Assembly (NCBI GenBank): GCA_964479005.1
Contig: CAYZJA010000002.1
Coordinates: 161,278-225,277 of the forward strand
Source of the DNA: an uncultured Candidatus Saccharibacteria bacterium
Lineage (GTDB): Bacteria; Patescibacteriota; Minisyncoccia; UBA6257
Direction: 5' to 3'
Length of the DNA: 64,000 bases
In this document: piece by piece, positions 1-64,000 of the stretch
Numbering within the stretch: position 1 is the stretch's first letter
Layout of the letters: every line of letters starts with the position of its first letter
Notes under the pieces: generated by a model
What the model was told of the DNA's origin: nothing
Databases searched by the model: none
What the model saw: only the letters and a program-made list of their open reading frames with translations
Program-made: the position numbers and the translations under genes

Positions 1-2
1 TT

Positions 3-36
3 AAAAAATACGGAGGTTAGACCTCCGTATTTTTTA
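3..36. terminator. Bidirectional intrinsic terminator: 9-bp GC-rich stem (tacggaggt/acctccgta) flanked by an A-run and a T-run
   Basis: Perfect inverted repeat at 9-29 with AAAAAA upstream and TTTTTT downstream, read directly from the sequence. Confidence 0.6.
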
Positions 37-55
37 ATTATGTTATACTATTTTT

Positions 56-658
56 ATGAAAAGTATTGATGTTTTTGCTTTTATATTTATTTTTGTTATT
101 TCTTGGTTTATTTTTGGTAGGCTTAGTTTATTTTCTAATATTTTTATTCAATGGGGCATCGGAGCAATCCCTTTATTGTGCTTGATCTTTTATCCAATTT
201 TTATTACCTTAAAAAAGAAAAAAAATCTTTCAGAAATAGGATTTACTCTAAAGAATTGGCCATTAGCAATTGGTTGGGGAATAGGTATTGGTTTAATAAT
301 AGTAATTTTAGATCTATGGTTTTTTCGAGATAAACCATTGGCTGTTTTTAATAGCTTGGTTTTTGGGATGGCATATTGGGCCTTTTTAGCGTTTTCTCAA
401 GAGATTTTTTTTAGAGGATATCTTCAGAAGAATTTAGAAAAAGTATATGGTAATTTTTTAGGGTTAATCCTTGCTTCTTTTCTTTTTTCTTTATGGCATA
501 TTACTGTTCGTTTTTATCCGGGATGGGTGACACCCATTTCATTGTTAAAGGTATTTTCGGTTGGTTTACTTTGGGGTTTATCTTTTCAGAAAACAAGAAG
601 CCTGATTGCTCCTTGTTTATCTCATTTTTTGGTTGGAATCTTTCTTAGTAGTTATTAA
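56..658 (+). CDS. CPBP family intramembrane metalloprotease (CAAX protease / Abi-like)
   Basis: Multi-TM 200-aa protein with the three CPBP motifs: EIFFRGY (EExxxR-like), FSLWH (FxxxH) and SHFLVG (HxxxN/D-like). Confidence 0.7.
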   Translation: MKSIDVFAFIFIFVISWFIFGRLSLFSNIFIQWGIGAIPLLCLIFYPIFITLKKKKNLSEIGFTLKNWPLAIGWGIGIGLIIVILDLWFFRDKPLAVFNSLVFGMAYWAFLAFSQEIFFRGYLQKNLEKVYGNFLGLILASFLFSLWHITVRFYPGWVTPISLLKVFSVGLLWGLSFQKTRSLIAPCLSHFLVGIFLSSY

Positions 659-1427
659 CAAACTTTCTTCTGGAATTAATTTTGGAGAGAATTAAAAGGC
701 TTATAGTAATAATGATTAAAGCGGTTAATTGAGCATGAGTAAATGTGAAATACCATATTTTTTCTTGATAAATAAAATCTCTATGATAACGAAAATACTC
801 TGTTATAAATCTGGCGAGAGAATGAAAAATGGTTCCTATAAAAAACAAGGAACCATTTTTTAATTTTATTTTTTTGGAGTAGAAATATAATAATAAAAAA
901 ATTAAAAAATACGAGAAAGCTTCATAAAGCTGAGTTGGATGTCGCAATAAATTATCTCCTAAACTTGGAAATTTTATTGCCCAAGGAACATTTGTGGTAA
1001 TGCCATAGCAACATCCATTCAAAAAACAGCCGATTCGTCCAATAGAATGCCCTATAAGAATTCCCAAAATATAAGAATCACACCACTTTCCCAAATTTTT
1101 TTTATTATTTTTTAATACTAAGAAGAAAGTTATTAAAAAAGCTACGATGAATCCTCCTTGCCAGCTGAATCCATCTTTCCAGAATTGAAATATTTTCAAT
1201 AAATCTTTTTGGTAAGAATTGAAATTTAAGAGAACATAACCAAGCCGAGAACCAATAAACGCGCTAATAATTGTAATAAGGATTAGATTTCTGGCTTTAT
1301 GCGGATTTAAATTTTTACTCCTTGTTTCTAAATAAACAATAATTCCGCCTATAATAAATCCTAAAATCATAAAAACCCAGTACGATTCTATTGAAAAATT
1401 ACCGACTCTAAATAAAATAGGATACAT
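645..1427 (-). CDS. lgt: Prolipoprotein diacylglyceryl transferase
   Basis: 260-aa polytopic membrane protein with the Lgt signature GHSIGRIGCFLNGCCYG and an N-terminal MYPILFRVG...SYWVF. Confidence 0.85.
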   Translation of the reverse strand: MYPILFRVGNFSIESYWVFMILGFIIGGIIVYLETRSKNLNPHKARNLILITIISAFIGSRLGYVLLNFNSYQKDLLKIFQFWKDGFSWQGGFIVAFLITFFLVLKNNKKNLGKWCDSYILGILIGHSIGRIGCFLNGCCYGITTNVPWAIKFPSLGDNLLRHPTQLYEAFSYFLIFLLLYFYSKKIKLKNGSLFFIGTIFHSLARFITEYFRYHRDFIYQEKIWYFTFTHAQLTALIIITISLLILSKINSRRKFVNNY

Positions 1428-1449
1428 AATTATTTAATTATTTGATATG

Positions 1450-1533
1450 TGCCTGGGGTGGGACTCGAACCCACATGACCCAAAGGCCACAGCATTTTGA
1501 GTACTGCGCGTAAACCAATTCCGCCACCCAGGC
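1450..1533 (-). tRNA. tRNA-Leu (anticodon CAA), long variable arm, no encoded CCA
   Basis: Reverse complement folds as acceptor GCCTGGG/CCCAGGC, 3-bp D stem, anticodon stem CAGTA/TGCTG with loop CTCAAAA, 14-nt variable arm, T stem GTGGG/CCCAC with loop TTCGAGT. Confidence 0.85.
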
Positions 1534-1616
1534 ATAAAATCAGTATACATTATTTGATGCATAAAATTCAAGGGCAGAAGTTTATTAAATACCTCAACTT
1601 TGATATAATAATACTA

Positions 1617-2387
1617 ATGGCAGAAATTATTGCGATTTGTAATCAAAAAGGGGGAGTAGGAAAAACTACCACAGCCATGAATTTGGGCGCTTATCTGTCC
1701 GCTCTTGGAAAAAAGACATTGGTGGTTGATTTTGATGCTCAAGCCAATGCTACTTCTGGTTTAGGTTTTGATTATAAAAAATTACAAAAAACAGTTTATA
1801 ACAATTTGATTTCTGATTATTCTCCAAAAGAAACAATTTATAAGACATCAATTTTTGGTTTGAATATTCTTCCTGCTTCGCCAGATCTGATTGGCGCTCA
1901 AGTGGAATTAAATCGTTTTACAAACAAGGAATTCAGATTATATCAAATTCTTTCTTCAATAAAGGAATATTACGATTATATTTTAATAGACTTACCTCCC
2001 TCATTAGGCGTGCTGACAATTAATGGTTTAGTAGCTGCTGATCAAGTTTTAATTCCATTACAAACAGAATATTATGCTTTGGAAGGATTATCTCAGCTTA
2101 TCACAACAATTGATTTGATAAGGAGAAACTTAGAAAAAGATTTAAAAATATTAGGCGCAGTTTTGACTTTATATGATAGAAGGAATAAATTAGATAGAAT
2201 GGTTCTTAAACATATTAGAAGAAATTTTCCAGGATATGTTTTTGATACAATAATTCCAAGGAATGTTAGTTTGGCTGAAGCTCCAAGCTTTGGACAATCT
2301 ATTCTTCAATATAATCCTAATTCTGAAGGAGCCAGAGCTTATAAGCAATTAGCCCAAGAACTAATTAAAAAACTTGAACATTTTTAA
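1617..2387 (+). CDS. parA: Chromosome partitioning ATPase ParA/Soj
   Basis: Deviant Walker A ICNQKGGVGKTT at the N-terminus. The ORF-track start at 1497 is an artefactual extension that overlaps the tRNA-Leu; the true start is the ATG at 1617. Confidence 0.9.
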   Translation: MAEIIAICNQKGGVGKTTTAMNLGAYLSALGKKTLVVDFDAQANATSGLGFDYKKLQKTVYNNLISDYSPKETIYKTSIFGLNILPASPDLIGAQVELNRFTNKEFRLYQILSSIKEYYDYILIDLPPSLGVLTINGLVAADQVLIPLQTEYYALEGLSQLITTIDLIRRNLEKDLKILGAVLTLYDRRNKLDRMVLKHIRRNFPGYVFDTIIPRNVSLAEAPSFGQSILQYNPNSEGARAYKQLAQELIKKLEHF

Positions 2388-2393
2388 TAAACT

Positions 2394-3518
2394 ATGGATG
2401 AACAAAACTCTTTAGGGCAAGGCATTAACGCTTTAATTCCTCCTAAAAATAACCAGCCGCAATATCCATTGACTGATAATATTGATATTGTGGAGCCAAG
2501 CGAGGGCGCTTTGGAAGAAAAGATTAGCGAGAAGATAAAAAAAGACTTTCAAGAGGATTTTCAACAAACGCATACAAAAGAAGATACAATACCAGACAAT
2601 AGATTAGGTTTGCAGGAAACAATACCTGAGATAGTTCAAGACAAGCCTATTCTTGAAGATAAACCTGTTTTGTCTTCTTATCTTTTGGAAGATAAAGTTT
2701 TCTATATTGAAGTGGATAAAATTAAGCCTAATCCCCAACAACCACGAAAGGTTTTCCCTGATGAAACAATAAAAGAATTAGCTGATTCTATTCGGGAGCA
2801 TGGTATTTTAGAGCCTTTAATAGTTATCAGAGAAGAAAAAGAGACAGAACATGGCGCAGATGTTGAGTATCAATTAATTTCAGGAGAGAGAAGATTATTA
2901 GCTTCAAAAATGTTGGGATTACCAACAGTTCCGGTAATTATTAGGAAACCGATGGAAGAACGAAAAAAACTGGAATTATCTTTAATAGAAAATATTCAGC
3001 GTGAAGATTTAACTCCAATATCTAAAGCTAAAGCATTTGCGCGGTTAATCAAAGAATTTGGTCTTACTCAACAGGATTTGGCAGGAAGGATTGGAAAGAG
3101 TAGAGAAGTAATTGCGAATACTTTGCGTTTACTACAATTATCCTATGAAGCTCAAAATGCGTTAGAGCAGGGGAAAATTAATGAAGGTCATGCCCGAGCG
3201 ATTCTTCTTTTTAGTAATCCTGAAAAGAGAAGGTTATTTTTACAGGAGATTTTGTCAAAGAGTCTTTCTGGGAGGGAATCTTTAGAATTAGCACAGCACT
3301 ATTTACAAAATAATCTTAGTAATAATAAAAAAGAAACATTGTCTAGAAGGCGAAATGTTTCTTTGGATCCAGAGGACCTGGAAGTAAAAGAAAAATTGGA
3401 AGATTTTTTACAAACCCCAGTTTTAATCAAGAAAAAAGGCGGACAAGGCGCGATTGAAATCAAGTTTTTCTCACAAGAAGATTTAAGTAAAATTTTAAAT
3501 AGAATCTTTCCCCTTTAG
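2394..3518 (+). CDS. parB: Chromosome partitioning protein ParB with a long acidic N-terminal extension
   Basis: ParB/Srx box (GILEPLIVIR, LISGERRL) and an HTH (LTQQDLAGRIGKSREVIANTLRLL); sits immediately downstream of parA. Confidence 0.85.
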   Translation: MDEQNSLGQGINALIPPKNNQPQYPLTDNIDIVEPSEGALEEKISEKIKKDFQEDFQQTHTKEDTIPDNRLGLQETIPEIVQDKPILEDKPVLSSYLLEDKVFYIEVDKIKPNPQQPRKVFPDETIKELADSIREHGILEPLIVIREEKETEHGADVEYQLISGERRLLASKMLGLPTVPVIIRKPMEERKKLELSLIENIQREDLTPISKAKAFARLIKEFGLTQQDLAGRIGKSREVIANTLRLLQLSYEAQNALEQGKINEGHARAILLFSNPEKRRLFLQEILSKSLSGRESLELAQHYLQNNLSNNKKETLSRRRNVSLDPEDLEVKEKLEDFLQTPVLIKKKGGQGAIEIKFFSQEDLSKILNRIFPL

Positions 3519-4961
3519 CGCGTCTTGAATTTTCTTTCGGGTTTCACTCATTTTAACAAATTCTAACCATGAGGAAGATGGTAACTTTCTTTTTTTAGTT
3601 ATTATTTCTATTACTTCTCCTGATTGTAATTTATAATCTAATGACACCAATTTGTCGTTAACCTTAGCTCCAGCAGCTTGATTGCCCACATCTGTATGGA
3701 TTTGATAGGCAAAATCAATAGTGGTAGCTCCATCAGGAAGATCAATAATATCTCCTTTAGGCGTTAAGACAAAGATTCTGTCTTTGAAAAAATCAACTTT
3801 TAAAGAATTTAGAAATTCTTCGGAACTATAAAATTTCTTTTGCCACTCTCTCAACTGATTTATCCAATAGAAGTTTTTAGGAGGATTGAATTTTTTCCTT
3901 TTTTTATATTTTTTATCATCTTTCTGAGATCCATAAATCCAATGTGCAGCAATACCCCACTCTGCTTCTTCATCCATTTGCGGCGTTCTAATTTGGATTT
4001 CTACTATTTTTCCGTTTTTTGCAAAAACAGTAGTGTGAAGGCTTTGGTATCCATTAGGCTTTGGAAGAGCAATATAATCTTTAAAACGGCCTGGAACAGG
4101 TTTCCACATTTGATGAATAATCCCTAAAGCGCCATAGCATCCTTCTAAATTAGGCATAATAATTCTCATTGCCACCAAATCATAGATTCTTTTAATGTCC
4201 ATATCTTCTTTTTGCAGTTTGCGCCAGATACTATATAGGTGCTTAGTTCGGAATTGTATTTTTTCAGGATTTAAATTATTTTCTTTTAGTTCTTTTTGCA
4301 CCAAGGGAACTAATTCTTGAAGATAATTTTTTAATTCCTCACTTCTTTTTCCTATTATTTTTTTGGTTAACTTATATTCTTCTTCATATACATATGGAAA
4401 AGCCAAATCTTCTAATTGAGCCCCAATATCTGACATTCCCAAACGGTAAGCTAATGGGGCAAGAATTTCCAAAGTTTCTAATGATTTTTTTCTTCTCTTT
4501 TTTGGTTCCAGTGGCCACAAAGTTTTCATATTATCCAATCTGTCAGCTAATTTAATAAGAATAATCCTTAAATCTTTTGCCATGGCCAAAATCATATTCC
4601 TAAAATTTTCTTTTTCTGTGTCGTCGTCTTCTTTGTATTTAATTTTATTAACCTTTGTTAATCCGTTAACTAAAAAGAATACTTCGTCATTAAACTGGGA
4701 TTTAATTTCAGAGAGAGGGATTTCACAATCCTCAACAACATCATGAAGCACACTGGCAATCACAGCGTTGATACCTAATTTCATCTGGCTAATGGTTAGA
4801 GCTACTCGCAAAGGATGATTTACAAATGGTTCTCCTGATTTTCTTTTCTGTTCAGAATGTGATTTTTCAGCAAATTCAAAGGCTTTTTCTAATAAATCTA
4901 TTTCTCTTTCATTTGTAGAATTCTCAAGATTTTGAATTATTTTCTGCTTTAGGGACTTCAT
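3495..4961 (-). CDS. rel: Short bifunctional (p)ppGpp synthetase/hydrolase (RelA/SpoT homologue) with HD, synthetase and TGS domains and no ACT domain
   Basis: HD motif HPLRVA...LHDVVED, synthetase-domain core, and a C-terminal TGS-like segment (PKGDIIDLPDGATTIDFAY). Confidence 0.8.
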   Translation of the reverse strand: MKSLKQKIIQNLENSTNEREIDLLEKAFEFAEKSHSEQKRKSGEPFVNHPLRVALTISQMKLGINAVIASVLHDVVEDCEIPLSEIKSQFNDEVFFLVNGLTKVNKIKYKEDDDTEKENFRNMILAMAKDLRIILIKLADRLDNMKTLWPLEPKKRRKKSLETLEILAPLAYRLGMSDIGAQLEDLAFPYVYEEEYKLTKKIIGKRSEELKNYLQELVPLVQKELKENNLNPEKIQFRTKHLYSIWRKLQKEDMDIKRIYDLVAMRIIMPNLEGCYGALGIIHQMWKPVPGRFKDYIALPKPNGYQSLHTTVFAKNGKIVEIQIRTPQMDEEAEWGIAAHWIYGSQKDDKKYKKRKKFNPPKNFYWINQLREWQKKFYSSEEFLNSLKVDFFKDRIFVLTPKGDIIDLPDGATTIDFAYQIHTDVGNQAAGAKVNDKLVSLDYKLQSGEVIEIITKKRKLPSSSWLEFVKMSETRKKIQDALKGKDSI

Positions 4962-7053
4962 AATTGCAATTACGATTAGAGCATTTTATTTTAGTTTTTG
5001 TTTCCACAAGAGGTTTACTGCATTTAGGACAATTTTTCCCTGTAGGTTTATAAGAAGAAGCAAAATCACATTCAGGCCAATGCGAGCATGCATAAAACAT
5101 TTGTCTTCTTTTATTTCTTTTCATTATTATATTTCCAGTTTTACACTGTGGACATTTCATAGAGAATTCATTATTGATAGATTTAGTAAAGGAGCACTTA
5201 GGCCAATCAGAGCAGGCAAGAAATTTGCCAAATCTTCCCAATTTTAAAACTAGATTATTTCCACACTTTGGGCATTTTTCTTTTGTTTCAACAACTGGCG
5301 ATAGGTCTTCTTTAGAGACTTCTACATATTTTCTTTCTAAGTTATCCTTAAATGGTTTATAAAACTCGCCAACCATATTTACCCAGTCTAATTTTCCTTC
5401 GGCAATATCATCTAATTTTTCCTCAATTTGAGAAGTGAACTTATAATCCACAATATCTGGAAAGTGTTTTACTAAAACATTATTTACCAGAACTCCAATT
5501 TCTGTAGGTATAAAAGATTTGCTTTTGTCTCTCATAACATAACCCCTATATTCTAATACAGATATGATGGGCGTGTAAGTTGAAGGCCGTCCAATGCCAA
5601 AACTTTCCAATATTTTTACTAAAGAAGCGTCATTGTAGCGTGGAGGTGGTTGTGTTAGATGTTCTTTTGGAGTGATTTTTTTAACTTTTAGTTTTTCCTG
5701 AGGATTTAAATGCGGTTTTTTTTGCAGATCTGATGGTTTAGAATAAGGATAAATACGGAAAAATCCATCAAAATCTAAATTGTAAAGATTATTTTTAAAC
5801 AAATATTTATCTTGTTTGCCTTGGCATTCAACAGAAATTGAAGTTTTTTCTAAAATCGCAGAAGGCATTTGGCCTGCTAAGAATCTTGCCCAAATAAGAG
5901 TGTATAAAGACAATTCGTCTTTTGTTAAATATTCTTTTATTTTTTCTGGCGTATAAAACGGATCTGTGCAACGAATGGCTTCATGAGCTTCTTGGGCTAA
6001 ACGGGAACGTTTTTTAAAGATTTGCGCTTGGGGTAAGGTATATTCTTTTCCTAAGTTTATTTCTAAAAAGTCATGGGCGGCTTTGAGCGCTATTGGAGAA
6101 AGATTTGTAGAATCGGTTCTCATATAGGTAATTAACCCCACAGGCCCTTTTCCTAAATTTTTTCCTTCATAAAGCGATTGCGCTAAATACATTGTTTTTT
6201 TAGCGGAAAAGTGAAGTAATTGCCACGAGGATTGTTGTAAAGTGCTTGTAGTAAATGGAGCGGCAGAATGGCGTTTTACTTTTTTTGTTTCTATGTCCAA
6301 AACATAAGCATCTCTTTTTTCTAAATCTTTTTTAATTTTGCGTACTTCTTTTTCTGATTTAATGCCTGGCTTAGGAAGAGGTTTATTGTTAATTTTATGT
6401 AAATCAAATTCAAATTCATTATTGTTTTCTTGTTTTTCTAATATTGCGGAAATACTATAATATTTTTCTTCTTTAAAAGATTCTCTTTCTTTTTCCCTTT
6501 CAACAATTAATCTCAAAGCAGGTGATTGCACTCTGCCGGCAGATAATCCCCTAAATATTTTTTTCCATAAAAACGGTGATAATTCATATCCTACCAAACG
6601 GTCTAATATTCTCCTTGTTTGTTGAGCGTTTACTAAGTCTAAATTAATATTGCGCGGATTTTTAATAGCGTTTTCTATAGCTGGTTTGGTAATTTCATGA
6701 AAAGCAATCCTTTCAAATTTTTTTCCTTCAATCTCAAGGGCTTTGGTTAAGTGAAACGCAATAGCTTCTCCTTCTCTATCTTCATCCGGCGCTAATATTA
6801 TTTGATCGCTTTTTTTAGCGAGTTTCTTGAGCTCATTTACTTTTTTTCTTGCTCTTACCGGAATAATATAATGCGGAGCAAAATTATTTTCTATATCAAT
6901 TCCTAATTTAGATTTAGGAAGATCACGAATATGCCCATAACAAGCAACAACTTTATAACCCTTTCCCAAGAAATGGGAAATATTTTTTGCTTTTGTGGGT
7001 GATTCAACAATAACCAGTTTCATATTATTTGTTTTTAATGTAGTTTCCTCCAT
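4924..7053 (-). CDS. topA: DNA topoisomerase I with C-terminal zinc ribbons
   Basis: Toprim N-terminus (KLVIVESPTKAK...DREGEAIA), the active-site region, and three C4 zinc-ribbon repeats (CPKCGN, CPQC, CPKC). The true start may be the internal ATG near 7023. Confidence 0.9.
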   Translation of the reverse strand: MEETTLKTNNMKLVIVESPTKAKNISHFLGKGYKVVACYGHIRDLPKSKLGIDIENNFAPHYIIPVRARKKVNELKKLAKKSDQIILAPDEDREGEAIAFHLTKALEIEGKKFERIAFHEITKPAIENAIKNPRNINLDLVNAQQTRRILDRLVGYELSPFLWKKIFRGLSAGRVQSPALRLIVEREKERESFKEEKYYSISAILEKQENNNEFEFDLHKINNKPLPKPGIKSEKEVRKIKKDLEKRDAYVLDIETKKVKRHSAAPFTTSTLQQSSWQLLHFSAKKTMYLAQSLYEGKNLGKGPVGLITYMRTDSTNLSPIALKAAHDFLEINLGKEYTLPQAQIFKKRSRLAQEAHEAIRCTDPFYTPEKIKEYLTKDELSLYTLIWARFLAGQMPSAILEKTSISVECQGKQDKYLFKNNLYNLDFDGFFRIYPYSKPSDLQKKPHLNPQEKLKVKKITPKEHLTQPPPRYNDASLVKILESFGIGRPSTYTPIISVLEYRGYVMRDKSKSFIPTEIGVLVNNVLVKHFPDIVDYKFTSQIEEKLDDIAEGKLDWVNMVGEFYKPFKDNLERKYVEVSKEDLSPVVETKEKCPKCGNNLVLKLGRFGKFLACSDWPKCSFTKSINNEFSMKCPQCKTGNIIMKRNKRRQMFYACSHWPECDFASSYKPTGKNCPKCSKPLVETKTKIKCSNRNCNYEVPKAENNSKS

Positions 7054-8074
7054 CTGTATTTTTAATAAACTCTTTTAATTCTAAAGTAGTGAGAATAACA
7101 AGAGTCTCTTTAGGGGAAAGATTAGAGATTTCTATAATTTTGTCAATAGCAAGAGAATTTTCCTTAGGCAGAAGTTGGTAAATTTTTTCTTCTTGTTTAT
7201 TGTCAAATTTTAAGCTTGGAGAGTCTTTTATTATTGGTAAAGTATATTGAATATTTAATTCTTCAAAAATATCTTCAATTTGGGAAACTAACTTTGCCCC
7301 TTGCTTAATCAAATTATTGGTTCCAATAGAGTTCTTATTGAATATTGAGCCGGGAATAGCAAAAACCTCTCTGTTTTGTTCTAATGCAAATTGCGCAGTG
7401 ATTAAAGCACCGCTTTTCTCCGGAGCCTCTATTACCACAGTAGCCAAAGAAAGACCGCTGATTATTCTATTGCGCCAAGGAAAGTAACGCCTTAAAGCAG
7501 GAGCTTCTAAAGGATATTCAGTAATTATCGCGCCATGTTTGGCTATTTCTTTGGATAATCTTTTATTGCTATAAGGATAGATATTGTTTAATCCTGATCC
7601 TAAAACAGCGATTGTTTTTCCTTGGTTTTCTAAAGCAGATTTATGGGCTATAGTATCAACGCCATAAGCTAGACCGCTTACGATAATAAAATTATGACGC
7701 GTTAATTCTTGTACTAATTTTTCTGTAACCAATTTTCCGTACGCGCTTATTTTTCTTGTTCCAACAATGGCTATACGCGGCGCTTCTTCAGGAATTTCTC
7801 CTTTAATATAAAAAGATGAAGGAGAATAAGATATTTCTTTTAATAAGTCCGGATATTTATTATCCGAAGAAATAATAAAACCAATCTTTTGTTCTTCTAT
7901 TTCTTGCCATTCTTTATAAGGATCAATATCTTCTTTTTGGCTAACGCTTAATTTTTCCCAAGCGCTTTTAAAAGTTTGGCTGGAAGATAAAAGAGGAAAT
8001 AACTTAAGGAAGTTATTTTTAAAAGCTACGTTAAGGGCATTCAAATAAATCTTTTCTTCATGGTGGGGCATCAT
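7025..8074 (-). CDS. dprA: DNA processing protein DprA (Smf), natural-transformation ssDNA loader
   Basis: Rossmann-like DprA core: GSGLNNIYPYSNKRL ... ITEYPLEAPALRRYFPWRNRIISGLS. Confidence 0.85.
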   Translation of the reverse strand: MMPHHEEKIYLNALNVAFKNNFLKLFPLLSSSQTFKSAWEKLSVSQKEDIDPYKEWQEIEEQKIGFIISSDNKYPDLLKEISYSPSSFYIKGEIPEEAPRIAIVGTRKISAYGKLVTEKLVQELTRHNFIIVSGLAYGVDTIAHKSALENQGKTIAVLGSGLNNIYPYSNKRLSKEIAKHGAIITEYPLEAPALRRYFPWRNRIISGLSLATVVIEAPEKSGALITAQFALEQNREVFAIPGSIFNKNSIGTNNLIKQGAKLVSQIEDIFEELNIQYTLPIIKDSPSLKFDNKQEEKIYQLLPKENSLAIDKIIEISNLSPKETLVILTTLELKEFIKNTDGGNYIKNK

Positions 8075-8150
8075 ATATAAATTATATCACAGCATTATTA
8101 TTCTGTCATTTTTATTGTTTTTTCCTTAATGTTGAGATATACTAAATCTA

Positions 8151-8684
8151 ATGGGAGATTTCAAAAAGAGATTAATTTTAATTCTAAGCATTTCCCTATC
8201 TATCATTTTAGTCCTTGGTGGATTATTTTATTATTTTTACGATGATGTTTCGAAAAGAGTAGTAAAGATTAATTCCTACAGGCAGGAACTTGCTTCCCGA
8301 GCGTCAATTCTAAACAGGATTTATGTATTAGAACAAGAACATACAAAATCCTTGCCGTATTTTGGAAAATTGACAGAAGCTTTGCCAACTGAAACAGAAA
8401 TGGTTAACCTAGAAGAAGTTTTGAAAAATTTAGCCAGTCAAAATGATCTAAATTTAAGCTTTCGATTCGGACTGTTAAACGAAGCAACTGAACAAGAGCC
8501 AAAGAGTTATAGTTTCAATTTAATTCTTACAGGAGAGAAAAACAATGTTTTAAAATGGATGGATGGTTTGCAGAAATTAAATTATACAATTCGCGTGGAC
8601 CAAATAGAATTAAGCCAAACCAGTTCTGGCGGAGGCAAATTTTATTATAGTGTAAAAATTTTAGGAAGAGTTTATCTTCGTTGA
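8151..8684 (+). CDS. Hypothetical membrane-anchored protein (N-terminal TM, coiled coil, alpha/beta C-terminus). A PilO-like role is possible but unsupported
   Basis: One N-terminal hydrophobic helix and no recognisable catalytic motifs. Position between dprA and the tRNA pair. Confidence 0.4.
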   Translation: MGDFKKRLILILSISLSIILVLGGLFYYFYDDVSKRVVKINSYRQELASRASILNRIYVLEQEHTKSLPYFGKLTEALPTETEMVNLEEVLKNLASQNDLNLSFRFGLLNEATEQEPKSYSFNLILTGEKNNVLKWMDGLQKLNYTIRVDQIELSQTSSGGGKFYYSVKILGRVYLR

Positions 8685-8694
8685 GAATCTAAAT

Positions 8695-8910
8695 ATGTTT
8701 AAAAAGATTTACCAAAACTTAAAAAAGAAAAATTTATTTTTTTTGGCTGGAGGGTTAGTAATTATTATTGCTTGCGGTTTTCTGATAGTTTTTAGTTTGA
8801 CTTTTTTAATAAAAAATATTAATTTTGTATTAAAGCCAATTGCTCCGGAAAACTCTTCAATACATTTTGATATTTCTGAAGCAGAAAGGTTGTTTTTGCA
8901 AGATAAATAG
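8695..8910 (+). CDS. Small single-TM hypothetical protein
   Basis: 71-aa ORF with a central hydrophobic helix, ending 8 nt before tRNA-Ile. Confidence 0.35.
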   Translation: MFKKIYQNLKKKNLFFLAGGLVIIIACGFLIVFSLTFLIKNINFVLKPIAPENSSIHFDISEAERLFLQDK

Positions 8911-8917
8911 TTTTTAC

Positions 8918-8989
8918 GGGCGACTAGCTCAGTGGTAGAGCGCGTCTCTGATAAAGACGAGGTCACAAGTTCGATCCTTGTGTCGCCCA
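8918..8989 (+). tRNA. tRNA-Ile (anticodon GAT)
   Basis: Acceptor GGGCGAC/GTCGCCC, anticodon stem-loop CGTCT-CTGATAA-AGACG, T loop TTCGATC. This is the classical 16S-23S spacer tRNA. Confidence 0.9.
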
Positions 8990-9004
8990 CAATTTTCCTC
9001 CATC

Positions 9005-9080
9005 GGGCCCGTAGCTTAATTGGTAGAGCGCCTGTGTTGCATACAGGAGGTTGTCGGTTCGAGTCCGATCGGGTCCACCA
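9005..9080 (+). tRNA. tRNA-Ala (anticodon TGC) with G3:U70 identity pair and an encoded CCA
   Basis: Acceptor GGGCCCG/CGGGTCC includes the G3-U70 wobble. Anticodon stem-loop CCTGT-GTTGCAT-ACAGG. Ends ...ACCA. Confidence 0.9.
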
Positions 9081-9116
9081 CGTTAGACGTGGTCCACCAC
9101 GTTAAACGTGGTGGAC
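9076..9116 (+). repeat. Tandem palindromic hairpins (CCACG-TTAGA-CGTGG and TCCACCACG-TTAAA-CGTGGTGGA) abutting the tRNA-Ala 3' end; this family recurs at 62068, 62482 and 63473
   Basis: Perfect inverted repeats read directly from the sequence. The first stem includes the tRNA CCA. Confidence 0.7.
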
Positions 9117-9130
9117 TTCAAAATTTCTCC

Positions 9131-9159
9131 TTGCTTGACTAAGCTATATCTTATATAAT
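9131..9159 (+). promoter_or_regulatory. Sigma-70-like promoter (TTGCTT, 17 nt, TATAAT) for the 9212 gene
   Basis: -35 at 9131-9136 and a perfect -10 at 9154-9159, about 50 nt upstream of the start codon. Confidence 0.5.
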
Positions 9160-9211
9160 AGAAGTATAAAAATTAAAGGTCGATAAAACTAAAATTTAAA
9201 ATATAAAAAAT

Positions 9212-9895
9212 ATGTTTAATACTATAGCTCAAGCTAGTTCCACTGCTTTGTTTGATTTATGGAATGGATTCATTTTGTTTTTACCTACTTTAATAGGAGG
9301 GTTTATAGTTTTTATTGTAGGTGTAATAATTGGTAATGGTATTGCCCAATTAGTAGAGAAATTGATTGATCTCTTAAAAATTGATCCAATTTTGGAAAAG
9401 GTTGGATTTAAACAAGTTACTGATAAAGCTGGCATTCGTTTAGACGTAGGATTTTTTGTAGGTCAGATTGTCAAGTGGTTAATTATCCTGTCGTTCTTAG
9501 TGGCTGCTTGCAATATCTGGAATTTGTCAGCTGTTGGTGATTTTATCAGAAGCATAGTTAATTATCTTCCAAATGTTTTAGTCGCGATCTTGATTCTTTT
9601 AGCGGCTATTGTTTTGGGAGAATATTTTGCTAAGTTTGTCCGCGCTTCTGTCGCAGGAGCTGGATTAAAATATCAGCACTTTCTAAGCGGTGTATCCCGT
9701 TGGGTATTTGTTATATTTGGACTCATAGCAGCTTTATCTCAATTACAAGTTGCTCCTTATATTATCAATACCTTCTTTACGGGAATTGTGGCTATGATGG
9801 CAATAGCCGGAGGTTTGTCATTCGGTTTAGGAGGAAAAGATTTAGCACGTGAATTATTGGCAAAGTTGAAAGGAGATTTAGAAGGAGGAGAGTAA
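9212..9895 (+). CDS. Polytopic membrane protein with internally duplicated TM-helix repeats (MscS N-terminal 'conserved TM helix'-like). Inserted between the spacer tRNAs and the 23S
   Basis: 227 aa. Two homologous halves, each with GxxxG-rich hydrophobic helices (…LIGGFIVFIVGVIIGNGIAQLVEKLIDLL… and …LVAILILLAAIVLGEYFAKFVRASV…). Confidence 0.5.
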   Translation: MFNTIAQASSTALFDLWNGFILFLPTLIGGFIVFIVGVIIGNGIAQLVEKLIDLLKIDPILEKVGFKQVTDKAGIRLDVGFFVGQIVKWLIILSFLVAACNIWNLSAVGDFIRSIVNYLPNVLVAILILLAAIVLGEYFAKFVRASVAGAGLKYQHFLSGVSRWVFVIFGLIAALSQLQVAPYIINTFFTGIVAMMAIAGGLSFGLGGKDLARELLAKLKGDLEGGE

Positions 9896-9898
9896 GAC

Positions 9899-9926
9899 TT
9901 GACAAATTATTTTTCTTTGCTATAAT
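9899..9926 (+). promoter_or_regulatory. rRNA promoter P1 (TTGACA, 16 nt, TATAAT)
   Basis: Consensus hexamers read directly, about 400 nt upstream of the 23S. Confidence 0.6.
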
Positions 9927-9947
9927 GGAAGTGCTGTTGTCTTGAGG

Positions 9948-9965
9948 TATATAGCTTGCTATATA
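9948..9965. promoter_or_regulatory. Perfect 8-bp inverted repeat TATATAGC-TT-GCTATATA between rRNA promoters P1 and P2 (candidate operator)
   Basis: Exact palindrome read directly from the sequence. Confidence 0.35.
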
Positions 9966-10010
9966 TTAAAGGGCAGCAGCATTTTTTTATACACAAAACT
10001 CAATAAGGGG

Positions 10011-10038
10011 TTGACTTTTAAAAAATATTTACTATAAT
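10011..10038 (+). promoter_or_regulatory. rRNA promoter P2 (TTGACT, 16 nt, TATAAT)
   Basis: Consensus hexamers. Followed by the conserved leader box TTTTAATTGCAACGTTCTT (10053-10070), which also lies downstream of the 16S promoter. Confidence 0.6.
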
Positions 10039-10183
10039 TAAAATACTTCTATTTTAATTGCAACGTTCTTGATTTATAATCAGAAAGTTGCAATAATAAG
10101 AAGGCTGAATAAAATATGAAAATCTTTAAAGAAAACTCTCAGAAACAAAGAAGTTGGTAGGTGTATTACACACGTATTTTAAC

Positions 10184-10208
10184 GCCACCACTTCATGGTG
10201 GCTTTTTT
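10184..10208 (+). promoter_or_regulatory. Terminator-like hairpin in the 23S leader (GCCACCA-CTTCA-TGGTGGC plus T6), presumably bypassed by antitermination
   Basis: 7-bp GC-rich stem plus a U tract, inside the leader. A boxA-like AAATCTTTAAAGAAAA lies upstream at 10119-10135. Confidence 0.4.
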
Positions 10209-10852
10209 AATCCAAGATTTTCTGACAGAGAGTTCACAAGAGATGACTGAACTTTGAAAACGACTGTCTTTAGTTTGTCTTTTCACTAAAGATGGGAAAG
10301 TTGTATTAAGGGCAGATGGTGGATGCCTTGACACAGTAAGGCGATGAAGGACGCGGCGTAGCTGCGATAAGCCTCGGGAAGGTGCGTAGTAACCTTTGAT
10401 CCGGGGATTTCCGAATGGGGCAACCCATTCCGATTAATATCGGAATATCCTGATTTTAATAATTAGGAGGCGTACCTGGGGAAGTGAAACATCTCAGTAC
10501 CCAGAGGAAAAGAAAACAATAAAATACATTTTACTACTGTTGTTTAGTACTGAATAGTAGCTAAATGTATTTGTGATTCCTTGAGTAGCGGCGAGTGAAA
10601 GAGGAGAAGCCTAAACCAAGCATTCAATTTATTGAGTATTTGGGGTTATAAGGTGGATGCGCGGAAGCTTCGGCTTTCAAAATTTAAATCATAATTAATT
10701 AAATTATCTGGAAAGATAAACCACAGAGGGTGAAAGTCCCGTAGATGAAAATTATTATTGAATTTAGTATCTTTTCTTAATTACCTCGGGGACAGATAAC
10801 CTTGAGGGAAGGATCCGGAACTATACCGGAAAGGCTAAATACTTACTGTGAT

Positions 10853-10898
<46 letters not shown>

Positions 10899-12456
10899 GA
10901 GGGGAGTGAAATAGAACCTGAAACCATTTTGCCTACAAGCAATCGAAGTCGAGCACTCAGTTTTCTGAGTGCTGGATAACGGTGTGCCTATTGAAGAATG
11001 AGCCGACGAGTTTATATCTACTGCTTAGATTAATTTCGTAAATCGAAAGTAGTCATAGGGAAACCGAGTGTTAATAGCGCGTCATTAATTCTTCTTTTTA
11101 TCTCGGTTTTCGGGATAAAAAGATTAATTAAAATGTAGTGGATATGAGACCCGAAGCCAGGCGAGCTTGCCATGACCAGGATGAACCCCATAGAAATATG
11201 GGTGGAGGTCCGAACCCGTGAGCCGTTCAATACTCTGGGATGAGTTGTGGTAAGGAGTGAAAAGCTAATCGAGCCTGGGAATAGCTGGTTCTCCCCGAAA
11301 TAGCTTTAGGGCTAGCGGGCTATTTATCCTTATGGGGGTAGAGCACTGGATGGTGTGTATAGGGCGAAAGCTCAGCTCACCAATCAAACTCCGAATACCA
11401 TTAAGGTTATGATAGCCTAGTTAGACTATGGGGGCGAAGCTCCATGGTCAAAAGGCAACGAATCCAGATCGCAGTTTAAGGTCCCTAAATTTTGGTTAAG
11501 TGCTGTCAAAGGTAGTAATTTACCATAGACAATTAGTAGGTTGGCTTAGAGGTAGCCATCCTTTAAAGAGTGTGTAACAACTCACTATTCGATCTTGATC
11601 TTCGGATCAAGGTGGTAAATTGCGCCGAAAATGTATCGGGGCTAAAACCAAATACCGAAAACGCGAATTTATCCCAACTAAGGTTGGGGTGAGTGGTAGG
11701 GGAGCGTTTCTTAAGCATTGAAGTTCATAACGTGAGTTTGGATGGAGCTTAAGGAAGTGAGAATGTCGGCATGAGTAACCACAATCCTGATGAGAATTCA
11801 GGACTCCGTAAACCTAAGGTTTCTTTGGCAATGACAATCAGCCAAAGGTTAGGCGGTCCTAAGGCAATGGCGAAAGCTGCAGCCGATGGACAGCCGGTTA
11901 ATATTCCGGCCCTTCCATTTTTTTCGATGGGATGACGGAGTGTAGTAGATCGAGCATCTTAGTGGTCTGATGTCTTCGACCGAGAGTGTGTGTCAGGCAA
12001 ATCCGGCGCATGGTCCCGATTTATCGGGACAACTTTCAGGGTAGAAGCGAATTAAGGTTTTTCCTTAATAAGTTGATCGAGCGCACTTCCAAGAAAAATC
12101 TCTAAGAATAGGAAAATGGAATCCGTACCGTAAACCAACACAGGTAGGTGAGGCGAGTAGCCTCAGGAGAACGAGTGATTCCTCGTTAAGGAACTCGGCA
12201 AAAAAGCGGGCGTAACTTCGGGATAAGCCCTTCCTACCTAAATTTTGCTTGCAAAGTTTAGGCAGGGCGCAGCGAAAGTTTCCCTGGCGACTGTTTACCA
12301 AAAACACAGGTCCCTGCGAAACCGTAAGGTGATGTATAGGGGCTGATGCCTGTCCGATGCCAGAAGGTTAAGAGCGTCGGTCATTTCGATTTATCGGAAT
12401 GGCTAAGTGCTTGAAGCCCTGGTCAATGACAGCGATAACTATAATCGTTCTAAGGT

Positions 12457-13172
12457 GGGATACTGCCTTAGTAAAATTCGGCTATATGCTGGAACATCTG
12501 GTGTATCCAAGACTACTATGGTATAATATGACCATAAAAATATGAGTTATAATATACCAAGTAACAATGTTTTTGGCGCAGACAATCAGCAGGAAAGACT
12601 CAGAATTGCTTATTGGATTTTAGGCTTTACTGATGGTGAAGGATGTTTTTCAATTGCTGTGATAGAGAACAAAACTACTAAATTTGGGAAACAGATTTTT
12701 CCTGAATTTGTAATTACACAAGGAGAAAAAAGTTTAACTGCATTAAAGAAAATTAAAAAATTCTTTGGTTGCGGAAACATTTTTATCAACAAACGATATG
12801 ATAATCATAATGAGAACTTATATCGTTATTGTGTACGTTCTTTACATGACTTAGATAAGAAAATAATTCCGTTTTTTGAAAAATATCAACTCCAAACGTA
12901 TAAGCAAAATGATTTTTTAATTTTTAAAAAAGTCATAAAATTCATGATAAAGAAAGAACATTTAACTGAAAAAGGCAGAAAGAAAATTCTTGTCCTCCTC
13001 AGTAAAATGAACCATAGAAAAAAGCGATTTTGAGAATCCTCAGAGACTATATGCCGAACTCCAATATTATATTGGAGAAGATATAGTCCGAACTGCATAG
13101 CGATATGCAGAAATAAGCAGAAATGTTTATTCGACCTTTAGATTGATTTTCTAGAGGTTAGTAACAAAATTG
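12457..13172 (+). mobile_element. Group I intron in 23S at the L1931-equivalent site (between CCUAAGGU and AGCGUAAUUCC, helix 69/70 region)
   Basis: Exon homology breaks after ...CGTTCTAAGGT and resumes at AGCGTAATTCCTTGTCGGGTAA. The upstream exon ends in U and the intron ends in G. Encloses a LAGLIDADG ORF. Confidence 0.8.
12542..13033 (+). CDS. LAGLIDADG homing endonuclease (single-motif, homodimer type), encoded in intron 1
   Basis: 163 aa with motif LGFTDGEGCF near the N-terminus. Lies inside a 23S intron. Confidence 0.8.
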   Translation: MSYNIPSNNVFGADNQQERLRIAYWILGFTDGEGCFSIAVIENKTTKFGKQIFPEFVITQGEKSLTALKKIKKFFGCGNIFINKRYDNHNENLYRYCVRSLHDLDKKIIPFFEKYQLQTYKQNDFLIFKKVIKFMIKKEHLTEKGRKKILVLLSKMNHRKKRF

Positions 13173-13833
13173 AGCGTAATTCCTTGTCGGGTAATTTCCG
13201 ACGTGCATGAAAGGTATAACGACTGGGGAACTGTCTCAACGAGGAGCTCGGTGAAAATGCGTGTCCAGCGAAGACGCTGGGTACCCGCAGCAAGACGAAA
13301 AGACCCTAGAAGCTTTACTACAGCTTGGTATTGAATTTAGTTTTAATCTGCGTAGCGTAGCGGGGAGACTTTGAAGTTTCGCTTTCGGGCGAGATGGAGT
13401 CGCCAATGAAACACCCGTCTTTTTGAAGCTATGTTCTAATCCCGACGGCAAAAACGTCGTGAGACAGTGCCTGGTGGGTAGTTTTCGTGGGGCGCGATCC
13501 TCCTAAAGAGTAACGGAGGAGCCTACTAAGGTTGGCTATCTGCCAATGGAAACGGCAGAGGTAGTGTAAAGGCAAAAGCCAGCTTTATAGTGAGGGAGAC
13601 ATCCCAAACTATTGCGAAAGCAGAGCTTAGTGACCCGATACGTCATTGTAGAATGCGTAGAGACGTCGGATAAAAGCTACTCTAGGGATAACAGGCTGGT
13701 GGAGCCCGAAAGTTCATATCGACGGCTCCGCTCGGCACCTCGATGTCGGCTCATCTTATCCTGGGGCTGAAGAAGGTCCCAAGGGTTTGGCTGTTCGCCA
13801 ATTAAAAAGATACGCGAGCTGGGTTCAGACCGT

Positions 13834-14561
13834 CGATTTGGCGGCCTAGAAGAGTAATCTTCTATGGAAAAAGTTGACTCATATAGATGAAACCCTATTA
13901 CATAAATTGTATTTTAACCTGTCGTGTGGTAGGATAATATCTAGGGAAGTTTAACTTTTTTAAACGTGAAACATCTTTCAAAGACTCAATGTGCTTATAT
14001 CGCTGGGTTTTTAGATGGTGACGGAAGTCTTTATATTAGGATTAAACCTAATAAGGATTATCGGTTTAACTATCAAATAGCCCCCAATATAGTATTTTAT
14101 CAATCCCAAAAAGGATGGTTATTTCTTCAGAAAATTAAAAAAATGATTAGCGCTGGTTATATGAGAAAAAGAAATGACGGGATTGCAGAATATATTATTG
14201 GTGATGTAGCAACAATGTCTTCTTTGTTGAAGCAAATATCTTCATTTCTGATATTTAAAAAGAAACAAGCACAATTGTTTCTAAGAATTCTTCAAAAGAA
14301 AACAAAGGTAAAAACAAAAGAAGATTTTATAGCTTTAGCTATAATGATTGATAAATTGGAAAAATTAAATTATTCCAAAAAAAGGCGCATTACTTCGCAA
14401 GTTGTTATCAACACGTTAAAAAAGTTGTAACCCCTTAGAGACTTGTTCTGGTTTTTACCAGAACGGAATAGAGATTTTTAATCTCTATTAATACGTCAAC
14501 CTCCTAATAAAATATTAGGATGATGGTATAGTCCATACATAAAGTAATTTATGATTATATG
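13834..14561 (+). mobile_element. Group I intron in 23S at the L2593-equivalent site (I-CreI target: ...GACCGU^CGUGAGACAG, in the peptidyl-transferase loop)
   Basis: Exon ...GGGTTCAGACCGT | intron | CGTGAGACAGGTCGG. The junction U/G rule is satisfied with the intron ending ...ATATG. Encloses a LAGLIDADG ORF. Confidence 0.8.
13966..14430 (+). CDS. LAGLIDADG homing endonuclease (I-CreI-like size), encoded in intron 2
   Basis: 154 aa with motif IAGFLDGDGS at residues 11-20. Lies inside a 23S intron at the I-CreI homing site. Confidence 0.8.
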   Translation: MKHLSKTQCAYIAGFLDGDGSLYIRIKPNKDYRFNYQIAPNIVFYQSQKGWLFLQKIKKMISAGYMRKRNDGIAEYIIGDVATMSSLLKQISSFLIFKKKQAQLFLRILQKKTKVKTKEDFIALAIMIDKLEKLNYSKKRRITSQVVINTLKKL

Positions 14562-14703
14562 CGTGAGACAGGTCGGCCTCTATCTGCTGTGGGCGTTCGA
14601 TACTTGAGGAGAGCTGATCGCAGTACGAGAGGACCCGATTGGACGAACCTCTGGTCTACCGGTTGTCCTGCCAAGGGCATCGCCGGGTAGCTATGTTCGG
14701 AAG

Positions 14704-14736
<33 letters not shown>

Positions 14737-14898
14737 CACTCCAAGATTAGGTATCGTTTCCCATTTATGGGAGTGAGATTCCTGGAAGATGACCAGGTTG
14801 ATAGGCTCTAGGTGGAAGTCCAGTAATGGATTAAGCCGAGGAGTACTAATTATCAAAGCAACTTTCCTATCTTTAGTGAAAAGAAATATTTTAAAATT

Positions 14899-15008
14899 CC
14901 GCTGGTGTTTTACTTAATTATGGTCCACCTCTTCCCATTCCGAACAGAGAAGTGAAAGTAATTAAGCCCGATGATACTCTTTTGGGGAAAGTAGGGTATG
15001 CCAGCGGT
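14899..15008 (+). rRNA. rrf: 5S ribosomal RNA
   Basis: Helix I CCGCTGGTG...GCCAGCGG, loop motifs CCGAACAGAGAAGTGAAAG and GGGAAAGTAGGGTATGCC. Sits 38 nt after the 23S 3' end. Confidence 0.85.
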
Positions 15009-15019
15009 TTTTTATTTTT

Positions 15020-15149
15020 AAATAAGTATTTCCCCCTTCTCTCCTGCATTCCAGCAGAGACAAACAATATTCACTCGCTCTGGAAGCCTTCCGGAATTTG
15101 TTTGTATCTCTGCTTCCATTAATGTCGTTCAGGAGCAAATACTTATTTA
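15020..15149. other. About 130-nt extended imperfect hairpin directly after the 5S: outer arms AAATAAGTATTT/AAATACTTATTT, then CTCCTG/CAGGAG, then AGCAGAGACAAACAA/TTGTTTGTATCTCTGCT
   Basis: Nested inverted repeats read directly. Followed at 15194-15212 by a second copy of the 5S 3' tail plus U-tract (ACCAGCGGTTTTTTTATTT). Confidence 0.5.
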
Positions 15150-15245
15150 TCTTAATATGTTATTGGTTTAAAAATTAAAAATTGGAAATTTAAAATTATA
15201 CCAGCGGTTTTTTTATTTGTATTTCTTATGATATAATAGCTAACA

Positions 15246-16598
15246 ATGGACAAACGATTAAGAAAACAAATTGTTATTGCTTTGGTATTTTTAGGCATTT
15301 TTTCGCTTATTGGCGGGGGAATTTATTTAACTCATCGTTCAGCTCCAACTTGTTTTGATAATAAGCGCAATCAAGGAGAAGAAGACGTAGATTGCGGAGG
15401 TCCTTGTATCTTGTGTGAATTAAAATACAATCCTCCACTTTCTTTAGCTGACTCTCCTGTTTTATTAGTTAATCAAGAAAATAAAGTTGACATCCTTTTT
15501 AAAATTACTAATTTAAGCCAGGAATGGGGAGCTCAAGAATTTTTTTACAAAGTGATTCTTATAGGATCTAACCAAGAGAAACAAGAATTTATTAAATCTG
15601 GATTTATTTTTCCTCACGAGATTAGATATTTTATAGTTCCTAACATTGCGGTAGCATTTGAACCTTCAGAAGCTGATATAGAAATTTTGACAGAAACAAT
15701 TGTATGGAATAAGCCATTATCAGGCATAGATCTTAATTTAGGAGATCCTTTTATTGTTACAAATACTAAAATAATAAAACCCCAGCCTATTCCCGGGGTT
15801 GATTATAATGTTTATACTTTTACAAAAACTCTTGTATTGGGAATGAAAGATGCAGAAGTTTTTAACCTTCAGAAGGTTCTTCGCCTGGACCCCGCTATTT
15901 ATCCTGAAGGTGAAGTAACTGGATATTTTGGAAAATTAACAGAAGCTGCGGTAAAAAGATTTCAGAAAAAATATGGTATCAGGACTACTGGTCAAGTTGG
16001 TCCTCAGACAAGAGCAAAACTTCATGAACTCTATGGACCTAGTGATATGGGGCCATTTAGCTATATTTTTACTTTAACTTTAAAAAAAGGGAATCGAGGT
16101 AATGAAGTGCTTAACTTACAAAGGGCGTTAATGTTGGATTCAACAGTTAGTCCTTTAGGCTCTATTACAGGTTATTTTGGGGAAATTACTGAAAAAGCAG
16201 TAAAAGATTTTCAGAGAAAATATGGTATTAGAATTACTGGTCAAGTTGGTCCATTAACAAGGGATAAATTAAATGAACTTTTTAGTGAACCTCCTGAGAC
16301 GATAACTGGTTTACCAGGAGAACAATTAGAACCTTTTGAAGCCACTTTGGAAGTTAAAGGTGATGTTTATAATAGCACTTCATATAATTGGCGAAATGGA
16401 AATATAGCTATAATTCTTTGTGATGATAAAAGAAAACCTGTTTCTGTAGGGACGACAGTTTTAGAAGATATTTATTCTGGCAAATCTTCTCAATTTGTTA
16501 TTCAATGGCACCAGAAATTACCTGATGATATTACTATTTGTGAGAAAATTACAAATATTAATATTTTAGATGCGGAAAATGTTTTCTTAACTCCTTAG
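15246..16598 (+). CDS. Membrane-anchored protein with two peptidoglycan-binding (PG_binding_1-type) repeats
   Basis: N-terminal TM segment. Two homologous repeats ...VFNLQKVLRLDPAIYPEGEVTGYFGKLTEAAVKRFQKKYGIRTTGQVGPQT... and ...VLNLQRALMLDSTVSPLGSITGYFGEITEKAVKDFQRKYGIRITGQVGPLT... Confidence 0.7.
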   Translation: MDKRLRKQIVIALVFLGIFSLIGGGIYLTHRSAPTCFDNKRNQGEEDVDCGGPCILCELKYNPPLSLADSPVLLVNQENKVDILFKITNLSQEWGAQEFFYKVILIGSNQEKQEFIKSGFIFPHEIRYFIVPNIAVAFEPSEADIEILTETIVWNKPLSGIDLNLGDPFIVTNTKIIKPQPIPGVDYNVYTFTKTLVLGMKDAEVFNLQKVLRLDPAIYPEGEVTGYFGKLTEAAVKRFQKKYGIRTTGQVGPQTRAKLHELYGPSDMGPFSYIFTLTLKKGNRGNEVLNLQRALMLDSTVSPLGSITGYFGEITEKAVKDFQRKYGIRITGQVGPLTRDKLNELFSEPPETITGLPGEQLEPFEATLEVKGDVYNSTSYNWRNGNIAIILCDDKRKPVSVGTTVLEDIYSGKSSQFVIQWHQKLPDDITICEKITNINILDAENVFLTP

Positions 16599-16614
16599 CT
16601 TGCGCAAATAAATT

Positions 16615-17691
16615 ATGTTTAAGACTGACTCTCTTTTGTTTTTCTCTCTCTTTATTTTGATTGCCCTAGGTTTATTAGTGTTATGGAGCATATCTTCTCA
16701 AGATGCTGCTCCTTTTTTTTCTTTTAAAAAACAACTGGTTCTTTTAGCAATAAGCATTTGCGCGTTTTTTGTTTTTTCCTTTTTGGATTGGCGAATTTTT
16801 AATTCTTCCCAATTAATTCTGATTTTATATCTTTCATCCTTAGTTTTATTAGTTGTTGTATTGTTTTTTGGAGACAAGAGCAGTGGGGTGGCTGGTTGGT
16901 TTAATTTTGGATCATTTAGTTTTCAGCCAATAGAAATAGCAAAACTTTCTTTAATTATAATATTAGCTAAATATTTATCATCTCGGCATTTGGAAATTTG
17001 GCGGTTCCGTCATCTATTAACCTCTGGGTTTTTTACTTTTACTCCAATGGCTTTAATTGCCGCCCAGCCTGATTTAGGCGGCGCAATGATATTTGGAGCA
17101 ATTTGGCTTGGTTTGGTATTTATAAGTGGAATCAGATTTAAACAAATCATTCTTTTAATTATTATTTTTGGCTTAGTAGCGGGTTTGTCCTGGAGTTTTC
17201 TTTTAAAACCTTATCAGCAATCCCGAATTCTTAGCTTTATATATCCGCAAGAGGATCCTTTAGGGGTTGGATATCATAGAGAACAGGCATTGATTGCCAT
17301 TGGCTCTGGCAGAATCTTTGGCAGAGATTTGGGTTGGGGCTCTCAAACAAATTTGCGTTTTTTACCATTAGCCAAGACTGATTTTATTTTTGCCTCTTTA
17401 GCTGAATCATTGGGTCTGTTTGGCGTTTCTGTGTTATTAGTCTGTTTTTTATTTATTTTTTATCGGTTGGTTATTTGGGCTAATACATTTTCTTATAATT
17501 TTTGCAAACTTTTTACTATTGGATTTACCATTAAATTGTTAATTGGGGTTTTTGTTAATATTGGAATGAATTTGGGACTGCTTCCTATTGTGGGAATAGC
17601 CCTACCTTTTATTTCCGCAGGAGGTTCTCATCTTTTAATAGATTTTATTGGCCTGGGGATAATAAACAGTATGATAATCCACCGTGCCTAA
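16615..17691 (+). CDS. ftsW: SEDS family peptidoglycan glycosyltransferase (FtsW/RodA)
   Basis: 10-TM protein with conserved ...LPLAKTDFIFASLAESLGLFG... and ...LPFISAGGSHLL... Confidence 0.85.
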   Translation: MFKTDSLLFFSLFILIALGLLVLWSISSQDAAPFFSFKKQLVLLAISICAFFVFSFLDWRIFNSSQLILILYLSSLVLLVVVLFFGDKSSGVAGWFNFGSFSFQPIEIAKLSLIIILAKYLSSRHLEIWRFRHLLTSGFFTFTPMALIAAQPDLGGAMIFGAIWLGLVFISGIRFKQIILLIIIFGLVAGLSWSFLLKPYQQSRILSFIYPQEDPLGVGYHREQALIAIGSGRIFGRDLGWGSQTNLRFLPLAKTDFIFASLAESLGLFGVSVLLVCFLFIFYRLVIWANTFSYNFCKLFTIGFTIKLLIGVFVNIGMNLGLLPIVGIALPFISAGGSHLLIDFIGLGIINSMIIHRA

Positions 17692-17730
17692 CTTTAAACT
17701 CTTAAACTTTTACACATTAAACGTTATATA

Positions 17731-18741
17731 ATGAAACAAGTGCAATTTATCAAAATCTCATTATTCATCATTGTTTGCGTATTAGTGCTATTTTTTTATA
17801 TATTAGTTAATTTTTCATTAACTTGTCAGGGAGAGTGTAATTTTTCAATAGAGAAAGGAGAAAACTTAAAAAGTATTGCCGATCGTTTAAGAAATCAAAA
17901 ATTTGTTTCTTCATCTATGTTGTTTCAATTTTACGTAAAAATAAAAGGTCAGGAAAAAAACATCAAAGCAGGAGATTATTCATTTATTTCACCTTTAACG
18001 ATTACTAACATAACCGAGATTATTACTAATGGAAAATTAACTAATAATAGTTTCCTCATAGCAGAAGGGGAGACAATGTTAGAGATAGAGGAAAATCTAA
18101 GAGAAAAAGGTCTAATTGATGCATTTTCATCATTAAAAGAATGGAAAACAGGGGATTTTCTTGAAAAAAAATATTTTGATATTTTTTCTGAAATTCCTAC
18201 CGATGTTTCATTAGAAGGGTATTTATTTCCTGATTCTTATCATTTACCCCAGGGATTAGAAGAAGAAGAAATTCTTTCAATGTTTATAGATAATTTTGTC
18301 GCAAAAACTGAAAATGATTTATTTTTTGAGATAAAAGAGCAAAAAAGAAGTTTTTATGAAATTTTAACAATGGCTTCTTTGTTGGAAAAAGAAGTTCGCG
18401 AAGAAACAGACAAAAGAATGGTAGCAGATATTCTTTGGAGGAGATTGGATACGAATTTTCTTCTTCAAGTTGACGCAACAATTTGTTATGCTGAATTTCA
18501 ATCATTTAAAAAATGTTCTCTTACCCGTGAATTATTTAAATTAGATTCTCCTTATAACACTTATCTTTATAAAGGATTACCGCCTACACCTATTAATAAT
18601 CCTGGAATAGAATCAATACAAGCAGCTTTAAATCCATTAGTAAATGATTATTGGTATTATATGACTGACAGAGAAACAGGAAAAACTATTTTTTCTGAAA
18701 CATTTGATGAACACTTAGAATCCCGCGGGAAATATCTATAG
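17731..18741 (+). CDS. mltG: Endolytic murein transglycosylase MltG (YceG family), full length
   Basis: N-terminal TM, KAGDYSF, LTMASLLEKE, LQVDATICYA, SPYNTYLYKGLPPTPINNPG. Confidence 0.85.
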   Translation: MKQVQFIKISLFIIVCVLVLFFYILVNFSLTCQGECNFSIEKGENLKSIADRLRNQKFVSSSMLFQFYVKIKGQEKNIKAGDYSFISPLTITNITEIITNGKLTNNSFLIAEGETMLEIEENLREKGLIDAFSSLKEWKTGDFLEKKYFDIFSEIPTDVSLEGYLFPDSYHLPQGLEEEEILSMFIDNFVAKTENDLFFEIKEQKRSFYEILTMASLLEKEVREETDKRMVADILWRRLDTNFLLQVDATICYAEFQSFKKCSLTRELFKLDSPYNTYLYKGLPPTPINNPGIESIQAALNPLVNDYWYYMTDRETGKTIFSETFDEHLESRGKYL

Positions 18742-18997
18742 GAATTTTTATTTGATTTAAATAGTTTGCTATGATATATTTCAGTTGAGGGACAATATCG
18801 TCCCCTAACTGAAATAACTATTTAATTAAAAATGGCTAAAAAAACAGAAAAGTTAAATATTACTAAGATCCAAGAAAAGATTACTCGGGCTAATTTGAAA
18901 TTATTTACTTCTTTGGATTATCAAAGAATACTTAATTTAGATTATCAGGCGGCAAAGAGAAGCATTACTCGCTACATTCACGCAGGGTTTTTAGTAA

Positions 18998-19483
18998 AAG
19001 CCAGAAAAGCTTATCCCATTGATTATTAAAAATATCTTGGAAGGGAAAAGTTTGCCAGTGTATGGAGATGGAAAGAATGTTAGAGATTGGATTTATGTTG
19101 AAGATCATTGCAAGGCAATAGATTTGGTTTTGGATAAAGGTAAATTAAGTGAAGTATATAATATAGGTGGATGTGATGAAAAACAAAATATAGAAATAGT
19201 TAAAATTCTTATAGACACAATCAAAGATTTGATAAAGAAAAATTCGGAATATCAGTTTATTTTAAAAACTGATTTATCTAATATTAATTATAATTTAATA
19301 GAATATGTAAAAGACAGAAAGGGTCATGATAAAAGATATGCTATAGATTCTACAAAAATAAAAAATGAACTCGGGTGGTTTCCCGAAACAAAATTTGGAG
19401 ATGGTATAGTTAAAACAATTAAATGGTATTTTGAAAATCAAGATTGGGTAGAAAACAAGCACGAGCTCTTCAAAAATATATAA
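18998..19483 (+). pseudogene. 3' fragment (about 160 codons) of a dTDP-glucose 4,6-dehydratase (rfbB) paralogue; a remnant with no N-terminal half
   Basis: The open frame begins right after a stop codon with ...[38 protein letters not shown]..., collinear with residues from about 190 onward of the intact RfbB at 30482-31501 ([38 protein letters not shown]). Apparent TTG start. Confidence 0.7.
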
Positions 19484-19595
19484 ATAATAAAGATACAGTG
19501 GCTGACCTTAGTTGTGGTATTGGAAGAGCACTAACTTTTCTTAAAGTTAAAAAAATTGTCGATTATTATAAAAATTTTAAGGAGGCAAAGAATTT

Positions 19596-20744
19596 ATGAA
19601 AATAGGAATATTAACATTTAATTGGGCACTTAATTATGGAGCTGTATTACAAATGTATACATTATATAAGTATTTGAGTAAAAACAATGAGGTTTTTGTT
19701 ATAAATTATGTTCCAGATTACTTAGCTAATCTATATAGTACAAAGATTTTTGATAAACCCTTGAGAATTAAATCAGTAATGGAAAAAATGCTGCAAAAAC
19801 TAATAAAACATAAACAATATAAAAAATTCAAGGAATTTATTGATAAAGATATTACTTTAACAGAAAAGGCTAAAAATAGTGCTGAGTTATTAAAAATAAT
19901 AAACAAACTTGATTTAGTTGCAGTAGGAAGTGACCAAGTTTGGAATTATGATATAACAAAAGACCATTTAAAGGATTATCTTTTAAGTAATATAAATTGT
20001 AACAAGATAAGTTATGCTGCTAGTCTTGGTAAAAATGAAATTAAAAGTGAAGTTGTAGGTTTATTTAAAAAATCTCTAAAAAATTTTGATTTTGTTTCTT
20101 TAAGGGAAGAAGCATCAATAAGTTATCTTAATAAAATTTGTAAAAGAAAAAATTACAAATTGTGTATTGATCCTGTTTTCTTGTTTAAAAAGGAGGAATG
20201 GGAAATCATTGCCGAAAAAAGTTATTGTAAATTGCCGAATAAAGAATATATACTTGTATATATGTTAGAATATAATGCTAATTTAATCAAAGTGGCTAAA
20301 TATTTATCTAAAATATATAATATATCTGTGGTTAGTATAGAAATTCCTTTTTTAACACTTGAAAGAATAACAAAAATGAAAAAAATTAAAAAACTACATG
20401 ATGTAGGGCCAATAGACTTTGTTAAATTATTTTCAAATGCAAAATATATTTTAACAAATTCTTTTCATGGGACAGCTTTTTCATTAATTTTTAATAAGCA
20501 GTTTATTTCGTTTGCTCATTCAACTGTAAATTTAAGGATGGAAAATCTTTTGAAGCTGTATGGTTTAGAAAATAATCAAATAGCTAATTCGTTTAAGGAT
20601 ATTGAAGTTGTTAAAAAAATTTTAGAAAAGAGTAAACAAGCATATAATAACCAAAATAAAGAAATAGATAATGTTATTGAAGTTTCAAAAAAATATTTAG
20701 ATGATGTTGTAAAAGAAATTACAAATAAGAAGGGAAAATTATGA
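19596..20744 (+). CDS. Polysaccharide pyruvyl transferase family protein (CsaB/WcaK-like)
   Basis: N-terminus MKIGILTFNWALNYGAVLQMYTLYKYL is typical of the family (…HxxNYGAxLQxYAL…). 382 aa. Confidence 0.55.
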   Translation: MKIGILTFNWALNYGAVLQMYTLYKYLSKNNEVFVINYVPDYLANLYSTKIFDKPLRIKSVMEKMLQKLIKHKQYKKFKEFIDKDITLTEKAKNSAELLKIINKLDLVAVGSDQVWNYDITKDHLKDYLLSNINCNKISYAASLGKNEIKSEVVGLFKKSLKNFDFVSLREEASISYLNKICKRKNYKLCIDPVFLFKKEEWEIIAEKSYCKLPNKEYILVYMLEYNANLIKVAKYLSKIYNISVVSIEIPFLTLERITKMKKIKKLHDVGPIDFVKLFSNAKYILTNSFHGTAFSLIFNKQFISFAHSTVNLRMENLLKLYGLENNQIANSFKDIEVVKKILEKSKQAYNNQNKEIDNVIEVSKKYLDDVVKEITNKKGKL

Positions 20745-20828
20745 AAAATAATGTTTTTAAAAAAATTAAGCTAAGTTATTTTATATATTACAATTATTTT
20801 TGTCGTAATACTACATGGGGGAAGAATT

Positions 20829-21092
20829 ATGTTATACTGTTATAATAATACAATTTGCGATATAAGTTCTACTGCTAAAATTATATTAAATGGAAATTTA
20901 ATTCTCAATTCCTATAAGCTAAAAAAATCAAAGGCTGAAATGTTACTTAGAATGAAAGAAAATACAAAATTAGTTGTAAATGGAAATTTTTCTTTTTACT
21001 ACAATTGTGATATTAATATTTTTGACGGTGGAAGATTAACAATAGGTTCAGGATATGCTAATTGTGGTACACATTGCCTCTTACCCCATTGA
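20829..21092 (+). pseudogene. Short hexapeptide-repeat (left-handed beta-helix acyltransferase-like) fragment, possibly frameshift-disrupted
   Basis: 87-aa ORF with an isoleucine/glycine hexad pattern (NGNLILNS…VVNGNFSF…GGRLTIGSG). An out-of-frame continuation (PIEEKGLAENKHWNLMK) follows the stop. Confidence 0.3.
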
Positions 21093-21261
21093 GGAAAAAG
21101 GTCTTGCAGAAAACAAGCATTGGAATTTGATGAAGTAGAATACACTCTCAGCTAGCTGGTTAAACCAGACGGAGTAATTGAATATGTGAAAAATACGTTA
21201 TAGTACTCTTTGTTAATTTGGTAAATGAAATAAAATATAATTATGTAATGGTGGTGATATT

Positions 21262-22326
21262 ATGAAAATAATACTTTTAGGTGGTACAGGTGCTATAGGA
21301 AGTCATTTGACAAACCTTTTATCTGATAGAAAAGATAAGGTTGTAGTAACTTCTCGAAGCCGTAATGAATCGAAAGAATTAGTTGAATATCGACAAGGAA
21401 ATGCTAAAAACATAGATTTTTTGAGTGATGTTTTACGGGAACAATGGGATGCAATCGTTGATTTTATGGTCTATTCTGAAGATGAATTTCGTGAACGGGT
21501 AGATTTATTGCTGAGTTCTACATCTCAATATGTTTTCTTAAGTTCAGCTAGAGTTTATAATGAAAGTCAAGAGGCTATAACAGAGGAATCTGCAAGACTA
21601 TTAGATTCTTCTTCTGATTATGATTTTTTAGCTACAAGCGAATATTCTCTTTCAAAAGCTCGACAAGAAAATATGTTACGTTCATCAAATAAGAAAAACT
21701 GGACTATTGTACGTCCGTATATTACGTACAGCGAAAAGCGTTTGCAACTTGGAACTCTAGAAAAAGAAAATTGGCTTTATAGAGCATTACAAGGAAGATC
21801 CATAGTATTTTCTGAAGATATTAGGAACCACTTAACTACTCTAACCTATGGTTTAGATGTGGCAACTGGAATTGCAAGTCTTATCAATAATCCAAAATCT
21901 TTTGGGGAAACATATCATATTACAAACGAATGTGCATGCAAATGGAGCGATATTTTAAACATATATTTAGATGTATTAGAGAATAAATTAGGAAATCGAC
22001 CTAAAGTAATCTACCAAAATTTACCTGATTTTCTAGTGTGGAATCCAGGAAAATACCCAATTATTTATGATCGGCTTTTTGATAGAAAATTTGATAATAC
22101 AAAAATCAATAAATTAATAAACGCAAAAGAATTTGTACAAGTTCAGAATGGATTGAGAAAGAGTTTAAATACGTTTTTAATAAGCCCAGAATTTAGTAGT
22201 ATAAGCTGGAAAAATGAAGCGATAAAAGACAGATACGCTAAAGAAAGAACTCCATTAAAAGAAATCAGTGGCTTTAAGCAAAAAGTTAAATATTTGGCTT
22301 TTAGATATTTCATTAAAATTAAATAG
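21262..22326 (+). CDS. NAD(P)-dependent epimerase/dehydratase (SDR/NmrA-like) family protein
   Basis: N-terminal Rossmann GxxGxxG (MKIILLGGTGAIGSHL). 354 aa. Glycan-cluster context. Confidence 0.55.
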   Translation: MKIILLGGTGAIGSHLTNLLSDRKDKVVVTSRSRNESKELVEYRQGNAKNIDFLSDVLREQWDAIVDFMVYSEDEFRERVDLLLSSTSQYVFLSSARVYNESQEAITEESARLLDSSSDYDFLATSEYSLSKARQENMLRSSNKKNWTIVRPYITYSEKRLQLGTLEKENWLYRALQGRSIVFSEDIRNHLTTLTYGLDVATGIASLINNPKSFGETYHITNECACKWSDILNIYLDVLENKLGNRPKVIYQNLPDFLVWNPGKYPIIYDRLFDRKFDNTKINKLINAKEFVQVQNGLRKSLNTFLISPEFSSISWKNEAIKDRYAKERTPLKEISGFKQKVKYLAFRYFIKIK

Positions 22327-22356
22327 TACAAAATATAAATTTAGAGAGGTAATAAA

Positions 22357-24099
22357 ATGAAAACATATTATACAGACGAAAAAAATATACAGATTTTGAT
22401 TGCATTACTTAAAGGACATGGAATTAGAAAAGTAGTCGCATCTCCTGGAACAGCAAATATGACTTTTGTTAGAAGCCTGCAAAATGATTCTTTTTTTGAA
22501 ATATACTCATCTATTGACGAGCATTCAGCAGCTTATATGGCTTGCGGATTGGCAGCTGAATCAGGAGAACCTGTAGTTTTAAGTTGTACTGGTGCAACTG
22601 CATCAAGAAACTATATGCCGGGATTGACAGAAGCTTACTATCGTAAATTACCAATACTTTCTGTTACAGCTACTCAAGAAATTGCAAAAGTTGGTCATCA
22701 CATTCCTCAGGTTTTAGATCGTAGCTCTATGCCTAATGATGTTGTAAAACACAGTGTTCAACTGCCATTAGTTAAAGATGATACTGATTGGTGGAGTTGT
22801 GAGGTTAAGGTAAATAATGCCCTATTAGAATTAAGTCGGCATGGAGGCGGACCTGTGCACATTAATTTAAGTATGGATTGTAGATTTTCGTTCAAAACTG
22901 TAGAATTACCAAAAGTTCGTGTAATTAAGCGCATTAAAACACAATCAAGTGAGTATCCTTCTATGCCTGAAGGTAAAGTTGCGGTATTTGTTGGATCGCA
23001 TGCAGAAATGACTAAAGATCAAATAAGTGCACTTGAACATTTTTGTGAATCCAATAATGCAGTAGTGTTCTGTGACCACACAAGTGGATACAAAGGGAAA
23101 TATTGTGTTGTTCATTCGCTTAGTTCTTCTCAAAGACTATCGGACTTTGATGGATTACGCCCTGATTTGTTAATTCATATTGGAGAAATTACCGGAGACT
23201 ATTCTGTTAGTAGTATAGTTGGAAAACAGATTTGGAGAGTTAGCGAAGATGGCGAGTTACGAGATACTTATCGTAAACTTCAGTATGTTTTTGAAATGCC
23301 CGAACAAGTTTTTTTTAAACATTATACTAAAAACGATATAAATAGTGGACTTTATTTACAAGTATGTCGTGATTATCTTGAACAATTGCTCAATAAAATA
23401 CCAGAACTTCCATTCTCTAATCTTTGGATAGCAAAAAAAATACATAAGCTAATTCCAGAAAATTCTACTATTCATTTCGCAATTTTAAATAGTCTTCGTT
23501 CATGGAATTTTTTTGAATTACCAAAAACAGTTGAATCTAATTCCAATGTTGGAGGATTCGGAATCGATGGTTGTCTTTCTTCTTTAGTAGGAGCTTCGTT
23601 GGCAAAAAAAGATAGATTATATTTCGGTATCATCGGTGACTTAGCATTCTTTTATGATATAAATTCTATAGGTAATCGTCATGTAGGAAATAATTTACGA
23701 ATTCTTCTAGTCAATAACGGAAAAGGCACAGAATTTAGAAATTTCAATCAGCCAGCGGCACAATTTGGAGAATCAGCAGATGAATTTATAGCAGCCGGAG
23801 GCCATTTTGGAAACAAGTCACAAACCCTAGTAAAAAATTATAGCGAGAGTCTTGGTTTTGAATATTTATCTGCATCAAATAAAGCAGAGTTTGAGCAAGT
23901 CTATGAAAGATTTCTAACTGACCAGATGCTCGATAAACCTATATTATTAGAGGTATTTACAAATAGTGTAGATGAAAGTAAGGCTTTGGAAATGATAACA
24001 TCAATTAGTACAACAGTTAAAATGAAAACGAAAGATGTTATAAGAAATGTTGTAGGTAAGAATAATATTAGAAAAATCAAAAAATTTATTAAAGGTTAA
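22357..24099 (+). CDS. Thiamine-pyrophosphate-dependent enzyme of the acetolactate-synthase/2-ketoacid decarboxylase superfamily (candidate sugar-branching or acyloin-forming enzyme)
   Basis: 580 aa. N-terminal Pyr domain (…SPGTANMTF…EHSAAYMACGLA…) and C-terminal TPP-binding motif IIGDLAFFYDINSIG…NLRILLVNNGKG (GDG…NN). Confidence 0.65.
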   Translation: MKTYYTDEKNIQILIALLKGHGIRKVVASPGTANMTFVRSLQNDSFFEIYSSIDEHSAAYMACGLAAESGEPVVLSCTGATASRNYMPGLTEAYYRKLPILSVTATQEIAKVGHHIPQVLDRSSMPNDVVKHSVQLPLVKDDTDWWSCEVKVNNALLELSRHGGGPVHINLSMDCRFSFKTVELPKVRVIKRIKTQSSEYPSMPEGKVAVFVGSHAEMTKDQISALEHFCESNNAVVFCDHTSGYKGKYCVVHSLSSSQRLSDFDGLRPDLLIHIGEITGDYSVSSIVGKQIWRVSEDGELRDTYRKLQYVFEMPEQVFFKHYTKNDINSGLYLQVCRDYLEQLLNKIPELPFSNLWIAKKIHKLIPENSTIHFAILNSLRSWNFFELPKTVESNSNVGGFGIDGCLSSLVGASLAKKDRLYFGIIGDLAFFYDINSIGNRHVGNNLRILLVNNGKGTEFRNFNQPAAQFGESADEFIAAGGHFGNKSQTLVKNYSESLGFEYLSASNKAEFEQVYERFLTDQMLDKPILLEVFTNSVDESKALEMITSISTTVKMKTKDVIRNVVGKNNIRKIKKFIKG

Positions 24100-24113
24100 T
24101 ATAAAATTAAAAT

Positions 24114-24431
24114 ATGAAAATACTTACCAAAATTAAATCTATAGGAAAGCACTTGCCTAAACCAATTAAGCATATTATTAGACCTTTCTACATTAAAGTA
24201 AAAGGGAAAGAAAGAATAATAGTATACAAAGAATTACTACAAGATACAGCTGAATTTCACAATAGAATTGATGATTCTAGAATTAATTATCAAGAGCTCG
24301 ATAAAATTGATAGAATACTTAAACAATTAAATCCTTTAGATGTGAGAAATTATATGTATTTAATAGTTTCTCTTTTTGGTTCGAAATGTTATTATAGATT
24401 AAGTAAGTTGAAACATAGTCTAAATAATTAA
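24114..24431 (+). CDS. Hypothetical basic 105-aa protein
   Basis: ORF only; no recognisable motif. Confidence 0.3.
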   Translation: MKILTKIKSIGKHLPKPIKHIIRPFYIKVKGKERIIVYKELLQDTAEFHNRIDDSRINYQELDKIDRILKQLNPLDVRNYMYLIVSLFGSKCYYRLSKLKHSLNN

Positions 24432-24526
24432 TTCACTTTATCCCTATGTTTTAAATAAGGTGAGAGAAGCTTTTTGTAATTATTGTATTCTTATTGTTTC
24501 TCTTAAACTAATGTTGATAAAAAACT

Positions 24527-24730
24527 ATGAATCCACAGCAATTGTACCATAAACAGTATGCCGAGCATGCCTTAATAATTAATCATGAATCTTTTTTCAA
24601 GAAAACCTTTCATAAGTTTAATGTCCATAGAAGAAATGTAGCAATTTCTTTACTAGAGAGAGGAAATAATTTACTTGATATTGGTTGTGGAGAAGGGTCA
24701 CTTTTATTAAAGGCAAGAAATAAATATTAA
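24527..24730 (+). pseudogene. 5' fragment of a class I SAM-dependent methyltransferase, cut off at the mltG-duplication junction
   Basis: 67-aa ORF ending …LLDIGCGEGSLLLKARNKY* (motif I only), abutting the duplicated mltG 3' segment. Confidence 0.5.
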
Positions 24731-25532
24731 AGCGGGGGATTATCGATTTATTTCGCCGCTAACAATTGCCAAAATAACCGAGGCTATTACTAATGGAAAA
24801 TTAAGCAATAATCATAGTTTTCTCATAACAGAAGGGGAAACAATGCTGGAGATAGAGGAAAATTTAAAAGAGAAAGGTTTAATTGACAAATCTGCCTCAT
24901 TAAAAGAATGGAAAATAGGAGATTTTCTTGAGAAAAAACATTTTGATATTTTTTCTCAAATTCCTTCAGATGCTTCATTAGAGGGCTTTTTATTTCCTGA
25001 TTCTTATCATTTACCCCAAGGATTGGAAGAAAAAGAAATTCTTTCAATACTTATTGATAATTTTGTCGCAAAAGCCCGTGGTGAGTTTAGTCAAACCACT
25101 AAAAATGATTTATTTTTTGATATTAAGGAGCAAAAAAGAAGTTTTTATGAAATTTTAATAATAGCTTCTTTGTTGGAAAAAGAAGTTCGTGTAGAGACAG
25201 ATAAAAGAATGGTGGCAGATATTCTTTGGAGGAGATTGGATACAAATTTTCCTCTTCAGGTAGATGCAACAATATGCTATGCAAAATATGAATCATTTAA
25301 AAATTGTTCTCTTACCCGTGAATTATTTAAATTAGATTCTCCGTACAATACTTATATTTATAAAGGATTGCCTCCTACGCCTATTAATAATCCCGGAATA
25401 GAATCAATACAAGCGGCTTTAAATCCATTGGCAAATGATCATTGGTATTATATGACTGACAGAAAAACAGGAAGAACAGTCTTTTCTGAAACATTTGACG
25501 AGCATTTAGAATTTCGCGGAAAATATCTATAA
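24729..25532 (+). pseudogene. 5'-truncated second copy of the mltG 3' portion (about residue 80 to the C-terminus) with no N-terminal TM or start context
   Basis: In-frame translation from 24729 (KAGDYRFISPLTIAKITEAITNGKLSNNHSFLITEGETMLEIEE…SPYNTYIYKGLPPTPINNPG…) is collinear with MltG 17968-18741, with near-identical stretches at the nucleotide level. Confidence 0.7.
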
Positions 25533-25553
25533 AAACCAAAAACAGAGAATATT

Positions 25554-26639
25554 ATGAAAATTTTTATAATTTTAGGTACTCGTCCAGAGATTATTAAAAT
25601 GTCTCCTGTTATAAGGGAATGTATTAAAAAAAGGCTGAATTTTTCGATTTTGCATACAAATCAGCATTACTCGGAAAATTTGGATAAGGTATTTTTTAAA
25701 GAATTAAATTTACCTCGACCAAAATATAATCTGAATGTTGGTTCTGGAACTCATGCTGAGCAAACAGCGAAAATTCTTGTTGGAGTGGAAAAGATTTTAC
25801 TAAAAGAAAGGCCAGATATTGTTTTAGTTGAGGGCGATACTAATACAGTATTAGCAGGCGCTTTAGCAGCTGCTAAACTTCATATTAAAGTAGGGCATAT
25901 TGAAGCGGGATTGAGGTCTTATTATAGGGAAATGCCAGAAGAAATTAATAGAATTTTAGTTGATCATTGTTCTGATTTGCTTTTTACTCCAACAAAAGAA
26001 ACGAAAGACATACTCTTAAATGAAGGGATTCCTCGTAATAAAATATTTGTTACAGGCAATACTATAATTGACGCTGTTTTTCAGAATCTTAAATTAGCTG
26101 AGAAAAAATCAAAAATATTGGAAAAACTTAATTTATCAAAAAGAGGATATTTTTTAATGACTGCCCATCGCGCAGAGAATGTTGATAATGAAAGTAGGCT
26201 AAGAGGTATTTTAAAAGGTGTTGAGATGACTTCTGAAAAATTTTCTTTGCCTGTAATTTATCCCATTCATCCGAGAACAAGAAAGATGATGAAAAAATTT
26301 AAACTTAAGGTTTCAAATAAGGTTAGATTACTCGAACCAATAGGCTATTTGGATTTTTTAAAACTTGAAAATAGTGCTAAACTAATACTTACTGATTCAG
26401 GGGGAATACAAGAAGAAGCTTGCGCAATGCGAGTTCCTTGCGTAACTTTGAGAGATAATACTGAAAGGCCAGAAACAATAGATGTAGGTAGTAATCTGTT
26501 GTCAGGTGCTAATCCTTTAAGAATCTTAAAATCTGTTTCAAAAATGATGAATAAAAACAGAAAATGGAAAAATCCATTTGGTTCTGGCAAAACAGCGGAA
26601 AAAATAATCAAAATTATCCAGAAAAATGAAAAAGCATAA
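25554..26639 (+). CDS. wecB: UDP-N-acetylglucosamine 2-epimerase (non-hydrolysing)
   Basis: MKIFIILGTRPEIIKMSPV…HTNQHYS…GDTNTVLAGALAA…HIEAGLRS…. Confidence 0.9.
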   Translation: MKIFIILGTRPEIIKMSPVIRECIKKRLNFSILHTNQHYSENLDKVFFKELNLPRPKYNLNVGSGTHAEQTAKILVGVEKILLKERPDIVLVEGDTNTVLAGALAAAKLHIKVGHIEAGLRSYYREMPEEINRILVDHCSDLLFTPTKETKDILLNEGIPRNKIFVTGNTIIDAVFQNLKLAEKKSKILEKLNLSKRGYFLMTAHRAENVDNESRLRGILKGVEMTSEKFSLPVIYPIHPRTRKMMKKFKLKVSNKVRLLEPIGYLDFLKLENSAKLILTDSGGIQEEACAMRVPCVTLRDNTERPETIDVGSNLLSGANPLRILKSVSKMMNKNRKWKNPFGSGKTAEKIIKIIQKNEKA

Positions 26640-26790
26640 GGCAATATGTGTAATAGGCCTTGGTTATATTGGTTTGCCAACTGGCTGTTGTTTAGCTAAA
26701 GCTGGTTATGAAGTAATCGGCTTTTATTTAAATGAAGAGAAAATTAAGACTCTAAAATCGAAATTAAAAATTAACCAAGATGGATCTTAA
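26626..26790 (+). pseudogene. N-terminal remnant (54 codons) of a UDP-ManNAc/UDP-sugar dehydrogenase (wecC-like), truncated where the flippase gene begins
   Basis: MKKHKAICVIGLGYIGLPTGCCLAKAGYEVIGFYLNEEKIKTLKSKLKINQDGS*, the dinucleotide-binding N-terminus of WecC/Ugd. Overlaps the wecB stop and the wzx start. Confidence 0.65.
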
Positions 26791-28261
26791 AGATACAATC
26801 AAAAATATTGTTTTAAACCCAAGCGCTTTTTTTCTTAAAAACTCAGGAACTAAGCAGACTATTGCTAAAAACACTTTTTGGTTGGCAATAGCGGAAGGTA
26901 TATCCAAGTTTTTAAAATTAATTTTAATTATTTATATTGCCCGAATTTTAGGGGCTACTGAATACGGAAAATTCACTTTTGCTTTAGCTTTTGTTTCTTT
27001 ATTTGCCATTTTTTCTGATTTTGGTGTTTCTTCAATCACTACTCGCGAACTTGCCCGGGAAAAAGAGAAAGAAAAAGAATTTCCCAATATTCTTTCTTTA
27101 AAACTCGTTTTGGGTATAGGAGCTTTATTTTTAATTTGTCTTGGTTCTTTTTTTATTACCACTGACCCCTTGATTCGCGCGATAATCTGGATTTTAGGAA
27201 TTTATATTATAGTAAGCAGTTTCTCGGGGATTATTTATGCTTTTCTAAGGGCTTGTCAGCAAATGGAATACGAGGCCTGGACTAAAATTCTACAAGCGAT
27301 GGTTGTAACCGGGGCTGGTTTTTTTGTTCTTTTTAATTTTCCCTCGGTTCAAAGTTTAAGTTTAGCTTATTTGTTTGCCGTCTCAATTGCTTTGATTGCT
27401 ATATTGACTTTTTTTCACTTCAAGATTTATCAACTGAAATTAAGTTTTAATAAAAATATATGGCGAAATGTTTTATTAATGTCTTGGCCTCTGGCTTTAG
27501 CAGGGATATTCGGAACGATTTATAGCCAAACTGATTCGATAATGATGGGTTATTTTGGCCAAATTACCCAAGTTGGTTGGTATAATGCCGCTTATAAAAT
27601 TATCGGAGCAACTTTGATTCCAGTAGGTCTTATCTCCATAAGTTTTTTTCCACTATTTAGTAAATTATTCAAAGAATCAAAAGAAAAACTTCAGAAATCT
27701 TGGGATTATTATATGCAGTTGATGATTTTTTTATCCGTGCCTTTAATAGTAGGAGGTATAGTTTTAGCCCCAAAAATTATTGATTTTGTTTACAATTCAA
27801 GTTATTTTCCATCAATTTTAGCCTTTCAAATTTTACTAATAATGGCAGCACTTTCTTATATTTGCAATCCTTTTGGCCAGGCATTAATTGTTTCAAATCA
27901 GCAAAAAAGACTTTTTTGGATAACTTTATCAGGAGCAATCGTCAATGTTGGGCTAAACTTAATTCTAATTCCAAAATACAGCCTTTATGGAGCAGCTTTC
28001 ACCACAGTTGTTACTTTGTTTTTAATTCTCTTTTTGCTTTACAAATTCACGTCAAAATTTACTCCAATCAAACCATTTAATTTAAAATTTCTTTTTAGTT
28101 TTCTTGGCGCTACTTTTTCTAGTATTCTAATGTATCTTGTAATTTCTCAACCGAATGTTTATAATTTAAATATCTTTCTTTCCATCCTTATAGGAAGTTT
28201 AATCTACTTTTTGTGTTTTTTTCTTCTTAGAAAAATCACAAATTTGCTTAAATTTTTATAA
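26780..28261 (+). CDS. wzx: Wzx-type oligosaccharide flippase (MOP superfamily polysaccharide biosynthesis protein)
   Basis: 493 aa with about 12-14 TM helices. Typical Wzx N-terminal region (…KNTFWLAIAEGISK…ILGATEYGKF…). Confidence 0.75.
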   Translation: MDLKDTIKNIVLNPSAFFLKNSGTKQTIAKNTFWLAIAEGISKFLKLILIIYIARILGATEYGKFTFALAFVSLFAIFSDFGVSSITTRELAREKEKEKEFPNILSLKLVLGIGALFLICLGSFFITTDPLIRAIIWILGIYIIVSSFSGIIYAFLRACQQMEYEAWTKILQAMVVTGAGFFVLFNFPSVQSLSLAYLFAVSIALIAILTFFHFKIYQLKLSFNKNIWRNVLLMSWPLALAGIFGTIYSQTDSIMMGYFGQITQVGWYNAAYKIIGATLIPVGLISISFFPLFSKLFKESKEKLQKSWDYYMQLMIFLSVPLIVGGIVLAPKIIDFVYNSSYFPSILAFQILLIMAALSYICNPFGQALIVSNQQKRLFWITLSGAIVNVGLNLILIPKYSLYGAAFTTVVTLFLILFLLYKFTSKFTPIKPFNLKFLFSFLGATFSSILMYLVISQPNVYNLNIFLSILIGSLIYFLCFFLLRKITNLLKFL

Positions 28262-28326
28262 CATATGAAAAATTTTATATTCAATCAATTTATGGGATAC
28301 CATATAATTATTAATAAAAAAGTAAA

Positions 28327-29064
28327 ATGAAAGGCATAGTTTTAGCAGGTGGCACGGGTTCAAGGTTAAAACCTTTAACAAATGTTACAAACAAGCATCT
28401 TTTACCTGTTGGTAAGTACCCAATGATTTTTTATCCGATTTATCAATTGAAACAATCAGGTATTACGGAAATTCTTATTGTAACTAGTAGAGGACATATG
28501 GGAGACGTTATTGAACTTCTTGGAAGTGGGTATGAATTTGGTGTTCAGTTTACTTTTAAAGTTCAAGATCAAGCAGGAGGAATTGCTCAGGCGCTAGGTT
28601 TAGCAGAGCATTTTGTTGACGGGGATCGTTGCGTTGTTATTCTTGGAGATAATATTTTTGAAAATGATATTACTCCTTTTGTTGAATCATTTGAAAAACA
28701 AGAAAAAGGAGCAAAAATACTTCTAAAAGAAGTTTCAGATCCCCAGAGATTTGGTGTAGCTGAGCTTAGAGATAGAAAAATTATTTTGATTGAAGAAAAA
28801 CCAAAACGACCAAAAAGCAATTTTGCCGTTACTGGTATTTATATGTATGACTCTAAAGTATTTGATATTATTAAAACAATAAAACCTTCGGAAAGAGAGG
28901 AACTTGAAATAACGGATGTAAATAATAATTATATTCAACAAGGCACGTTAACTTATGATATTTTAAAAGGTTGGTGGACTGATGCAGGGACTTCCGAATC
29001 TTTATTTCGAGCAAATGAATTTTGTAAAGATATAATCTTGAATTTTAAAAATGGAAAAGTTTAA
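28327..29064 (+). CDS. rfbA: Glucose-1-phosphate thymidylyltransferase (short form)
   Basis: MKGIVLAGGTGSRLKPLT…KHLLPV…ILGDNIF…. Confidence 0.85.
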   Translation: MKGIVLAGGTGSRLKPLTNVTNKHLLPVGKYPMIFYPIYQLKQSGITEILIVTSRGHMGDVIELLGSGYEFGVQFTFKVQDQAGGIAQALGLAEHFVDGDRCVVILGDNIFENDITPFVESFEKQEKGAKILLKEVSDPQRFGVAELRDRKIILIEEKPKRPKSNFAVTGIYMYDSKVFDIIKTIKPSEREELEITDVNNNYIQQGTLTYDILKGWWTDAGTSESLFRANEFCKDIILNFKNGKV

Positions 29065-29623
29065 AGTAATTAAAACTCCAATTAAAGATCTTGTAATAAT
29101 AGAAACGAAAATATTCAAAGATGATAGGGGATTTTTTATAGAAAGTTATAATTCAAAAGATTTTACTGATATTGGAGTTAATGGTCACTTTGTGCAAGAT
29201 AATCATTCGATGTCAAAAAAAGGAGTTTTGAGAGGGTTACATTTTCAGTTTAAACATTCTCAAGGGAAGCTTGTTCGGGTAATTTCAGGAAAGGTATTTG
29301 ATGTTGCAGTTGATTTAAGGTTAAACTCGTCAACTTTTGGGAAATGGTATGGAGTGGAACTTTCTGGTAATAATGGACTTCAATTTTATATACCTTCTGA
29401 CTTTGCTCACGGTTTTCTTACCCTTCAAGAAAATACACATTTCTTTTATAAATGTACTGATTTTTACTGTCCTGATGATGAATTGGGAATTATATGGGAT
29501 GATAAAGATATAGGTATCCAGTGGCCTTTATCTCAAGTTGAGAAGATTATAATTTCCAAGAAAGACAGTCAGTTACCCCCTTTTAGTGAAGTGAGGAGGA
29601 TATTAGAAAAAGAAAATTCTTGA
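29051..29623 (+). CDS. rfbC: dTDP-4-dehydrorhamnose 3,5-epimerase
   Basis: Cupin fold with RGFFIESYN…RGLHFQ…QGKLVRV…HGF. Confidence 0.9.
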   Translation: MEKFKVIKTPIKDLVIIETKIFKDDRGFFIESYNSKDFTDIGVNGHFVQDNHSMSKKGVLRGLHFQFKHSQGKLVRVISGKVFDVAVDLRLNSSTFGKWYGVELSGNNGLQFYIPSDFAHGFLTLQENTHFFYKCTDFYCPDDELGIIWDDKDIGIQWPLSQVEKIIISKKDSQLPPFSEVRRILEKENS

Positions 29624-30489
29624 AGAAAATTATGAAAGTTTTAATACTTGGTGCAAATGGTCAATTGGGGAGTGAATTTAAGACTTTTTTGAAAGATAAA
29701 GCAGAAGTTTTTGCTTTTAATCATAATGAGCTTGATATCCTTGATTTTAAAGGACTTATCAATAAATTCTTTGAATTATCTCCCGATGTTATCATAAATT
29801 GTGCAGCTTATACTAAAGTTGACCAAGCAGAGGAAGAAGAAAATCTTGCTTATCAAGTAAATGCTGTAGGGGCAAAAAATATTTCCTTTGCTTCTTTTAA
29901 AATCAAGGCAAAAGTTGTTTATTTTAGCACTGATTATGTTTTTGATGGCACTCAAAATTCACCCTATAATGAATTTGACAAGCCCAACCCATTATCTATT
30001 TATGGTAGGTCAAAACTTTTTGGAGAAGAGTTTACAAAACAGTTTAATCCGAACCACTTAATTTTAAGAATTTCCTGGCTTTATGGAATAAATGGTTCAA
30101 ACTTTGTAAAGAGTATTATAAGACTTGCAAAAGAAAAAGGTGAATTAAAAGTTGTGAATGATCAATTTGGGACACCTACCTATACGCTTGATGTAGCAAA
30201 GCAAACTTGGAAACTTATTCAAGATGATAATGTTGGTTTGTATCATTCTTCAAATACTGAGCAAACGACTTGGTTTGAATTTGCAAAAAAGATTGTTGAG
30301 CAACTTAACCTTGATGCAAAAGTCTTTCCGATAAAGACTGATAAGTTTCCAGTATTAGCAAAAAGACCAAGCTTTTCTGTACTGGAGGACTATTTACTTA
30401 AAATTGAAAATAAAAATATAATGCGTTCTTGGGAAGAAGCGTTTAACGATTTCGTAAACAAATATAAAAAGAAACTTATAAATGAATAA
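29620..30489 (+). CDS. rfbD: dTDP-4-dehydrorhamnose reductase
   Basis: MKVLILGANGQLG…CAAYTKVDQAE…YSTDYVFDG…. Confidence 0.9.
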   Translation: MKKIMKVLILGANGQLGSEFKTFLKDKAEVFAFNHNELDILDFKGLINKFFELSPDVIINCAAYTKVDQAEEEENLAYQVNAVGAKNISFASFKIKAKVVYFSTDYVFDGTQNSPYNEFDKPNPLSIYGRSKLFGEEFTKQFNPNHLILRISWLYGINGSNFVKSIIRLAKEKGELKVVNDQFGTPTYTLDVAKQTWKLIQDDNVGLYHSSNTEQTTWFEFAKKIVEQLNLDAKVFPIKTDKFPVLAKRPSFSVLEDYLLKIENKNIMRSWEEAFNDFVNKYKKKLINE

Positions 30490-31501
30490 AACAATTTTAA
30501 TAACAGGTGGAGCAGGTTTTATTGGCTCAAACTTCATCCATTATTTTGTAAAAGAATATCCTGATTACAGAATCGTAAACCTTGATAAGTTGACTTATGC
30601 AGGAAACCTTGAAAATCTAAAAGAAGTTGATGATAATCCGAATTACCATTTTGTAAAAGGGGATATTGTAAACAGGGAACTTGTTGAGTATATATTTGAA
30701 AAGTTTAATCCTTGTTATGTAGTGAATTTTGCTGCAGAATCACATGTTGATAGAAGCATTGAAGGACCAGAGATATTTATAAAATCAAATGTTTATGGCG
30801 CACAAATTTTGCTTGATGTTGCAAAGGAGTTTTGGTTAAAAAACAAAATGTTTGGAGAAACAAGATTTCTTCAAATAAGCACCGACGAAATTTATGGCTC
30901 TTTGCCTTTGGAAAGCACCGCGAAGTTTACTGAGGAATTATCTCTTAAACCAAACAGTCCTTACTCTGCATCAAAGGCCGCAGCCGATTTATTAGTGAAA
31001 TCCTATCATTCAACATATAATATGCCCATATTAATTACTCGTTCCTCTAATAATTTTGGCCCAAGGCAATATCCAGAAAAACTTATTCCTTTAATGATTA
31101 CCAATGCTTTACAAGGAAAACCTTTGCCAGTTTATGGAGATGGTTTGAACGTGAGAGATTGGATATATGTTGAAGATAACTGCGGAGGTATTGATTTAGT
31201 GCTTCATAAAGGAAAAATTGGAGAAATTTATAATATTGGAGGCGGTAATGAAAGGAAAAACATTGACCTTGTAAACTTGATTTGCGAGATGCTTGCCGAA
31301 GTTACAGGAAAACCTGTTGAAGAATATAAAAAATTGATAATTTTCGTGAAAGATAGACCCGGACATGACAGAAGGTATGCATTGAGTATTGAAAAAATGA
31401 AAAGAGAACTGGGATGGAGCCCAACTACAGATTTCAAGAAAGGAATGGAAGAAACCGTTAAGTGGTTTATTGATAAATTTTCAATTGAAAGTAATAATTA
31501 A
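30482..31501 (+). CDS. rfbB: dTDP-glucose 4,6-dehydratase
   Basis: [14 protein letters not shown]…TDEIYGS…YSASKAAAD…[18 protein letters not shown]…. Confidence 0.9.
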   Translation: [339 protein letters not shown]

Positions 31502-31521
31502 TAAAAATTTACAACTTAAAC

Positions 31522-32535
31522 ATGATTTCAGTAGTCGTTGTTTATAACAATCAACGAACTTTAAACGAGATTTTATTAAAGAGCTTAAAAAATCAGACAG
31601 TTAAATATGAACTTATTGCTCTTGATAATACTAAAGGACAGTTTAAATCAGCGGCTGAAGCATTAAATTTTGGTGGGGAAAAAGCAACTGGAAAATATAT
31701 AATGTTTGTCCATCAGGACGTAGAGTTAGGTTCTGATTCATGGTTAGAAAAAGTTGAAAAGCTCTTGGATAATATACCTGATCTTGGAATTGCTGGTGTA
31801 GCGGGAATGAGTGAAAAAGGAAAAAGTAACAAGGAAAGGGGAAGGGGGTATATTAGTGATTCTGGCGAAATATGGCAATGGAGCAACTCTGTACAAAAGC
31901 CAGAAGAAGTCCAAACTTTAGATGAGTGTCTTCTAATAGTGCCAAAGGCTGTATTTGATAATATAAAATTTGATGAAAAAATATTTGATAATTGGCACTG
32001 TTATGGTGCCGATTATTCTTTATGCGTTAGAGAAAAAGGATTAAAAGCCTATGTAATCCCAGCTTTTATTTATCATAGGTCTTTAAGAGTAAATATAAAT
32101 GGGTTATTAAAATATCAAAAAATGTTATATAAAAAGTATCAAAAAAATTATAAACACATTTTTTTGACAACTGGTGAAATTTCTTGGGTAAAACTTATGT
32201 TGCGAACCATAGGAGCATTTTTACACCCTTTTTATAAGAAATTTTTTCCGACTTGGATAGAGAAACTAAAAAGAAAGCTTTCCGATTGCAAAACGGTTTT
32301 AGATTTAGGATGTGGTTACAATTCTCCAATTCAATATTGTAAAGTATCTTTTTCAGTTGGAGTTGAATTATTTGAACCTTATTTGCAAGAAAGCAAAAAA
32401 AGGGGCATTCATAACCAATATATAAAAGCAGACATTAGAAAAGTTGAATTCGGATCGAAATCTTTTGATGCTGTTCTATGTTTGGAAATTCTTGAACATT
32501 TACCAAATGATAATTTTATATTTATAAAAAAATGA
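31522..32535 (+). CDS. Two-domain protein: N-terminal GT-A (family 2-like) glycosyltransferase fused to a C-terminal class I SAM methyltransferase domain
   Basis: N-terminus VVVVYNN…LIALDNT…FVHQDVEL (DxD-like). C-terminus VLDLGCGYNSPI…AVLCLEILEHLPND (MTase motifs I and post-II). Confidence 0.55.
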   Translation: MISVVVVYNNQRTLNEILLKSLKNQTVKYELIALDNTKGQFKSAAEALNFGGEKATGKYIMFVHQDVELGSDSWLEKVEKLLDNIPDLGIAGVAGMSEKGKSNKERGRGYISDSGEIWQWSNSVQKPEEVQTLDECLLIVPKAVFDNIKFDEKIFDNWHCYGADYSLCVREKGLKAYVIPAFIYHRSLRVNINGLLKYQKMLYKKYQKNYKHIFLTTGEISWVKLMLRTIGAFLHPFYKKFFPTWIEKLKRKLSDCKTVLDLGCGYNSPIQYCKVSFSVGVELFEPYLQESKKRGIHNQYIKADIRKVEFGSKSFDAVLCLEILEHLPNDNFIFIKK

Positions 32536-33674
32536 AAATTTTATTCGTATCGCATTCCTCTAATTTATACGGAGCTGAGAGAGTTTTATTAGATCTAGTA
32601 ATAGGGTTGAGGGGTAAAAAGATAGAATCAATGGTAATACTACCATCTTTTGGTCCTTTATGTGAAAAATTAAAAAAAGAACAAATAAAATACAAAATCA
32701 TTCCTTTTAAAGGATGGGCATCAGGATCATCATCATTTTTTAAAAGAATTTTAAGGATTATCTTTAATATTTTTGCAGTACCTCGTTTTTATTTACTTAT
32801 TCGTAAAGAAAAGCCAGATCTTATTGTTACAAGCTCTGCCGTTACCCCTCCCATAGGAGCAATAGTTGCTTACATTTTTCACATACCTCATTTTTGGTAT
32901 ATCCATGAGCTTGTTGAAAAGAAGCAAGGCCTTAGCTATAATTTAGGTATTAATTTTTCAACTAAGTTAATTAATAAATTTTCTAAGTTAGTTATTGTTA
33001 ATTCCATTGCGGTAAAAAATAAATATAAAAATTATATTCCAGAAGGTAAGTTAAAGTTAATTTATTGCGGAATTGAATTAAAAGAAAAAGAGAGAGGTGA
33101 AATTGGAAACATTATTTTGAACCATTACGAAGATTACTTTCAACTTTGTACTGTTGCTTACATCAGCTCAGGCAAGGGCCAAATGGATGCGGTACGAACC
33201 ATCAACTTATTGGTGAAAGAAGGATATAAAGTTGTTTTGTTCATAGTTGGTGGTGGCGACTCAGACTATATTGCTGAAATAAAACAATTTATCAATATTC
33301 ACCACTTAGAAAATAATATATTTTTAAGCGGTTTTTTGGAAAATCCTAAAAAAATTTATGAAATAAGTGATGTTTCATTGATGTGCTCTCGGATGGAAGC
33401 ATTTGGGAGAGTGACGGTTGAAGCTATGTTGCACAAAAAACCGATTATAGGAGCCCGAAGTGGTGGTACCCTTGAATTAATCAAGGAAGGTTTTAATGGT
33501 TTTTTCTATGAACCAGGTAATTTTACAGAACTCGCAGAAAAGATAAAATATTTAATAAATAATAAAACAGAAAGACTGAAGATGGGTGAAAATGCTTATT
33601 GGTGGGCGAAGGAAAAGTTTTCTCTACAAAAGTTTATAGAAGAGTTTTATAAAATATGCCAAAAGTTTCTATAA
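32532..33674 (+). CDS. Glycosyltransferase family 4 (GT-B, group 1)
   Basis: C-terminal EAFGRVTVEAMLHKKPIIGARSGGTLELIKEGFNGF (E-x7-E region). Confidence 0.8.
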   Translation: MKILFVSHSSNLYGAERVLLDLVIGLRGKKIESMVILPSFGPLCEKLKKEQIKYKIIPFKGWASGSSSFFKRILRIIFNIFAVPRFYLLIRKEKPDLIVTSSAVTPPIGAIVAYIFHIPHFWYIHELVEKKQGLSYNLGINFSTKLINKFSKLVIVNSIAVKNKYKNYIPEGKLKLIYCGIELKEKERGEIGNIILNHYEDYFQLCTVAYISSGKGQMDAVRTINLLVKEGYKVVLFIVGGGDSDYIAEIKQFINIHHLENNIFLSGFLENPKKIYEISDVSLMCSRMEAFGRVTVEAMLHKKPIIGARSGGTLELIKEGFNGFFYEPGNFTELAEKIKYLINNKTERLKMGENAYWWAKEKFSLQKFIEEFYKICQKFL

Positions 33675-33763
33675 TAATTCTTAATTGGAATAGATATAAA
33701 AATAAAGAAATTATGAAAGACTCAAATCAAAACTGGGCTGGTACAGGTATACTATATATATGA
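33656..33763 (+). pseudogene. N-terminal stub (35 codons) of a GT2 glycosyltransferase (MPKVSIIILNWNR…), first of two repeated stubs
   Basis: Shares about 45 bp (CCAAAAGTTTCTATAATAATTCTTAATTGGAAT.GAT) with the second stub at 34641. Overlaps the GT4 stop. Confidence 0.55.
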
Positions 33764-33924
33764 ATATAGCAGTATTAGAATTTTTTTAGATAACTTTAAG
33801 AAGCAAGAATTTGCAAAAATGAAAAATGTCAGAAGATTTTTTTACTCGTTAAGAGAAGTAGGTTTTAAAAAAAACGATATCTAAGCTTATTTTAAAATTT
33901 ATAGAACACAGCGTTTATACGCAA

Positions 33925-34635
33925 ATGAATAATTTTAAAAGCGTTGAAGAATATTTTCAGAATAAAATAGGATTAGAAATAGGCGGACCAAGCAACTTCT
34001 TTACTAAAAATGGTTGCATGCCGATTTATCAGATTGTATCAAGATTAGATGGAGTAAATTTTTCCTCAACGACTGTTTGGACAGGGAGCATTGATTCGTC
34101 AAAAGGGTATTTGGTAGGGGGAAAATGTTTTGGAAAACAGTTTATTTTAGACGCAACTGATTTGTCAAAATTGGATAAAGGAACATATGATTTTGTTTTG
34201 TCTTGCAATAATATTGAGCATGTGGCTAATCCATTAAGGGCTATTGAACAATGGGTGTCTATGTTAAAATCAAATGGGGTTATCGTTATCGTTGCCCTTA
34301 GGAAAGAATCAAATTTTGATCATAATCGCAATATTGTAAAATTTACTCATCTTCTTGAAGATTATAATAATAATATTCAGGAAAACGATCTCGGACATTT
34401 GGAAGAAATATTGAAACTACATGATTTAACATTAGACCCACCGGCTGGCACGATAGAACAGCTTAAAGAAAGAAGTTTGAAAAATTTTGAAAATTGTTGT
34501 TTGCATCAACATATTTTTGATTTAAATGTTTTGTCTGAAATTTATATTTATTTCAAATTGTCAATTGTTGCAAAATTTGAGATTCAGACCGATTATGTGA
34601 TAATTGGCGTGAAAGATATCTTTATTAAAGGATAA
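33925..34635 (+). CDS. Class I SAM-dependent methyltransferase (type 11-like), candidate sugar O-methyltransferase
   Basis: …LEIGGPSNFF…VLSCNNIEHVANPLRAIEQWVSMLKSNGVIVI…. Confidence 0.6.
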   Translation: MNNFKSVEEYFQNKIGLEIGGPSNFFTKNGCMPIYQIVSRLDGVNFSSTTVWTGSIDSSKGYLVGGKCFGKQFILDATDLSKLDKGTYDFVLSCNNIEHVANPLRAIEQWVSMLKSNGVIVIVALRKESNFDHNRNIVKFTHLLEDYNNNIQENDLGHLEEILKLHDLTLDPPAGTIEQLKERSLKNFENCCLHQHIFDLNVLSEIYIYFKLSIVAKFEIQTDYVIIGVKDIFIKG

Positions 34636-34640
34636 AAAAG

Positions 34641-34715
34641 ATGACTCCAAAAGTTTCTATAATAATTCTTAATTGGAATGGATGGAAAGATGATAAATTT
34701 TTTTTTGAAATATAA
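34641..34715 (+). pseudogene. Second GT2 N-terminal stub (MTPKVSIIILNWNGWKDDKFFFEI*), ending in a T9 homopolymer just before the intact GT2 gene
   Basis: Near-identical 45-bp repeat of 33658-33703. Followed by the poly-T tract and the next start codon. Confidence 0.55.
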
Positions 34716-34717
34716 TT

Positions 34718-35623
34718 ATGAATCAATTTAAGGTTACAGCAATCGTAGTGGCTTACTTCCCGGAGAGTCAAATTATTACTGAGACTATACAAAGTATTTA
34801 TAAACAAGTAAGCCAGGTGTTGATTATAGATAATACTCCAAATGGCAGTAATGTGTTTCAAAATCTTAAATTATTAAGAGAAGATAATAACATTAAGCTT
34901 ATTACGCTTAACCAAAATACTGGTATAGCTCATGCTCAAAATGTTGGCATAAAAAAAGCGTTAGAGGATAAAGCTGATTTTGTTTTATTAAGCGATCAAG
35001 ATACTTTTTATCCAAGTGATTATGTGGATGAAATGCTCGAGGCATATTATAAGCTTGCTAATAGAGAAAAAGTAGCTGCCATTGCTCCTAATGTTTCTAA
35101 TGTAAATTGTGAGGGTAGAAAACAAATATTTATACAATTTAACGGTATTTTTAATAAAAGAATATATTTCCAAAATGGTTGCCATGAAATAACTGAAGTT
35201 ATGGCATCTGGCATGATTATTCCATCAAGAGTGTTCAATGATATTGGTTTTATGGATGAAGAGTTATTTATAGATTGGGTTGATTTAGAATGGGGCTGGA
35301 GAGCAAAGGCGAAAGGTTATAAATTAATTGGTTGCAATGACGTTGTTATTAGACACCATTCAGGGGAAGTGGTGATAAAGATTGGACGGCGTTTATATAC
35401 TACCTGGCCTCCGATCAGACATTATTATATAGTCCGTAACATGATTCATTTAGCTTTAAGAAGTAAATATATAACATTCGGGAGGAGATTAAACCTTTTT
35501 ATCAAATCTGTAAAATATATTGTTGGATATACTATTTTGGGTAAGCCCCACTGGAAATACTTTGCATATTCTCTAAAAGGTTTTTATCATGGAATTACAA
35601 AACAGTTAGGCCCTTATAAGTAA
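34718..35623 (+). CDS. Glycosyltransferase family 2 (rhamnosyltransferase-like)
   Basis: VTAIVVAYFPE…IIDNTPNG…LSDQD (DxD)…. Confidence 0.7.
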   Translation: MNQFKVTAIVVAYFPESQIITETIQSIYKQVSQVLIIDNTPNGSNVFQNLKLLREDNNIKLITLNQNTGIAHAQNVGIKKALEDKADFVLLSDQDTFYPSDYVDEMLEAYYKLANREKVAAIAPNVSNVNCEGRKQIFIQFNGIFNKRIYFQNGCHEITEVMASGMIIPSRVFNDIGFMDEELFIDWVDLEWGWRAKAKGYKLIGCNDVVIRHHSGEVVIKIGRRLYTTWPPIRHYYIVRNMIHLALRSKYITFGRRLNLFIKSVKYIVGYTILGKPHWKYFAYSLKGFYHGITKQLGPYK

Positions 35624-35646
35624 TAATTCTATAATTATCCTAAATT

Positions 35647-36678
35647 ATGTCTTATAATTTTTACACATTTTTTGATAAAAATTTCTTTTATAAAGGATTG
35701 ACTTTATACCGTTCTTTACAAAAAACTTGTAGCGATTTTGTTTTATTTGTTTTATGCGGTGACGAAATTACTTTTGATCTTTTGTATAAAATGAATTTGA
35801 ACAATGTTAAATTAATTACTTTACAAGAACTTGAAAAAGAAGATACTGATTTGTTGTTAATTAAAAATACTCGTACCCATATAGAATATTTGTGGACAAC
35901 CAAAGCTTCCCTATCATTATTTCTATTTAAAAAGTATCCTCAATTGGAAACATTATCATATCTAGATGCTGATTTATATTTTTTTAACAATCCTCAAGTT
36001 TTTTTTGATGAATTAAATAATGATTCTATTTTAATAATAAAAAGCGATCTTTCAATAGAGTATGAAAGATTATTATCACAAGCGCCATATAATACTCAAT
36101 TTATTATTTTCAAGAATAATCCAGAGAGTATTAAAGTTTTAGAATGGTGGCGTAAAAAACTTATTGAACGATGTTATGGAAGACCTAGTAGCTTGTTGTT
36201 TTGGAGGAATTATAGAAACAAAAAGATGCAAGGCGCAGATCAAATATATTTAAGTGATTGGACGACAAGATTCAAAGGAATTCACGTTTTACAAAATAAA
36301 AAATTTTGTTTAGGGCCTTGGAATGTAACTAAATACCATATTTTTTTGAAAGATAATATGATTTATGCAGAAGATACAAAATTGATATTTTATCATTTTC
36401 ATAGTTTTGAAATTAATAATGCGAATAGATTCACTTTAGCGGATGGTGCTTATAGAATCAATAAATCAGTGAAAGAATTGATATATCGTCCTTATATCGC
36501 AGAAATTAAATCAATACTCGAAGGTATCAAGAAACTAGATCCTAATTTTCACTATGGTATCATAAAGAAAACTCTCAAAAAGAGAATGAGATTCTTTGCC
36601 AAAAGAATATTCTATGATTATTATCGTTTTTTAAATTTATTTTCGAAAAATATAAATTATAAAAAGATTAATCTTTGA
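35647..36678 (+). CDS. Putative GT-A-fold glycosyltransferase with DxD motif (nucleotide-diphospho-sugar transferase-like)
   Basis: …LSYLDADLYFFNNPQ… (DxD). No TM segment. Glycan-cluster context. Confidence 0.4.
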   Translation: MSYNFYTFFDKNFFYKGLTLYRSLQKTCSDFVLFVLCGDEITFDLLYKMNLNNVKLITLQELEKEDTDLLLIKNTRTHIEYLWTTKASLSLFLFKKYPQLETLSYLDADLYFFNNPQVFFDELNNDSILIIKSDLSIEYERLLSQAPYNTQFIIFKNNPESIKVLEWWRKKLIERCYGRPSSLLFWRNYRNKKMQGADQIYLSDWTTRFKGIHVLQNKKFCLGPWNVTKYHIFLKDNMIYAEDTKLIFYHFHSFEINNANRFTLADGAYRINKSVKELIYRPYIAEIKSILEGIKKLDPNFHYGIIKKTLKKRMRFFAKRIFYDYYRFLNLFSKNINYKKINL

Positions 36679-36717
36679 TTAGTGAGTTCAATAAAAAATT
36701 ATTTTACTTGAATATTT

Positions 36718-38337
36718 ATGAAAATATTAACTGGTAAAAAGTGGCAAAATGGGTTTTTGGATTATTATCGTATAAGGAAAGAATACCGTATCCAGGTTTT
36801 AGCTTGGAAAAATTTGGAAAAAATAGAAGATGCATATTATATTAGGCCAAAAAGCTTAAAAATGGCTCTGAGATATTTACCAATAGTTGGCCCTTATGGA
36901 TTATTTACAAAAGCTTGGTCTCGATGGCGCGAACAAAGACGTAATGACAAATATGTTTCATGTGGCATAGGAAAAATTACCGAAATAGGGAATAATTCAG
37001 AATTTAAAGTTAATGATGTGGTGGCTTTTATTGCACCACTTCATCCTCCTTTAGTGGAACGCTTGACTCTGCCTAAAGAGTTTATTTTTAATATTGACAA
37101 AACAATTTTGCCTCAACTACCGCCTAAAGAAATTCTACTTTATCCCTTAGGGCAAAAAAATAAATCAAATCAATGGTGGGAAGAAGTTATTAGTTGGAGC
37201 ATTTATTCGGGAATAGATGTTTCAGAAGAATTAAGAAAAAAATTAGAGGAAGGTTTGATTAAGGAAATTCAAAATACTAAGTGGAATAATTGCGAAAAGT
37301 TTGATATTGAAACTCCAACAAAAATAAGAGAAATAAAGGGCGAGGTGAAAAAATTGGATCCCCAGAGAAAGACCGGAGTTCTTTTTGGTTTTGGCAATTA
37401 TGCCAAAACGAATATTGTTACTTTCATGAAATCTTTTGTTAATATTACTACTATCCATGAGATTGACCCCACAGAAATTTGGGAAAGAAGCGCCCAAAAA
37501 TGGGATTCAAGCCCTTTTCCTCGGAATAATGAAAAATACGATGTTTATTTTATAGCTAGCTATAATCACACCCATACCCCAATAGCGCTTTATGCCTTAA
37601 AACAGGGAGCATATGCGGTTGTTGAAAAACCAGTAGCAATGGATTATAAGGAATTAGAAGAAATTGAAAAAACATTAAGAGAGGTTGGGCCTAAGATTTT
37701 TATTGGTTTTCATAAAAGATATTCAGTTTTTAATGAATGGGCTTTTGAAGATTTAAATGCAAAACATGGTGAGCCAATTTCTTATCATTCTATTGTTTAT
37801 GAAATAAGCCAGCCTAAATATTTTTGGTATACATGGCCTGTTTCACGAAGTACTTTTCTTGCCAACGGTTGTCATCAGATTGATCATTTCTTGTGCCTTA
37901 ATAATTTTAGCAAACCTAAAGATTTTGATATTAAATTATTACAAGATAATGCAATTGAAGTATGGATAGAATTAGAAAATGGGGCAGTTTTTACCACAAC
38001 CTTTAGTGAAAAAGGTAGTACTAGAGTAGGACCAAGAGATCATGTCGAATTAAAAGTTCCTGGTAGAAATGTAAGAATAACTGATAATATTTTGTATCTT
38101 TCAGAAGATGAATCAAGGATTATTAGAAAAAAGAGAATGTTTAAGACAAACAGTTATCGAAATATGTATTTGAAAATTGGTGCTAAGATAGCTAATAACG
38201 AAGATGGGGATTCAATTGAATCAATTTTAGTTTCTACAAAATTAATGTTGGATTTAGAAGAAAGATTACAGAAAATGAAAGGTTGGGGTGATAGATATAT
38301 AAAGGCTAAAGAAAAATTTTGGGGATACTTTAAATAA
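36718..38337 (+). CDS. Gfo/Idh/MocA-family NAD(P)-dependent sugar oxidoreductase with an uncharacterised N-terminal extension of about 215 aa
   Basis: Rossmann core …GVLFGFGNYAKTN…YDVYFIASYNHTHTPIALYALKQGAYAVVEKPVA… begins near residue 218. The N-terminal part has no recognisable motif. Confidence 0.6.
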   Translation: MKILTGKKWQNGFLDYYRIRKEYRIQVLAWKNLEKIEDAYYIRPKSLKMALRYLPIVGPYGLFTKAWSRWREQRRNDKYVSCGIGKITEIGNNSEFKVNDVVAFIAPLHPPLVERLTLPKEFIFNIDKTILPQLPPKEILLYPLGQKNKSNQWWEEVISWSIYSGIDVSEELRKKLEEGLIKEIQNTKWNNCEKFDIETPTKIREIKGEVKKLDPQRKTGVLFGFGNYAKTNIVTFMKSFVNITTIHEIDPTEIWERSAQKWDSSPFPRNNEKYDVYFIASYNHTHTPIALYALKQGAYAVVEKPVAMDYKELEEIEKTLREVGPKIFIGFHKRYSVFNEWAFEDLNAKHGEPISYHSIVYEISQPKYFWYTWPVSRSTFLANGCHQIDHFLCLNNFSKPKDFDIKLLQDNAIEVWIELENGAVFTTTFSEKGSTRVGPRDHVELKVPGRNVRITDNILYLSEDESRIIRKKRMFKTNSYRNMYLKIGAKIANNEDGDSIESILVSTKLMLDLEERLQKMKGWGDRYIKAKEKFWGYFK

Positions 38338-38354
38338 CTGAATTTATCTTCTTT

Positions 38355-39569
38355 ATGAAGAAAAATATATTAATTATTTCAGATTCTTACCCCCCAGAAA
38401 TTCGTTCAGCAGCACAATTGATGAAAGATTTGGCCGAAGGTCTACGCGGCAAGGGATATAATATTTGGGTTGCTACTTCTTATCCAAAATACAACTTAGT
38501 GGATTCAGGAGATAGTGTTTGGCCTAAAATTGCAGATGAGGATGGAGTAAAGGTGTTACGTATTAAAACCCTATCCCACCACAAGGTAAATTTTATTATT
38601 AGAGGGATAGCTCAGCTTTTGATGCCCTATATTTTTTTTCGCGAGATTAAAAAAAATATTAAAGAAAAAATTGATATTACGATTGTGCACAGTCCGCCTC
38701 TACCATTAACAATTGTTGCTTCTAAAATAAAGAGATTTTATAAGGCAAAATATATCCTTAATCTTCATGATATATTCCCGCAAAATGCGATTGATCTGGG
38801 AATTTTAAGGAATAAATTTCTTATTAAGTTTTTTGAATGGATGGAAAGTAAGGCATATCAAAACCCTGATTTAATTGTTGTCCCTTCAAATGCGCATAAA
38901 AGATTTATTGAGGAAAAGAGAAATGTTCCAAAACAAAAAGTACACGTTATATATCACTGGATAGATATTGGTCCATTTTTGCAATTAAAAAAAACAGGCA
39001 AATTTAGAAAATTATATGATATAGAAGACAAATTTGTATTTTTATTTGGAGGGGTGATTGGACCGTCTCAAGGACTAGATTTATTAATTAGAATAGCAAA
39101 TAGAGTAAAAGAAAATAAAGATATAGTTTTTCTCTTAGTTGGTGATGGTTCGGCTAAAGATAGCTTAGTTAAGATGGCAGAAAAATTGAAGCTTAAAAAT
39201 ATTATTTTCAAGTCATTTGTTTCTTCAGAAGAATATCCAGAATTGGTTAAAGATTGTAATATTGGCGTAGCTTGTCTTACAGATAAAAATACAACGCCAG
39301 CAGTTCCAGCAAAGATTTTAGGATATATGGCGGCTAACATTCCAGTTGTTGGTTTTTTACATAAGGAAAGTGATGGTTTTGAAGTAATTTGGGAAGCCAA
39401 ATGTGGTTATGCCGTAAATGTTGGCGATCTTGATAAAGCAGTAGAAATCGTCAGAAAAATTTACAACGAGAAAGATAAATTAAAAGAATTAGGCAATAAT
39501 GGCTTTCAATATGCCTTAAATAATTTTACAATCGATGTTTGTTTAAATAAATTAGAAAAGCTATTTTAG
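38355..39569 (+). CDS. Glycosyltransferase family 4 (WbuB-like)
   Basis: MKKNILIISDSYPPE… N-terminus and a GT-B C-terminal domain (…FLFGGVIGPSQGLDLLI…VGDGS…). Confidence 0.75.
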   Translation: MKKNILIISDSYPPEIRSAAQLMKDLAEGLRGKGYNIWVATSYPKYNLVDSGDSVWPKIADEDGVKVLRIKTLSHHKVNFIIRGIAQLLMPYIFFREIKKNIKEKIDITIVHSPPLPLTIVASKIKRFYKAKYILNLHDIFPQNAIDLGILRNKFLIKFFEWMESKAYQNPDLIVVPSNAHKRFIEEKRNVPKQKVHVIYHWIDIGPFLQLKKTGKFRKLYDIEDKFVFLFGGVIGPSQGLDLLIRIANRVKENKDIVFLLVGDGSAKDSLVKMAEKLKLKNIIFKSFVSSEEYPELVKDCNIGVACLTDKNTTPAVPAKILGYMAANIPVVGFLHKESDGFEVIWEAKCGYAVNVGDLDKAVEIVRKIYNEKDKLKELGNNGFQYALNNFTIDVCLNKLEKLF

Positions 39570-39676
39570 AGTTTTATGATGTTTTTGTACCTAGAAAAGC
39601 TGAAATTAAAAGTATTTTTGATAGAGTAAATGGATTTTTGAGAAAAAATATCAAAAATAATGTATAATATAATTAT

Positions 39677-40228
39677 ATGAAAACTATTTATTATTTATTT
39701 CAAAGTTTTCGAATAAGGGATTGGATTGGAAATCTTTTTGTTTTTATTCCTTTAATTTTTGCTGGATTAATATTTGATTGTGGGTTTTTTCTCAAGGCAG
39801 CAGAGGCATTCTTCTTATTTAGTTTATCTGCTAGCGCAGTTTCTATTTTGAATGATGTTTTGGATATAGAAAAAGATAAAAAACATCCAGAAAAATCTAA
39901 AAGGCCTATTGCTTCAGGTAAATTAAATTCCGGCATTGCTTTATTTGTTAGCTTGATTTTAATAGTTTTAAGCCTATGGCTTGCCATACAGATTAATTTA
40001 AAGTTTACACTTTTATTTTCTTTATTTATTATCTTAGATATTGTTTATAGTTTATGGCTAGCAAAAGTGCGTTTTGTTAATTCTATTTTCGTGGCATTAA
40101 CTTATGCATTGAGAGTTTATGCAGGTGGGGCCATTATTAATCTATCTTTAAACATTTGGTATTTTATTTTTAGTTTTCTATTTGGTTTATTTCATTTCTT
40201 TTATAAAAAGAAAAAAGAGCATCAATAA
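39677..40228 (+). CDS. UbiA-superfamily prenyl/phosphoribosyl-transferase, N-terminal half only (first Asp-rich motif present, second absent); possibly a truncated gene
   Basis: …ILNDVLDIEKDKKHPEKSKRPIASGKL… is the UbiA NDxxDxxxD…RP(I/L)xSG motif. The protein stops at 183 aa, before the expected second DxxxD motif, and pgpA starts at its stop codon. Confidence 0.5.
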   Translation: MKTIYYLFQSFRIRDWIGNLFVFIPLIFAGLIFDCGFFLKAAEAFFLFSLSASAVSILNDVLDIEKDKKHPEKSKRPIASGKLNSGIALFVSLILIVLSLWLAIQINLKFTLLFSLFIILDIVYSLWLAKVRFVNSIFVALTYALRVYAGGAIINLSLNIWYFIFSFLFGLFHFFYKKKKEHQ

Positions 40229-40698
40229 TGGATTTTAAAAGTAATTACAAAAACTTTTTTGTAAAATTTTTTGCAACATGTTTTGGTCTAGGTTATAGCC
40301 CTATCTTTCCTGGAGCGTTAGGAGTGGCTTTTGGGGCTCTAATCGCGTATTTAGTTCATCCATTACCTTTCTTTATTAAAATTCTAATAACATTATCTTT
40401 AATTGTTTTTGCTGTTCCTTTAAGCACTAAAGCTGAAAAACTTTTTCAGAAAAAAGACTGTAAAAAGATTATTATTGATGAGGTTGTTGGTGTATTAATA
40501 GCTACAATTTGGTTTACAAATCTATCTATAATTATGTTTATTCCCATTTTGTTTATTTATGGCTTATTTGATGCCATAAAAATATATCCCGCTAATGTGA
40601 GTGAAAATCTTTATGGCGGATGGGGGATTGTAATTGATGACATTATCGCAGGTCTTTATACAGCATTAACAGTTTTTATGTTATTAAAATTTGTTTAA
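40228..40698 (+). CDS. pgpA: Phosphatidylglycerophosphatase A family protein
   Basis: GLGYSPIFPGALGVAFGA, DEVVGVLIA and GGWGIVIDDIIAGL match PgpA's conserved GSGLSPxxPGTxGS, DEFxG and GGxGIMxDDxxAG blocks. Confidence 0.75.
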   Translation: MDFKSNYKNFFVKFFATCFGLGYSPIFPGALGVAFGALIAYLVHPLPFFIKILITLSLIVFAVPLSTKAEKLFQKKDCKKIIIDEVVGVLIATIWFTNLSIIMFIPILFIYGLFDAIKIYPANVSENLYGGWGIVIDDIIAGLYTALTVFMLLKFV

Positions 40699-40701
40699 AT
40701 T

Positions 40702-42666
40702 ATGATAACAATTAATTTAGGAAGAATTAAAAAAGCTTTTTTTCATCCAAAAGCGGCTTTTTTGTATTTTAGAGAATATTTAGAAGGCAAGTTTTTAAGA
40801 TTTATATCTAAGAGAAAAATTGATTTAAGAAAAGAATTATCCAAGAGGGTTTATAAACATTTAAGAAAGCATTTTATTAGAAGAAAAGAACCAAGATTTT
40901 TTAATGCAAATTTTTTAGAAGAGTTAGCTAATCAGAATTTTATTATAGATAATGCTGATAGAATTTGTAATCAGGAATTTACTTTTTTAGGTATAAATCC
41001 TAAAATCTTAAAAAACATTAAGTGGAATCAAGACATTAAATCAGGCCATATTTGGCCTAATTTGTTTTATTTAGATTTAAGAAAAAAATTTATTCATTCT
41101 TACAACAGGGGGTGGGAGATAAAAATGGTATGGGAATTATCCCGTTTCCAATATGTAATTCCTTTGGCTTTAGCTTTTTATAAGACTGGAGATGAAAAAT
41201 ATTTAAGAAAATGGCAGGAATTGATTTTAGATTGGATAAAAAAAAACCCTGTTTATTTTGGTCCTAATTGGATTAATGCTATGGAAGTTGCAATAAGAGC
41301 TTGTAACTGGATTTTCAGTTGGGAAATAATAATAGCAAGAAACAAAAAACAAAAAACAAGAAACAAACTGGGGAAGGAATTTATAGAGAAGTTTTTAGGT
41401 TCTTTGGTTGAACATGGAAAGTTTATTTATAGAAATTTGGAATATGCTCCAATTAGGTCAAATCATTATTTGTCTGATATTGTCGGTTTGGTTTATTTAG
41501 GAATAATGTTTCCAGAATTTAAAGAGTCAAAGAAATGGTTGAAGAAAGGTTTGAGGGCTTTAGAAGAAGAAATGAAGTTCCAGGTTTATAATGATGGCGT
41601 GGATTATGAACTTTCAATTGCTTATCATCGTTATGTAACGGAGCTCTTTTTATGGGCAGGGAGGCTATGTAAGGAGAATCCTTCGGCATGCTCAGGATTT
41701 AATTTATCTTTAGAATTTTGGGAAAAATTAGAAAAAATGATGGAATTTTCCAAGCACTATGCAAAGCCTAATGGCTTGGCGCCGCAAATAGGGGACGCAG
41801 ATGACGGGAGGTTGCATATTGTTTGGGAAGATTTTTATAATTGGGAAAAAAGAAATCATTTTGCTTTGTTTGAGCTTTATGAGAGGGTATTTAAATCTAA
41901 TGAAGCCCTTCGACAAGCTCAGGGTATAAATAGTAAATCTTTTTCTAAATCAGGATTTTATATTATGAGGGATAAAGATTTTTATTTAATTACAGGCAGA
42001 AATAAATGCTGTTATGGAAAAGGGGGAAGTCATGTACATAATGATATTTTAAGTTTTGAATTATCAATGCTTGGAAATGATTTTATTATTGATCCAGGTA
42101 CTTATGTTTATACTTCCGATTTTAAAGCAAGGAATAAATTTCGTAAAACAAGAGCTCATAATACAGTTATGATAGATAATGAGGAACAGAATCCTATATC
42201 TGAAGATCCGTTTTATATAGAACAAACAGGGGAATTAACAGTAAACCAATGGGAAACAAAAGGAGAAGGGATTATCTTAGAGGCAGAACATAATTGTTAT
42301 GAAAGATTAAGATGTTCTGTTATTCATAATCGTACATTCTCTTTTAATAAAAAAGAGAGGGCTTTGTATATCAAAGATAAATTTAAAGGTAGAGGTGATC
42401 ATGAATTAGAATGGAATTTTCATCTTTCCCCTAAAATCAAGATTTGGGTTAAAGAAAACAAAGCAGAGTGCAAAGAAGCTATTCTTATTGGGAATAACGG
42501 TTCTTTAATATTTTCTGTTCCTAAGATTTTAAATTGTGTTATTATAGAAGATAGAGTTTCTTTGTCTTATGGAAATAGAATTCCAGCAAAAACTATTCGT
42601 TTTACAGGATTTCTAAAGCAGGGCTTTCCAAGAGAATATAAGTTTAGTTTTAGGCCTTTAAAATAA
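40702..42666 (+). CDS. Heparinase II/III-like protein (alginate-lyase-like N-terminal domain plus Hepar_II_III C-terminal domain)
   Basis: …APIRSNHYLSDIVGLVYLG… and …GGSHVHNDILSFELSMLGNDFIIDPGTYVYT…. Confidence 0.65.
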   Translation: MITINLGRIKKAFFHPKAAFLYFREYLEGKFLRFISKRKIDLRKELSKRVYKHLRKHFIRRKEPRFFNANFLEELANQNFIIDNADRICNQEFTFLGINPKILKNIKWNQDIKSGHIWPNLFYLDLRKKFIHSYNRGWEIKMVWELSRFQYVIPLALAFYKTGDEKYLRKWQELILDWIKKNPVYFGPNWINAMEVAIRACNWIFSWEIIIARNKKQKTRNKLGKEFIEKFLGSLVEHGKFIYRNLEYAPIRSNHYLSDIVGLVYLGIMFPEFKESKKWLKKGLRALEEEMKFQVYNDGVDYELSIAYHRYVTELFLWAGRLCKENPSACSGFNLSLEFWEKLEKMMEFSKHYAKPNGLAPQIGDADDGRLHIVWEDFYNWEKRNHFALFELYERVFKSNEALRQAQGINSKSFSKSGFYIMRDKDFYLITGRNKCCYGKGGSHVHNDILSFELSMLGNDFIIDPGTYVYTSDFKARNKFRKTRAHNTVMIDNEEQNPISEDPFYIEQTGELTVNQWETKGEGIILEAEHNCYERLRCSVIHNRTFSFNKKERALYIKDKFKGRGDHELEWNFHLSPKIKIWVKENKAECKEAILIGNNGSLIFSVPKILNCVIIEDRVSLSYGNRIPAKTIRFTGFLKQGFPREYKFSFRPLK

Positions 42667-42684
42667 TGGAAACAATTTTAGAAA

Positions 42685-43995
42685 ATGTTGCAAAATAAAA
42701 TAAAATCTACATTTTTAATAATAGGGGATTTGCTCGTTTTCTATTTATCTCTGTATCTGGCAATATTATTAAGGCATAGTTTGCCCTTTAATAAAGAGAT
42801 ATTTTTCCAGTGTTTTTTGCCTTTTTCTTTTATTTTCTTAATTTGGATTATTTTATTCTCTATAAGCCATCTTTATGAATTAAGGCACGCAGCTAACAGG
42901 AAAAAGTTTTTTGAAATGGTTTTTAAGCTGTTTAGCTTTGCGGCTATTATTTCCGTTATCTATTTTTATTTATTTGTTCCTTCTTTTGCTCCAAAAAAGG
43001 TTTTGTTTTTAACTCTTACTTTTTCTTTTATCCTTTTTCTAATCTGGAGAATTATTTTCAACCGTATTATAAAAATTCCCAGAATTAATGTTTTAATCAT
43101 TTCTAAAATAAAAGAAGCCAGTGAAATAAATATGTTTTTGAAAAAACATCCTCAGATTGGATATGATGTAATTAAGATTTTGCCTCCAGAAGAAATAAAC
43201 CAAACAGCAAAAGAATTAAAAGAAAGTGATATTGATTTGTTTGTGCTTGATTCTAATTTATTTGATTCTTTGCTTTCTTATGTCCCTGACGCCAGACTCA
43301 AATTAAAAGTCGTTGATATTATTGATTTTTACGAATCTGTTTTACAAAAAACTCCGGTTGATCTTCTTCCATCATCATGGTTTTTGGAAAATTATTACAG
43401 TAAGAATTGGGAGTTATACAAGACATTAAAAAGGGTCTCTGATATTTTCGGTGGCATTATATTATTTATTCTTTCTTTACCGCTTTGGCCGATTATTGCG
43501 TTGTTAGTTAAATTGAATTCAAATGGGCCTGTTTTGCACAAATCTGTACGCATTGGGTCAAAGGACAAAGAGTTTCATATCTATAAATTTAGAACTATGT
43601 TTGATAAAGCAGATAAGATTGGGCCTTCCTGGACATTAGAAAACGATCCTCGTGTAACTCGGATTGGAAAGATTCTTAGATTTTTGCATTTAGACGAGAT
43701 TCCTCAAGTTTTAAATATTATCAAAGGCGATGTTTCTTTTGTTGGTCCTAGGCCAGAGGAAAAGAAATTAGTCGGTTTATTCAAGAAGAAGATTCCATTT
43801 TACCAGTTTCGTCTGTTAATTAAACCAGGAGTGATTGGTTGGGCGCAGATTAATTATCCACACAGCGCTTCAGTAGAGGATGCGCAGGAGAAATTGAAAT
43901 ACGATTTTTATTATTTGAAAAATAGGAATATATTTTTTGATGTTATTATTGCTTTAAAGGCATGGCGGATACCTTTTGAGATTCCTACGCATTAA
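42685..43995 (+). CDS. Polyprenyl-phosphate hexose-1-phosphate transferase (WbaP/CpsE-type 'bacterial sugar transferase'), the priming enzyme
   Basis: N-terminal TM helices. C-terminal …GPVLHKSVRIGSKDKEFHIYKFRTM…RVTRIGKILRFLHLDEIPQVLNIIKGDVSFVGPRP…. Confidence 0.85.
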   Translation: MLQNKIKSTFLIIGDLLVFYLSLYLAILLRHSLPFNKEIFFQCFLPFSFIFLIWIILFSISHLYELRHAANRKKFFEMVFKLFSFAAIISVIYFYLFVPSFAPKKVLFLTLTFSFILFLIWRIIFNRIIKIPRINVLIISKIKEASEINMFLKKHPQIGYDVIKILPPEEINQTAKELKESDIDLFVLDSNLFDSLLSYVPDARLKLKVVDIIDFYESVLQKTPVDLLPSSWFLENYYSKNWELYKTLKRVSDIFGGIILFILSLPLWPIIALLVKLNSNGPVLHKSVRIGSKDKEFHIYKFRTMFDKADKIGPSWTLENDPRVTRIGKILRFLHLDEIPQVLNIIKGDVSFVGPRPEEKKLVGLFKKKIPFYQFRLLIKPGVIGWAQINYPHSASVEDAQEKLKYDFYYLKNRNIFFDVIIALKAWRIPFEIPTH

Positions 43996-44100
43996 GGCTT
44001 GATTTTTGAGGGAAAATGGAGTATAATAAGAATCAAGTGGGTGTTTGTTGTTTTAATAAAAAACTTTGTTTTTCATCAAAACAACCCAACTATTTGTTGC

Positions 44101-44135
44101 ATTTCCGCTCTGTTTACAGAGCGGAAATTTTTTAT
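44101..44135 (+). terminator. Intrinsic terminator after the glycan operon (ATTTCCGCTCTG-TTTA-CAGAGCGGAAAT plus T-tract)
   Basis: 12-bp perfect stem followed by TTTTTTA. Lies inside the spurious ORF 44016-44255. Confidence 0.7.
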
Positions 44136-44251
44136 TCTGTTATTGGGTTGACTTTTGATTTAATATGTTTACACTTTATTTGGGGTCTGGAGGCTGAGCA
44201 CTCACTTATAACAAATAGTATAGGAGTATACCCTTCCAGGCCCCACTTCTT

Positions 44252-45190
44252 ATGAAAACTCCCCGTTGGATAAAAGAAAATATTTCTTTAAAAGAATACA
44301 ACACTTTTCGTATTAACGGAAAGACGAAATATTTTACAAAAATATCTTCAAAAGATAAATTGATAAGAACTTTACATTGGGCAAAAGAGAATTCTTTGCC
44401 TGTTTTTATTTTGGGAAATGGTTCAAACATTTTATTTTCTGATAAAGAATATCAGGGAATAATAATTAAGATAGAAAATAATAAAATAAAAAAGATAAAT
44501 AAAAAAACAATTGTTGTCGGAGCCGGAATGATGTTGATGGAATTATTGCAAAAATTTTTAAATAAAGGGTTTGAAGGTTTAGAATGGGCTAATGGAATTC
44601 CAGCAACAGTTGGCGGAGCAGTTTTTTGTAATGCTGGCGGCTTTGGATATGATTTTGGAAAATTTGTAAAAAAAGTTAGAACTATAGATTTAAAAACATG
44701 TAAAGAAAGAATATATTCACAAAAGGATTGTAAATTTCAATACAGGGGAAGTATCTTTAAGAAGAATCAAGAAATCATCTGGGAAGTTGAAATCTTTATT
44801 AAGAAAGGGGATAAAGCAAAAACAGGCAATATATTAAGGGAAAAAACAAAGAATTATTGGCAGTATAAGCTTAAGATAGGCTTATTTAGATATCCTTCAG
44901 CCGGGAGTATTTTTAAAAATATTTTTGCCAAAGATGTTCCTTCAAAATATAGAAAAGGGGCGACTATAAAAAAAGGAAAGATTTCTACTGGTTGGTTTAT
45001 TCAAAAATGCAATCTAAAAGGGAAAAAATATGGCGGAGCAATGATTTCTGATTTCCATGCTAATGTAATTATTAATATTAAAAACGCAAAAGCAAAAGAT
45101 GTGTTACATTTGATCAATCTTTGCAAGAAAAAAGTTTATAAAAAATTTAAGATTGAATTAAAAGAAGAAATTATTGTTATTGACTATTGA
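44252..45190 (+). CDS. murB: UDP-N-acetylenolpyruvoylglucosamine reductase
   Basis: …FRINGKTKYF…ILGNGSNILFSD… and GGAVFCNAGGFGYDFG. Confidence 0.85.
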   Translation: MKTPRWIKENISLKEYNTFRINGKTKYFTKISSKDKLIRTLHWAKENSLPVFILGNGSNILFSDKEYQGIIIKIENNKIKKINKKTIVVGAGMMLMELLQKFLNKGFEGLEWANGIPATVGGAVFCNAGGFGYDFGKFVKKVRTIDLKTCKERIYSQKDCKFQYRGSIFKKNQEIIWEVEIFIKKGDKAKTGNILREKTKNYWQYKLKIGLFRYPSAGSIFKNIFAKDVPSKYRKGATIKKGKISTGWFIQKCNLKGKKYGGAMISDFHANVIINIKNAKAKDVLHLINLCKKKVYKKFKIELKEEIIVIDY

Positions 45191-45406
45191 CATATTCTTT
45201 TTTAGAGTTAAAATTATAACAGTGGACAACTAACAACTAACAAATAACAATAAATAATAATTATAAATCTTTTTATTAATCGTTTTTTTGTTAATTGTTG
45301 ATTGATTTGGAAATTAAATAATAAAAACAAGCAGTGTCCATTTATGGATAACCTGTTATTACTTCTTAAGGTTGGTCGTCTGCTTGATTTAAAAAAATAA
45401 AAAAAC

Positions 45407-45637
45407 ATGGCCAAAAGAAAAGTTAAAAAAACCAGGAAAGTTAAAAAAGTTGTAAGAAGAAAAGTTAGAAAGGTTGTTAAGAGAAAAGTTGTAAAGAGAA
45501 AAGTTAGAAAGGTTGCAAAGAGAAGAGTTAAGAAAGTTGCTAAAAAGAGAGTAAAAAAGGTTAAAAAACCCGCTAGAAGAAAGAGAAAAGCCACGAAGAA
45601 GGTTAAAAGAACGAAAAGAGCTAAAAGGAGAAGATAG
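45407..45637 (+). CDS. Extremely basic (about 60% Lys/Arg) tandem-repeat protein (RKV/KKV repeats); candidate histone H1-like nucleoid or RNA-binding protein
   Basis: 76 aa, MAKRKVKKTRKVKKVVRRKVRKVVKRKVVKRKVRKVAKRRVKKVAKKRVKKVKK…. The DNA shows tandem 21-24-nt units (gagaaaagtt[a/g]…aaggttg…). Followed by a strong compound hairpin. The opposite-strand ORF is a mirror artefact. Confidence 0.6.
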   Translation: MAKRKVKKTRKVKKVVRRKVRKVVKRKVVKRKVRKVAKRRVKKVAKKRVKKVKKPARRKRKATKKVKRTKRAKRRR

Positions 45638-45641
45638 TTTT

Positions 45642-45713
45642 CACCCCCACACCATAACGAGCACTAAGCACTTTGCGCTAAATACGAAGTATGTGCTCAT
45701 TTGGTGTGGGGGT
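45642..45713 (+). terminator. Compound hairpin (outer CACCCCCACACC/GGTGTGGGGGTG, inner GAGCAC/GTGCTC) downstream of the basic-protein gene
   Basis: 12-bp GC-rich outer stem enclosing a second stem-loop. Weak U tract (TTTGCTTT) after it. Confidence 0.5.
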
Positions 45714-45767
45714 TTGCTTTATAACCTCTTTTTAGGTAAGATTTAGGTGGATATTTATTAAATATTT

Positions 45768-46124
45768 ATGAATATTAAAATCGTACCAAAAGATGTTGAA
45801 TTATTAAACCAACAAAGGGGGAATATAGAACAAAAATTAAAAGATTTAGAAAAAATAGGCCAACGTTATGGAGAAAGGTCTTTATTAACAATCACAATAG
45901 GTAAAATTATTTCTAACCAAGAAACAGGTGAGATTTTCTTTGCTGAGGCTAATTTTGCCATTCCAGGAAAAGATATAATATGTAAAGTGCAGGGAAGTAA
46001 TATTGAAGAAACCATAGATAGATTAAAAGATAAATTAAAAAGTTTAATGATTAAAAGTAAAGAATTAAGAAAAGGTCGTTTCAGAAGATTAGCGCGCGCC
46101 TTGAAAGACAAATTGCATTTTTAA
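45768..46124 (+). CDS. hpf: Ribosome hibernation promoting factor / ribosome-associated inhibitor (YvyD/RaiA family, short form)
   Basis: 118 aa with beta-alpha-beta-beta-beta-alpha layout. N-terminus MNIKIVPKDVELLNQQRGNIEQKLKDLEK resembles HPF. Immediately upstream of secA, as in Bacillus yvyD-secA. Confidence 0.6.
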   Translation: MNIKIVPKDVELLNQQRGNIEQKLKDLEKIGQRYGERSLLTITIGKIISNQETGEIFFAEANFAIPGKDIICKVQGSNIEETIDRLKDKLKSLMIKSKELRKGRFRRLARALKDKLHF

Positions 46125-46163
46125 TTTTATAATTGAAATACACTTATTTCAATTTCAACATAT

Positions 46164-48506
46164 ATGTCTTTATTAGATATTTTTTTTCCTGATTCCAGTA
46201 TTCGTTATCAAAAGCAAAAAGCAAATGTTATTGCTGAGATTAACGAAAAAGAGAAAGAGATTCATCAATTATCTCAAGAAGAATTTTCTAAAAGAATTAA
46301 TGAATTAAAAAAAGAAGTTGAACAAGAAGCTTTTTTAGATAAAATTCTTCCAGAGGTTTTTTCTTTAACACGGGAAGCAAGTTTACGCACTTTAAAGCAA
46401 CGGCATTTTGATGTTCAGCTATTGGGTGGTATTGGATTACATGAAGGAAAGATAATTGAAATGAAAACCGGTGAAGGTAAAACCTTGGCTGCTACTTTGC
46501 CAGTAGTATTAAATGCTATAGAAGACAAGGGTGTGCATGTTGTTACTGTTAATGATTATTTGTCCAAAAGAGATACTGTTTGGATGGGACAGATTTATCA
46601 TTATTTAGGATTAACAGTAGGATGCTTAAGTCATAATACAGCCTATATTTATGATCCTAAATACAAATTAGAAAACCAAAAAGAAAAAGAAGAATTGGAT
46701 CGGAAAAGGGATGAATTAGGTGGATTTAAAGTATTTGAAGAATTTTTGCGCCCTGTGGATAGAAAAGAAGCGTATTTGGCAGATATTACCTATGGAACTA
46801 ATACTGAATTTGGATTTGATTATTTGCGCGATCACCTGGCTTATTCTTTAAAAGAAAGAGTTCAGAGAGGACATCATTATGTTATTATTGATGAAGTTGA
46901 CAGTGTTTTAATTGACGAAGCCAGAACTCCGCTTATTATATCTGTGCCAGACCAACAAGCGGCAAAATTATATCAGGAGTTCACCCAAATAGTCCCAAAG
47001 CTTAAAAAAGATTGGGATTTTATAATAGATAAAAAAGACAAATCAGTAAATTTAACAGAAGAAGGGCTTGATAAAGTAGAAAAGATTTTTGGGTTTAATA
47101 TTTTTGACGAGAAAGGATTATTATATGTGCATCATTTAGAAACAGCTTTGAAGGCTAATTATCTTTTTTTAAAAGACCGTGATTATTTGGTAAAAGATGG
47201 AAAAGTAATGATTATTGATGAATTTACAGGTCGGCTTTTGCCTGGACGAAGATATTCTGGCGGACTTCATCAGGCTTTAGAAGCAAAAGAGAGGGTTCAA
47301 ATAGAAAAAGAAAGTAGGACAGTGGCGACAATTACTTTGCAAAATTATTTTCGTATGTATAAAAAACTATCAGGAATGACTGGAACTGCTTTCACTTCAG
47401 CAGAAGAATTTAAAAAAGTTTATAACGCAGAAGTTATAGTTGTCCCAACTAACAAGCTAATGATAAGAAAAGGCTTGCCTGATAGAATTTATGGCACAGA
47501 AGAAGGCAAATTAAAAGCTATTGCCAGAGAAGTAAAAGAAAGAAATGAAAAAGGTCAGCCAATATTAATCGGAACTCCTTCAGTGGAGAAAAATGAATTA
47601 TTAAGCTTATATTTAAAAAGAGAAGGCGTTTCCCATAATATTTTAAATGCTAAAAACAATGAAAAAGAAGGGGAAATAATTGCTCAAGCTGGTAGATTAA
47701 ATACTGTTACAGTGGCTACTAATATGGCTGGTCGAGGGGTAGATATCGTTTTAGGTGGTAATCCTCCTGACGAGGAACAAAAAGTAAAAGTTTTAGAATT
47801 AGGCGGCCTTTATGTTTTAGCAACTGAACGGCATGAAGCCAGGCGAATTGACAATCAGTTGAGAGGAAGATCTGGCCGACAAGGAGACCCAGGTTCTTCG
47901 CAGTTTTTTATTTCTCTGGAAGATGATTTAATGCGTGTTTTTGCTCCAAAATATTTATCTGGTATGATGAAAAAATTAGGATGGCCAGAAGACGAGCCAA
48001 TTGAACATAAAATGGTTACCAAGGCGATAGAAATGTCCCAATCAAAAATTGAAGGATTTTATTTTGATATTAGAAAACATATCTTGGAATATGATGATGT
48101 TATTAATAAACAACGAGCGGCGTTTTATAAAATAAGAGACGAAGTATTAGAAAAAGCTGAGGGCAACAAATTAAAAGATTATATAATAAATCTTTTCTTG
48201 GAGATAAACGAAAAATTCCCAGAAAGAGATTTTCAAGAAAAAGTGTCTGTTGTTGAAGAAGAAAAACTACAGGAAATATTAAAAGCTGTTTCCTTAAGAT
48301 TGTTAGACACTTTATGGCTGGAACATATTGAGAAAATGGAATTTTTGCGGGACGCTACATCTCTTCGGGCTTATGGGGGGAAAGATTCTTTAGTGGAATA
48401 CAAGAAAGAGAGTTATTATTTTTATAAAGAGTTAGAGCAGAGATTTAAAGCATTACTTGTAAATAATGTTAAAAAGATACTTTCAACAGAGATAAAGGTG
48501 AAGTAA
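46164..48506 (+). CDS. secA: Preprotein translocase ATPase SecA (short form, 780 aa)
   Basis: DEAD motor (…GEGKTLAATLPVVLNA…, …IIDEVDSVLIDEARTPLIIS…), preprotein-binding domain, helical scaffold domain. Confidence 0.95.
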   Translation: MSLLDIFFPDSSIRYQKQKANVIAEINEKEKEIHQLSQEEFSKRINELKKEVEQEAFLDKILPEVFSLTREASLRTLKQRHFDVQLLGGIGLHEGKIIEMKTGEGKTLAATLPVVLNAIEDKGVHVVTVNDYLSKRDTVWMGQIYHYLGLTVGCLSHNTAYIYDPKYKLENQKEKEELDRKRDELGGFKVFEEFLRPVDRKEAYLADITYGTNTEFGFDYLRDHLAYSLKERVQRGHHYVIIDEVDSVLIDEARTPLIISVPDQQAAKLYQEFTQIVPKLKKDWDFIIDKKDKSVNLTEEGLDKVEKIFGFNIFDEKGLLYVHHLETALKANYLFLKDRDYLVKDGKVMIIDEFTGRLLPGRRYSGGLHQALEAKERVQIEKESRTVATITLQNYFRMYKKLSGMTGTAFTSAEEFKKVYNAEVIVVPTNKLMIRKGLPDRIYGTEEGKLKAIAREVKERNEKGQPILIGTPSVEKNELLSLYLKREGVSHNILNAKNNEKEGEIIAQAGRLNTVTVATNMAGRGVDIVLGGNPPDEEQKVKVLELGGLYVLATERHEARRIDNQLRGRSGRQGDPGSSQFFISLEDDLMRVFAPKYLSGMMKKLGWPEDEPIEHKMVTKAIEMSQSKIEGFYFDIRKHILEYDDVINKQRAAFYKIRDEVLEKAEGNKLKDYIINLFLEINEKFPERDFQEKVSVVEEEKLQEILKAVSLRLLDTLWLEHIEKMEFLRDATSLRAYGGKDSLVEYKKESYYFYKELEQRFKALLVNNVKKILSTEIKVK

Positions 48507-48507
48507 T

Positions 48508-49203
48508 ATGTATAATGTTTCTACCCAACAATTTACTGGGCCATTAGACCTTCTTTTGCAATTGGTAGAAAAGAAAAATTTGGAAATTACTGAAATTTCT
48601 TTGGCTCAAGTCACTCAGGATTATATGAATTACGTTGGCGATCAAACATTGGTTCATCCTGAGGAATTAGCGGATTTTTTAGTTATTGCCTCTACGCTTC
48701 TTTTGATAAAATCAAAATCTCTCCTACCAACATTAGAACTGGAAACCGAGGAGCAAGAAGAGATCTTAGATTTAGAAAATCGCCTTCAATTATACAAAGT
48801 ATATAAAGAACAAGGGGTAAAAATGTATGAATTATGGAATAAGCATTCTTATCTTTTTATCCGTCCACCTTGGAAAGACACAGAAGTTAAATTTTCTCCG
48901 TCCAAAAATCTTTCCCTTTCTTCTTTGCCCCAATCTTTTAAAAAGATTTTAGAATCTTTTGAAGAAGAAATTCCTCTTAAAGAAAAGAAAATAGTTAAAA
49001 TAATGACGCTTAAACAAAGAATTAAAGGATTGGTTCAGAAGTTAACTCAAGGAAAAGATTATAGTTTGGAAGAATTAGTGCCTGATAAAAACAAAAGAAT
49101 TGAATTAGTTCTCACATTTTTAGCGGTTCTTTATTTAGTTAAAGAAAATATAGTAAAAATAAAACAAGAGAAAAATTTTGGATCAATATGGATATCAAAT
49201 TAA
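48508..49203 (+). CDS. scpA: Segregation and condensation protein A
   Basis: …FTGPLDLLLQLVEKKNLEITEISLAQVTQDYMNY…. Confidence 0.8.
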   Translation: MYNVSTQQFTGPLDLLLQLVEKKNLEITEISLAQVTQDYMNYVGDQTLVHPEELADFLVIASTLLLIKSKSLLPTLELETEEQEEILDLENRLQLYKVYKEQGVKMYELWNKHSYLFIRPPWKDTEVKFSPSKNLSLSSLPQSFKKILESFEEEIPLKEKKIVKIMTLKQRIKGLVQKLTQGKDYSLEELVPDKNKRIELVLTFLAVLYLVKENIVKIKQEKNFGSIWISN

Positions 49204-49718
49204 CAATAGAAAGTTTGCTTTTTGCTGCTGGGGAACCTCTTTCTGTAAAGAGGTTAAGTAAAATTATTAATGCAAAGGAAGAAAAAATAAAAGAAACCTT
49301 AAACGAATTAAAAGAAGAATTTCAAAATCAAAACAGAGGAATGAGATTGATTAATAAGAAGAGTACTAATAGAAATGAAGAATGGTTGATGGTTACAGCT
49401 CCAGAATCAGCTTCTTTTATTCAAAAATTAAAAAAGGAAGTTATTGAAGGGGATCTTAGTCCAGCCAGTCAGGAAACATTGGCAATTATAGCGTACAGAG
49501 GACCGATAACGCGCGCCAGTATAAATGAAATCAGAGGAGTGGATTCTAGCTACATACTTCATCAACTCCTTTTAAGAGGATTAATTGAACGGTCTATACA
49601 TACTGAAAAATACAAAGCCTATCTTTACAATGTCTCTTTTGAGTTTCTTCAGCATTTAGGAATTAGTAATGTTCAGGAATTATCTCAATATGAAGAATTT
49701 AGTAAGAAAAATAGGTAG
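49188..49718 (+). CDS. scpB: Segregation and condensation protein B
   Basis: …ESLLFAAGEPLSVKRL…ETLAIIAYRGPITRASINEIRGV…. Confidence 0.8.
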   Translation: MDIKLTIESLLFAAGEPLSVKRLSKIINAKEEKIKETLNELKEEFQNQNRGMRLINKKSTNRNEEWLMVTAPESASFIQKLKKEVIEGDLSPASQETLAIIAYRGPITRASINEIRGVDSSYILHQLLLRGLIERSIHTEKYKAYLYNVSFEFLQHLGISNVQELSQYEEFSKKNR

Positions 49719-50601
49719 GATCCATTTTTTTTGGACGATTTTTGCTCTTTGTTTATTTTTAGTGATTTACGGCTTTCTTTTGGAACAGCAAAAAGAGAAT
49801 TTATTAGTCAATGTTCCTTTTGAAATTAATAATCTTCATGATGATATAAGCGCTATCTCTTATCTTATCGGAGATGTTGGCTCAGGCAAATTATTGGCTA
49901 AAAAAAATGGAAACCTTCATTTTTTTTCCGCTTCTCTTAGTAAATTAATGGCGGCAATAATCGCTTTGGAGAATTTTTCTCCAGGTGAAGAAATTCTTAT
50001 TAGTCCTTACGCAGTTAGCATTGAAGGAGAAGAGGGAGGATTGGTTGCTAATGAAAAGATCAGCGCAGGTGATTTATTAAAAATTCTTTTAATTTCTTCT
50101 TCCAATGATGCGGCCATTGCTTTTGAAGAAGCATTGGAGAAAAAAGATGGAAATTTTGTTGGCTTAATGAATCAAAAAGCTCGTGAATTTGGATTATTTA
50201 ACAGCGCATTTTTTGATGCCAGCGGATTGGATAGAAAAGGAAATTTTACCAGTATTGAAGATTTGTTTAAGTTGAGCCGGAAAATTTATCAAGAACATCC
50301 ATATATAGGGGAAATTACGAGAATGGAAGAAGATATTGTTTATTCAATTGATAAAGAAACAATTCATAGCTTAAAAAATACTAATATTCTGGTTGGTGAA
50401 ATTGATAATTTATGGGGCGGAAAAACAGGATCAACCCCTGAAGCGAAAGATTGCCTTTTAACTATTTATGAATTTTCTTTTCCTGAAAAAGATGATAAAA
50501 TGGTTATATCAATTATAGTTTTAAATTCCTCAGATCATTTTGGGGATACAATGAAACTTTACGATTGGGTAAAACAGCAAATAGCAAATGACAAACAATA
50601 A
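49669..50601 (+). CDS. Serine-type D-alanyl-D-alanine carboxypeptidase (PBP5/DacA class, low-molecular-weight PBP)
   Basis: SxxK (SASLSKLM), SxN (SSSND) and KTG (GKTGST) motifs in the correct order. N-terminal signal/TM. The true start may be the internal Met at 49690. Confidence 0.75.
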   Translation: MFRNYLNMKNLVRKIGRIHFFWTIFALCLFLVIYGFLLEQQKENLLVNVPFEINNLHDDISAISYLIGDVGSGKLLAKKNGNLHFFSASLSKLMAAIIALENFSPGEEILISPYAVSIEGEEGGLVANEKISAGDLLKILLISSSNDAAIAFEEALEKKDGNFVGLMNQKAREFGLFNSAFFDASGLDRKGNFTSIEDLFKLSRKIYQEHPYIGEITRMEEDIVYSIDKETIHSLKNTNILVGEIDNLWGGKTGSTPEAKDCLLTIYEFSFPEKDDKMVISIIVLNSSDHFGDTMKLYDWVKQQIANDKQ

Positions 50602-50610
50602 TAAGATTTT

Positions 50611-51669
50611 ATGATTTTTGCTTCTCCGGCTTTTCAAATTATTCGCATTTTATTTTTAGGTGTATTTTCTTCGGTTTTGACTGTTTTTTTAACCCCAATT
50701 CTTTCTCATTTTCTTTATAAATATCATTTAGGAAAACAAATCCGCGAAGACAAAAATACTCCCGTATATACCTCTTTACATAAGAAAAAAGAAGGTACTC
50801 CAACTATGGGAGGTATTCTTATGTGGGGGTGCACATTAGTTGTTGCGTTTTTATTTTTTTGTTTTTCCAAAATAACCAATGGGTTTTTTGGAGCTTTAAA
50901 TTTTCTTTCACGTTCTCAAACATGGCTGCCATTAGGAGCAATGGCTGGGGCTGCTATTGTAGGTTTAGCTGATGATTTGCTGGGGATTTTTCATATCGGG
51001 ATAAAGGGCGGAGGATTAAGGGTGAGAGAAAAAATCATTATTTATACTTCAATTTCTTTAATCGGCGCATGGTGGTTTTGGGCCAAGCTTGGAAGAGATG
51101 CGATATATATCCCTTTTTATGGAGAAGCGAGTTTGGGAGTTTGGTACATTCTTTTTTTTGTTTTTGTTTTAGTAGCTACTACGCTTTCTATGAATGAGAC
51201 AGATGGATTGGATGGTTTGGCAGGCGGGATATCTTTAATCGGGTTTGTTTGTTTATTAATTGTTGCTTTTTCCCAAGGCATGTATAATTTAGCCGCTTTT
51301 CTTGGTGTGCTTATTGGGACTATTGTAGCTTTTCTTTGGTTTAATGTTTACCCAGCTCGTTTTTTTATGGGTGATACTGGCGCTATGGCTCTGGGAATTA
51401 CCATGGGTGTTGTGGCAATGATAACTGATACGGTATTATTTCTTCCATTTTTCGCTTTTATTTTAGTTGTGGAGTCAATATCTGTAATAATTCAAAAAAT
51501 TTACCGAAGGATAAAACATAAAAAACTTTTTCTTTCTTCTCCACTTCATCATCATTTTGAAGCCAAGGGTTGGCCAGAAACCAAAGTAACAATGCGTTTC
51601 TGGCTCATTTCTGGTGTGGTTGCCGCTTTTGGTTTGGCCCTATACTTTCTTGATGTTTTTTTGGTATAA
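50611..51669 (+). CDS. mraY: Phospho-N-acetylmuramoyl-pentapeptide transferase
   Basis: …NETDGLDGLAGG…NVYPARFFMGDTGAMALG…. Confidence 0.9.
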   Translation: MIFASPAFQIIRILFLGVFSSVLTVFLTPILSHFLYKYHLGKQIREDKNTPVYTSLHKKKEGTPTMGGILMWGCTLVVAFLFFCFSKITNGFFGALNFLSRSQTWLPLGAMAGAAIVGLADDLLGIFHIGIKGGGLRVREKIIIYTSISLIGAWWFWAKLGRDAIYIPFYGEASLGVWYILFFVFVLVATTLSMNETDGLDGLAGGISLIGFVCLLIVAFSQGMYNLAAFLGVLIGTIVAFLWFNVYPARFFMGDTGAMALGITMGVVAMITDTVLFLPFFAFILVVESISVIIQKIYRRIKHKKLFLSSPLHHHFEAKGWPETKVTMRFWLISGVVAAFGLALYFLDVFLV

Positions 51670-51846
51670 TATATGGGGATAGCTTGAAAAATTATATATA
51701 AAGAGTTAAAATTGAATTAAATACAAAGGTTCGGAGAATTGTTCAAAAACACGCTAATCGCTACGGTTTTTTCAACAATTCCTCCTCACCTTATTGCTTA
51801 ATAGTTTTAAAAATTAAAAATTGGAAATTAAAAATTATTAAAACGT

Positions 51847-52917
51847 ATGCCCATTGATTATCAAAATAAATTAGCAGAATTAATGATTTTAGCTGCTCAA
51901 CAAGGAGCGTCTGATTTGCATTTAAGTGTAGGCAAACATCCAACTGTAAGAATTGACGGGAACTTAGTGCCAGTTTCCAATGAACCAATTTTAACTCCAG
52001 AAATGACAGCCGGTTTAATCGGAGCTTTATTAACAACAGACCAACAGGAAAATTTGATTACTGAAAAAGAAATTGATTTTGCCTTTTCCTATGAAGACAA
52101 GATTCGTTTTAGGATTAATGTTTATTTCCAAAAAGGGTATCTTTCTGCTGCCTTGAGGTTAATCCCTGTAAACATTAGAACAGTTGAAGAATTAAATTTG
52201 CCTCCAGTGCTTCATGAATTTACTAAATCTCAGCAGGGATTTTTCTTGGCAGTAGGGCCTGCTGGACATGGAAAAACAACTACATTAGCCGCTTTAATAG
52301 ATGAAATCAATCATAAAAGAATGGAACATATTCTTACGATTGAAGATCCAATCGAATATGCCTTTATTCAGGACAGGGCGTTAATTGATCAAAGGGAAGT
52401 TGGGACCGATACATTAAGTTTTCATCGCGGATTGCGTTCAGTGCTTCGTCAGGATCCTGATGTGATTATGATTGGAGAGATGCGCGATCCTGAATCTATA
52501 TCAATTGCTTTAACAGCTGCAGAAACCGGGCATTTAGTTTTTTCTACCTTGCATACTAATTCTGTTAGCCAAACAATAGATCGAATTGTAGATAGTTTTC
52601 CAGGATCCCAGCAAGGGCAAATTCGTTCTCAGTTAGCTACCACCTTGATAGGAATTGTCTCACAAAGGCTTATTCCAAGAATTGCCGGTGGTAGAATTCC
52701 TGCTTGTGAAATAATGTTTGTTAATTCCGCTATAAAAAATCTTATTCGTGAAAAGAAGACTTATCAAATTGATTTAGTTATTGATACAAGCGTCCAAGAG
52801 GGAATGACGTCATTAAATCGTTCTTTGGTAGAGTTGGTTCGCAAAAGAGAAATTTCTTTGGAATCAGCAGAAACTTATTCATTAAATCCTTCAGAATTAA
52901 GGCAACTACTTGGATAA
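51847..52917 (+). CDS. pilT: Type IV pilus retraction ATPase PilT
   Basis: 356 aa. Walker A VGPAGHGKTTTLAA, Asp box (TIEDPIEY), Walker B/His box (…VIMIGEMRD…HLVFSTLHT…). Confidence 0.85.
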   Translation: MPIDYQNKLAELMILAAQQGASDLHLSVGKHPTVRIDGNLVPVSNEPILTPEMTAGLIGALLTTDQQENLITEKEIDFAFSYEDKIRFRINVYFQKGYLSAALRLIPVNIRTVEELNLPPVLHEFTKSQQGFFLAVGPAGHGKTTTLAALIDEINHKRMEHILTIEDPIEYAFIQDRALIDQREVGTDTLSFHRGLRSVLRQDPDVIMIGEMRDPESISIALTAAETGHLVFSTLHTNSVSQTIDRIVDSFPGSQQGQIRSQLATTLIGIVSQRLIPRIAGGRIPACEIMFVNSAIKNLIREKKTYQIDLVIDTSVQEGMTSLNRSLVELVRKREISLESAETYSLNPSELRQLLG

Positions 52918-54127
52918 TATGAAATTTATTTATAGAGCCAAAGACAAACAAGGAAATGTCCGTACGGGAAGAGTTGAAGCCCGTTCTTTAGATACCGCAA
53001 TTGGTATTCTTCAGGGCTATGATTTGATTGTTTTAGAAATTTCACCTGAAAAGAAGGTTACTATTTTTGATGAAATTTTTGGTAGAAAGGCGCGTATTTC
53101 AAAAAAAGATTTGGCGATTTTTATGCGTCAGTTTGCCACTTTATTAGAATCACAAGTTCCTTTGGGAGAAGCCCTAAGAACTCTTTATCTTCAAGCAGCT
53201 ACTCCTGCTATTAAGGATTTGGTTTTTGATTTAGTATCAGATTTAGATTCTGGCTTGCCTCTTTCCAAGTCAATAGAAAAGAAAAGTGATATATTTGGAG
53301 AATTTTATATGCAAATGATAAAATCAGGCGAAATATCCGGTCGATTGGAGGAAGTTTTATCTTATTTAGCTGATTATGCTGAGCATGAATATGATTTAAT
53401 AAATAAAACAAAATCCGCTGCTGCTTATCCAATATTTTTATTTGGAACTTTTTTGTTAGTATCTGTTGTAATTACTGTTGCTTTGGCTCCTCAAATGATT
53501 TCTATTTTTGAAGAATTTGGGGCAACTCCTCCATTAGGGACAAAAATTTTAATTTTTATTGGGGAATTTTTCAGAAGCTGGGGTATTTTAGCAGCAGTTC
53601 TTGTCTTGGGAATGATTTGGTTTTTGATAAATTATTTTCGTTCTACTGAAGGAAGAAGGATTGGTGGCGTGTATATTTTAAAAATTCCTATATTGGGGGA
53701 AATCTATAAAAAGATATTTATTTCTCGTTTTTGTGAGACAGCTGGAACTTTAATCCATGGAGGTATTCCTGTAGTTACCGCTTTTCAAGTTGCTGGGGAT
53801 GCTACTGGTAATTATACTTACCAAAAGATTGGATATAAAGTGGCTGAGGCTGTAAAAGAAGGTAAGAGCATAAGCAGTATTTTAAAAAAATATTATGAAT
53901 ATTTGCCGCCATTAGTTAGCCAAATGGTAGCTGTTGGGGAAGGAACTGGTCGTTTGGATTCAATTTTAAAAAAAGTGGCCGGTTATTTTCAAAAAGAAGT
54001 GGATAGGGCTTTTAGTACGATGATTGATTTATTACAGCCAATTTTAGTGGTAATAATAGGTATCTTGGTGGCATTTCTGGTGTCGGCAGTTTTGCTTCCA
54101 ATATATCAGTTAGCCCAAAGTGTATAA
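52910..54127 (+). CDS. pilC: Type IV pilus platform protein PilC (GspF family)
   Basis: Two GspF repeats with three TM helices. 405 aa. Confidence 0.85.
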   Translation: MDNMKFIYRAKDKQGNVRTGRVEARSLDTAIGILQGYDLIVLEISPEKKVTIFDEIFGRKARISKKDLAIFMRQFATLLESQVPLGEALRTLYLQAATPAIKDLVFDLVSDLDSGLPLSKSIEKKSDIFGEFYMQMIKSGEISGRLEEVLSYLADYAEHEYDLINKTKSAAAYPIFLFGTFLLVSVVITVALAPQMISIFEEFGATPPLGTKILIFIGEFFRSWGILAAVLVLGMIWFLINYFRSTEGRRIGGVYILKIPILGEIYKKIFISRFCETAGTLIHGGIPVVTAFQVAGDATGNYTYQKIGYKVAEAVKEGKSISSILKKYYEYLPPLVSQMVAVGEGTGRLDSILKKVAGYFQKEVDRAFSTMIDLLQPILVVIIGILVAFLVSAVLLPIYQLAQSV

Positions 54128-54162
54128 ATAACAAATAACAATTAATAAATAATAAAAAAACA

Positions 54163-54615
54163 ATGAAAAAATATAGGAAAGGTTTTACTCTAATTGAAAT
54201 GTTAATAGTAATAACTATTATCGCTCTTTTAGCCTCCTTGATTTTAGTAGGAATGGGCGGGGCTAGGGCAAAAACCAGAGATTCAAGGAGGATAGCAGAT
54301 TTGCATAATGTTATGAATGCTTTAGAACTTTATTATGCTAAAGATTATTCTTATCCTGATGCTAGTAACTGGGATGGTTTAATAACTGCTTTAACTACTG
54401 GAGGCATTGGTGTTACACGAGTTCCTAAGGATCCTCTATCACCCAATAAAACTTATGAATATGGAGTATCAGGAGATAATCAAGATTATGTATTAAAGGC
54501 CGCTTTAGAAACAGAAGATCATACTTTAGATGATGATATTGATGGCTCTGTTTATGGATTAGATTGTGGCAGTGGTGGTTCTAGTACTGATGAGTTTTAT
54601 TGTATCCGACCATAA
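54163..54615 (+). CDS. Type IV major pilin (class III signal peptide, C-terminal disulfide loop)
   Basis: MKKYRKG^FTLIEMLIVITIIALLASLIL with the invariant E5. C-terminal Cys pair (…LDCGSGG…FYC). Confidence 0.85.
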   Translation: MKKYRKGFTLIEMLIVITIIALLASLILVGMGGARAKTRDSRRIADLHNVMNALELYYAKDYSYPDASNWDGLITALTTGGIGVTRVPKDPLSPNKTYEYGVSGDNQDYVLKAALETEDHTLDDDIDGSVYGLDCGSGGSSTDEFYCIRP

Positions 54616-54627
54616 TAAATAATATTA

Positions 54628-55524
54628 ATGATATTTCCATTGACCTTTTTGGTTTTTATTTTTGGAACCATAATTGGCAGTTTTTTAAATGTTGTCATTG
54701 ATAGAGCTGATATGAAAGAGTCCCCTGTAAAGGGGCATTCTTTTTGTCCTTATTGTCATAAGATTCTATTTTGGTGGGAATTGATTCCAGTTTTTAGTTT
54801 TTTTGCGCTAAAAGGCAAATGTTTTTCTTGCAAGCATAAACTTTCTTGGCAATACCCTTTAGTGGAAGTGGGAACAGGTTTGTCTTTTGTGTTTCTTTTT
54901 TGGCGTTTTTTCCGTTTTCCATTTGTAAATTTTTCTTTATTGCAAAATATTACTTTTGAGAATTTGTTTATTTTTCTTACTTTCTTTATTTGGTTGTACT
55001 GGATTGCTGTTTTAATTATCATTTCTGTCTATGATTTTAAAAAATATTTGATTTTAAATGAAGTATTAATTCCGGCAATAATTTTTAGTTTTTTTTGGAA
55101 AATAATCTTGGGGTTTTTAATCCAGAAAGAATTTTTTTATTTTATTCCATATCTCACTCATTTTCTAGGTGAAAAAAGTTTTATTTTTGGTTACTATTCA
55201 TATTTTATTTGTATGTTTTTTGGAATCATTTTTGCATGCGGAATTATTTCTTTCTTGGTATGGGCAACTAAAGAGAAAGCTATGGGATGGGGTGATGCTA
55301 TTTTAGCTTTGTTTTTAGGCATTATTTTAGGATGGCCAGAAGTATTAGTAGCATTCATCATTGCTTTTTTATCAGGAGGAGTTGTGGCTTTAACGCTTCT
55401 TTTTTTAAAGAGAAAAACCATGAAAAGCTATCTTCCATTTGCGCCATTTTTATCTTTTGGAGCCCTGACAGTTATGTTTTTTGGTGATATAATAATAGAG
55501 AGGTATTTATCGCTGTTGTTTTAG
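54628..55524 (+). CDS. pilD: Prepilin peptidase / N-methyltransferase PilD
   Basis: Tetracysteine motif (CPYC…CFSC), polytopic membrane domain, conserved Asp in …GWGDAI…. Confidence 0.85.
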   Translation: MIFPLTFLVFIFGTIIGSFLNVVIDRADMKESPVKGHSFCPYCHKILFWWELIPVFSFFALKGKCFSCKHKLSWQYPLVEVGTGLSFVFLFWRFFRFPFVNFSLLQNITFENLFIFLTFFIWLYWIAVLIIISVYDFKKYLILNEVLIPAIIFSFFWKIILGFLIQKEFFYFIPYLTHFLGEKSFIFGYYSYFICMFFGIIFACGIISFLVWATKEKAMGWGDAILALFLGIILGWPEVLVAFIIAFLSGGVVALTLLFLKRKTMKSYLPFAPFLSFGALTVMFFGDIIIERYLSLLF

Positions 55525-55543
55525 CAAGTATTTCCTCTAAATT

Positions 55544-56101
55544 ATGAAATTAAAAATTACAAAACTCAAAAGCAGGGCCTTTACTCTTATTGAAATGTTG
55601 GTAACTTTAGGGATTATTACAGCGTTGTGTTCTATGATTTTGGTTTATTCAAGAAAAAGCGAAACCGTTAGTAATCTTATACGCGAAGGCGACCATGTAG
55701 CATTTGAATTACGAAGAGCTCAAAGTCAGGCAATGTTAGTATTGCAACAAGGTTCTGGTAGTGAGCAAATTTGCGGTTGGGGGATTTATTTAGACCAAAC
55801 AAATCTTCCACAAGAGCAATTCTTATTATTTGCAGATTTATGTTTACCAGATCAATCAATAGGAAATGAAAAATATGATCCAGATGAAGAAGTTGAAATA
55901 ATTTCTCTTTTAAAAGGGGTGGAAATTTTTGAAAGCAATATTTCTTCTATTGCATTTATTCCTCCAGAGCCGAGAATAAAATTTTATCCTGATTTAAATG
56001 ATGGGACTAATGCAAGTATTAAAATTCAATTAAAGAACCAACCTGGAGCATATTACGAAATACAAGTTTCTGAAGCAGGACAAATTTATAAAGAATTATA
56101 A
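55544..56101 (+). CDS. Minor pilin / pseudopilin (GspH/FimT-like)
   Basis: Prepilin signal …RAFTLIEMLVTLGII…. Confidence 0.7.
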   Translation: MKLKITKLKSRAFTLIEMLVTLGIITALCSMILVYSRKSETVSNLIREGDHVAFELRRAQSQAMLVLQQGSGSEQICGWGIYLDQTNLPQEQFLLFADLCLPDQSIGNEKYDPDEEVEIISLLKGVEIFESNISSIAFIPPEPRIKFYPDLNDGTNASIKIQLKNQPGAYYEIQVSEAGQIYKEL

Positions 56102-56106
56102 AGAAT

Positions 56107-56631
56107 ATGATAAAAAAAAGACAAAAAGCTTTCACTCTTATTGAGGTTTTAATTGCTATTACGATTTTGATTATTGGAATTCTTTCCGCGTTTATTCTTG
56201 TTACAAGAGCTCTTTATAACGTTGCTGTTATTAAGGATAGATTAACAGCCAGTTTTTTAGCTCAAGAGGGAATAGAATTAACGCGGCAAATTAGAGACTC
56301 TAATTTTTTACGTATGCTTGGTGAAGAATCTGCAGGCTGGGAAGATGGACTAGAAGATGGTACATATATCATTGAGTCAAAAGTTGATAGCGAAGAGTCT
56401 ATAAAATTAGTTCCTATTGCAGAAGACGAAAATCGTTTTTTCCTTTATAATGATACTCTTAAAATCTATAATTATAGTACTGGAGAACCAACGACTTTTA
56501 ATAGGAAAATAAAAATTACAACTATTAATAATGATGAAATTCGTGTAGAGGCTATAATGCAATGGAAAACCAAAAGAATTGATTTTGATTTAACTGTTGA
56601 AGACCATTTATATAATTGGCTAAAACTGTGA
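56107..56631 (+). CDS. Minor pilin (PilV/PilW-like)
   Basis: Prepilin signal MIKKRQKAFTLIEVLIAITIL. Confidence 0.7.
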   Translation: MIKKRQKAFTLIEVLIAITILIIGILSAFILVTRALYNVAVIKDRLTASFLAQEGIELTRQIRDSNFLRMLGEESAGWEDGLEDGTYIIESKVDSEESIKLVPIAEDENRFFLYNDTLKIYNYSTGEPTTFNRKIKITTINNDEIRVEAIMQWKTKRIDFDLTVEDHLYNWLKL

Positions 56632-56662
56632 ATAACAAACAAATAACAGGAAATAATAAACA

Positions 56663-57181
56663 ATGAATTTCAAAAAAGAGCAAAAAGCTTTCACTCTTGT
56701 GGAAGTATTGGTTTCAATAAGCCTTTTTGTAATGGCTATAACAGTTCTTTCGCAGGTATATATATCAGTTATACGCTCAGAAAGAATTGCTTACGCTCTT
56801 TTAAATAGTGAAAATAACATAAGGAATAGCTTGGAGGTTATGGCGCGTTCAATTAGGATTGGAAAGAATTTTGAGGTTTCACCAAATAACAAAGAATTAT
56901 GTTTTGATTATTATTTAGAAGGAACCTGGGAAAGATGTTGTTATCGTTTTAATGTTGATGATTATATCTTAGAAAAATCGAGCAAGGGTGGTTCTTATAT
57001 GTCCATGTTTGATCCATCGTTAAAAGTTAATTATGGACAATTTTATAATAAAGGAGGTTTGTCTGATTCTCAACCGGTAATGATTATTGTTTTAGAAGTT
57101 TCTACCAGTGTCAGGCAACAGGAATATTTATTTAATTTACAAACCGCTGTAACTCCAAGGTATTTAGGAAAAGAAATATAA
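56663..57181 (+). CDS. Minor pilin
   Basis: Prepilin signal MNFKKEQKAFTLVEVLVSISLF. Confidence 0.7.
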   Translation: MNFKKEQKAFTLVEVLVSISLFVMAITVLSQVYISVIRSERIAYALLNSENNIRNSLEVMARSIRIGKNFEVSPNNKELCFDYYLEGTWERCCYRFNVDDYILEKSSKGGSYMSMFDPSLKVNYGQFYNKGGLSDSQPVMIIVLEVSTSVRQQEYLFNLQTAVTPRYLGKEI

Positions 57182-57183
57182 TT

Positions 57184-57546
57184 ATGAAAAATTCAAATAC
57201 ACAATACACAATACACAATATGAGATACAAACCATCTGGCCAGATATTTTTAATGAGTATTTTAATTTTGGGCGCCGTGATGGCATCTGCTCTATTTTTA
57301 ATGGCTATTTTCATTAAAGATTTTCGTCAATCTGTAGAAACATCAGAGTCTGTTAAAGCATTCTATGCCGCTGATTCAGCTATGGAGTGGCAGATTTACA
57401 ATAGCTTAAATGATCCAGACGCCTCTACGCCGGTGATGATGAATAATACCATCTACAGTTACCAAAATAATTTTGATGAAAGCAAGAATATAAAAACAAT
57501 TGGAGTTTCAAAAAAAGTGAGGCGCGGACTTGAAGTTAACTTCTAA
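57184..57546 (+). CDS. PilX-like pilus-associated protein (N-terminal TM without canonical prepilin cleavage motif)
   Basis: …GQIFLMSILILGAVMASALFLMAI… hydrophobic anchor. Position at the end of the minor-pilin operon. Confidence 0.4.
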   Translation: MKNSNTQYTIHNMRYKPSGQIFLMSILILGAVMASALFLMAIFIKDFRQSVETSESVKAFYAADSAMEWQIYNSLNDPDASTPVMMNNTIYSYQNNFDESKNIKTIGVSKKVRRGLEVNF

Positions 57547-57552
57547 AGGGCT

Positions 57553-59646
57553 ATGAATAAATTGGAAGTTAAAAAGAGGGTTGAGAAGCTTAGGGAGGCA
57601 ATACGAAGATACCGTTATGCTTATCATGTTTTAAACCAATCAATAATTTCAGATGAAGCGTTAGATTCTTTAAAAAAAGAATTATTTGATTTAGAACAGC
57701 AATATCCAGAATTTATTACTCCTGATTCTCCCACTCAAAGAGTAGGTGGAAAGCCATTAAAGAATTTTAAAAAAACGGAACATAAAGTTCCGATGTTTTC
57801 ATTAAATGATGCTTTTAGTGAAGAAGATATGTATGATTGGCATGAAAGGATAAAAAAACTTCTTCCATCTTCAGCTAAAATAGATTTTTATTGCGAGTAT
57901 AAATTTGATGGTTTGGCGATTTCTTTAGAATACAAGGACAGAATTTTAAAAATTGGTTCAACTCGAGGAAATGGGAAGGTAGGTGAGGATGTAACGCAAA
58001 ATCTTAAAACCATTAATGCTATTCCTTTGCGCTTATTAAAAAACGAAGAGATTATTGACAATTTAATTCAAGCAGGAATGGAAAAAATAGCTAAACGCTT
58101 GGAAAAAGATTTTCCTCGCAATTTAGAAGTGAGAGGAGAAGTGCTTTTGGATAAAAAAGAATTTGAGCGAATTAACAAAGAGCGAATAAAACAAGGATTT
58201 TCCCCTTATGCTAATCCTCGTAATGTCGCCGCTGGTTCAATACGGCAGTTAGACGCAAAAATTACATCAAGCCGCCGTTTGGATTCTTATATCTATGAAT
58301 TAGTAACAGATTTAGGTCAGGAAACACATGAACAAGCGCATTTAATTTTAAAAGCATTTGGTTTTAAGACTCATAATGACAATAAAAAAGTTGATTCTTT
58401 AGAAGAGATTTTTTCTATTCATAAACAAATAAAAAAACAAAGGGACAATTTGTCCTATGAAATTGATGGAGTAGTTGTTATAGTAAATAACAATGAGTAT
58501 TTTGAAAAATTAGGAGTAGTTGGCAAAGCTCCACGTGGCGCAATAGCTTATAAATTTCCTTCTAAAGAAGCCATAACAATGATAGAGGATATTATTATTC
58601 AAGTAGGGAGAACAGGTGTTTTAACTCCAGTAGCGATTTTGAAACCAGTTCAAATAAGCGGGGTAACTGTTACTCGCGCTACTCTTCATAATAAAGAAGA
58701 AATAAAAAGATTGGGAATAAAAATAGGCGATACTGTGATAGTAAATCGGGCTGGTGATGTTATTCCCCAGGTTGTGAAAGTTCTAAAGGATTTACGGACT
58801 GGAGAGGAAAAGGGTTTTCAGATGCCTAAAAAATGTCCGGTTTGTGGATATTCTACTAAAGAAGACGATGGTGGAATTTTAGTTCGTTGTCCTAACAAAA
58901 ATTGTTCTGCTCGTTCTCAGAAAAGACTCTATCATTTTATTGGAAAAGGGGCATTTGATATTAAGAGTATTGGTCCAAAATTGATTGATAGATTTTTGGA
59001 TGAAGGGCTAATTCAAGATGCTGCTGATTTATTTGATTTAAAAGAAGGGGATATTGTTCCATTGGAAAGATACGGGGAAAAATCTAGCCAGAATATTATT
59101 TCTGCAATTCAAGCAAATAAAAATATATTATTAAACCGGTTTTTGTTTGCTTTAGGCATTCTTCATATTGGAGAAGAAACAGCATTGCTTTTAGCTAAAT
59201 ATTTTCAAAGAAGACTTCATCCAGGTAAAGTTTCAATCCACAATTTAATCAAAATCGGTTCTAATTTAGAACAAGAAGAATTAGAAAGAATTCCTTCTAT
59301 TGGTCCCAAAGTAGGGCAGGCAGTATATGAGTGGTTTAATAATAAAAAGAATATTAAGTTTCTTAAAAACTTTGAACAAAAAAACATAAAATTGTTACCC
59401 ATAGCTATTCCAAAAGAAAAGAGAAAATTAAAAGATTTGGTTTTTGTAATTACCGGGGTTTTAAAATCAATGTCTCGCGAGCAAGCAAAAGAGAAAATAG
59501 TAGATCAAGGCGGTAAAGTGAACAAAGCTCTTTCCTCAAAGACAGATTATCTAATTGCAGGAGAAAACCCAGGCACTAAGTATGGCAAGGCAAAAAGATT
59601 AGGGATAATGGTTATCAATGAAAAGGAATTTCTAAAAATGATTTAA
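57553..59646 (+). CDS. ligA: NAD-dependent DNA ligase
   Basis: Adenylation motif (CEYKFDGLAIS), OB fold, Cys4 zinc finger (CPVCG…CPNKNC), HhH and BRCT domains. Confidence 0.95.
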   Translation: MNKLEVKKRVEKLREAIRRYRYAYHVLNQSIISDEALDSLKKELFDLEQQYPEFITPDSPTQRVGGKPLKNFKKTEHKVPMFSLNDAFSEEDMYDWHERIKKLLPSSAKIDFYCEYKFDGLAISLEYKDRILKIGSTRGNGKVGEDVTQNLKTINAIPLRLLKNEEIIDNLIQAGMEKIAKRLEKDFPRNLEVRGEVLLDKKEFERINKERIKQGFSPYANPRNVAAGSIRQLDAKITSSRRLDSYIYELVTDLGQETHEQAHLILKAFGFKTHNDNKKVDSLEEIFSIHKQIKKQRDNLSYEIDGVVVIVNNNEYFEKLGVVGKAPRGAIAYKFPSKEAITMIEDIIIQVGRTGVLTPVAILKPVQISGVTVTRATLHNKEEIKRLGIKIGDTVIVNRAGDVIPQVVKVLKDLRTGEEKGFQMPKKCPVCGYSTKEDDGGILVRCPNKNCSARSQKRLYHFIGKGAFDIKSIGPKLIDRFLDEGLIQDAADLFDLKEGDIVPLERYGEKSSQNIISAIQANKNILLNRFLFALGILHIGEETALLLAKYFQRRLHPGKVSIHNLIKIGSNLEQEELERIPSIGPKVGQAVYEWFNNKKNIKFLKNFEQKNIKLLPIAIPKEKRKLKDLVFVITGVLKSMSREQAKEKIVDQGGKVNKALSSKTDYLIAGENPGTKYGKAKRLGIMVINEKEFLKMI

Positions 59647-59760
59647 AATTTTAAAACTTGAAACTTGTAACTTGAAACCCAAGAATTTATTTTTTAAACT
59701 TGCGTTATATCAAACTTCTAGTTTGTTATAAGTTATAAGCTACAGGTTACAAGAATAATT

Positions 59761-60045
59761 ATGGATTTTACAGAAATAGATCATTTACTAAAATTAGCAA
59801 GAATAGAATTATCTTCTCAAGAAAAAGAGAGGATTGCTTTAGACCTTGAGAATATTTTAGATTATGTAAAACAATTGCAAAAAGTAAATACTGATGGTGT
59901 GGAACCAATGACAGGCGGTACTTTACTTGAAAATATTTGTCGCGAAGACAAAATTGATAAACAAAAGCAAGATATAAGTAAAGAATTAAAAAAATCAGCT
60001 CCTTCTTTGAAGGATGATCATTTTAAAATACCACCAATATTTTAA
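59761..60045 (+). CDS. gatC: Glu/Asp-tRNA amidotransferase subunit C
   Basis: …IDHLLKLARIELSSQEKERIALDLENILDYVKQL…. Confidence 0.85.
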   Translation: MDFTEIDHLLKLARIELSSQEKERIALDLENILDYVKQLQKVNTDGVEPMTGGTLLENICREDKIDKQKQDISKELKKSAPSLKDDHFKIPPIF

Positions 60046-60049
60046 AATT

Positions 60050-61465
60050 ATGATTAAAGAACTTCATAACAAGTTAATAAATCGCGAAATTACTGCTGCT
60101 GAATTAATCAGTGGTTATTTTCAAGTAATTAATAAAAAAGACAGTGGGATTAAAGCATTTTTGACTTTGACTAAAGACAAGGCATTACAACAAGCAGAAA
60201 AAATAGATGAGAAGATTAAGAAAGGAAAGAAAATTAATATTTTAGAAGGGATTCCTTACGCAGTTAAAGATAATATGTTGGTTAATGGAATAAAGGCTAC
60301 TGCAGGTTCAAAGATATTAGAAAATTATACAGCTTCTTTTGACGCGACAGTGATAAAAAAATTAAAAGAACAAGGAGCAATTTTATTAGGAAAAACAAAT
60401 ATGGATGAATTTGCTATGGGATCTTCAACAGAAAATTCAGCTTTTTTTACAACAAAAAATCCATGTGATTTAGAAAGAGTTCCTGGCGGGTCTTCAGGAG
60501 GTTCTGCAGCAGCTGTAGCAAGTAAAATGTCTGTTTTTGCCTTGGGGTCAGATACCGGAGGATCAATTAGGCAACCAGCTAGTTTTTGTGGAGTGGTTGG
60601 ATTTAAACCAAGCTATGGTTCAGTTTCTCGTTACGGGCTTATTGCATTGGCTTCGTCCTTGGACATTATAGGTCCATTAACTCAAAGCGTGGAAGATGCG
60701 GAAATAATTTTCAAAACCATTGCTGGTAAAGACCAAATGGATTCCACTTCTCAAGATATTCCTATGCTTTCAAACAAGTTACAAGTTACAAGTTATAAGT
60801 TACAAGGTTTAAAGTTTGGTTTGCCTAAAGAATATTTTCAAAAAGGGCTGGATGGGAAAATTAAAAAAACTATTGAAGAGGTAATTGAAAAAATTAAATC
60901 TCAAGGGGCGGCAATTAAAGAAGTTAGTTTGCCTTCTACTTCTTATGCTTTGTCTTGTTATTATATAATAATGCCTGCTGAAGCAAGTTCTAATGTAGCC
61001 CGTTTTGATGGTATTCGTTATTCCTCAATTAACAATTATCCTAATTTGCATGATTTATATTTTAAAACCCGGGGAGAAGGGTTTGGAGCAGAAGTGCGCA
61101 GAAGAATAGTTTTGGGAACTTATGTTTTATCAAGCGGATATTATGAAGCTTATTATAAAAAAGCTCAGCAGGTAAGGAGATTAATTGCTGAAGAATTTGA
61201 TAAAGTTTTTCAGGAAGTTGATTTTCTCATTACTCCCACTTCCCCAACGTTTCCTTTCAAGATTGGCGAGAAAATTGATAATCCATTATCAATGTATCTT
61301 TCTGATATTTTTACAGTGGGCGCTAATATTGCTGGTGTGCCAGCAATTAATTTGCCTTGCGGGCAAGCAGACAATTTGCCTATAAATATGCAGATTATTG
61401 GACCATATCTTTCCGATTTTTCATTATTAAATATAACAAAAACAATTAAAGATATTATTTCATAA
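60050..61465 (+). CDS. gatA: Glu/Asp-tRNA amidotransferase subunit A (amidase signature enzyme)
   Basis: Amidase signature GGSSGGSAAAVAS…GSDTGGSIRQPASFCGVVG. The start is moved to MIKELHNK (60050), 4 nt after the gatC stop. Contains an in-frame TTACAAG heptamer-repeat tract at 60775-60807. Confidence 0.9.
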   Translation: MIKELHNKLINREITAAELISGYFQVINKKDSGIKAFLTLTKDKALQQAEKIDEKIKKGKKINILEGIPYAVKDNMLVNGIKATAGSKILENYTASFDATVIKKLKEQGAILLGKTNMDEFAMGSSTENSAFFTTKNPCDLERVPGGSSGGSAAAVASKMSVFALGSDTGGSIRQPASFCGVVGFKPSYGSVSRYGLIALASSLDIIGPLTQSVEDAEIIFKTIAGKDQMDSTSQDIPMLSNKLQVTSYKLQGLKFGLPKEYFQKGLDGKIKKTIEEVIEKIKSQGAAIKEVSLPSTSYALSCYYIIMPAEASSNVARFDGIRYSSINNYPNLHDLYFKTRGEGFGAEVRRRIVLGTYVLSSGYYEAYYKKAQQVRRLIAEEFDKVFQEVDFLITPTSPTFPFKIGEKIDNPLSMYLSDIFTVGANIAGVPAINLPCGQADNLPINMQIIGPYLSDFSLLNITKTIKDIIS

Positions 61466-61956
61466 TGACAGAATCTATTATTGTTTATTTCTTTTATTTT
61501 AAATTCTTTTGCCTTGCAATGTGTTGCTGGCTATTGATCGGAATTATTTATTATTTTTGGAAATTACGCCTTTTTACTAAATGGGTAGAAAGATGGCAAA
61601 ATTGGTGGGGGATTGTTCCTGTTTTTTCTTTATCTGGTAAAAGTCGTAAAGAATGGAAAAAAATTGAGGAACTTTTAAAAGAACCATATCAATCTTCATG
61701 GAAATTAGCAGTACTTAAGGCAGAAGCGATAGCGAAAAAAACATTAAATTTTATGGGGTATGCTGGAGATGATTTTACAAAGATTTTAGATGAATTAAAA
61801 TTGAGAGGATATCAAAATTTGGAAGTTTTGTTTCAGCTCCATAATATTAGAGAAAAGATTATTGGAGACAAAAATTTTTCTTTGAGCCAAAATAGGGCAA
61901 AAGAGATAGTACACATATATAAGAAATTTTGGGATGAATTATTAAATACTCTGTGA
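61465..61956 (+). CDS. Hypothetical membrane-anchored protein
   Basis: 163 aa. N-terminal hydrophobic segment, Trp-rich, no recognisable motif. Confidence 0.4.
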   Translation: MTESIIVYFFYFKFFCLAMCCWLLIGIIYYFWKLRLFTKWVERWQNWWGIVPVFSLSGKSRKEWKKIEELLKEPYQSSWKLAVLKAEAIAKKTLNFMGYAGDDFTKILDELKLRGYQNLEVLFQLHNIREKIIGDKNFSLSQNRAKEIVHIYKKFWDELLNTL

Positions 61957-61959
61957 GGG

Positions 61960-61988
61960 TTGCATTTAACCTACTTTTCTTCTATAAT
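61960..61988 (+). promoter_or_regulatory. Consensus sigma-70 promoter (TTGCAT, 17 nt, TATAAT) driving the tRNA-Met/GIY-YIG/tRNA cluster
   Basis: Perfect -10 and near-perfect -35 with 17-nt spacing. The tRNA starts 10 nt downstream. Confidence 0.65.
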
Positions 61989-61997
61989 AATAAAATC

Positions 61998-62071
61998 CGC
62001 GGGGTGGAGAAGTAGTATCTCACGAGGCCCATAACCTCGAGACGCTGGTGCAATTCCAGCCCCCGCAACCA
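61998..62071 (+). tRNA. tRNA-Met (anticodon CAT), probably the initiator tRNA(fMet): C1 x A72 mismatch, encoded CCA, anticodon loop CCCAUAA (C33)
   Basis: Acceptor CGCGGGG/CCCCGCA with position 1 unpaired (C-A). D stem GAGA/TCTC. Anticodon stem-loop CGAGG-CCCATAA-CCTCG. T stem GCTGG/CCAGC. Ends A-CCA. Confidence 0.75.
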
Positions 62072-62105
62072 CGTTAAACGTGGTTAAGGCACGTTTTACG
62101 TGCCA
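62068..62105 (+). repeat. Tandem palindromic hairpins ACCACG-TTAAA-CGTGGT and GGCACG-TTTTA-CGTGCC overlapping the tRNA-Met CCA end
   Basis: Perfect 6-bp stems. Same family as 9076-9116, 62482-62518 and 63473-63495. Confidence 0.7.
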
Positions 62106-62125
62106 ACCATTTAGCCCCATCGTTT

Positions 62126-62395
62126 ATGTTTTATATTTATATTTTGTACAGCGAAAAAGATAAAAAACTTTATACAGGTTTTGCAGGTGATTTACGAAAA
62201 AGAATAACAAAGCACAAAAAAGGATTTGTGAAAAGCACTAAAGATCGTCGACCATTAAATCTGATTCATTACGAAGCATTTATTAATGAAAGTGATGCTA
62301 AGCGAAGAGAAATATTTTTAAAAAGTGGGTATGGGGAAAAAGAAATTGCTATATTGTTACAAAATTATTTTCAATCAAATTATTGGAATAAATAA
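62126..62395 (+). CDS. Small GIY-YIG nuclease superfamily protein (YhbQ/UPF0213-like)
   Basis: MFYIYILYSEKDKKLYTGFAGDLRKRITKHKKG… (GIY…YTG…R…H). 89 aa, embedded in the tRNA cluster. Confidence 0.7.
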   Translation: MFYIYILYSEKDKKLYTGFAGDLRKRITKHKKGFVKSTKDRRPLNLIHYEAFINESDAKRREIFLKSGYGEKEIAILLQNYFQSNYWNK

Positions 62396-62407
62396 TTAAA
62401 AATATTT

Positions 62408-62481
62408 GCCAGGGTAGCTCAGTCGGTTAGAGCATAGCACTCATAAAGCTAAGGTCGTGGGTTCAATTCCCACCCCTGGCA
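62408..62481 (+). tRNA. tRNA with CAT anticodon and a G1-C72 acceptor: elongator tRNA-Met or lysidine-modified tRNA-Ile2; no encoded CCA
   Basis: Acceptor GCCAGGG/CCCTGGC. D arm GCTC-AGTCGGTTA-GAGC. Anticodon stem-loop TAGCA-CTCATAA-AGCTA (A31 x A39). T arm GTGGG-TTCAATT-CCCAC. Confidence 0.8.
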
Positions 62482-62518
62482 CACCGTTAAACGGTGTTGA
62501 GGCACGTTTGACGTGCCA
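62482..62518 (+). repeat. Tandem palindromic hairpins CACCG-TTAAA-CGGTG and GGCACG-TTTGA-CGTGCC directly after the tRNA discriminator base
   Basis: Perfect stems read directly. Confidence 0.7.
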
Positions 62519-62524
62519 CCCAAA

Positions 62525-62600
62525 GCGGGTGTAGTTCAGTCTGGTTTAGAACGCCTGCCTGTCACGCAGGAGGTCGCCGGTTCAAATCCGGTCGCCCGCG
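62525..62600 (+). tRNA. tRNA-Asp (anticodon GTC), discriminator G
   Basis: Acceptor GCGGGTG/CGCCCGC (one G-U). Anticodon stem-loop CCTGC-CTGTCAC-GCAGG. T arm GCCGG-TTCAAAT-CCGGT. Confidence 0.85.
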
Positions 62601-62613
62601 CTTTATTAATTTT

Positions 62614-62688
62614 GCCCTCGTAGTTCAACGGATAGAACAAGGGACTCCTAAGCCCTAGATACAGGTTCGATTCCTGTCGAGGGCACCA
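62614..62688 (+). tRNA. tRNA-Arg (anticodon CCT) with an encoded CCA
   Basis: Acceptor GCCCTCG/CGAGGGC. D arm GTTC-AACGGATA-GAAC. Anticodon stem-loop AGGGA-CTCCTAA-GCCCT (weak 31-39 pair). T arm ACAGG-TTCGATT-CCTGT. Ends A-CCA. Confidence 0.65.
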
Positions 62689-62741
62689 TTTAAAAGATTT
62701 TTATAAGAAACACTTAACTTAAATTTATATATTATTAAATT

Positions 62742-63095
62742 ATGGAGAAAATAGGAGCAGAACAATTACAACCAAAGAATAATGTAGAAAAGAATAATGT
62801 AGAGAAGAAGGAATCTATGGAAAAGAAAGTATGTTTTGTTTGCGGGAATTGTGAATTTTATACAGATAAAATTGAAGATATTCATCAAGAAACATCAAGG
62901 GGTGTATCCCATGAATGTCCTAATTGTGCTAGTAGTCTCAAACAATGCTCTTTCGAAGAAATGGATGAATTACATTGTAAATTAGAGAAATTACATCGTA
63001 AATTAGAGAAAAAGTATAAGCTTGAATTTTTGGATACAAGCTGTACGATAAGAGAAGATTGTGAAAAGTGTCGCGCATTGAAAAAAGATCAATAG
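62742..63095 (+). CDS. Small Cys-rich zinc-ribbon protein with a Lys/Glu-rich N-terminus
   Basis: Two CxxC pairs (CFVCGNC…CPNC) plus further Cys. 117 aa. Confidence 0.4.
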   Translation: MEKIGAEQLQPKNNVEKNNVEKKESMEKKVCFVCGNCEFYTDKIEDIHQETSRGVSHECPNCASSLKQCSFEEMDELHCKLEKLHRKLEKKYKLEFLDTSCTIREDCEKCRALKKDQ

Positions 63096-63216
63096 TAATT
63101 TAGTTGTAGATATGCGTGGTTTAGCTCCCAGAGCTATTAAAAAATCGTCAGCAAGGCGATTTTTTGTTAGAATATAGATAAATATTTAAAAGGTTGCAAA
63201 AATTCATTTTTTTTCT

Positions 63217-63456
63217 ATGGTAAACAACAAATTAAAAATCGGAGTTTGCGGATTAGTTTGTAGCAAATGCCCAAAATATGTAACAAAAGAATGCCCTGGA
63301 TGTCAGCCAAACGAAGTCTGCCCTCTTCCTGCTTGTGCCAAAGAGAAAGGTTTAGATTATTGTTTTGACTGCAAAGAATTTCCTTGCCAAAAGAACTATA
63401 AAAAAGGACCTATAGTTTCTGAACTTTTAGATCATTGGAAAGGGAAAAAGAAATAA
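63217..63456 (+). CDS. Small Cys-rich protein resembling the DUF3795 family (CGL.C..CP.Y…C.GC…C…C…C.DC.EFPC)
   Basis: 79 aa with 12 Cys spaced CGLVCSKCPKY…CPGC…CPLPAC…YCFDCKEFPC. Confidence 0.45.
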   Translation: MVNNKLKIGVCGLVCSKCPKYVTKECPGCQPNEVCPLPACAKEKGLDYCFDCKEFPCQKNYKKGPIVSELLDHWKGKKK

Positions 63457-63472
63457 GATTATAAAATTCGGT

Positions 63473-63495
63473 TGACCACGTTAAACGTGGTTGAC
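63473..63495. repeat. Fourth copy of the CCACG-TTAAA-CGTGG palindrome, overlapping the -35 region of the 16S promoter
   Basis: GACCACG-TTAAA-CGTGGTTGAC. Perfect palindrome core. Confidence 0.65.
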
Positions 63496-63518
63496 AAACA
63501 GAATTTTTCCTTTATAAT
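63491..63518 (+). promoter_or_regulatory. 16S rRNA promoter (TTGACA, 16 nt, TATAAT). Followed by a 15-bp perfect inverted repeat (63521-63555), the conserved leader box TTTTAATTTCAACGTTCTC (63553-63570) and a boxA-like TGCTCTTTGATAATTTA (63619-63635)
   Basis: Consensus hexamers read directly. The leader box is 18 of 19 identical to the one downstream of 23S promoter P2. boxA resembles E. coli TGCTCTTTAACAATTTA. Confidence 0.6.
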
Positions 63519-63679
63519 TAAAACACGTTTATTTTAAGGTAAATAAACGTGTTTTAATTTCAACGTTCTCGAGCGAAGCGAGAGGTTGTTATAATATCTA
63601 TTACCTTACTTTATAAGGTGCTCTTTGATAATTTAATAGTTAATAAGTTCAATCTTTTCTGGTTATTCCAAGATCTTAA

Positions 63680-64000
63680 ATGAGGATTTGATCCTGGTCC
63701 AGGATGAACGCTAGCGGTGTGGATAAGGCATACAAGTCGTACGATTCCGATTTATCGGAATAGTGGCAAACGGGTTAGTAATACCTTGGTAACTTACCGT
63801 CAAGATGGGGATAGTTCGTTGAAAGACGAAGTAATACCCAATAGTTCCCAATTTTCTATGAAGATTGGGATAAAGGAGCAATCCGCTTGATGATAGACCT
63901 AGGTCCTATCAGCTTGTTGGTGAGGTAACTGCTCACCAAGGCTATGACGGGTAGGGGGTGTGAGAGCATGGCCCCCAACAAGGGCACTGAGACACGGGCC
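63680..64000 (+). rRNA. rrs: 16S ribosomal RNA, 5' portion (continues beyond the window); not linked to the 23S-5S unit
   Basis: GGATTTGATCCTGGTCCAGGATGAACGCTAGCGG…, the 5' end of the 16S. Ends …CACTGAGACACGGGCC (the 315-330 region). Confidence 0.9.

Follow-up and report, generated by a model that had tools for sequence, protein, structure and literature searches.

A MenD-like enzyme, a pyruvyl-transferase homologue and a reductase form a widely shared gene cassette proposed to decorate a surface glycan

Results

The genes examined here lie in a 64,000-nucleotide stretch of DNA from an uncultured Candidatus Saccharibacteria bacterium, referred to as the window, and all three open reading frames are present and intact on the + strand, at the coordinates originally given. 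The first (19596–20744) encodes a 382-aa protein of the pyruvyl-transferase family, which scored 127.4 bits against the PF04230 model (PS_pyruv_trans, cut-off 25.3) and 24.7 bits against the CsaB equivalog model, for which the cut-off is 213. The second (21262–22326) encodes a 354-aa extended SDR (Epimerase, 49 bits) that we propose to be a ketoreductase, and the third (22357–24099) a 580-aa MenD-like ThDP-dependent enzyme, proposed to be an acyl-anion (Stetter-type) C–C ligase. No flippase remnant is present in the 517 bp that separate the transferase and SDR genes; an 87-aa ORF in this gap (20829–21092, + strand) gave no match in Pfam or NCBIfam and is possibly no gene. A 105-aa ORF located 3′ of the ThDP gene (24114–24431, + strand) had no significant family match, and both of these ORFs found matches solely in contigs identical to the window.

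The cassette is flanked by two copies of mltG on the + strand. A full-length mltG/yceG (17731–18741; PF02618 242 bits, TIGR00247 219.8 bits) forms the left boundary of the island, and a 5′-truncated copy (24843–25532), which matches positions 85–271 only of the PF02618 profile, forms the right one. The two copies share ~90% nucleotide identity across ~800 bp, the homology in the second extending from ~24700 to 25532. Inside the left boundary lies the 3′ fragment of a foreign rmlB (dTDP-glucose 4,6-dehydratase; 19019–19483, + strand), which covers only positions 195–319 of the 321 in TIGR01181 and shares 49% identity with the resident rmlB (30482–31501); this fragment is a remnant brought in with the island. 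The GC content is 0.22–0.26 at 19–21 kb versus ~0.31 in the surroundings. At the level of sequence, these features uphold the original prediction that the island was acquired and adjoins the rhamnose genes, with the cassette sitting in a foreign insert bounded by the duplicated mltG. The resident Wzx-type glycan locus (25554–43995, + strand), which is presumed to provide the acceptor glycan, comprises genes for a UDP-GlcNAc 2-epimerase, Wzx (26780–28261), rmlA/C/D/B (28327–31501), GT2, GT4 and methyltransferase genes and the priming Bac_transf gene (42685–43995).

The ThDP enzyme had originally been described as acetolactate-synthase-like, with YerE-type C-branching as its precedent. It matched TPP_enzyme_N with 69 bits and, weakly, TPP_enzyme_C with 18.7 bits. 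ALS/AHAS models matched its N-terminal domain only, at ~49 bits, whereas the MenD model TIGR00173 covered residues 10–415 with 166.8 bits, and its nearest relatives by HMM, PDB sequence search and Foldseek were all MenD; neither element of the original description could therefore be retained. A search for the central FAD-type domain likewise came out negative, PF00205 giving no match even at E = 10. The enzyme did not group with IlvB or a phosphonate decarboxylase, an outcome that would have refuted the original prediction, but nor did it group with sugar-branching enzymes.

With regard to individual residues, the enzyme retains MenD Glu55 and Gln118, Ile403 (equivalent to MenD Ile418) and the GDL...NN ThDP motif, whereas Arg33 is replaced by Ala, Arg107 by Gln, Asn117 by Pro, and Ec Arg413 (Mtb Arg399) by Val398. 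Across the family the Arg413 position is an invariant Val and the Asn117 position is Pro or Ala, while the equivalent of Arg395 (Arg381) is kept and invariant. In MenD, Arg107 binds the isochorismate carboxylate (PMC6618250), and Arg399 of Mtb MenD has been described as ‘critical for alpha-ketoglutarate recognition’ (bioRxiv 10.1101/841569). The replacement of these substrate-binding residues speaks against both 2-oxoglutarate and isochorismate and favours a smaller donor. An AlphaFold model of the enzyme (pLDDT 59) was too poor for inspection of the pocket. Many family members are named ‘SEPHCHC synthase’ in NCBI and JGI records and MenD is the best match by both HMM and structure, as would be expected of a genuine MenD of menaquinone biosynthesis. 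We give this assignment practically no credence, however, since the TIGR00173 score falls under the equivalog cut-off of 244.2, Arg33, Arg107, Asn117 and Arg413 are all replaced, the gene invariably lies in glycan loci and has no men genes alongside, and its presence at the O-antigen locus of Providencia differs between strains. Judged by its sequence, the enzyme is related to MenD, yet is not MenD.

Gene neighbourhoods were compared for 80 ThDP loci from 80 species of many phyla, in which the ThDP enzyme is located in glycan loci. A reductase adjoins the ThDP gene in 68 of these loci. A PF04230 homologue was found no further than 3 kb away in 60 of them, and in 39 it is the immediate neighbour and has the same orientation. 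In 50 loci the flanking sequence extends for at least 3 kb to either side; of these, 45 contain the reductase and 41 the transferase, 36 contain both, and every one contains at least one of the two. In this set, ~18% are without a PF04230 gene within 3 kb and 10% without an adjoining reductase. No fourth conserved partner (e.g. a kinase or nucleotidyltransferase) was found among the neighbours, nor did an NDP-sugar 4,6-dehydratase co-occur consistently or another plausible attachment enzyme recur there. The transferase and the ThDP enzyme are fused as a single ORF in three loci (L069, L070 and L078), and a classical SDR and the transferase in another (L080). Synteny across phyla combined with these fusions shows that the grouping is functional and not due to chance. 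The original claim that the three genes belong together is supported, as is the suggestion that the surface glycan bears a non-standard decoration. The three genes are a widely shared, uncharacterised cassette.

The ThDP enzyme has homologues of at least 64% identity across phyla, and the lengths of the proteins elsewhere are 360–390 aa for the transferase, 351–362 aa for the SDR and 579–582 aa for the ThDP enzyme. Identity to the window proteins is 56–80% for the ThDP enzyme and 51–79% for the SDR but only 21–37% for the transferase; within Providencia alone, the respective values are 86–94%, 79–91% and 37–87%. A conserved ThDP enzyme and SDR together with a divergent transferase would be expected if a common small moiety were attached to a variable acceptor sugar. 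It is also conceivable that the transferase is an ordinary pyruvate-ketal enzyme, that the SDR and the ThDP enzyme supply the glycan with another decoration or a precursor of their own, and that the genes travel together only through joint selection for both decorations. The PF04230 enzymes characterised to date form pyruvate ketals (PMC6801904), and some loci have the ThDP–reductase pair with no transferase within 3 kb. We nevertheless consider this arrangement unlikely given the direct, same-strand adjacency of the transferase gene in nearly half of the loci, the absence of a recurring alternative attachment enzyme, and the four transferase fusions, which it can hardly explain. The three fusions with the ThDP enzyme place the transferase in the same pathway, and not in a separate pyruvylation step.

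The SDR of the window carries the motifs GGTGAIG, Ser94/95 and Y128xxxK132, and inspection of its translation showed the dehydratase TDE motif to be absent. In the window, as in 33 of the 80 loci, the gene immediately upstream of the ThDP gene encodes an extended SDR; the slot is otherwise filled by a classical SDR of ~280 aa (37 loci) or by an aldo-keto reductase (one locus), and the three types are almost mutually exclusive. The sole property that they share is NAD(P)H-dependent carbonyl reduction. Such non-orthologous replacement fits a ketoreductase acting on the product of the ThDP enzyme and does not fit an enzyme with the role of NDP-sugar epimerase or dehydratase. ThDP enzymes are able to branch nucleotide sugars, YerE being an example, and rml genes are close by in the window; the ThDP enzyme might then place a two-carbon branch from pyruvate on an NDP-4-keto sugar, with the SDR as sugar epimerase or reductase and pyruvylation taking place separately. 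This scheme appears highly doubtful to us, as the enzyme is MenD-like rather than ALS/YerE-like and is without the signature of a central FAD-type domain, a classical SDR or aldo-keto reductase occupies the reductase slot in about half of the loci, neither an NDP-sugar 4,6-dehydratase nor a nucleotidyltransferase is consistently present, and the transferase fusions are left unexplained.

According to Shashkov et al. 2008, as cited in PMC10609480, 2-ethers of 2,4-dihydroxypentanoic acid occur in O-antigens of Providencia alcalifaciens. Occurrence of the module in Providencia was predicted from these ethers and then searched for: P. alcalifaciens was the second-best match (84% identity), and P. 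rustigianii, P. rettgeri and other Providencia were matched by the same search. In four different Providencia clusters the order wzx–SDR–ThDP–transferase is found directly downstream of cpxA, at the O-antigen locus, where presence of the module varies between strains. None of the four obviously fits the sugar composition (Man, Gal, GalNAc) of P. alcalifaciens O31, one of the serogroups with 2,4-dihydroxypentanoic acid, and the link to this acid is a species-level correlation only.

Discussion

The cassette most likely appends an extended hydroxy-acid side group to a cell-surface polysaccharide. More specifically, we propose that the module equips a sugar of the adjacent Wzx-dependent glycan with a carboxy-hydroxyalkyl ether, the product being neither a pyruvate ketal nor a C-branched sugar, and we give this proposal roughly an even chance of being correct. 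We infer the following substrates, reaction sequence and product. The PF04230 enzyme, proposed to be PEP-dependent, would transfer an enolpyruvyl-type C3 unit to the hydroxyl of a sugar, with the ether at C2. The MenD-like enzyme would then decarboxylate a small 2-oxo acid, most likely pyruvate, and the acyl anion (acetyl from pyruvate) would undergo a Stetter-type 1,4-addition at C3 of the α,β-unsaturated carboxylate to give a 2-O-linked 4-oxo acid; alternatively, PEP itself could be the acceptor, prior to transfer. Finally, the SDR would reduce the 4-oxo group. With pyruvate as donor this would yield the 2,4-dihydroxypentanoic acid 2-ether, sugar-O-CH(COOH)-CH2-CH(OH)-CH3. For the PF04230 family, it would be new chemistry either to stop at the enol ether or to displace phosphate at an sp3 carbon.

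The preference for pyruvate (or another 2-oxo acid) is drawn only from the lost MenD residues. Under the same module logic, 2-oxoglutarate or another 2-oxo acid could serve as donor and give a C7 group (2,4-dihydroxyheptanedioic acid, to which reduction of the megapolipeptin moiety discussed below would lead) or another hydroxy-acid ether. The closest relatives of the ThDP enzyme all use 2-oxoglutarate, the megapolipeptin moiety is C7, and Arg381 is invariant in the family; with an invariant Val at the Arg413/Arg399 position and Pro or Ala at Asn117, however, we regard this variant as quite improbable. A search of the literature gave no glycan with a C7 ether, whereas the C5 ether has been described from Providencia, a genus that carries the module. 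Overall, the interpretation in the original prediction is partly supported.

Among known systems, YerE, the yersiniose branching enzyme, is likewise a ThDP enzyme of a glycan locus with a 2-oxo acid donor, but it belongs to the ALS/FAD-binding lineage and performs a 1,2-addition to a keto sugar; the ALS similarity of the window enzyme is confined to the N-terminal domain, with no PF00205 signature. MenD (SEPHCHC synthase) shares its three-domain fold family with the window enzyme and, likely, its chemistry, in which a 2-oxo acid is decarboxylated and 1,4-addition to an α,β-unsaturated carboxylate ensues. The residues for isochorismate (Arg33, Arg107) and for 2-oxoglutarate (Asn117, Arg413/Mtb Arg399) are replaced in the window enzyme, however, and its companions are a reductase and a PF04230 enzyme in glycan loci, not men genes. 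The ketal pyruvyl transferases CsaB, WcfO and Pvg1p resemble the window transferase, which is a clear PF04230 member, is encoded at a Wzx-type glycan locus and is probably a user of PEP. It is, however, no CsaB equivalog, and at the position presumed to correspond to Arg337-Leu338-His339 of Pvg1p it has Ser-Phe-His. The window transferase also differs in its genetic coupling, in the family sometimes as a fusion, to a ThDP enzyme and a reductase; simple ketal transfer would need neither.

The megapolipeptin cluster of Paraburkholderia megapolitana contains, as the pair MgpK/MgpL, a PF04230 homologue and a ‘SEPHCHC synthase’, and its product bears 2-hydroxy-4-oxoheptanedioic acid attached by an ether bond at C2 (PMC11411415, PMC13291983). 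We propose this pair as a chemical precedent for the cassette: each would place a C2-ether-linked 4-oxo acid, with a skeleton of PEP-derived C1–C3 plus an acyl group, on a hydroxyl. The role of the pair is itself a proposal, and it is likened to that of the window by description, not by sequence. The megapolipeptin moiety is C7, from a succinyl donor, with the ketone kept, on a lipid hydroxyl of a PKS/NRPS product, whereas the window product is proposed to be C5, reduced and borne on a sugar. MurA/MurB, although from unrelated protein families, offer a further likeness, in that a PEP-derived enolpyruvyl ether on a sugar hydroxyl is attacked at C3 by a nucleophile to give a 1-carboxyalkyl ether. 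The nucleophile is hydride in MurB and would be an acyl anion in the window cassette, where C–C bond formation and later ketoreduction would lead to a C5 ether in place of the C3 (lactyl) ether of MurA/MurB.

Genomic setting of the three-gene cassette

Three intact ORFs lying on the same strand were found where the original prediction had placed them. They encode a PF04230 pyruvyl-transferase-family protein of 382 aa (19596–20744), an extended SDR of 354 aa (21262–22326) and a ThDP-dependent enzyme of 580 aa (22357–24099), the last of which matched TPP_enzyme_N at 69 bits and TPP_enzyme_C weakly and contains the GDL...NN motif. The prediction had also described these genes as belonging to an acquired island, and the setting agreed with this. 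The cassette lies between a full-length mltG gene on the left (17731–18741) and a second, 5′-truncated copy on the right (about 24700–25532), the two copies sharing ~90% nucleotide identity over ~800 bp. Inside the island, close to its left edge, an rmlB gene is represented by its 3′ third, which has 49% identity to the resident rmlB, and the GC content there falls to 0.22–0.26 against ~31% for the window. The cassette is therefore part of a foreign insert. Metagenome contigs coding for the same proteins showed the same arrangement as the window. A flippase remnant was sought between the transferase and SDR genes, as were remnants after the ThDP gene, and none was found, the upstream rmlB fragment being the only one matched.

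A resident Wzx-type glycan locus lies downstream of the island and runs from a UDP-GlcNAc 2-epimerase gene to a priming transferase gene (42685–43995). At 31522–32535, a 337-aa ORF combines a GT2-like glycosyltransferase (residues 4–206) with a C-terminal SAM-methyltransferase (residues 244–331). The glycan locus at 39677–42666 includes a 183-aa UbiA-family ORF matching profile positions 25–155 of 250 alone, together with a PgpA phosphatase and a 654-aa heparinase II/III-like protein, a combination of genes that is unusual in such a locus.

The rRNA genes of the window were also examined. The 23S rRNA match (10296–15007 region) spans 3569 nt compared with 2925 nt for the model, and a 163-aa LAGLIDADG homing-endonuclease ORF (12542–13033, 86.9 bits) lies within it. 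Between this match and the 5S gene lie a second LAGLIDADG ORF (13966–14430) and, below threshold, a match to a group I intron (14440–14554, 32 bits). Introns and endonucleases in rRNA genes are uncommon in bacteria. Two tRNA genes (8918–9077) precede the 23S and 5S genes with no 16S gene upstream of them within the window, and a 16S gene begins only at the far end (63676–64000), after four tRNA genes (61998–62685), which points to rRNA genes that are unlinked or arranged in an unusual operon. From 10 to 62 kb, the plus strand encodes nearly all ORFs of at least 80 aa, and the cumulative GC skew climbs steadily across the window.

The ThDP enzyme is related to MenD

The 580-aa protein had been regarded as acetolactate-synthase (ALS)-like and as a candidate for YerE-type C-branching of a sugar, an assignment that was not borne out. 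NCBIfam searches ranked MenD (TIGR00173) first, with E = 9.5e-49 over residues 10–415, and MenD proteins of five species came first in PDB sequence and profile searches. ALS models matched the N-terminal domain alone (residues ~11–190) with at most 49 bits, and the central TPP_enzyme_M domain (FAD/ADP-binding, PF00205) gave no match even at E = 10. On these grounds the ALS/AHAS–YerE lineage was rejected. Phosphonopyruvate and sulfopyruvate decarboxylases, with which comparison had also been suggested, were absent from the best 25 of 37 NCBIfam matches and from the PDB matches. Lastly, a Foldseek search was carried out with an AlphaFold2 model derived from an input of 12 close homologues (pLDDT 59, pTM 0.41) and returned 37 MenD chains, with TM-scores of ~0.28, ahead of the first AHAS at rank 38. 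For a model of such low confidence, this ranking gives weak support to kinship with MenD.

Whether the protein could be a genuine MenD was considered in turn. Its score against the TIGR00173 equivalog was 166.8 bits, below the cut-off of 244.2, and its residues were compared with those of MenD through alignments to the E. coli, B. subtilis, Listeria, S. aureus and M. tuberculosis enzymes. Arg33 and Arg107 of MenD serve in isochorismate binding, Arg107 being kept in >94% of MenDs (PMC6618250), and Asn117 and Arg399 in alpha-ketoglutarate recognition (bioRxiv 10.1101/841569). The window enzyme has Ala33 and Gln107 at the first two positions, Gln107 being nearly invariant across the family alignment. 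Asn117 is replaced by Pro117 (Ala in the family consensus), and M. tuberculosis Arg399, equivalent to E. coli Arg413 in SNRGxxGIDG, is replaced by Val398 in SNVGGFGIDG, a residue that is invariant in the family. The ThDP core is kept, with Glu55 (DEHSA), Gln118 and G427-D-L...N453-N454 all invariant in the same alignment. Arg84, His114 and Arg381 are among further Arg and His residues that do not vary in the family. Since this core is retained and the MenD substrate residues are replaced, the enzyme should, as judged from its residues, be catalytically competent and act on substrates other than those of MenD. The sub-cut-off score, the replaced substrate residues and the glycan-gene neighbours described below led us to reject a genuine MenD.

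The transferase and the reductase

The 382-aa protein matched PF04230 at 127.4 bits (cut-off 25.3) over profile positions 1–279 of 280. It scored 24.7 bits against the CsaB equivalog TIGR03609, for which the cut-off is 213.1, and is therefore not a CsaB. A PDB sequence search with the transferase gave nothing at E < 0.1. In Pvg1p the PEP-contacting Arg-x-His is Arg337-Leu338-His339 (PMC6801904). The window transferase and most module-linked homologues have T-[DN]-S-F-H-G, in which, to judge from the motif itself, the His would be kept and the Arg replaced by Ser. Ser-Phe-His was also considered as a signature of module-linked transferases and was dropped, as it occurs in a second transferase >5 kb from the ThDP gene and there was no background set of unlinked transferases.

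The SDR carries the motifs G7-G-T-G-A-I-G, S94/S95 and Y128-S-L-S-K132 and matched PF01370 at 49 bits. Its best PDB match was weak (E = 3.6e-6), and its best NCBIfam matches, at ~27 bits, covered the N-terminal part alone. An RmlB-type NDP-sugar 4,6-dehydratase was ruled out, given that the protein reads LSSARVY where dehydratases have Thr-Asp-Glu, so that the TDE motif is absent, and that it showed no equivalog-level match.

A conserved module in glycan loci

The best 120 database matches to the ThDP enzyme each shared 64% identity or more with the window protein and came from Bacillota, Bacteroidota, Campylobacterota, Cloacimonadota and other phyla. In Defluviitalea, Sulfurimonas and Emticicia a window-type SDR gene lies immediately 5′ of the ThDP gene, and the pair is adjoined by genes for a PF04230 protein and a flippase in Wzx/Wzy loci. 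A one-genome-per-species scan yielded at least 589 confirmed matches to the ThDP enzyme, among which 80 loci were analysed using our own ORF calls and iterative HMMs. In 60 of these loci a PF04230 ORF lay no more than 3 kb from the ThDP gene, and in 39 it was directly adjacent and on the same strand. The window-type extended SDR occupied the reductase slot in 33 of the 80, a classical SDR of ~280 aa directly adjoined the ThDP gene in 37 others and an aldo-keto reductase did so in one, the extended and classical SDRs being almost mutually exclusive. In locus L052, a 113-aa fragment of an extended SDR (4890–5201) is accompanied by a complete classical SDR 422 bp from the ThDP gene, which looks like a reductase replacement caught midway.

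A nearby transferase or reductase was missing from some of the 80 loci. Of the 50 loci flanked on either side by 3 kb of sequence or more, 45 carried a reductase and 41 a transferase; 36 carried both, and every locus had at least one of the two. An alternative transferase was sought in loci without a nearby one, and the genes found downstream were housekeeping genes (cardiolipin synthase, IspE, GroEL, MutL), which places the module at the border of its glycan locus in several transferase-less cases. Apart from flippases and glycosyltransferases, no other recurring family was found among the neighbours in the 80 loci. The ThDP gene has glycan genes as neighbours in the window and in every locus inspected, and linkage to menaquinone genes was not seen.

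Gene fusions were observed as well. The transferase and ThDP enzyme form a single ORF in three rumen Clostridia MAGs (L069, 8612–11653; L070, 8066–11650; L078, 8519–11656), and in an Akkermansia MAG (L080, 11635–13767) a classical SDR and the transferase form one 710-aa ORF adjoining the ThDP gene. An Oscillospiraceae MAG (L059) has tandem copies of the MenD-like gene (8054–9979 and 10001–11740). Taken together, we are highly confident that the three genes constitute one functional module, built around a ThDP ligase that is derived from MenD without being one and whose keto product is reduced.

The original prediction had named the SDR as an epimerase/dehydratase. That three unrelated NAD(P)H-dependent carbonyl reductases fill one slot argues instead for a ketoreductase, and the protein is best read as one acting on the product of the ThDP enzyme. 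Identity to the window proteins is 56–80% for the ThDP enzyme, 51–79% for the reductase and 21–37% for the transferase; within Providencia the corresponding values are 86–94%, 79–91% and 37–87%. This gap in conservation fits a division of labour in which the ThDP enzyme and the reductase handle an invariant small moiety and the transferase reads a variable acceptor sugar.

Proposed chemistry

MenD first decarboxylates a 2-oxo acid and then carries out a Stetter-type 1,4-addition to an alpha,beta-unsaturated carboxylate. Acceptors of this kind include PEP and enolpyruvyl ethers, and MurB, which delivers hydride to C3 of an enolpyruvyl ether, provides an enzymatic precedent for a nucleophile at that carbon. 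We propose that the acyl anion formed by the ThDP enzyme would add to C3 of a PEP-derived unit, the C2 oxygen of which is, or becomes, the sugar oxygen. The acceptor could be either free PEP or a sugar-bound enol ether, and the addition product would be a 2-O-linked 4-oxo acid, from which ketoreduction would yield a 2-O-linked 4-hydroxy acid. A small donor is favoured because both 2-oxoglutarate-recognition residues are lost, and with pyruvate as donor the final product would be a 2,4-dihydroxypentanoic acid 2-ether. We consider the chances of the product class being a 2,4-dihydroxypentanoic-type ether to be about even. The wider proposal is put forward more tentatively, at slightly below an even chance: a widespread, horizontally mobile hydroxy-acid ether cassette, in which a MenD-derived ThDP enzyme performs Stetter-type ligation on a PEP-derived enolpyruvyl unit for or on a glycan, and which is the source of the ethers of 2,4-dihydroxypentanoic acid in Providencia O-antigens. 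The general idea of the original prediction, that an acquired island encodes a non-standard decoration of the glycan, is supported; its YerE-type branching mechanism is not.

If this proposal is correct, formation of an ether rather than a ketal would be new chemistry for PF04230 and would widen what is known of the family, and the module would be the first in which a ThDP enzyme lengthens the carbon chain of a glycan substituent. ThDP enzymes of the Stetter type are rare, and there is demand for them as biocatalysts. Several hundred species, among them gut Bacteroidales, Akkermansia, Collinsella, Vibrio and Aeromonas, would also carry such ethers unnoticed on their surface glycans, and an identical or related acidic side group would be widespread among bacteria of gut, oral and marine habitats, with consequences for serotyping, for phage and antibody recognition and for the prediction of glycan structures from genomes.

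Annotation of the family

Many members of the ThDP-enzyme family are named '2-succinyl-5-enolpyruvyl-6-hydroxy-3-cyclohexene-1-carboxylate synthase' by NCBI/JGI, among them the database matches P0004, P0013, P0043, P0078, P0088, P0121, P0122 and P0126. For a family found in glycan loci, this naming looks like systematic misannotation; given the glycan-locus setting and the loss of the MenD substrate residues, menaquinone calls resting on its members would be wrong. Literature searches pairing MenD, SEPHCHC or thiamine with pyruvyl transferase, O-antigen or capsule turned up no paper in which the module is given a glycan function, and a paper on Proteus O-antigens made no mention of its genes.

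Comparison with Providencia O-antigens and megapolipeptin

Ethers of the proposed type are documented in Providencia. According to Shashkov et al. 2008, as cited in PMC10609480, 2,4-dihydroxypentanoic acid 2-ethers are non-sugar components of Providencia alcalifaciens O-antigens, the beta-D-Man4OR residue of O31 being an example. No genes for these ethers were found assigned in the searchable literature, and our proposal offers them a testable gene-level origin. Providencia was predicted beforehand to carry the module, and a subsequent homologue search found it there. A search with the homologue from Shewanella hanedai placed a P. alcalifaciens protein second (84% identity), and further matches came from P. 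alcalifaciens, P. rustigianii, P. rettgeri, other Providencia, Vibrio, Aeromonas and Acinetobacter; a blastn search of E. coli genomes with the Shewanella homologue gave no match. Four different Providencia clusters carry wzx and the genes for the SDR (360 aa), the ThDP enzyme (582 aa) and the transferase directly downstream of cpxA, and the Providencia cluster L098 terminates at a SpoU-methylase gene. In Providencia, O-antigen clusters lie between cpxA and yibK. None of the four clusters clearly fitted the composition of O31 (Man/Gal/GalNAc), and the link between module and ether is accordingly one at the species level only.

A second parallel comes from the megapolipeptin cluster, which encodes the PF04230 homologue MgpK and a 'SEPHCHC synthase', MgpL (PMC11411415, PMC13291983, PMC12964715). 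Megapolipeptin carries 2-hydroxy-4-oxoheptanedioic acid attached through a C2 ether to a lipid hydroxyl, and MgpK and MgpL were proposed by the authors to build this acid moiety (same references). As compared by their published description, the same type of pair, a PF04230 protein with a MenD-like enzyme, is present in the window and in 60 of the 80 loci, and is fused in three. The megapolipeptin moiety differs from our proposed product in being a C7 and unreduced analogue. The megapolipeptin cluster and the Providencia O-antigens thus form two independent lines that fit the ether model.

Follow-up and report, generated by a model that had tools for sequence, protein, structure and literature searches.

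A strain-variable, rhamnose-containing surface-glycan locus of a Patescibacteria bacterium with a conserved UbiA/PgpA-type membrane-enzyme pair at its edge

Locus and host

What kind of glycan is made by a Wzx-dependent locus in which no polymerase gene is apparent, and to what is it transferred? The question is raised by a strain-variable surface-glycan locus at 18.7-44.1 kb of the 64-kb stretch of DNA analyzed here (the window), which is bordered by mltG on the left and by a conserved module and murB on the right. The host is an ultra-small CPR/Patescibacteria bacterium, Paceibacterota/Minisyncoccota-like. Its 23S rRNA contains a LAGLIDADG insertion, its rRNA genes are not linked to each other, and the closest genomes are Paceibacterota/Patescibacteria MAGs. 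The portion of the genome covered comprises the window and 3 kb to its left; a secreted Pro/Ser/Thr-rich protein is encoded just left of the window. All features given with coordinates below are located on the + strand. An intrinsic-terminator-like hairpin (44101..44128; 12-pair stem with 6 GC pairs, then a T-run) ends the transcription unit before murB. The locus genes overlap or are separated by at most 256 nt, too little to accommodate an overlooked gene.

The locus reaches further left than 25554, the start of the gene set described in the initial annotation, to approx. 18.7 kb. A full-length MltG/YceG gene (17731..18741; PF02618, E 1e-71) forms the conserved left flank and is followed by the 3' fragment of a second dTDP-glucose 4,6-dehydratase gene (18996..19483), which matches only positions 201-331 of the GDP_Man_Dehyd profile. 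The 154-aa product of this RmlB relic aligns with residues 204-331 of the intact RmlB at 49% identity (72% at the nucleotide level, repeat D3). Downstream lies a segment encoding a polysaccharide pyruvyl transferase (19596..20744; PF04230, E 1e-36), an SDR-type NAD-dependent epimerase/reductase (21262..22326; PF01370, E 7e-13) and a thiamine-diphosphate enzyme resembling MenD and acetolactate synthase (22357..24099; TPP_enzyme_N, E 3.5e-19), whose TIGR00173 menD score of 167 bits is below the cutoff of 244. Assignment of the pyruvyl transferase to the CsaB equivalog was ruled out (24.7 bits, cutoff 213). A partial second copy of mltG (24709..25532), 6.8 kb downstream of the full copy, encodes the C-terminal 229 aa, which match residues 116-336 of the complete protein at 83% amino-acid identity, and the duplication is visible as direct DNA repeats D1, D2 and D5 at 80-90% identity. 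The mltG duplicate, the rmlB relic and relic GT2 5' ends described below are scars of recombination, by which the segment was imported.

Glycan genes

Between 25554 and 43995, every gene listed in the initial annotation was recovered at its stated coordinates with a strong profile match, the weakest being that of a 343-aa protein. The series begins with WecB, a non-hydrolysing UDP-GlcNAc 2-epimerase (25554..26639; TIGR00236, 441 bits, cutoff 210), and a Wzx-type MOP flippase with about 13 TM segments (26780..28261; PF01943, E 2e-42), the sole flippase in the window. MurJ was rejected as an identity of the latter (34 bits, cutoff 235). The dTDP-L-rhamnose pathway is encoded by rmlA, rmlC, rmlD and rmlB (28327..31501), assigned with NCBIfam equivalog profiles: RmlC, RmlD and RmlB scored 253 (cutoff 156), 318 (cutoff 224) and 467 bits (cutoff 365), while RmlA (28327-29064) is a short 245-aa form that remains under the equivalog cutoffs at 248 bits.

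Next follows a GT2_5 domain fused to a SAM methyltransferase domain (31522..32535; PF13712, E 5e-21; PF08241, E 1e-10). The methyltransferase part covers profile positions 1-76 of 95 and the protein stops directly after a 'LEILEHL' motif; hence this domain appears to be C-terminally truncated. A GT4 enzyme (32532..33674; PF00534, E 1e-30; PF13439, E 5e-16) precedes a separate SAM methyltransferase (33925..34635; PF08241, E 1.6e-6) with a relic GT2 5' end on each side, where a 54-nt direct repeat coding for 'PKVSIIILNWN' occurs at 33659 and 34647. The adjacent GT2 enzyme (34718..35623; PF00535, E 5e-12) is rhamnosyltransferase-like (TIGR01556, 186 bits, cutoff 200.6). Because it is the only glycosyltransferase of this kind, the glycan, previously termed rhamnose-based, is more safely called rhamnose-containing.

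The 343-aa soluble protein (35647..36678) reaches 22.2 bits with PF03407 (Nucleotid_trans; cutoff 22), contains a YLDADLY (DAD) motif and has orthologues in three related loci (L012, L017 and L098). A search against solved structures gave no match. It is a probable GT-A-type glycosyltransferase and the weakest call of the inventory. A 539-aa protein (36718..38337) combines an N-terminal part of about 210 aa, to which no family could be assigned, with a Gfo/Idh/MocA oxidoreductase, the PF01408 match being limited to residues 270-330; solved Gfo/Idh/MocA enzymes, WbpB among them, matched weakly. In L007, L012 and L017 it has orthologues with 81-93% identity, accompanied there by the following GT4 gene. 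This second GT4 is WcaI-like (38355..39569; PF00534, PF13439; NF007640, 132 bits, below the cutoff of 276).

At the right-hand end, a heparinase II/III-like protein (40702..42666; PF16889, E 7e-40; PF07940, E 2e-39) aligned to heparinase III (5jmd) with E 4e-33, and the NH, YH and H motifs line up. Neither a signal peptide nor a TM segment was detected, suggesting that the protein is probably cytoplasmic. It is 68-83% identical in closer relatives and missing from a clade at ~60% identity, and no uronic-acid-forming dehydrogenase that might provide its substrate is present. The last gene encodes a large phosphoglycosyltransferase (PGT) of the WbaP/WcaJ class (42685..43995; TIGR03025, 302 bits, cutoff 295.6; PF02397, E 3.5e-55), the initiating enzyme, which is 65-94% identical in all relatives with a dN/dS of 0.04-0.13.

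A conserved UbiA-short/PgpA pair

Two membrane genes inside this span are absent from the initial annotation. The first encodes UbiA-short, a 183-aa truncated UbiA-family polyprenyl-phosphate phosphoribosyltransferase (DPPR-synthase-like) comprising TM1-6 only (39677..40228; NF008977, E 1e-40, profile positions 2-179 of 297). The second encodes a PgpA-family lipid-phosphate phosphatase (40228..40698; PF04608, E 3e-32, full profile length) that keeps the family-invariant Asp residues. Stop and start codon overlap in the sequence TAATG.

Comparison with about 40 related loci (12 genomic and ~30 metagenomic), read to at most 10 kb upstream of UbiA-short, revealed the common order UbiA-short–PgpA–(Hep)–PGT–murB–hpf–secA–scpAB–dacA–mraY–pilT. 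Left of UbiA-short, gene content including the glycosyltransferases varies freely. Wherever a related locus reaches beyond UbiA-short, PgpA follows, and in nearly all cases the UbiA-short stop codon overlaps the start of PgpA or lies right beside it. UbiA-short and PgpA are a conserved, previously undescribed membrane-enzyme pair at the locus edge.

The UbiA-short family comprises 46 clusters of 180-196 aa, and its dN/dS of 0.07-0.33, like that of murB, demonstrates purifying selection. The AlphaFold2 model (pLDDT 85) has Rv3806c (8j8j) as best structural match, with a query TM-score of 0.83 and 54% of the target covered. In the solved Rv3806c structure, 'helical bundle 1' forms the PRPP site. 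The PRPP and Mg ligands are conserved in UbiA-short, which has counterparts of the Rv3806c residues R22, N73, D74, D77, D81, K87, R90, Y138 and Y157. In contrast to Rv3806c, UbiA-short lacks K208 and TM7-9, one third of the fold, which in Rv3806c constitute the trimer interface required for activity. Moreover, both PRPP 5'-phosphate ligands are replaced in the subclade of the window (K28→G, Y70→S). In Citrobacter ORF15, the loop-IV mutants R366A and E369A are still active. All known phosphoribose synthases depend on a 5'-phosphatase as partner; the phosphatases identified so far in this role belong to various structural families.

The pair probably supplies a polyprenyl-phospho-pentofuranose for decoration outside the cell. 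The absence from the window of a small SMR/GtrA-type flippase for a polyprenyl-phosphate-linked donor counts against such a branch. Alternatively, PgpA might be a housekeeping phosphatidylglycerophosphate phosphatase and UbiA-short an inactive remnant or an unrelated prenyl-lipid enzyme by murB, both outside the glycan pathway. We regard this as unlikely, though it is the strongest of the alternatives. The full-length family match of PgpA, which keeps residues common to a PgsA–PgpA fusion, the lack of any UbiA–PgpA fusion among the best 150 PgpA representatives, the missing third of the UbiA-short fold together with the two lost ligands, and the position of both genes in the conserved rather than the variable part of the locus would fit such housekeeping roles. 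However, selection has maintained UbiA-short with its Mg/PRPP ligands, the two genes are coupled in nearly all relatives, and they share a terminator-bounded unit with the PGT. Furthermore, GT-C genes lie directly upstream of the pair in L110, L112 and L120, and four unrelated loci (L033, L049, L139 and L142) have a PgpA homologue no more than 1.5 kb from a full-length UbiA-like gene, a neighborhood seen in Ignavibacteria and other lineages; L139 and L142 in addition carry a GT-C-like multi-TM gene directly upstream.

Absence of polymerase, chain-length regulator and exporter

The earlier statement that Wzy, Wzz and an ABC exporter are absent held for 25554-43995 and for the whole 64 kb. Proteins of the Wzy/O-antigen-ligase-like, Wzz, ABC-transporter, LCP and GT-C types were all missing from Pfam scans of essentially every ORF of the window and from a hydropathy scan of all ORFs between 15 and 45 kb. 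Nor does the window encode a Wzy_C/PglL/PilO-type oligosaccharyltransferase. No Wzy-like membrane protein was encountered in the upstream regions read from the related loci, where the only variable-region ORFs rich in TM segments are Polysacc_synt flippases and PMT_2 GT-C enzymes (L009, L110, L112 and L120).

Wzy usually lies inside the variable region and co-varies with the repeat unit. Its lineage-wide absence from that region therefore favors an unpolymerized oligosaccharide transferred en bloc. An ordinary Wzx/Wzy capsule or wall polysaccharide, built by a distal Wzy with a chain-length regulator and fixed to peptidoglycan, appears improbable. Polymerase genes are sometimes found outside the main cluster, as in the case of Salmonella group B rfc, and only the window and 3 kb to its left were covered. 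As the PGT is conserved, the reducing-end sugar should be constant, which could let one distal polymerase serve several locus variants. Against such a polymer stand the missing Wzy-like ORF both in the window and in the upstream regions read from relatives, and the absence of Wzz/PCP and CpsBCD-type genes. A Wzy, oligosaccharyltransferase, LCP enzyme or GT-C encoded elsewhere in the genome could nevertheless exist, which counts against the oligosaccharide reading.

Acceptor of the glycan

The adjacent type IV pilins had been proposed as obvious acceptors. This proposal is not supported, since its sole basis is a conserved order of housekeeping genes: 10 kb, the 12-bp-stem terminator and nine housekeeping genes separate the pilus genes from the locus (with murB, hpf, secA, scpAB, dacA and mraY in between), and relatives keep this arrangement whatever their glycan genes, so that adjacency reflects housekeeping synteny. 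Transfer to these pilins or to an S-layer protein by a PglL/PilO-type O-oligosaccharyltransferase is, in our estimate, slightly less probable still than a distal polymerase. It would agree with a Wzx-dependent locus without Wzy, as in known en-bloc O-glycosylation loci, with a Ser/Thr/Gly-rich stretch in the C-terminal disulphide loop of the major pilin, and with the Pro/Ser/Thr-rich protein encoded beyond the left end. Pilin arabinosylation in Pseudomonas aeruginosa employs a UbiA-family phosphoribose synthase pathway, and pilin O-glycosylation in Saccharibacteria has so far only been predicted. However, the window encodes neither a Wzy_C-domain oligosaccharyltransferase nor a GT-C, and there is none next to the pilus genes.

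The mltG, rmlB and GT2 relics, the truncated methyltransferase domain and an 87-aa ORF without family match might indicate a decaying mosaic that has lost the ability to make a defined glycan, but this is hardly credible given that the 17 main ORFs are all intact, run in one direction and lie close together (overlapping or at most 250 nt apart), that the right-hand part (34.7-52 kb) recurs identically in several sequencing runs, and that single genes have orthologues at 55-94% identity in relatives.

Proposed pathway

Of the original proposal, a short, lipid-carried and Wzx-dependent oligosaccharide is favored, and the pilin as its acceptor is not supported. The contrast drawn with a classical O-antigen agrees with the host and is trivial for it, because Patescibacteria are generally considered to have neither an outer membrane nor LPS. 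On balance, we consider it probable, with some reserve, that the locus directs synthesis of an unpolymerized, methylated, rhamnose-containing oligosaccharide that is flipped by Wzx and transferred en bloc, while UbiA-short/PgpA provides a pentofuranose donor.

RmlACDB would produce dTDP-L-rhamnose and WecB UDP-ManNAc, and the PGT would load a sugar-1-phosphate on undecaprenyl phosphate. Up to five cytoplasmic glycosyltransferases (the two GT4 enzymes, the rhamnosyl-type GT2, the GT2_5 fusion and the 343-aa protein) may then extend the chain, one or two methyltransferases would O-methylate it, and the Gfo/Idh/MocA and heparinase-like proteins may introduce some sugar modification. The single Wzx would flip the finished lipid-linked oligosaccharide, roughly a hexasaccharide. 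With Wzy, Wzz and ABC exporter missing here and from the variable regions read in relatives, en-bloc transfer without polymerization is most likely, presumably by a transferase encoded outside the window. An LCP enzyme might attach the glycan to peptidoglycan, or an O-oligosaccharyltransferase to a surface protein; a lipid is the third candidate acceptor.

In a parallel branch, the translationally coupled UbiA-short/PgpA pair would convert PRPP and polyprenyl phosphate to polyprenyl-phospho-ribofuranose, with PgpA taking off the 5'-phosphate. This product may be the donor that a GT-C enzyme uses for extracytoplasmic decoration; the gene of such an enzyme neighbors the pair in some relatives but is absent from this window. 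The conserved pair points to a second, lipid-phosphate-linked sugar donor.

Gene content and limits of the glycan locus

All genes that the initial annotation had named at 25554-43995 were recovered in the ORF map and in profile scans. Two small membrane proteins had been overlooked, a 183-aa truncated phosphoribosyltransferase of the UbiA family (UbiA-short; 39677-40228) and a phosphatase of the PgpA family (40228-40698). Together with Wzx (approx. 13 TM segments) and the large WbaP/WcaJ-class phosphoglycosyltransferase (PGT) they are the only membrane proteins of the locus. The locus actually extends from the end of mltG, at approx. 18.7 kb, to approx. 44.1 kb, where a strong terminator-like hairpin (44101-44128) is located 3′ of the PGT gene. 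The genes at 25554-43995 lie on the + strand and are densely packed with overlaps or gaps of at most 256 nt. The position of the hairpin places UbiA-short, PgpA, a heparinase-like gene (40702-42666) and the PGT gene at the end of the transcription unit that also contains the glycan genes. A promoter scan performed no better than on shuffled sequence.

Curated NCBIfam cutoffs were passed by WecB, RmlC, RmlD, RmlB and the PGT. The latter (42685-43995, + strand) matched TIGR03025 with 302 bits (cutoff 295.6), which identifies it as the initiating enzyme, and the product of 26780-28261 (+ strand) was assigned to the MOP/PST flippases (Wzx; PF01943, E 2e-42). RmlA is a short 245-aa form scoring under its cutoffs, and the rhamnosyltransferase-like GT2 at 34718 reached 186 of the 200.6 bits required. 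The weakest assignment is the DxD glycosyltransferase at 35647 (343 aa), which gave a borderline Pfam match and no match in a search of solved structures. The methyltransferase domain fused to GT2_5 ends directly past motif II and therefore looks truncated. In the heparinase-like protein, the NH, YH and H motifs are kept in an alignment to 5jmd. This heparinase-III-like protein is predicted to be cytoplasmic, and a literature search on heparinase-II/III-like genes in biosynthetic clusters found nothing useful.

The Gfo/Idh/MocA match is restricted to residues 270-330 of a 539-aa protein (36718-38337), whose N-terminal approx. 210 residues are unexplained. The gene of this oxidoreductase travels together with that of a WcaI-like GT4 (38355-39569). 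With 72-93% identity, the two genes are again found directly 5′ of UbiA-short in the related loci L007/L016, L012/L103 and L017 and thus form a semi-conserved module.

Recombination scars

A full copy of mltG (17731-18741) is accompanied by a partial second copy (24709-25532) with 80-90% nucleotide identity. The partial copy and a relic of the rmlB 3′ end (18996-19483) bracket a segment of approx. 6 kb, in which an intact pyruvyl transferase gene is followed by those of an SDR and of a MenD-like TPP enzyme. This segment looks imported from the glycan locus of another strain. The SDR and the MenD/acetolactate-synthase-like thiamine-diphosphate enzyme (21262-24099) adjoin the pyruvyl transferase; a TPP enzyme and a reductase encoded side by side among sugar genes are reminiscent of a YerE/YerF-type synthesis of branched-chain sugars. 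An 87-aa ORF at 20829-21092 had no family match and, judged from its sequence, may be an acetyltransferase fragment.

Two relic GT2 5′ ends (33656-33712 and 34641-34700; 'MPKVSIIILNWN…') flank the methyltransferase gene at 33925-34635 and form a 54-nt direct repeat with 85% identity, which suggests that the methyltransferase gene was put in by duplication or recombination. Duplicate and relic genes of this kind are the signature of a serotype-type locus swapped between conserved flanks.

Host and related loci

The window has a GC content of approx. 30%. Its exact proteins were found only in metagenome assemblies; the locus was recovered from the runs SRR3085416, SRR3085435, SRR3095939 and SRR3095933, and a contig of 0.2-1 Mb is indicated. 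Among genomes, the closest ones are MAGs that bear the label Candidatus Paceibacterota (phylum Minisyncoccota) or, generically, Saccharibacteria/Patescibacteria. The 23S rRNA gene (10296-13864) exceeds the model by approx. 640 nt and carries an insertion with an intact 163-aa LAGLIDADG endonuclease ORF (12542-13033); Rfam reported no group I intron in this gene at the gathering threshold. The 23S gene is paired with a 5S gene (14900-15007) and has no 16S gene ahead of it; a 16S gene starts 50 kb downstream (63676-64000).

The locus was compared with 12 genomic loci and with approx. 30 loci from metagenomes, the latter with a minimum length of 5 kb; the relatives could be read up to 10 kb upstream of UbiA-short. 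The right side is conserved in the order UbiA-short–PgpA–(heparinase-like)–PGT–murB–hpf–secA–scpA–scpB–dacA–mraY–pilT. The heparinase-like gene occurs in the closer clade and not in the clade at approx. 60% identity. The genes on the left side vary from locus to locus and comprise sugar-nucleotide genes, glycosyltransferases, methyltransferases and an asparagine-synthase-like gene. In most relatives a well conserved 443-aa flippase (67-86% identity) is encoded directly 5′ of UbiA-short. The window differs in this respect, as its 493-aa Wzx is located at the far left of the locus and shares 24-27% identity with the flippase of the relatives.

Several further features were observed in the comparison. 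A nucleotidyltransferase/HEPN toxin-antitoxin-like pair lies between the 443-aa flippase and UbiA-short in L007/L016 (8991-9994) and in L015 (1402-2405). Only the 181-aa partner of this pair was recovered in L014 (9179-9724), and in L101 the pair is present upstream of UbiA-short with the flippase not in view. L007 also encodes a 493-aa soluble protein (4578-6059) with a SAM-binding motif and no Pfam match, whose C-terminal half is kinase-like by eye and reminiscent of WbdD-type chain terminators. Between murB and hpf of the window, a 76-aa ORF (45407-45637) built from 39-nt tandem repeats codes almost exclusively for Lys/Arg/Val repeats (KKVVRRKVRKVVKRK…). The identical contig L001 has this ORF annotated as a gene, and the relatives have small ORFs without family match at this position. 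Finally, the UbiA-short–PgpA–heparinase-like block in its patescibacterial form was found on a 4-kb contig (L013, CAYWLA010000117.1) of a MAG labelled 'Methanosarcinales archaeon'. This label probably reflects mis-binning; alternatively, it may point to a physical association with an archaeal host.

Search for a polymerase, chain-length regulator, exporter and transferase

The initial annotation had proposed a Wzx-dependent rhamnose glycan made without a Wzy polymerase. For the 64-kb window, a hydropathy scan and a Pfam search covering almost every ORF bore out the absences: neither a Wzy/O-antigen-ligase-like protein nor Wzz nor an ABC exporter was detected, and LCP and GT-C proteins were likewise not found by these scans. 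Specifically, no ORF for a Wzy-type membrane protein (approx. 9-14 TM segments) exists at 15-45 kb or elsewhere in the window. A cryptic polymerase did not emerge either when the hydropathy of all locus ORFs, the intergenic gaps and the Pfam scans were inspected. The UbiA-like and PgpA ORFs, each with approx. five predicted TM segments, are confidently assigned to their respective families and do not resemble Wzy. Pfam scans of the window revealed no Wzz/PCP domain and no ABC transporter domain, so that the ABC-2 permease/ATPase pair of an ABC-dependent rhamnan or O-antigen is missing. An O-oligosaccharyltransferase with Wzy_C domain was absent from the window including the pilus cluster, and the locus contains no ORF for a small 4-TM (SMR/'MATE'-like) transporter of a polyprenyl-phosphate-linked sugar.

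The same picture was obtained outside the window. In approx. 40 related loci, the 10 kb upstream of UbiA-short encode no Wzy-like protein. The only many-TM ORFs in their variable regions are flippases and PMT_2-type GT-C proteins, and genes of the latter adjoin UbiA-short/PgpA in L009, L110, L112 and L120. The 3 kb further left of the window hold no oligosaccharyltransferase, LCP or Wzy gene and code for two secreted or anchored proteins without assigned family.

Two other readings of single genes were dismissed. The mraY gene at 50611 passes the MraY equivalog cutoff and is thus no second primer of the TagO/WecA type. The presence of wecB and a pyruvyl transferase prompted the question of a secondary cell wall polymer of the CsaB/SLH type. 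The pyruvyl transferase at 19596, however, scored 24.7 bits against the CsaB model, far under the cutoff of 213, and TagA/WecG and SLH domains are absent from the window.

Pilins and other acceptor candidates

That the product is probably a polymerase-free oligosaccharide was supported; the link to the pilins, which had been put forward as adjacent acceptors, was unsupported. The terminator and nine housekeeping genes lie between the locus and the pilus genes, which begin 7.8 kb past the PGT gene with the first pilin gene 10 kb away. The relatives keep the murB-to-pilus order despite unrelated glycan genes, and no gene for an oligosaccharyltransferase or GT-C is found beside the pilus genes. 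The adjacency of pilus genes is no evidence for pilin glycosylation here. In Saccharibacteria, another CPR group, glycosylation of pilins has so far only been predicted, and the arabinosylation of Pseudomonas pilin uses a UbiA-type pathway, which leaves pilin glycosylation conceivable here. Left of the window, beyond an Rce1-like gene, L091 encodes a secreted 405-aa protein with signal peptide (10553-11770), which contains long Pro/Ser/Thr-rich and poly-Pro linkers and Cys-rich modules. As such sequences are often heavily O-glycosylated, this protein is a candidate acceptor.

UbiA-short is a conserved, truncated, putative phosphoribosyltransferase

UbiA-short aligned with decaprenyl-phosphate phosphoribosyltransferase (E 1e-40) over positions 2-179 of the 297 profile positions. 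The short-form family comprises 46 clusters at 90% identity with lengths of 180-196 aa and spans 55-95% identity. A fresh pseudogene or a frameshift was rejected as the explanation because the short form is kept down to 55% identity, because dN/dS is low (0.07-0.33, comparable to 0.13-0.25 for murB) and because UbiA-short coexists in L009 with a full-length 291-aa paralogue adjoining a GT-C gene.

An AlphaFold2 model of UbiA-short displayed six TM helices (pLDDT 85, pTM 0.79) and superposed best on the mycobacterial enzyme Rv3806c (8j8j), with a query TM-score of 0.83, an rmsd of 2.8 Å over 176 columns and 54% target coverage. According to the cryo-EM structure of Rv3806c, the PRPP site is built by helical bundle 1, and bundle 2 contributes only K208 (PMC10994848). 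In the family alignment, the equivalents of R22, N73, D74, D77, D81, K87, Y138 and Y157 are invariant and that of R90 is nearly invariant; besides these conserved residues, the site of Rv3806c includes K28, Y70, Q135 and K143 (PMC10994848). UbiA-short thus carries the NDxxDxxxD Mg/PRPP motif and most PRPP ligands and lacks TM7-9 and, in the subclade of the window, the equivalents of K28 and Y70. Both residues are ligands of the PRPP 5′-phosphate in Rv3806c. The corresponding residues 18 and 56 are Gly and Ser in the window and in its closest relatives P0002, P0007 and P0012, and the majority of the remaining short-form proteins have retained Lys and Tyr. These substitutions could reflect an altered donor or a relaxed function. 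TM7-9 form the trimer interface of Rv3806c, and disruption of this interface abolished activity. Loop-IV mutants of Citrobacter ORF15 (R366A, E369A) were still active (PMC11127046).

Pairing of UbiA-short with a PgpA-family phosphatase

The stop codon of UbiA-short overlaps the start codon of a full-length PgpA-family gene (TAATG). The known polyprenyl-phosphoribose synthases all need a 5′-phosphatase, and these phosphatases come from different structural families. The partner encoded here is translationally coupled, belongs to the PgpA family without a HAD domain, keeps the family-invariant Asp residues and, as far as its sequence tells, may act on the phosphoribosyl lipid. Phosphatidylglycerophosphate, the substrate of PgpA, and lipid-P-ribose-5-P appear to share the same layout of lipid, phosphodiester, polyol and phosphomonoester.

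In four of 104 unrelated loci, namely L033 and L049 (Ignavibacteria), L139 and L142, a PgpA homologue is encoded at most 1.5 kb downstream of a full-length UbiA-like gene. The UbiA gene of L139 has a GT-C homologue upstream, and L142 has the order 517-aa 10-TM protein (no Pfam match), UbiA, SDR, PgpA. The top 150 PgpA representatives contained no UbiA–PgpA fusion that would give Rosetta-stone evidence; the sole long match among them is a PgsA–PgpA fusion. No literature linking PgpA with phosphoribosyl lipids or phosphoribosyltransferases was found.

The conserved edge of the locus is a previously undescribed truncated phosphoribosyltransferase/PgpA module. It is possible, albeit doubtful, that UbiA-short, with TM1-6 and the whole PRPP/Mg site, and PgpA constitute an undescribed two-subunit polyprenyl-phospho-ribofuranose synthase, which together with the primer fixes the edge of the hypervariable polymerase-free locus. 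PgpA would then replace the 5′-phosphatases of the HAD or Rv3807c type and perhaps also the missing helices.

Discussion

The region is a glycan locus of hypervariable content that depends on Wzx and lacks Wzy, in a phylum that has received little study. In the mechanism that we propose, the rml genes and WecB would supply dTDP-L-rhamnose and UDP-ManNAc, and the PGT would prime undecaprenyl phosphate. Up to five cytoplasmic glycosyltransferases could extend the chain, which one or two methyltransferases would modify, to a product of approximately the size of a hexasaccharide. The Gfo/Idh/MocA protein and the putatively cytoplasmic heparinase-III-like protein may modify a sugar, and Wzx would flip the glycan. 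As neither the locus nor the readable parts of its variants contain a polymerase or chain-length regulator, en-bloc transfer is probable; candidate acceptors are peptidoglycan, surface proteins and lipids, and the transferase would be encoded outside the window. UbiA-short and PgpA probably provide polyprenyl-P-ribofuranose or an epimer for an extracytoplasmic decoration by a GT-C, an enzyme encoded beside the pair in some relatives; the window has none.

With the Wzx/Wzy loci for O-antigen or capsule (enterobacterial rfb, pneumococcal cps) the locus shares a PGT, Wzx, rml/wecB genes, several Leloir glycosyltransferases, hypervariable content between conserved flanks and recombination scars. 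In contrast to these, it has no Wzy, Wzz/PCP, export or ligation genes, belongs to a patescibacterial host, and its conserved flank itself holds the PGT and the truncated UbiA/PgpA pair. The presence of a PGT, glycosyltransferases and Wzx and the absence of Wzy match en-bloc O-glycosylation (PglL/PilO/TfpO). The Neisseria pgl, Burkholderia ogc and general Bacteroidetes systems likewise combine a lipid-linked oligosaccharide built by a PGT and glycosyltransferases with Wzx-like flipping and no polymerase. The likeness to them is one of genes, and the present locus is larger and strain-variable, with no oligosaccharyltransferase in the window.

We take the S-layer glycan (slg) clusters of Geobacillus and Paenibacillus with their methyl-rhamnose caps to resemble the locus in rml genes, rhamnosyltransferases, a methyltransferase–glycosyltransferase fusion and the lack of an outer membrane. 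The slg clusters rely on an ABC transporter and on an oligosaccharyltransferase of the WsaB type, and they direct the synthesis of a polymeric rhamnan, whereas transporter and oligosaccharyltransferase are both absent here.

The pairing of a UbiA-family transferase with a phosphatase recalls the known three-component systems of extracytoplasmic pentofuranosylation, i.e. Citrobacter youngae ORF12-15 (PMC11127046), Rv3806c/Rv3807c and pilin arabinosylation in Pseudomonas aeruginosa. A directly adjacent GT-C is shared by some of the related loci only. The transferase described here comprises only the N-terminal approx. 60% of the fold (TM1-6), the phosphatase is of the PgpA family instead of the HAD or Rv3807c type, and the window has neither a small SMR/'MATE'-type flippase nor a GT-C. 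Moreover, the pair is a conserved locus edge and not a serotype-converting accessory.

If the truncated enzyme and PgpA are functional, a further phosphatase family joins the polyprenyl-phosphoribose pathways, and a minimal catalytic core is defined for the enzyme class of Rv3806c, an attractive tuberculosis drug target (PMC10994848). Virtually no characterisation exists of the surface glycans of CPR/Patescibacteria. In a 2024 preprint on the pili of Saccharibacteria, their glycosylation processes are called 'unexplored', and our literature search on CPR glycans found nothing useful. Since these epibiotic bacteria depend on cell-cell contact, a glycan locus that varies between strains through recombination could plausibly determine host range, phage susceptibility or immune evasion. 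Should the lack of a polymerase be lineage-wide, the cells would show short defined oligosaccharides and not capsules. If the two-subunit module holds true, the locus could diversify the surface of ultra-small Patescibacteria, which may matter for host and phage recognition.

Follow-up and report, generated by a model that had tools for sequence, protein, structure and literature searches.

Our study showed that the 183-aa ORF in the window (the whole 64-kb stretch of DNA analysed; Table 1) is a short paralogue of the Rv3806c-type polyprenyl-phosphate phosphoribosyltransferases which, judged by its conservation, is functional and held under purifying selection. The short form was shown to have arisen once, in a Paceibacteria (CPR) lineage, and to be cut exactly at the cytoplasmic end of TM6. 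The initial annotation, which rightly described a truncated UbiA ORF overlapping the start of pgpA, had wavered between a pseudogene and an unusual split or short form, and had named widespread, conserved homologues of about this length as the finding that would speak against a pseudogene. Conserved ~180-aa homologues are indeed widespread, and the short-form alternative therefore stands: about 46 protein clusters of 180-196 aa, with 95-55% identity, terminate at the same point with different tails. Across 45 sequences 43 columns are invariant (~23% of columns), with conservation reaching H173, Y176 and K177, and dN/dS is 0.07-0.33 for the short ubiA and equally low for pgpA (0.13-0.26). By a distance method the short family is monophyletic (100/100 bootstraps) and its sister is the full-length protein P0047 (98/100 bootstraps), the gene for which precedes a short copy and its pgpA by 1.1 kb in loci L006 and L007. 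Twenty-three near-invariant substitutions are specific to the short family, including E43, E72, S74, E129, H173 and Y176.

Table 1. Features of the short ubiA-pgpA region, in positions of the window
Feature	Position	Strand	Description
Short UbiA/DPPR-synthase-like gene	39677..40228	+	183 aa plus stop, ATG start, TAA stop; six TM helices, N-in/C-in
First Asp-rich motif, N59-D60-x-x-D63-x-x-x-D67	39851..39877	+	Mg2+/diphosphate site; Rv3806c N73, D74, D77, D81
Cytoplasmic-loop-1 box, K73-S-K-R76-P-I-A-S-G81	39893..39919	+	Rv3806c K87, R90 = beta-phosphate ligands
C-terminal basic tail, K177-K180 (AAA AAG AAA AAA)	40205..40216	+	Cytoplasmic end of TM6; A-tract suspected of a frameshift
TAATG stop/start overlap of short ubiA and pgpA	40226..40230	+	TAA 40226-40228, ATG 40228-40230, last A common to both
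Divergent PgpA-family membrane phosphatase gene	40228..40698	+	156 aa; PF04608 full length
Heparinase II/III-like protein gene	40702..42666	+	Separated from pgpA by 3 nt; as a neighbour, conserved only within the subclade of the window
Polyprenyl-phosphate phosphoglycosyl transferase (PGT) gene (Bac_transf/EPS_sugtrans)	42685..43995	+	TIGR03025, 302 bits, above cut-off
Terminator-like hairpin	44101..44128	+	Follows the PGT gene; 12-bp stem and T-run; pattern match only

The placement of the ORF in the UbiA family, with the Rv3806c-like DPPR synthases closest, was upheld by NCBIfam, by the PDB sequence match and by the fold match alike. Pfam UbiA (PF01040) scored 80.5 bits against a gathering score of 34.2 (E=1.5e-22), although this match spans only positions 25-155 of the 250 in the profile. 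The top NCBIfam model was PRK08238.1, 'UbiA family prenyltransferase' (NF006088), with 139.8 bits, below its cut-off of 351, over positions 194-357 of 482; within 0.2 bits of it came decaprenyl-phosphate phosphoribosyltransferase (NF008977), with 139.6 bits, below its 234-bit cut-off, over positions 2-179 of 297. The ORF thus aligns to the first ~180 positions only of DPPR-synthase models of ~300 positions, and to positions 1-182 of a full-length family HMM of 309. Rv3806c was also the best PDB sequence match (E=1.8e-21, query 8-173 = Rv 18-187). The AlphaFold2 model (pLDDT 92.8) has six long helices, at residues 13-33, 35-62, 85-106, 108-126, 134-153 and 160-182, and its best Foldseek match was 8j8j_A (TMq 0.82; TMt 0.53, with ~53% of 8j8j covered), so that the predicted fold is that of TM1-6 of Rv3806c (bundle 1 plus TM6), without TM7-9. 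All solved UbiA-superfamily structures that were matched (8j8j/8j8k, 7bpu/6m31, 4tq3-4tq6, 4od4/4od5) are full-length proteins of 266-290 residues and, to our knowledge, all characterised UbiA members have at least eight TM helices in two bundles. The short UbiA lacks this complete 8-9-TM two-bundle fold, together with the second substrate-binding motif, which lies on the loop that follows TM6. Both the first Asp-rich motif and the RPxxSG-type box reported for the ORF are present and invariant in the family: the former (N59-D-V-L-D63-I-E-K-D67 in the window) in 45/45 short-family and 70/70 full-length sequences, and the latter at K73 and R76 throughout the short family. The ORF had also been said to stop before the second Asp-rich motif; the truncation was borne out, but not the identity of the motif, as the region past the truncation point in the DPPR-synthase clade is a basic 'GKRxxE' cytoplasmic loop. 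The short UbiA terminates exactly at the first lysine of this loop, K177, which aligns with the K of the full-length 'GKR' and is invariant in 67/67 aligned short and full-length sequences.

Rv3806c (8J8J/8J8K; PMC10994848) was therefore the best sequence and structural counterpart, sharing its TM1-6 architecture with the short UbiA, and a comparison of their ligands, with the roles of N73, D77 and the other residues assigned as in PMC10994848, revealed an uneven pattern of conservation. Nine positions (R22, N73, D74, D77, D81, K87, R90, Y138 and R160, Rv numbering) are invariant in 45/45 short sequences, and these include every PRPP pyrophosphate/Mg2+ ligand (R22, N73, D77, K87, R90 and Y138), identical in the two proteins. 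In contrast, K28, Y70 and K143 of Rv3806c are all replaced in the window protein, which at the PRPP 5'-phosphate/ribose sites carries G18 for K28, S56 for Y70 and D121 at position 135, and at the alpha-phosphate ligand A129 for K143. Across the short family K28 is retained in 18/45 sequences (G, M or other in 27/45), Y70 in 25/45 (S or C in 20/45) and K143 in 0/45 (E in 44/45, A in the window protein); in full-length relatives each of the three is invariant (70/70), and position 135 is N in 52, Q in 10 and H in 8. K28, Y70 and N135 are still present in one subclade of the short family (P0029- and P0038-like). E72 and S74 are short-family-specific replacements of F86 and K/R88. Rv3806c further has TM7-9, which form most of bundle 2, and cytoplasmic loops CL3 and CL4, none of which is present in the short UbiA. 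In Rv3806c the polyprenyl-phosphate cavity is formed by TM7-9 with TM1 and TM6, TM7 is the interface of a trimer that is required for activity, and donor binding is assigned to bundle 1 and lipid binding with trimerization to bundle 2 (PMC10994848). Without TM7-9, the short UbiA has neither this cavity (TM1 + TM6-9) nor the TM7 trimer interface. A bundle 1 plus TM6 protein under purifying selection would directly test this division of labour between donor and lipid in UbiA enzymes.

The partner of the short UbiA is a PgpA-family protein that has itself lost three hallmark residues. PF04608 matched the 156-aa ORF with 111.7 bits against 28 (E=3.4e-32, profile positions 1-140 of 141), the NCBIfam PgpA equivalog PRK11068 gave 66.3 bits, below its 226-bit cut-off, and the predicted structure has a pLDDT of 92.2 with no extra helices compared with an ordinary PgpA. 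Like E. coli PgpA, it is of the same size, matches PF04608 over its full length and has all the invariant acidic residues: it retains D77, D84, E85, D115, D137 and D138, of which E85 is found in 136/144 family representatives and the other five in 144/144. Unlike E. coli PgpA, it is the product of a glycan locus and is coupled there to a UbiA stub, and it has lost Thr30 (T30->A), Ser/Thr33 (S/T33->V) and Arg112 (R112->G), which are conserved in 129/144, 125/144 and 135/144 representatives and belong to the near-invariant PG-T-x-G-S/T motif and the FR-x-FD arginine. These changes are common to all PgpAs paired with a short UbiA, plus the PgpA L009b, whose locus has a full-length UbiA, and, read from the residues, could mean that the paired PgpA has lost its phosphatase activity. 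The TM helices of PgpA normally hold a lipid phospho-ester headgroup beside the acidic metal site. We also considered whether PgpA is a remote homologue of the missing UbiA half; an hhalign comparison revealed no homology (probability 1.4%), and the idea was rejected.

Translational coupling of the short UbiA gene to pgpA, as proposed from the overlapping codons, was corroborated by its recurrence. The TAATG overlap, the usual junction, is also found in L001, L003, L006, L011-L013, L017, L119 and L131, and elsewhere the two genes overlap by 4 or 17 nt or are separated by 2-29 nt; pgpA directly follows the short ubiA in 50/50 evaluable loci (17/17 + 33/33). Among ~100 full-length UbiA loci a nearby PgpA was seen in only four: L009 and L136, where it lies beside a full-length DPPRS-like gene and the locus also has a GT-C and an epimerase, and L031 and L045, where it adjoins a full-length DPPRS-like gene. 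No UbiA-PgpA fusion occurs among the best 150 PgpA representatives, the sole long hit there being a PgsA-PgpA fusion (P0389), and our literature search on UbiA with PgpA, or on polyprenyl phosphoribosyltransferases in Patescibacteria, returned nothing relevant.

The surroundings of the pair are those of a conserved flank (the pair, PGT, MurB and SecA) of a hypervariable glycan island, rather than of its variable cassettes. The gene order ubiA(short)-pgpA-(hep)-PGT-MurB-SecA is constant, with the PGT following the pair wherever the locus extends far enough, and the upstream genes vary. This constancy may reflect only the close relatedness of the genomes compared, in which SecA is 78-90% identical. 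The putative hairpin after the PGT gene probably ends a ubiA(short)-pgpA-hep-PGT transcription unit; a promoter scan returned 39 sites, hardly more than the 35.7 expected. No GT-C family match was found among the 37 ORFs scanned in the window, and phmmer searches with the GT-Cs of L006 and L009 found no GT-C in loci with the short pair alone, their homologues occurring only where a full-length UbiA is present.

The likeness of the window pair to the DPPR synthase/phosphatase pair is an analogy and not that of a homologous pair, as the partner phosphatase of Rv3806c is Rv3807c and that in the window is an unrelated PgpA-family protein. The synthase/phosphatase logic put forward for the window nevertheless holds in relatives, namely in the four full-length loci with PgpA and in the PgsA-PgpA fusion. 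Three-component pentofuranose systems consist of PPPRS, phosphatase and GT-C, for example Citrobacter youngae ORF15/ORF12 (PMC11127046), and share with the window the genetic coupling, within a glycan locus, of a DPPRS-like membrane protein to a phosphatase. L009 and L136 have a complete three-component-like set with a GT-C, whereas the window and the short-form-only loci are without one. The C. youngae phosphatase, a PRP domain of the HAD family, is joined to the N-terminus of a full nine-TM PPPRS (PMC11127046), whereas the window encodes its PgpA-family membrane phosphatase separately, after the gene for the six-TM stub. A second parallel comes from BT_1525, a PgpA-family PIP phosphatase beside its synthase (bioRxiv 10.1101/2021.04.26.441525). 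In both BT_1523/BT_1525 and the PgsA-PgpA fusion, as in the window, a Mg2+-dependent membrane transferase of ~180 aa is encoded directly before a PgpA-family phosphatase or forms one protein with it; the synthases use a diphosphate-linked donor and the phosphatase dephosphorylates their lipid product. However, the PgsA/BT_1523 partner is a CDP-alcohol phosphatidyltransferase (PF01066), unrelated to UbiA, and its substrates are glycerophospholipids. The full-length loci, which combine GT-C, UbiA, epimerase and PgpA, indicate that polyprenyl-P-ribose-5-P may be dephosphorylated by a third class of phosphatase not recognised so far, the PgpA family, in addition to the two already known, Rv3807c and HAD.

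We tentatively propose that the pair is a neofunctionalised, PgpA-dependent two-protein membrane enzyme descended from the DPPR-synthase/phosphatase pathway, which we regard as quite possible but somewhat short of probable. The short UbiA and PgpA would form a single heteromeric membrane enzyme that works at the cytoplasmic face, where the UbiA stub would provide the diphosphate-Mg2+ donor site and PgpA the missing lipid-binding side and the phosphatase step, in a layout like that of the PgsA-PgpA fusions. PRPP is probably no longer the substrate, at least in the subclade of the window, because K28 and Y70 are lost, K143 has become E or, in the window, A, and the cleft, through F86->E and K/R88->S, would be less basic. 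Given the place of the pair in the conserved flank, we favour a generic role, whether in handling of the polyprenyl-phosphate carrier or in priming lipid for the adjacent phosphoglycosyl transferase, over the supply of one side-chain sugar. A narrower version, in which a UbiA fold minus TM7-9 is active solely in a heteromer with a remodelled PgpA that supplies the lipid side of a composite active site, and acts at the cytoplasmic face on a polyprenyl phosphate/diphosphate carrier (for example as a carrier-lipid phosphatase, or as a primer synthase feeding the phosphoglycosyl transferase), seems to us unlikely as specified. If true, this would give the first 'half' UbiA enzyme in nature and add a new activity to the PgpA family. 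The pair would also show the re-use of an enzyme fragment in CPR bacteria with genomes of ~0.55 Mb.

The initial annotation had cast the pair as the producer of a polyprenyl-phospho-sugar donor for the glycan locus, and this now appears doubtful, because TM7-9 are missing, the 5'-phosphate ligands and K143 are lost and no GT-C consumer was found in the window or in short-form-only loci. A related alternative, a residual three-component pathway, is in our judgement improbable. Here the short UbiA would be a PRPP-using polyprenyl-phosphate phosphoribosyltransferase, PgpA would remove the 5'-phosphate and a GT-C encoded elsewhere would use the polyprenyl-P-ribose (or arabinose). It would agree with DPPR synthase as the closest family, the intact Mg2+/diphosphate site, the survival of K28, Y70 and N135 in the P0029-/P0038-like subclade, the place of PgpA in the phosphatase slot beside full-length UbiA, GT-C and epimerase in L009 and L136, and the documented three-component logic (PMC11127046). 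However, it is at odds with the absence of the helices that in Rv3806c form the decaprenyl-phosphate cavity and the activity-requiring trimer, the replacement of K143 in 45/45 sequences and of K28 and Y70 in the window, the confinement of GT-C homologues to full-length-UbiA loci, with none in the window, and the place of the pair outside the variable glycan cassettes.

The loss of K28 and Y70, with the window-unique A129, could instead mean decaying catalysis. A non-catalytic stub, kept as a membrane partner of PgpA (anchor, chaperone or substrate presenter) or for the translation of pgpA, is likewise an outcome we would not expect. It is suggested by the loss of the acceptor-binding half, K28, Y70 and K143, by the obligate translational coupling to pgpA, and by the full-length paralogue in L006, which could do the catalysis. 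Against this, nine Mg2+/diphosphate ligands all invariant among the 45 sequences, with ~23% of columns invariant, would be unusual for a dead enzyme, dN/dS falls to 0.07, and translational coupling by itself would not constrain 183 codons. The family-specific polar invariants E43, E72, H173 and Y176 suggest a new function and not decay.

Less probable still, and distinctly unlikely, is a polyprenyl-diphosphate phosphatase of the cytoplasmic face, in which the stub would have gone back to binding a prenyl-diphosphate/Mg2+ headgroup, PgpA would hydrolyse it and polyprenyl-P would pass to the PGT, MraY and MurB pathways. This proposal is deduction throughout, and we know of no PgpA-family enzyme that uses a diphosphate substrate; moreover, position 129 in the window protein is A instead of E. 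It would account for a diphosphate site kept while the ribose-5-phosphate ligands are lost, and for the constant presence of the pair near a carrier-lipid-using PGT, whatever the content of the glycan cassette. The new acidic residues E72 and E129 in the cleft also recall the prenyl-PP pocket of canonical UbiA enzymes, which is negatively charged and needs a second Mg2+ (PMC10994848).

A pseudogene, an A-tract frameshift error, a programmed -1 fusion or a split gene with its C-terminal half elsewhere, as might be read from an ORF that reaches across only ~60% of the family model, with its end immediately past AAAAAGAAAAAAG, is very improbable. Positions 38613-45203, A-tract included, are 100% identical in three independent assemblies, and this, the conserved truncation point and dN/dS values far below 1 refute a pseudogene or a sequencing or assembly artefact. 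The check for a frameshift at the A-tract was thus negative; the KKKK that it encodes shows synonymous AAG/AAA changes in L119 and L125, and the other short-UbiA subclade ends at the same truncation point in a different, non-homopolymeric tail (KNAFTDEG...). The suggested search for a separate C-terminal half was also negative: tblastn with five full-length relatives gave only noise in the window outside 39677-40219 (E>=0.87), and no such half was seen near ~50 related loci. Residues 176-291 of P0047, used to seek a stand-alone half, returned 34 short hits, mostly contig-end fragments, and the only match on a long contig, P0229, was part of a gene with a frameshift, from an unrelated genome. 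From 40207 into the pgpA ATG the -1 frame of the window is open, as a programmed fusion would require, but in L003, L006 and L011 a stop placed one codon before the ATG shuts the pgpA frame, and in L014, L015 and L129 the two genes stand in a different relative frame, which ruled this candidate out. Short ubiA genes should therefore not be annotated as pseudogene, 'partial' or 4-hydroxybenzoate polyprenyltransferase.

Our analysis showed that the short ubiA gene encodes a six-transmembrane UbiA stub that is under selection, carries a diphosphate site and is obligately co-encoded with a remodelled PgpA, the two being almost certainly co-translated. Both ORFs described in the initial annotation were present (see table) and meet at a TAATG junction, in which the final base of the short ubiA TAA is the first base of the pgpA ATG. 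Short UbiA matched Pfam PF01040 (80.5 bits, E=1.5e-22) over profile positions 25-155 of 250 only. Its top NCBIfam models were 0.2 bits apart, namely NF006088 (PRK08238.1, 'UbiA family prenyltransferase'; 139.8 bits, positions 194-357 of 482) and NF008977 (decaprenyl-phosphate phosphoribosyltransferase; 139.6 bits, positions 2-179 of 297), and it fell under the equivalog cut-offs of both (351 and 234 bits, respectively). The PgpA ORF matched PF04608 at full length (111.7 bits, positions 1-140 of 141). The two UbiA motifs named previously were both found (N59-DVLD-IEK-D67 and K73-SKRPIASG-81), and the protein does stop before the next loop; however, this loop is not the second Asp-rich motif it was taken for, but a basic 'GKRxxE' loop in this clade. 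The protein ends exactly on the opening lysine of this loop, K177, conserved without exception in the 67 aligned short and full-length sequences.

Features of the window discussed in the text
Feature	Position	Strand	Length
YceG-family (MltG-like) ORF	17731-18741		
Glycan locus	~19.6-44 kb		
YceG-family (MltG-like) ORF, shorter	24843-25532		229 aa
Region with TATAAT-like hexamer	39655-39676		
Short UbiA ORF	39677-40228	+	183 aa
PgpA-family ORF	40228-40698	+	156 aa
Terminator-like hairpin	44101-44128		12-bp stem

The closest PDB sequence was Rv3806c, the decaprenyl-phosphate phosphoribosyltransferase (DPPR synthase, DPPRS) of M. tuberculosis (8j8j; E=1.8e-21; query 8-173 to Rv 18-187). An AlphaFold2 model based upon a 67-sequence alignment (pLDDT 92.8) predicted six long helices (13-33, 35-62, 85-106, 108-126, 134-153 and 160-182), and Foldseek aligned this model to 8j8j_A (TM-score 0.82 query-normalised, 0.53 target-normalised). 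In the cryo-EM structure of Rv3806c, bundle 1 (TM1-5) supplies the entire PRPP site, bundle 2 (TM6-9) and TM1 form the decaprenyl-phosphate cavity, and TM7 forms the axis of a trimer whose disruption impairs activity (PMC10994848). Taken with this bundle assignment, the six-helix model shows that short UbiA is bundle 1 plus TM6. The even helix number makes it N-in/C-in, with the basic C-terminal tail on the cytoplasmic side.

The Rv3806c ligands were located in 45 sequences of the short family and in 70 full-length ones. R22, N73, D74, D77, D81, K87, R90, Y138 and R160 (Rv numbering) were invariant in both sets, whereas K28, Y70 and K143, each present in 70/70 full-length sequences, were not retained across the short family. 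K28, a ligand of the 5'-phosphate and the lipid phosphate, was G, M or another residue in 27/45 (G18 in the window), and Y70, a 5'-phosphate ligand, was S or C in 20/45 (S56). The α-phosphate ligand K143 was E in 44/45 and A in the window alone; this Ala129 (GCA, 40061-40063) is one base away from Glu and was present in three independent assemblies. At 23 more positions a near-invariant short-family residue was rare among full-length proteins, such as E43 (W in full-length proteins), E72 (F), S74 (K/R), S136 (V), H173 (L) and Y176 (G). Such a pattern points to altered function rather than decay. The diphosphate-Mg2+ site is strongly constrained, the cleft appears less basic, and the ribose-5-phosphate contacts appear dispensable in the window's subclade.

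Related loci from other genomes and metagenomes placed pgpA directly after short ubiA in 17/17 cases from the first two collections and in all 33 evaluable metagenome loci; the junctions were mostly TAATG, the other gene pairs overlapping by 4 or 17 nt or being separated by 2-29 nt. The paired PgpA retained the six acidic residues that are invariant in the family (D77, D84, E85, D115, D137 and D138). Three hallmark residues were missing from it, namely T30 (conserved as T in 129/144 representatives of the family), S/T33 (in 125/144) and R112 (in 135/144). It showed no homology to the absent UbiA half (hhalign probability 1.4 %), and its model (pLDDT 92.2) had no informative relative among solved structures. 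Of ~100 loci with a full-length DPPRS-like gene, only four carried PgpA nearby: L009 and L136 (CPR), and L031 and L045 (Ignavibacteria). One of the two L009 PgpAs shares the T30, S/T33 and R112 substitutions, and the Ignavibacteria PgpAs keep the Arg. L009 (4525-12487) and L136 (3-2867) encode, in order, a PMT-type GT-C, full-length UbiA, an SDR epimerase and PgpA, to which L009 alone adds a small TM protein (TMEM234-like, 120 aa), a second PgpA, a GT87-like and a heparinase-like protein. This set resembles a full polyprenyl-P-pentofuranose (DPA-like) pathway in which PgpA fills the phosphatase slot, and is analogous to the three-component systems of PMC11127046 and to mycobacterial DPA synthesis. 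If so, PgpA would represent an undescribed third class of 5'-phosphatase, with one SDR taking the place of DprE1/E2. The presence of PgpA beside full-length UbiA in these loci indicates that the association is older than the truncation. GT-C homologues were confined to loci with full-length UbiA, and none was found in the window's glycan locus.

The initial annotation had read the pair as the maker of a polyprenyl-phospho-sugar donor. We favour a generic role in carrier-lipid handling or priming over specific pentofuranose donor supply, because the 5'-phosphate ligands are lost, GT-C is absent, and the pair lies in a conserved flank by the polyprenyl-phosphate phosphoglycosyl transferase (PGT) gene. 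Our tentative proposal is that stub and PgpA together make up a heteromeric enzyme on the cytoplasmic side of the membrane, in which the stub would bind a diphosphate-Mg2+ donor and PgpA would contribute the phosphatase chemistry as well as the lipid-substrate side. A precedent for this layout is P0389, a natural 339-aa fusion of PgsA (CDP-alcohol phosphatidyltransferase, 3-175) to PgpA (197-331) that unites PGP synthase with PGP phosphatase in a single polypeptide; the Bacteroides PIP synthase and its PgpA-like PIP phosphatase provide a second (bioRxiv 10.1101/2021.04.26.441525). No account of a pair of this kind emerged from full-text literature searches on UbiA plus PgpA and on Patescibacteria polyprenyl phosphoribosyltransferases. 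The pair is taxonomically narrow and offers a clean natural experiment on UbiA-fold modularity.

In the way it would work, the system resembles a synthase-phosphatase pair. Short UbiA differs from a bona fide DPPR synthase in its sub-cut-off score, its lack of TM7-9 and its changed K28, Y70 and K143, and the PgpA differs from an orthodox one in scoring below the equivalog cut-off and lacking the T, S/T and R. A residual PRPP-dependent synthase with its 5'-phosphatase is unlikely. That the stub is a catalytically dead accessory subunit is equally unlikely; the ligand losses stand beside an invariant set of diphosphate-site residues. A cytoplasmic polyprenyl-diphosphate phosphatase is less likely still, and overlaps with the heteromeric enzyme proposed here.

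A pseudogene, artefact or split gene is very improbable, given identical sequence in three assemblies, conserved short homologues and low dN/dS. The suspected A-tract frameshift was not borne out, as 38613-45203, including the tract, was 100 % identical between the window and contigs of independent sequencing runs SRR3085435, SRR3095939 and SRR3091719. Protein searches returned ~46 clusters of 180-196 aa, with identity falling from 95 % to 55 %. Conservation in their alignment reaches H173, Y176 and K177, beyond which the tails diverge, reading KKKKEHQ in one subclade and KNAFTDEGVN... in the second; the truncation point is therefore old and independent of the homopolymer. L119 and L125 carry synonymous AAG/AAA changes in the KKKK codons, and pairwise Nei-Gojobori dN/dS was 0.07-0.33 for short ubiA and 0.13-0.26 for pgpA. 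The C-terminal half postulated as a separate ORF was not found by tblastn of the 64-kb window with five full-length relatives, which matched only the N-terminal half. A -1 slip at the A-tract would enter the pgpA frame in the window. In L003, L006 and L011, however, a stop closes this frame, and L014, L015 and L129 have a different relative frame, so that a programmed fusion is not a conserved feature. Elsewhere, pgpA appears as two ORFs (114 and 61 aa) in metagenome contigs L097 (4521-4984) and L098 (4094-4557), and MurB was called as two pieces in L001 (11252-12210); frameshifts or sequencing errors in those assemblies may account for both.

In a neighbour-joining tree (183 shared columns, 100 bootstraps), the short family was monophyletic (100/100) and sister to P0047 (98/100), a full-length protein of 291 aa. 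In L006 and L007, P0047 follows a PMT_2-type GT-C, precedes a DUF362 gene and lies 1.1 kb upstream of the short ubiA-pgpA pair. This monophyly, with a full-length sister beside the short pair, indicates that the short form is a paralogue with a single origin by duplication and truncation. The DUF362 gene (L006:6892-7968) directly follows full-length UbiA in at least 14 loci from many phyla, among them WOR-3, Planctomycetota, Acidobacteriota, Ignavibacteria and CPR (also L153, L038, L047, L087, L054, L026, L139, L037, L059, L086, L075, L044 and L071), and is thus part of a widely conserved pair. Nine of the species genomes scanned carried the short family, all Paceibacterota-type. Paceibacteria-type loci whose bins bear the label 'Methanosarcinales archaeon' or 'Candidatus Saccharibacteria' (L013, CAYWLA010000117.1; L011, L012, L015 and L018) are probably binning or labelling errors.

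Short-form loci share the order ubiA(short)-pgpA-(heparinase-like)-PGT-MurB-SecA, while the glycan genes upstream vary (window 19600-39570 compared to L001, L003, L012 and L100-L132), making the locus a hypervariable glycan island whose 3' flank is conserved. In the window it encodes a pyruvyl transferase, UDP-GlcNAc 2-epimerase, Wzx-type flippase, RmlABCD, GT2 and GT4 glycosyltransferases, methyltransferases and a MocA-type oxidoreductase. The two YceG-family ORFs lie 6 kb apart, the shorter covering profile positions 85-271. The window promoter scan was overall no better than shuffled sequence. The short ubiA ATG is preceded at just ~10 nt by a TATAAT-like hexamer, and no clear Shine-Dalgarno sequence is seen; its mRNA may lack a leader or carry only a very short one. 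A strong terminator-like hairpin with six G-C pairs and a T-run separates the PGT gene from murB.
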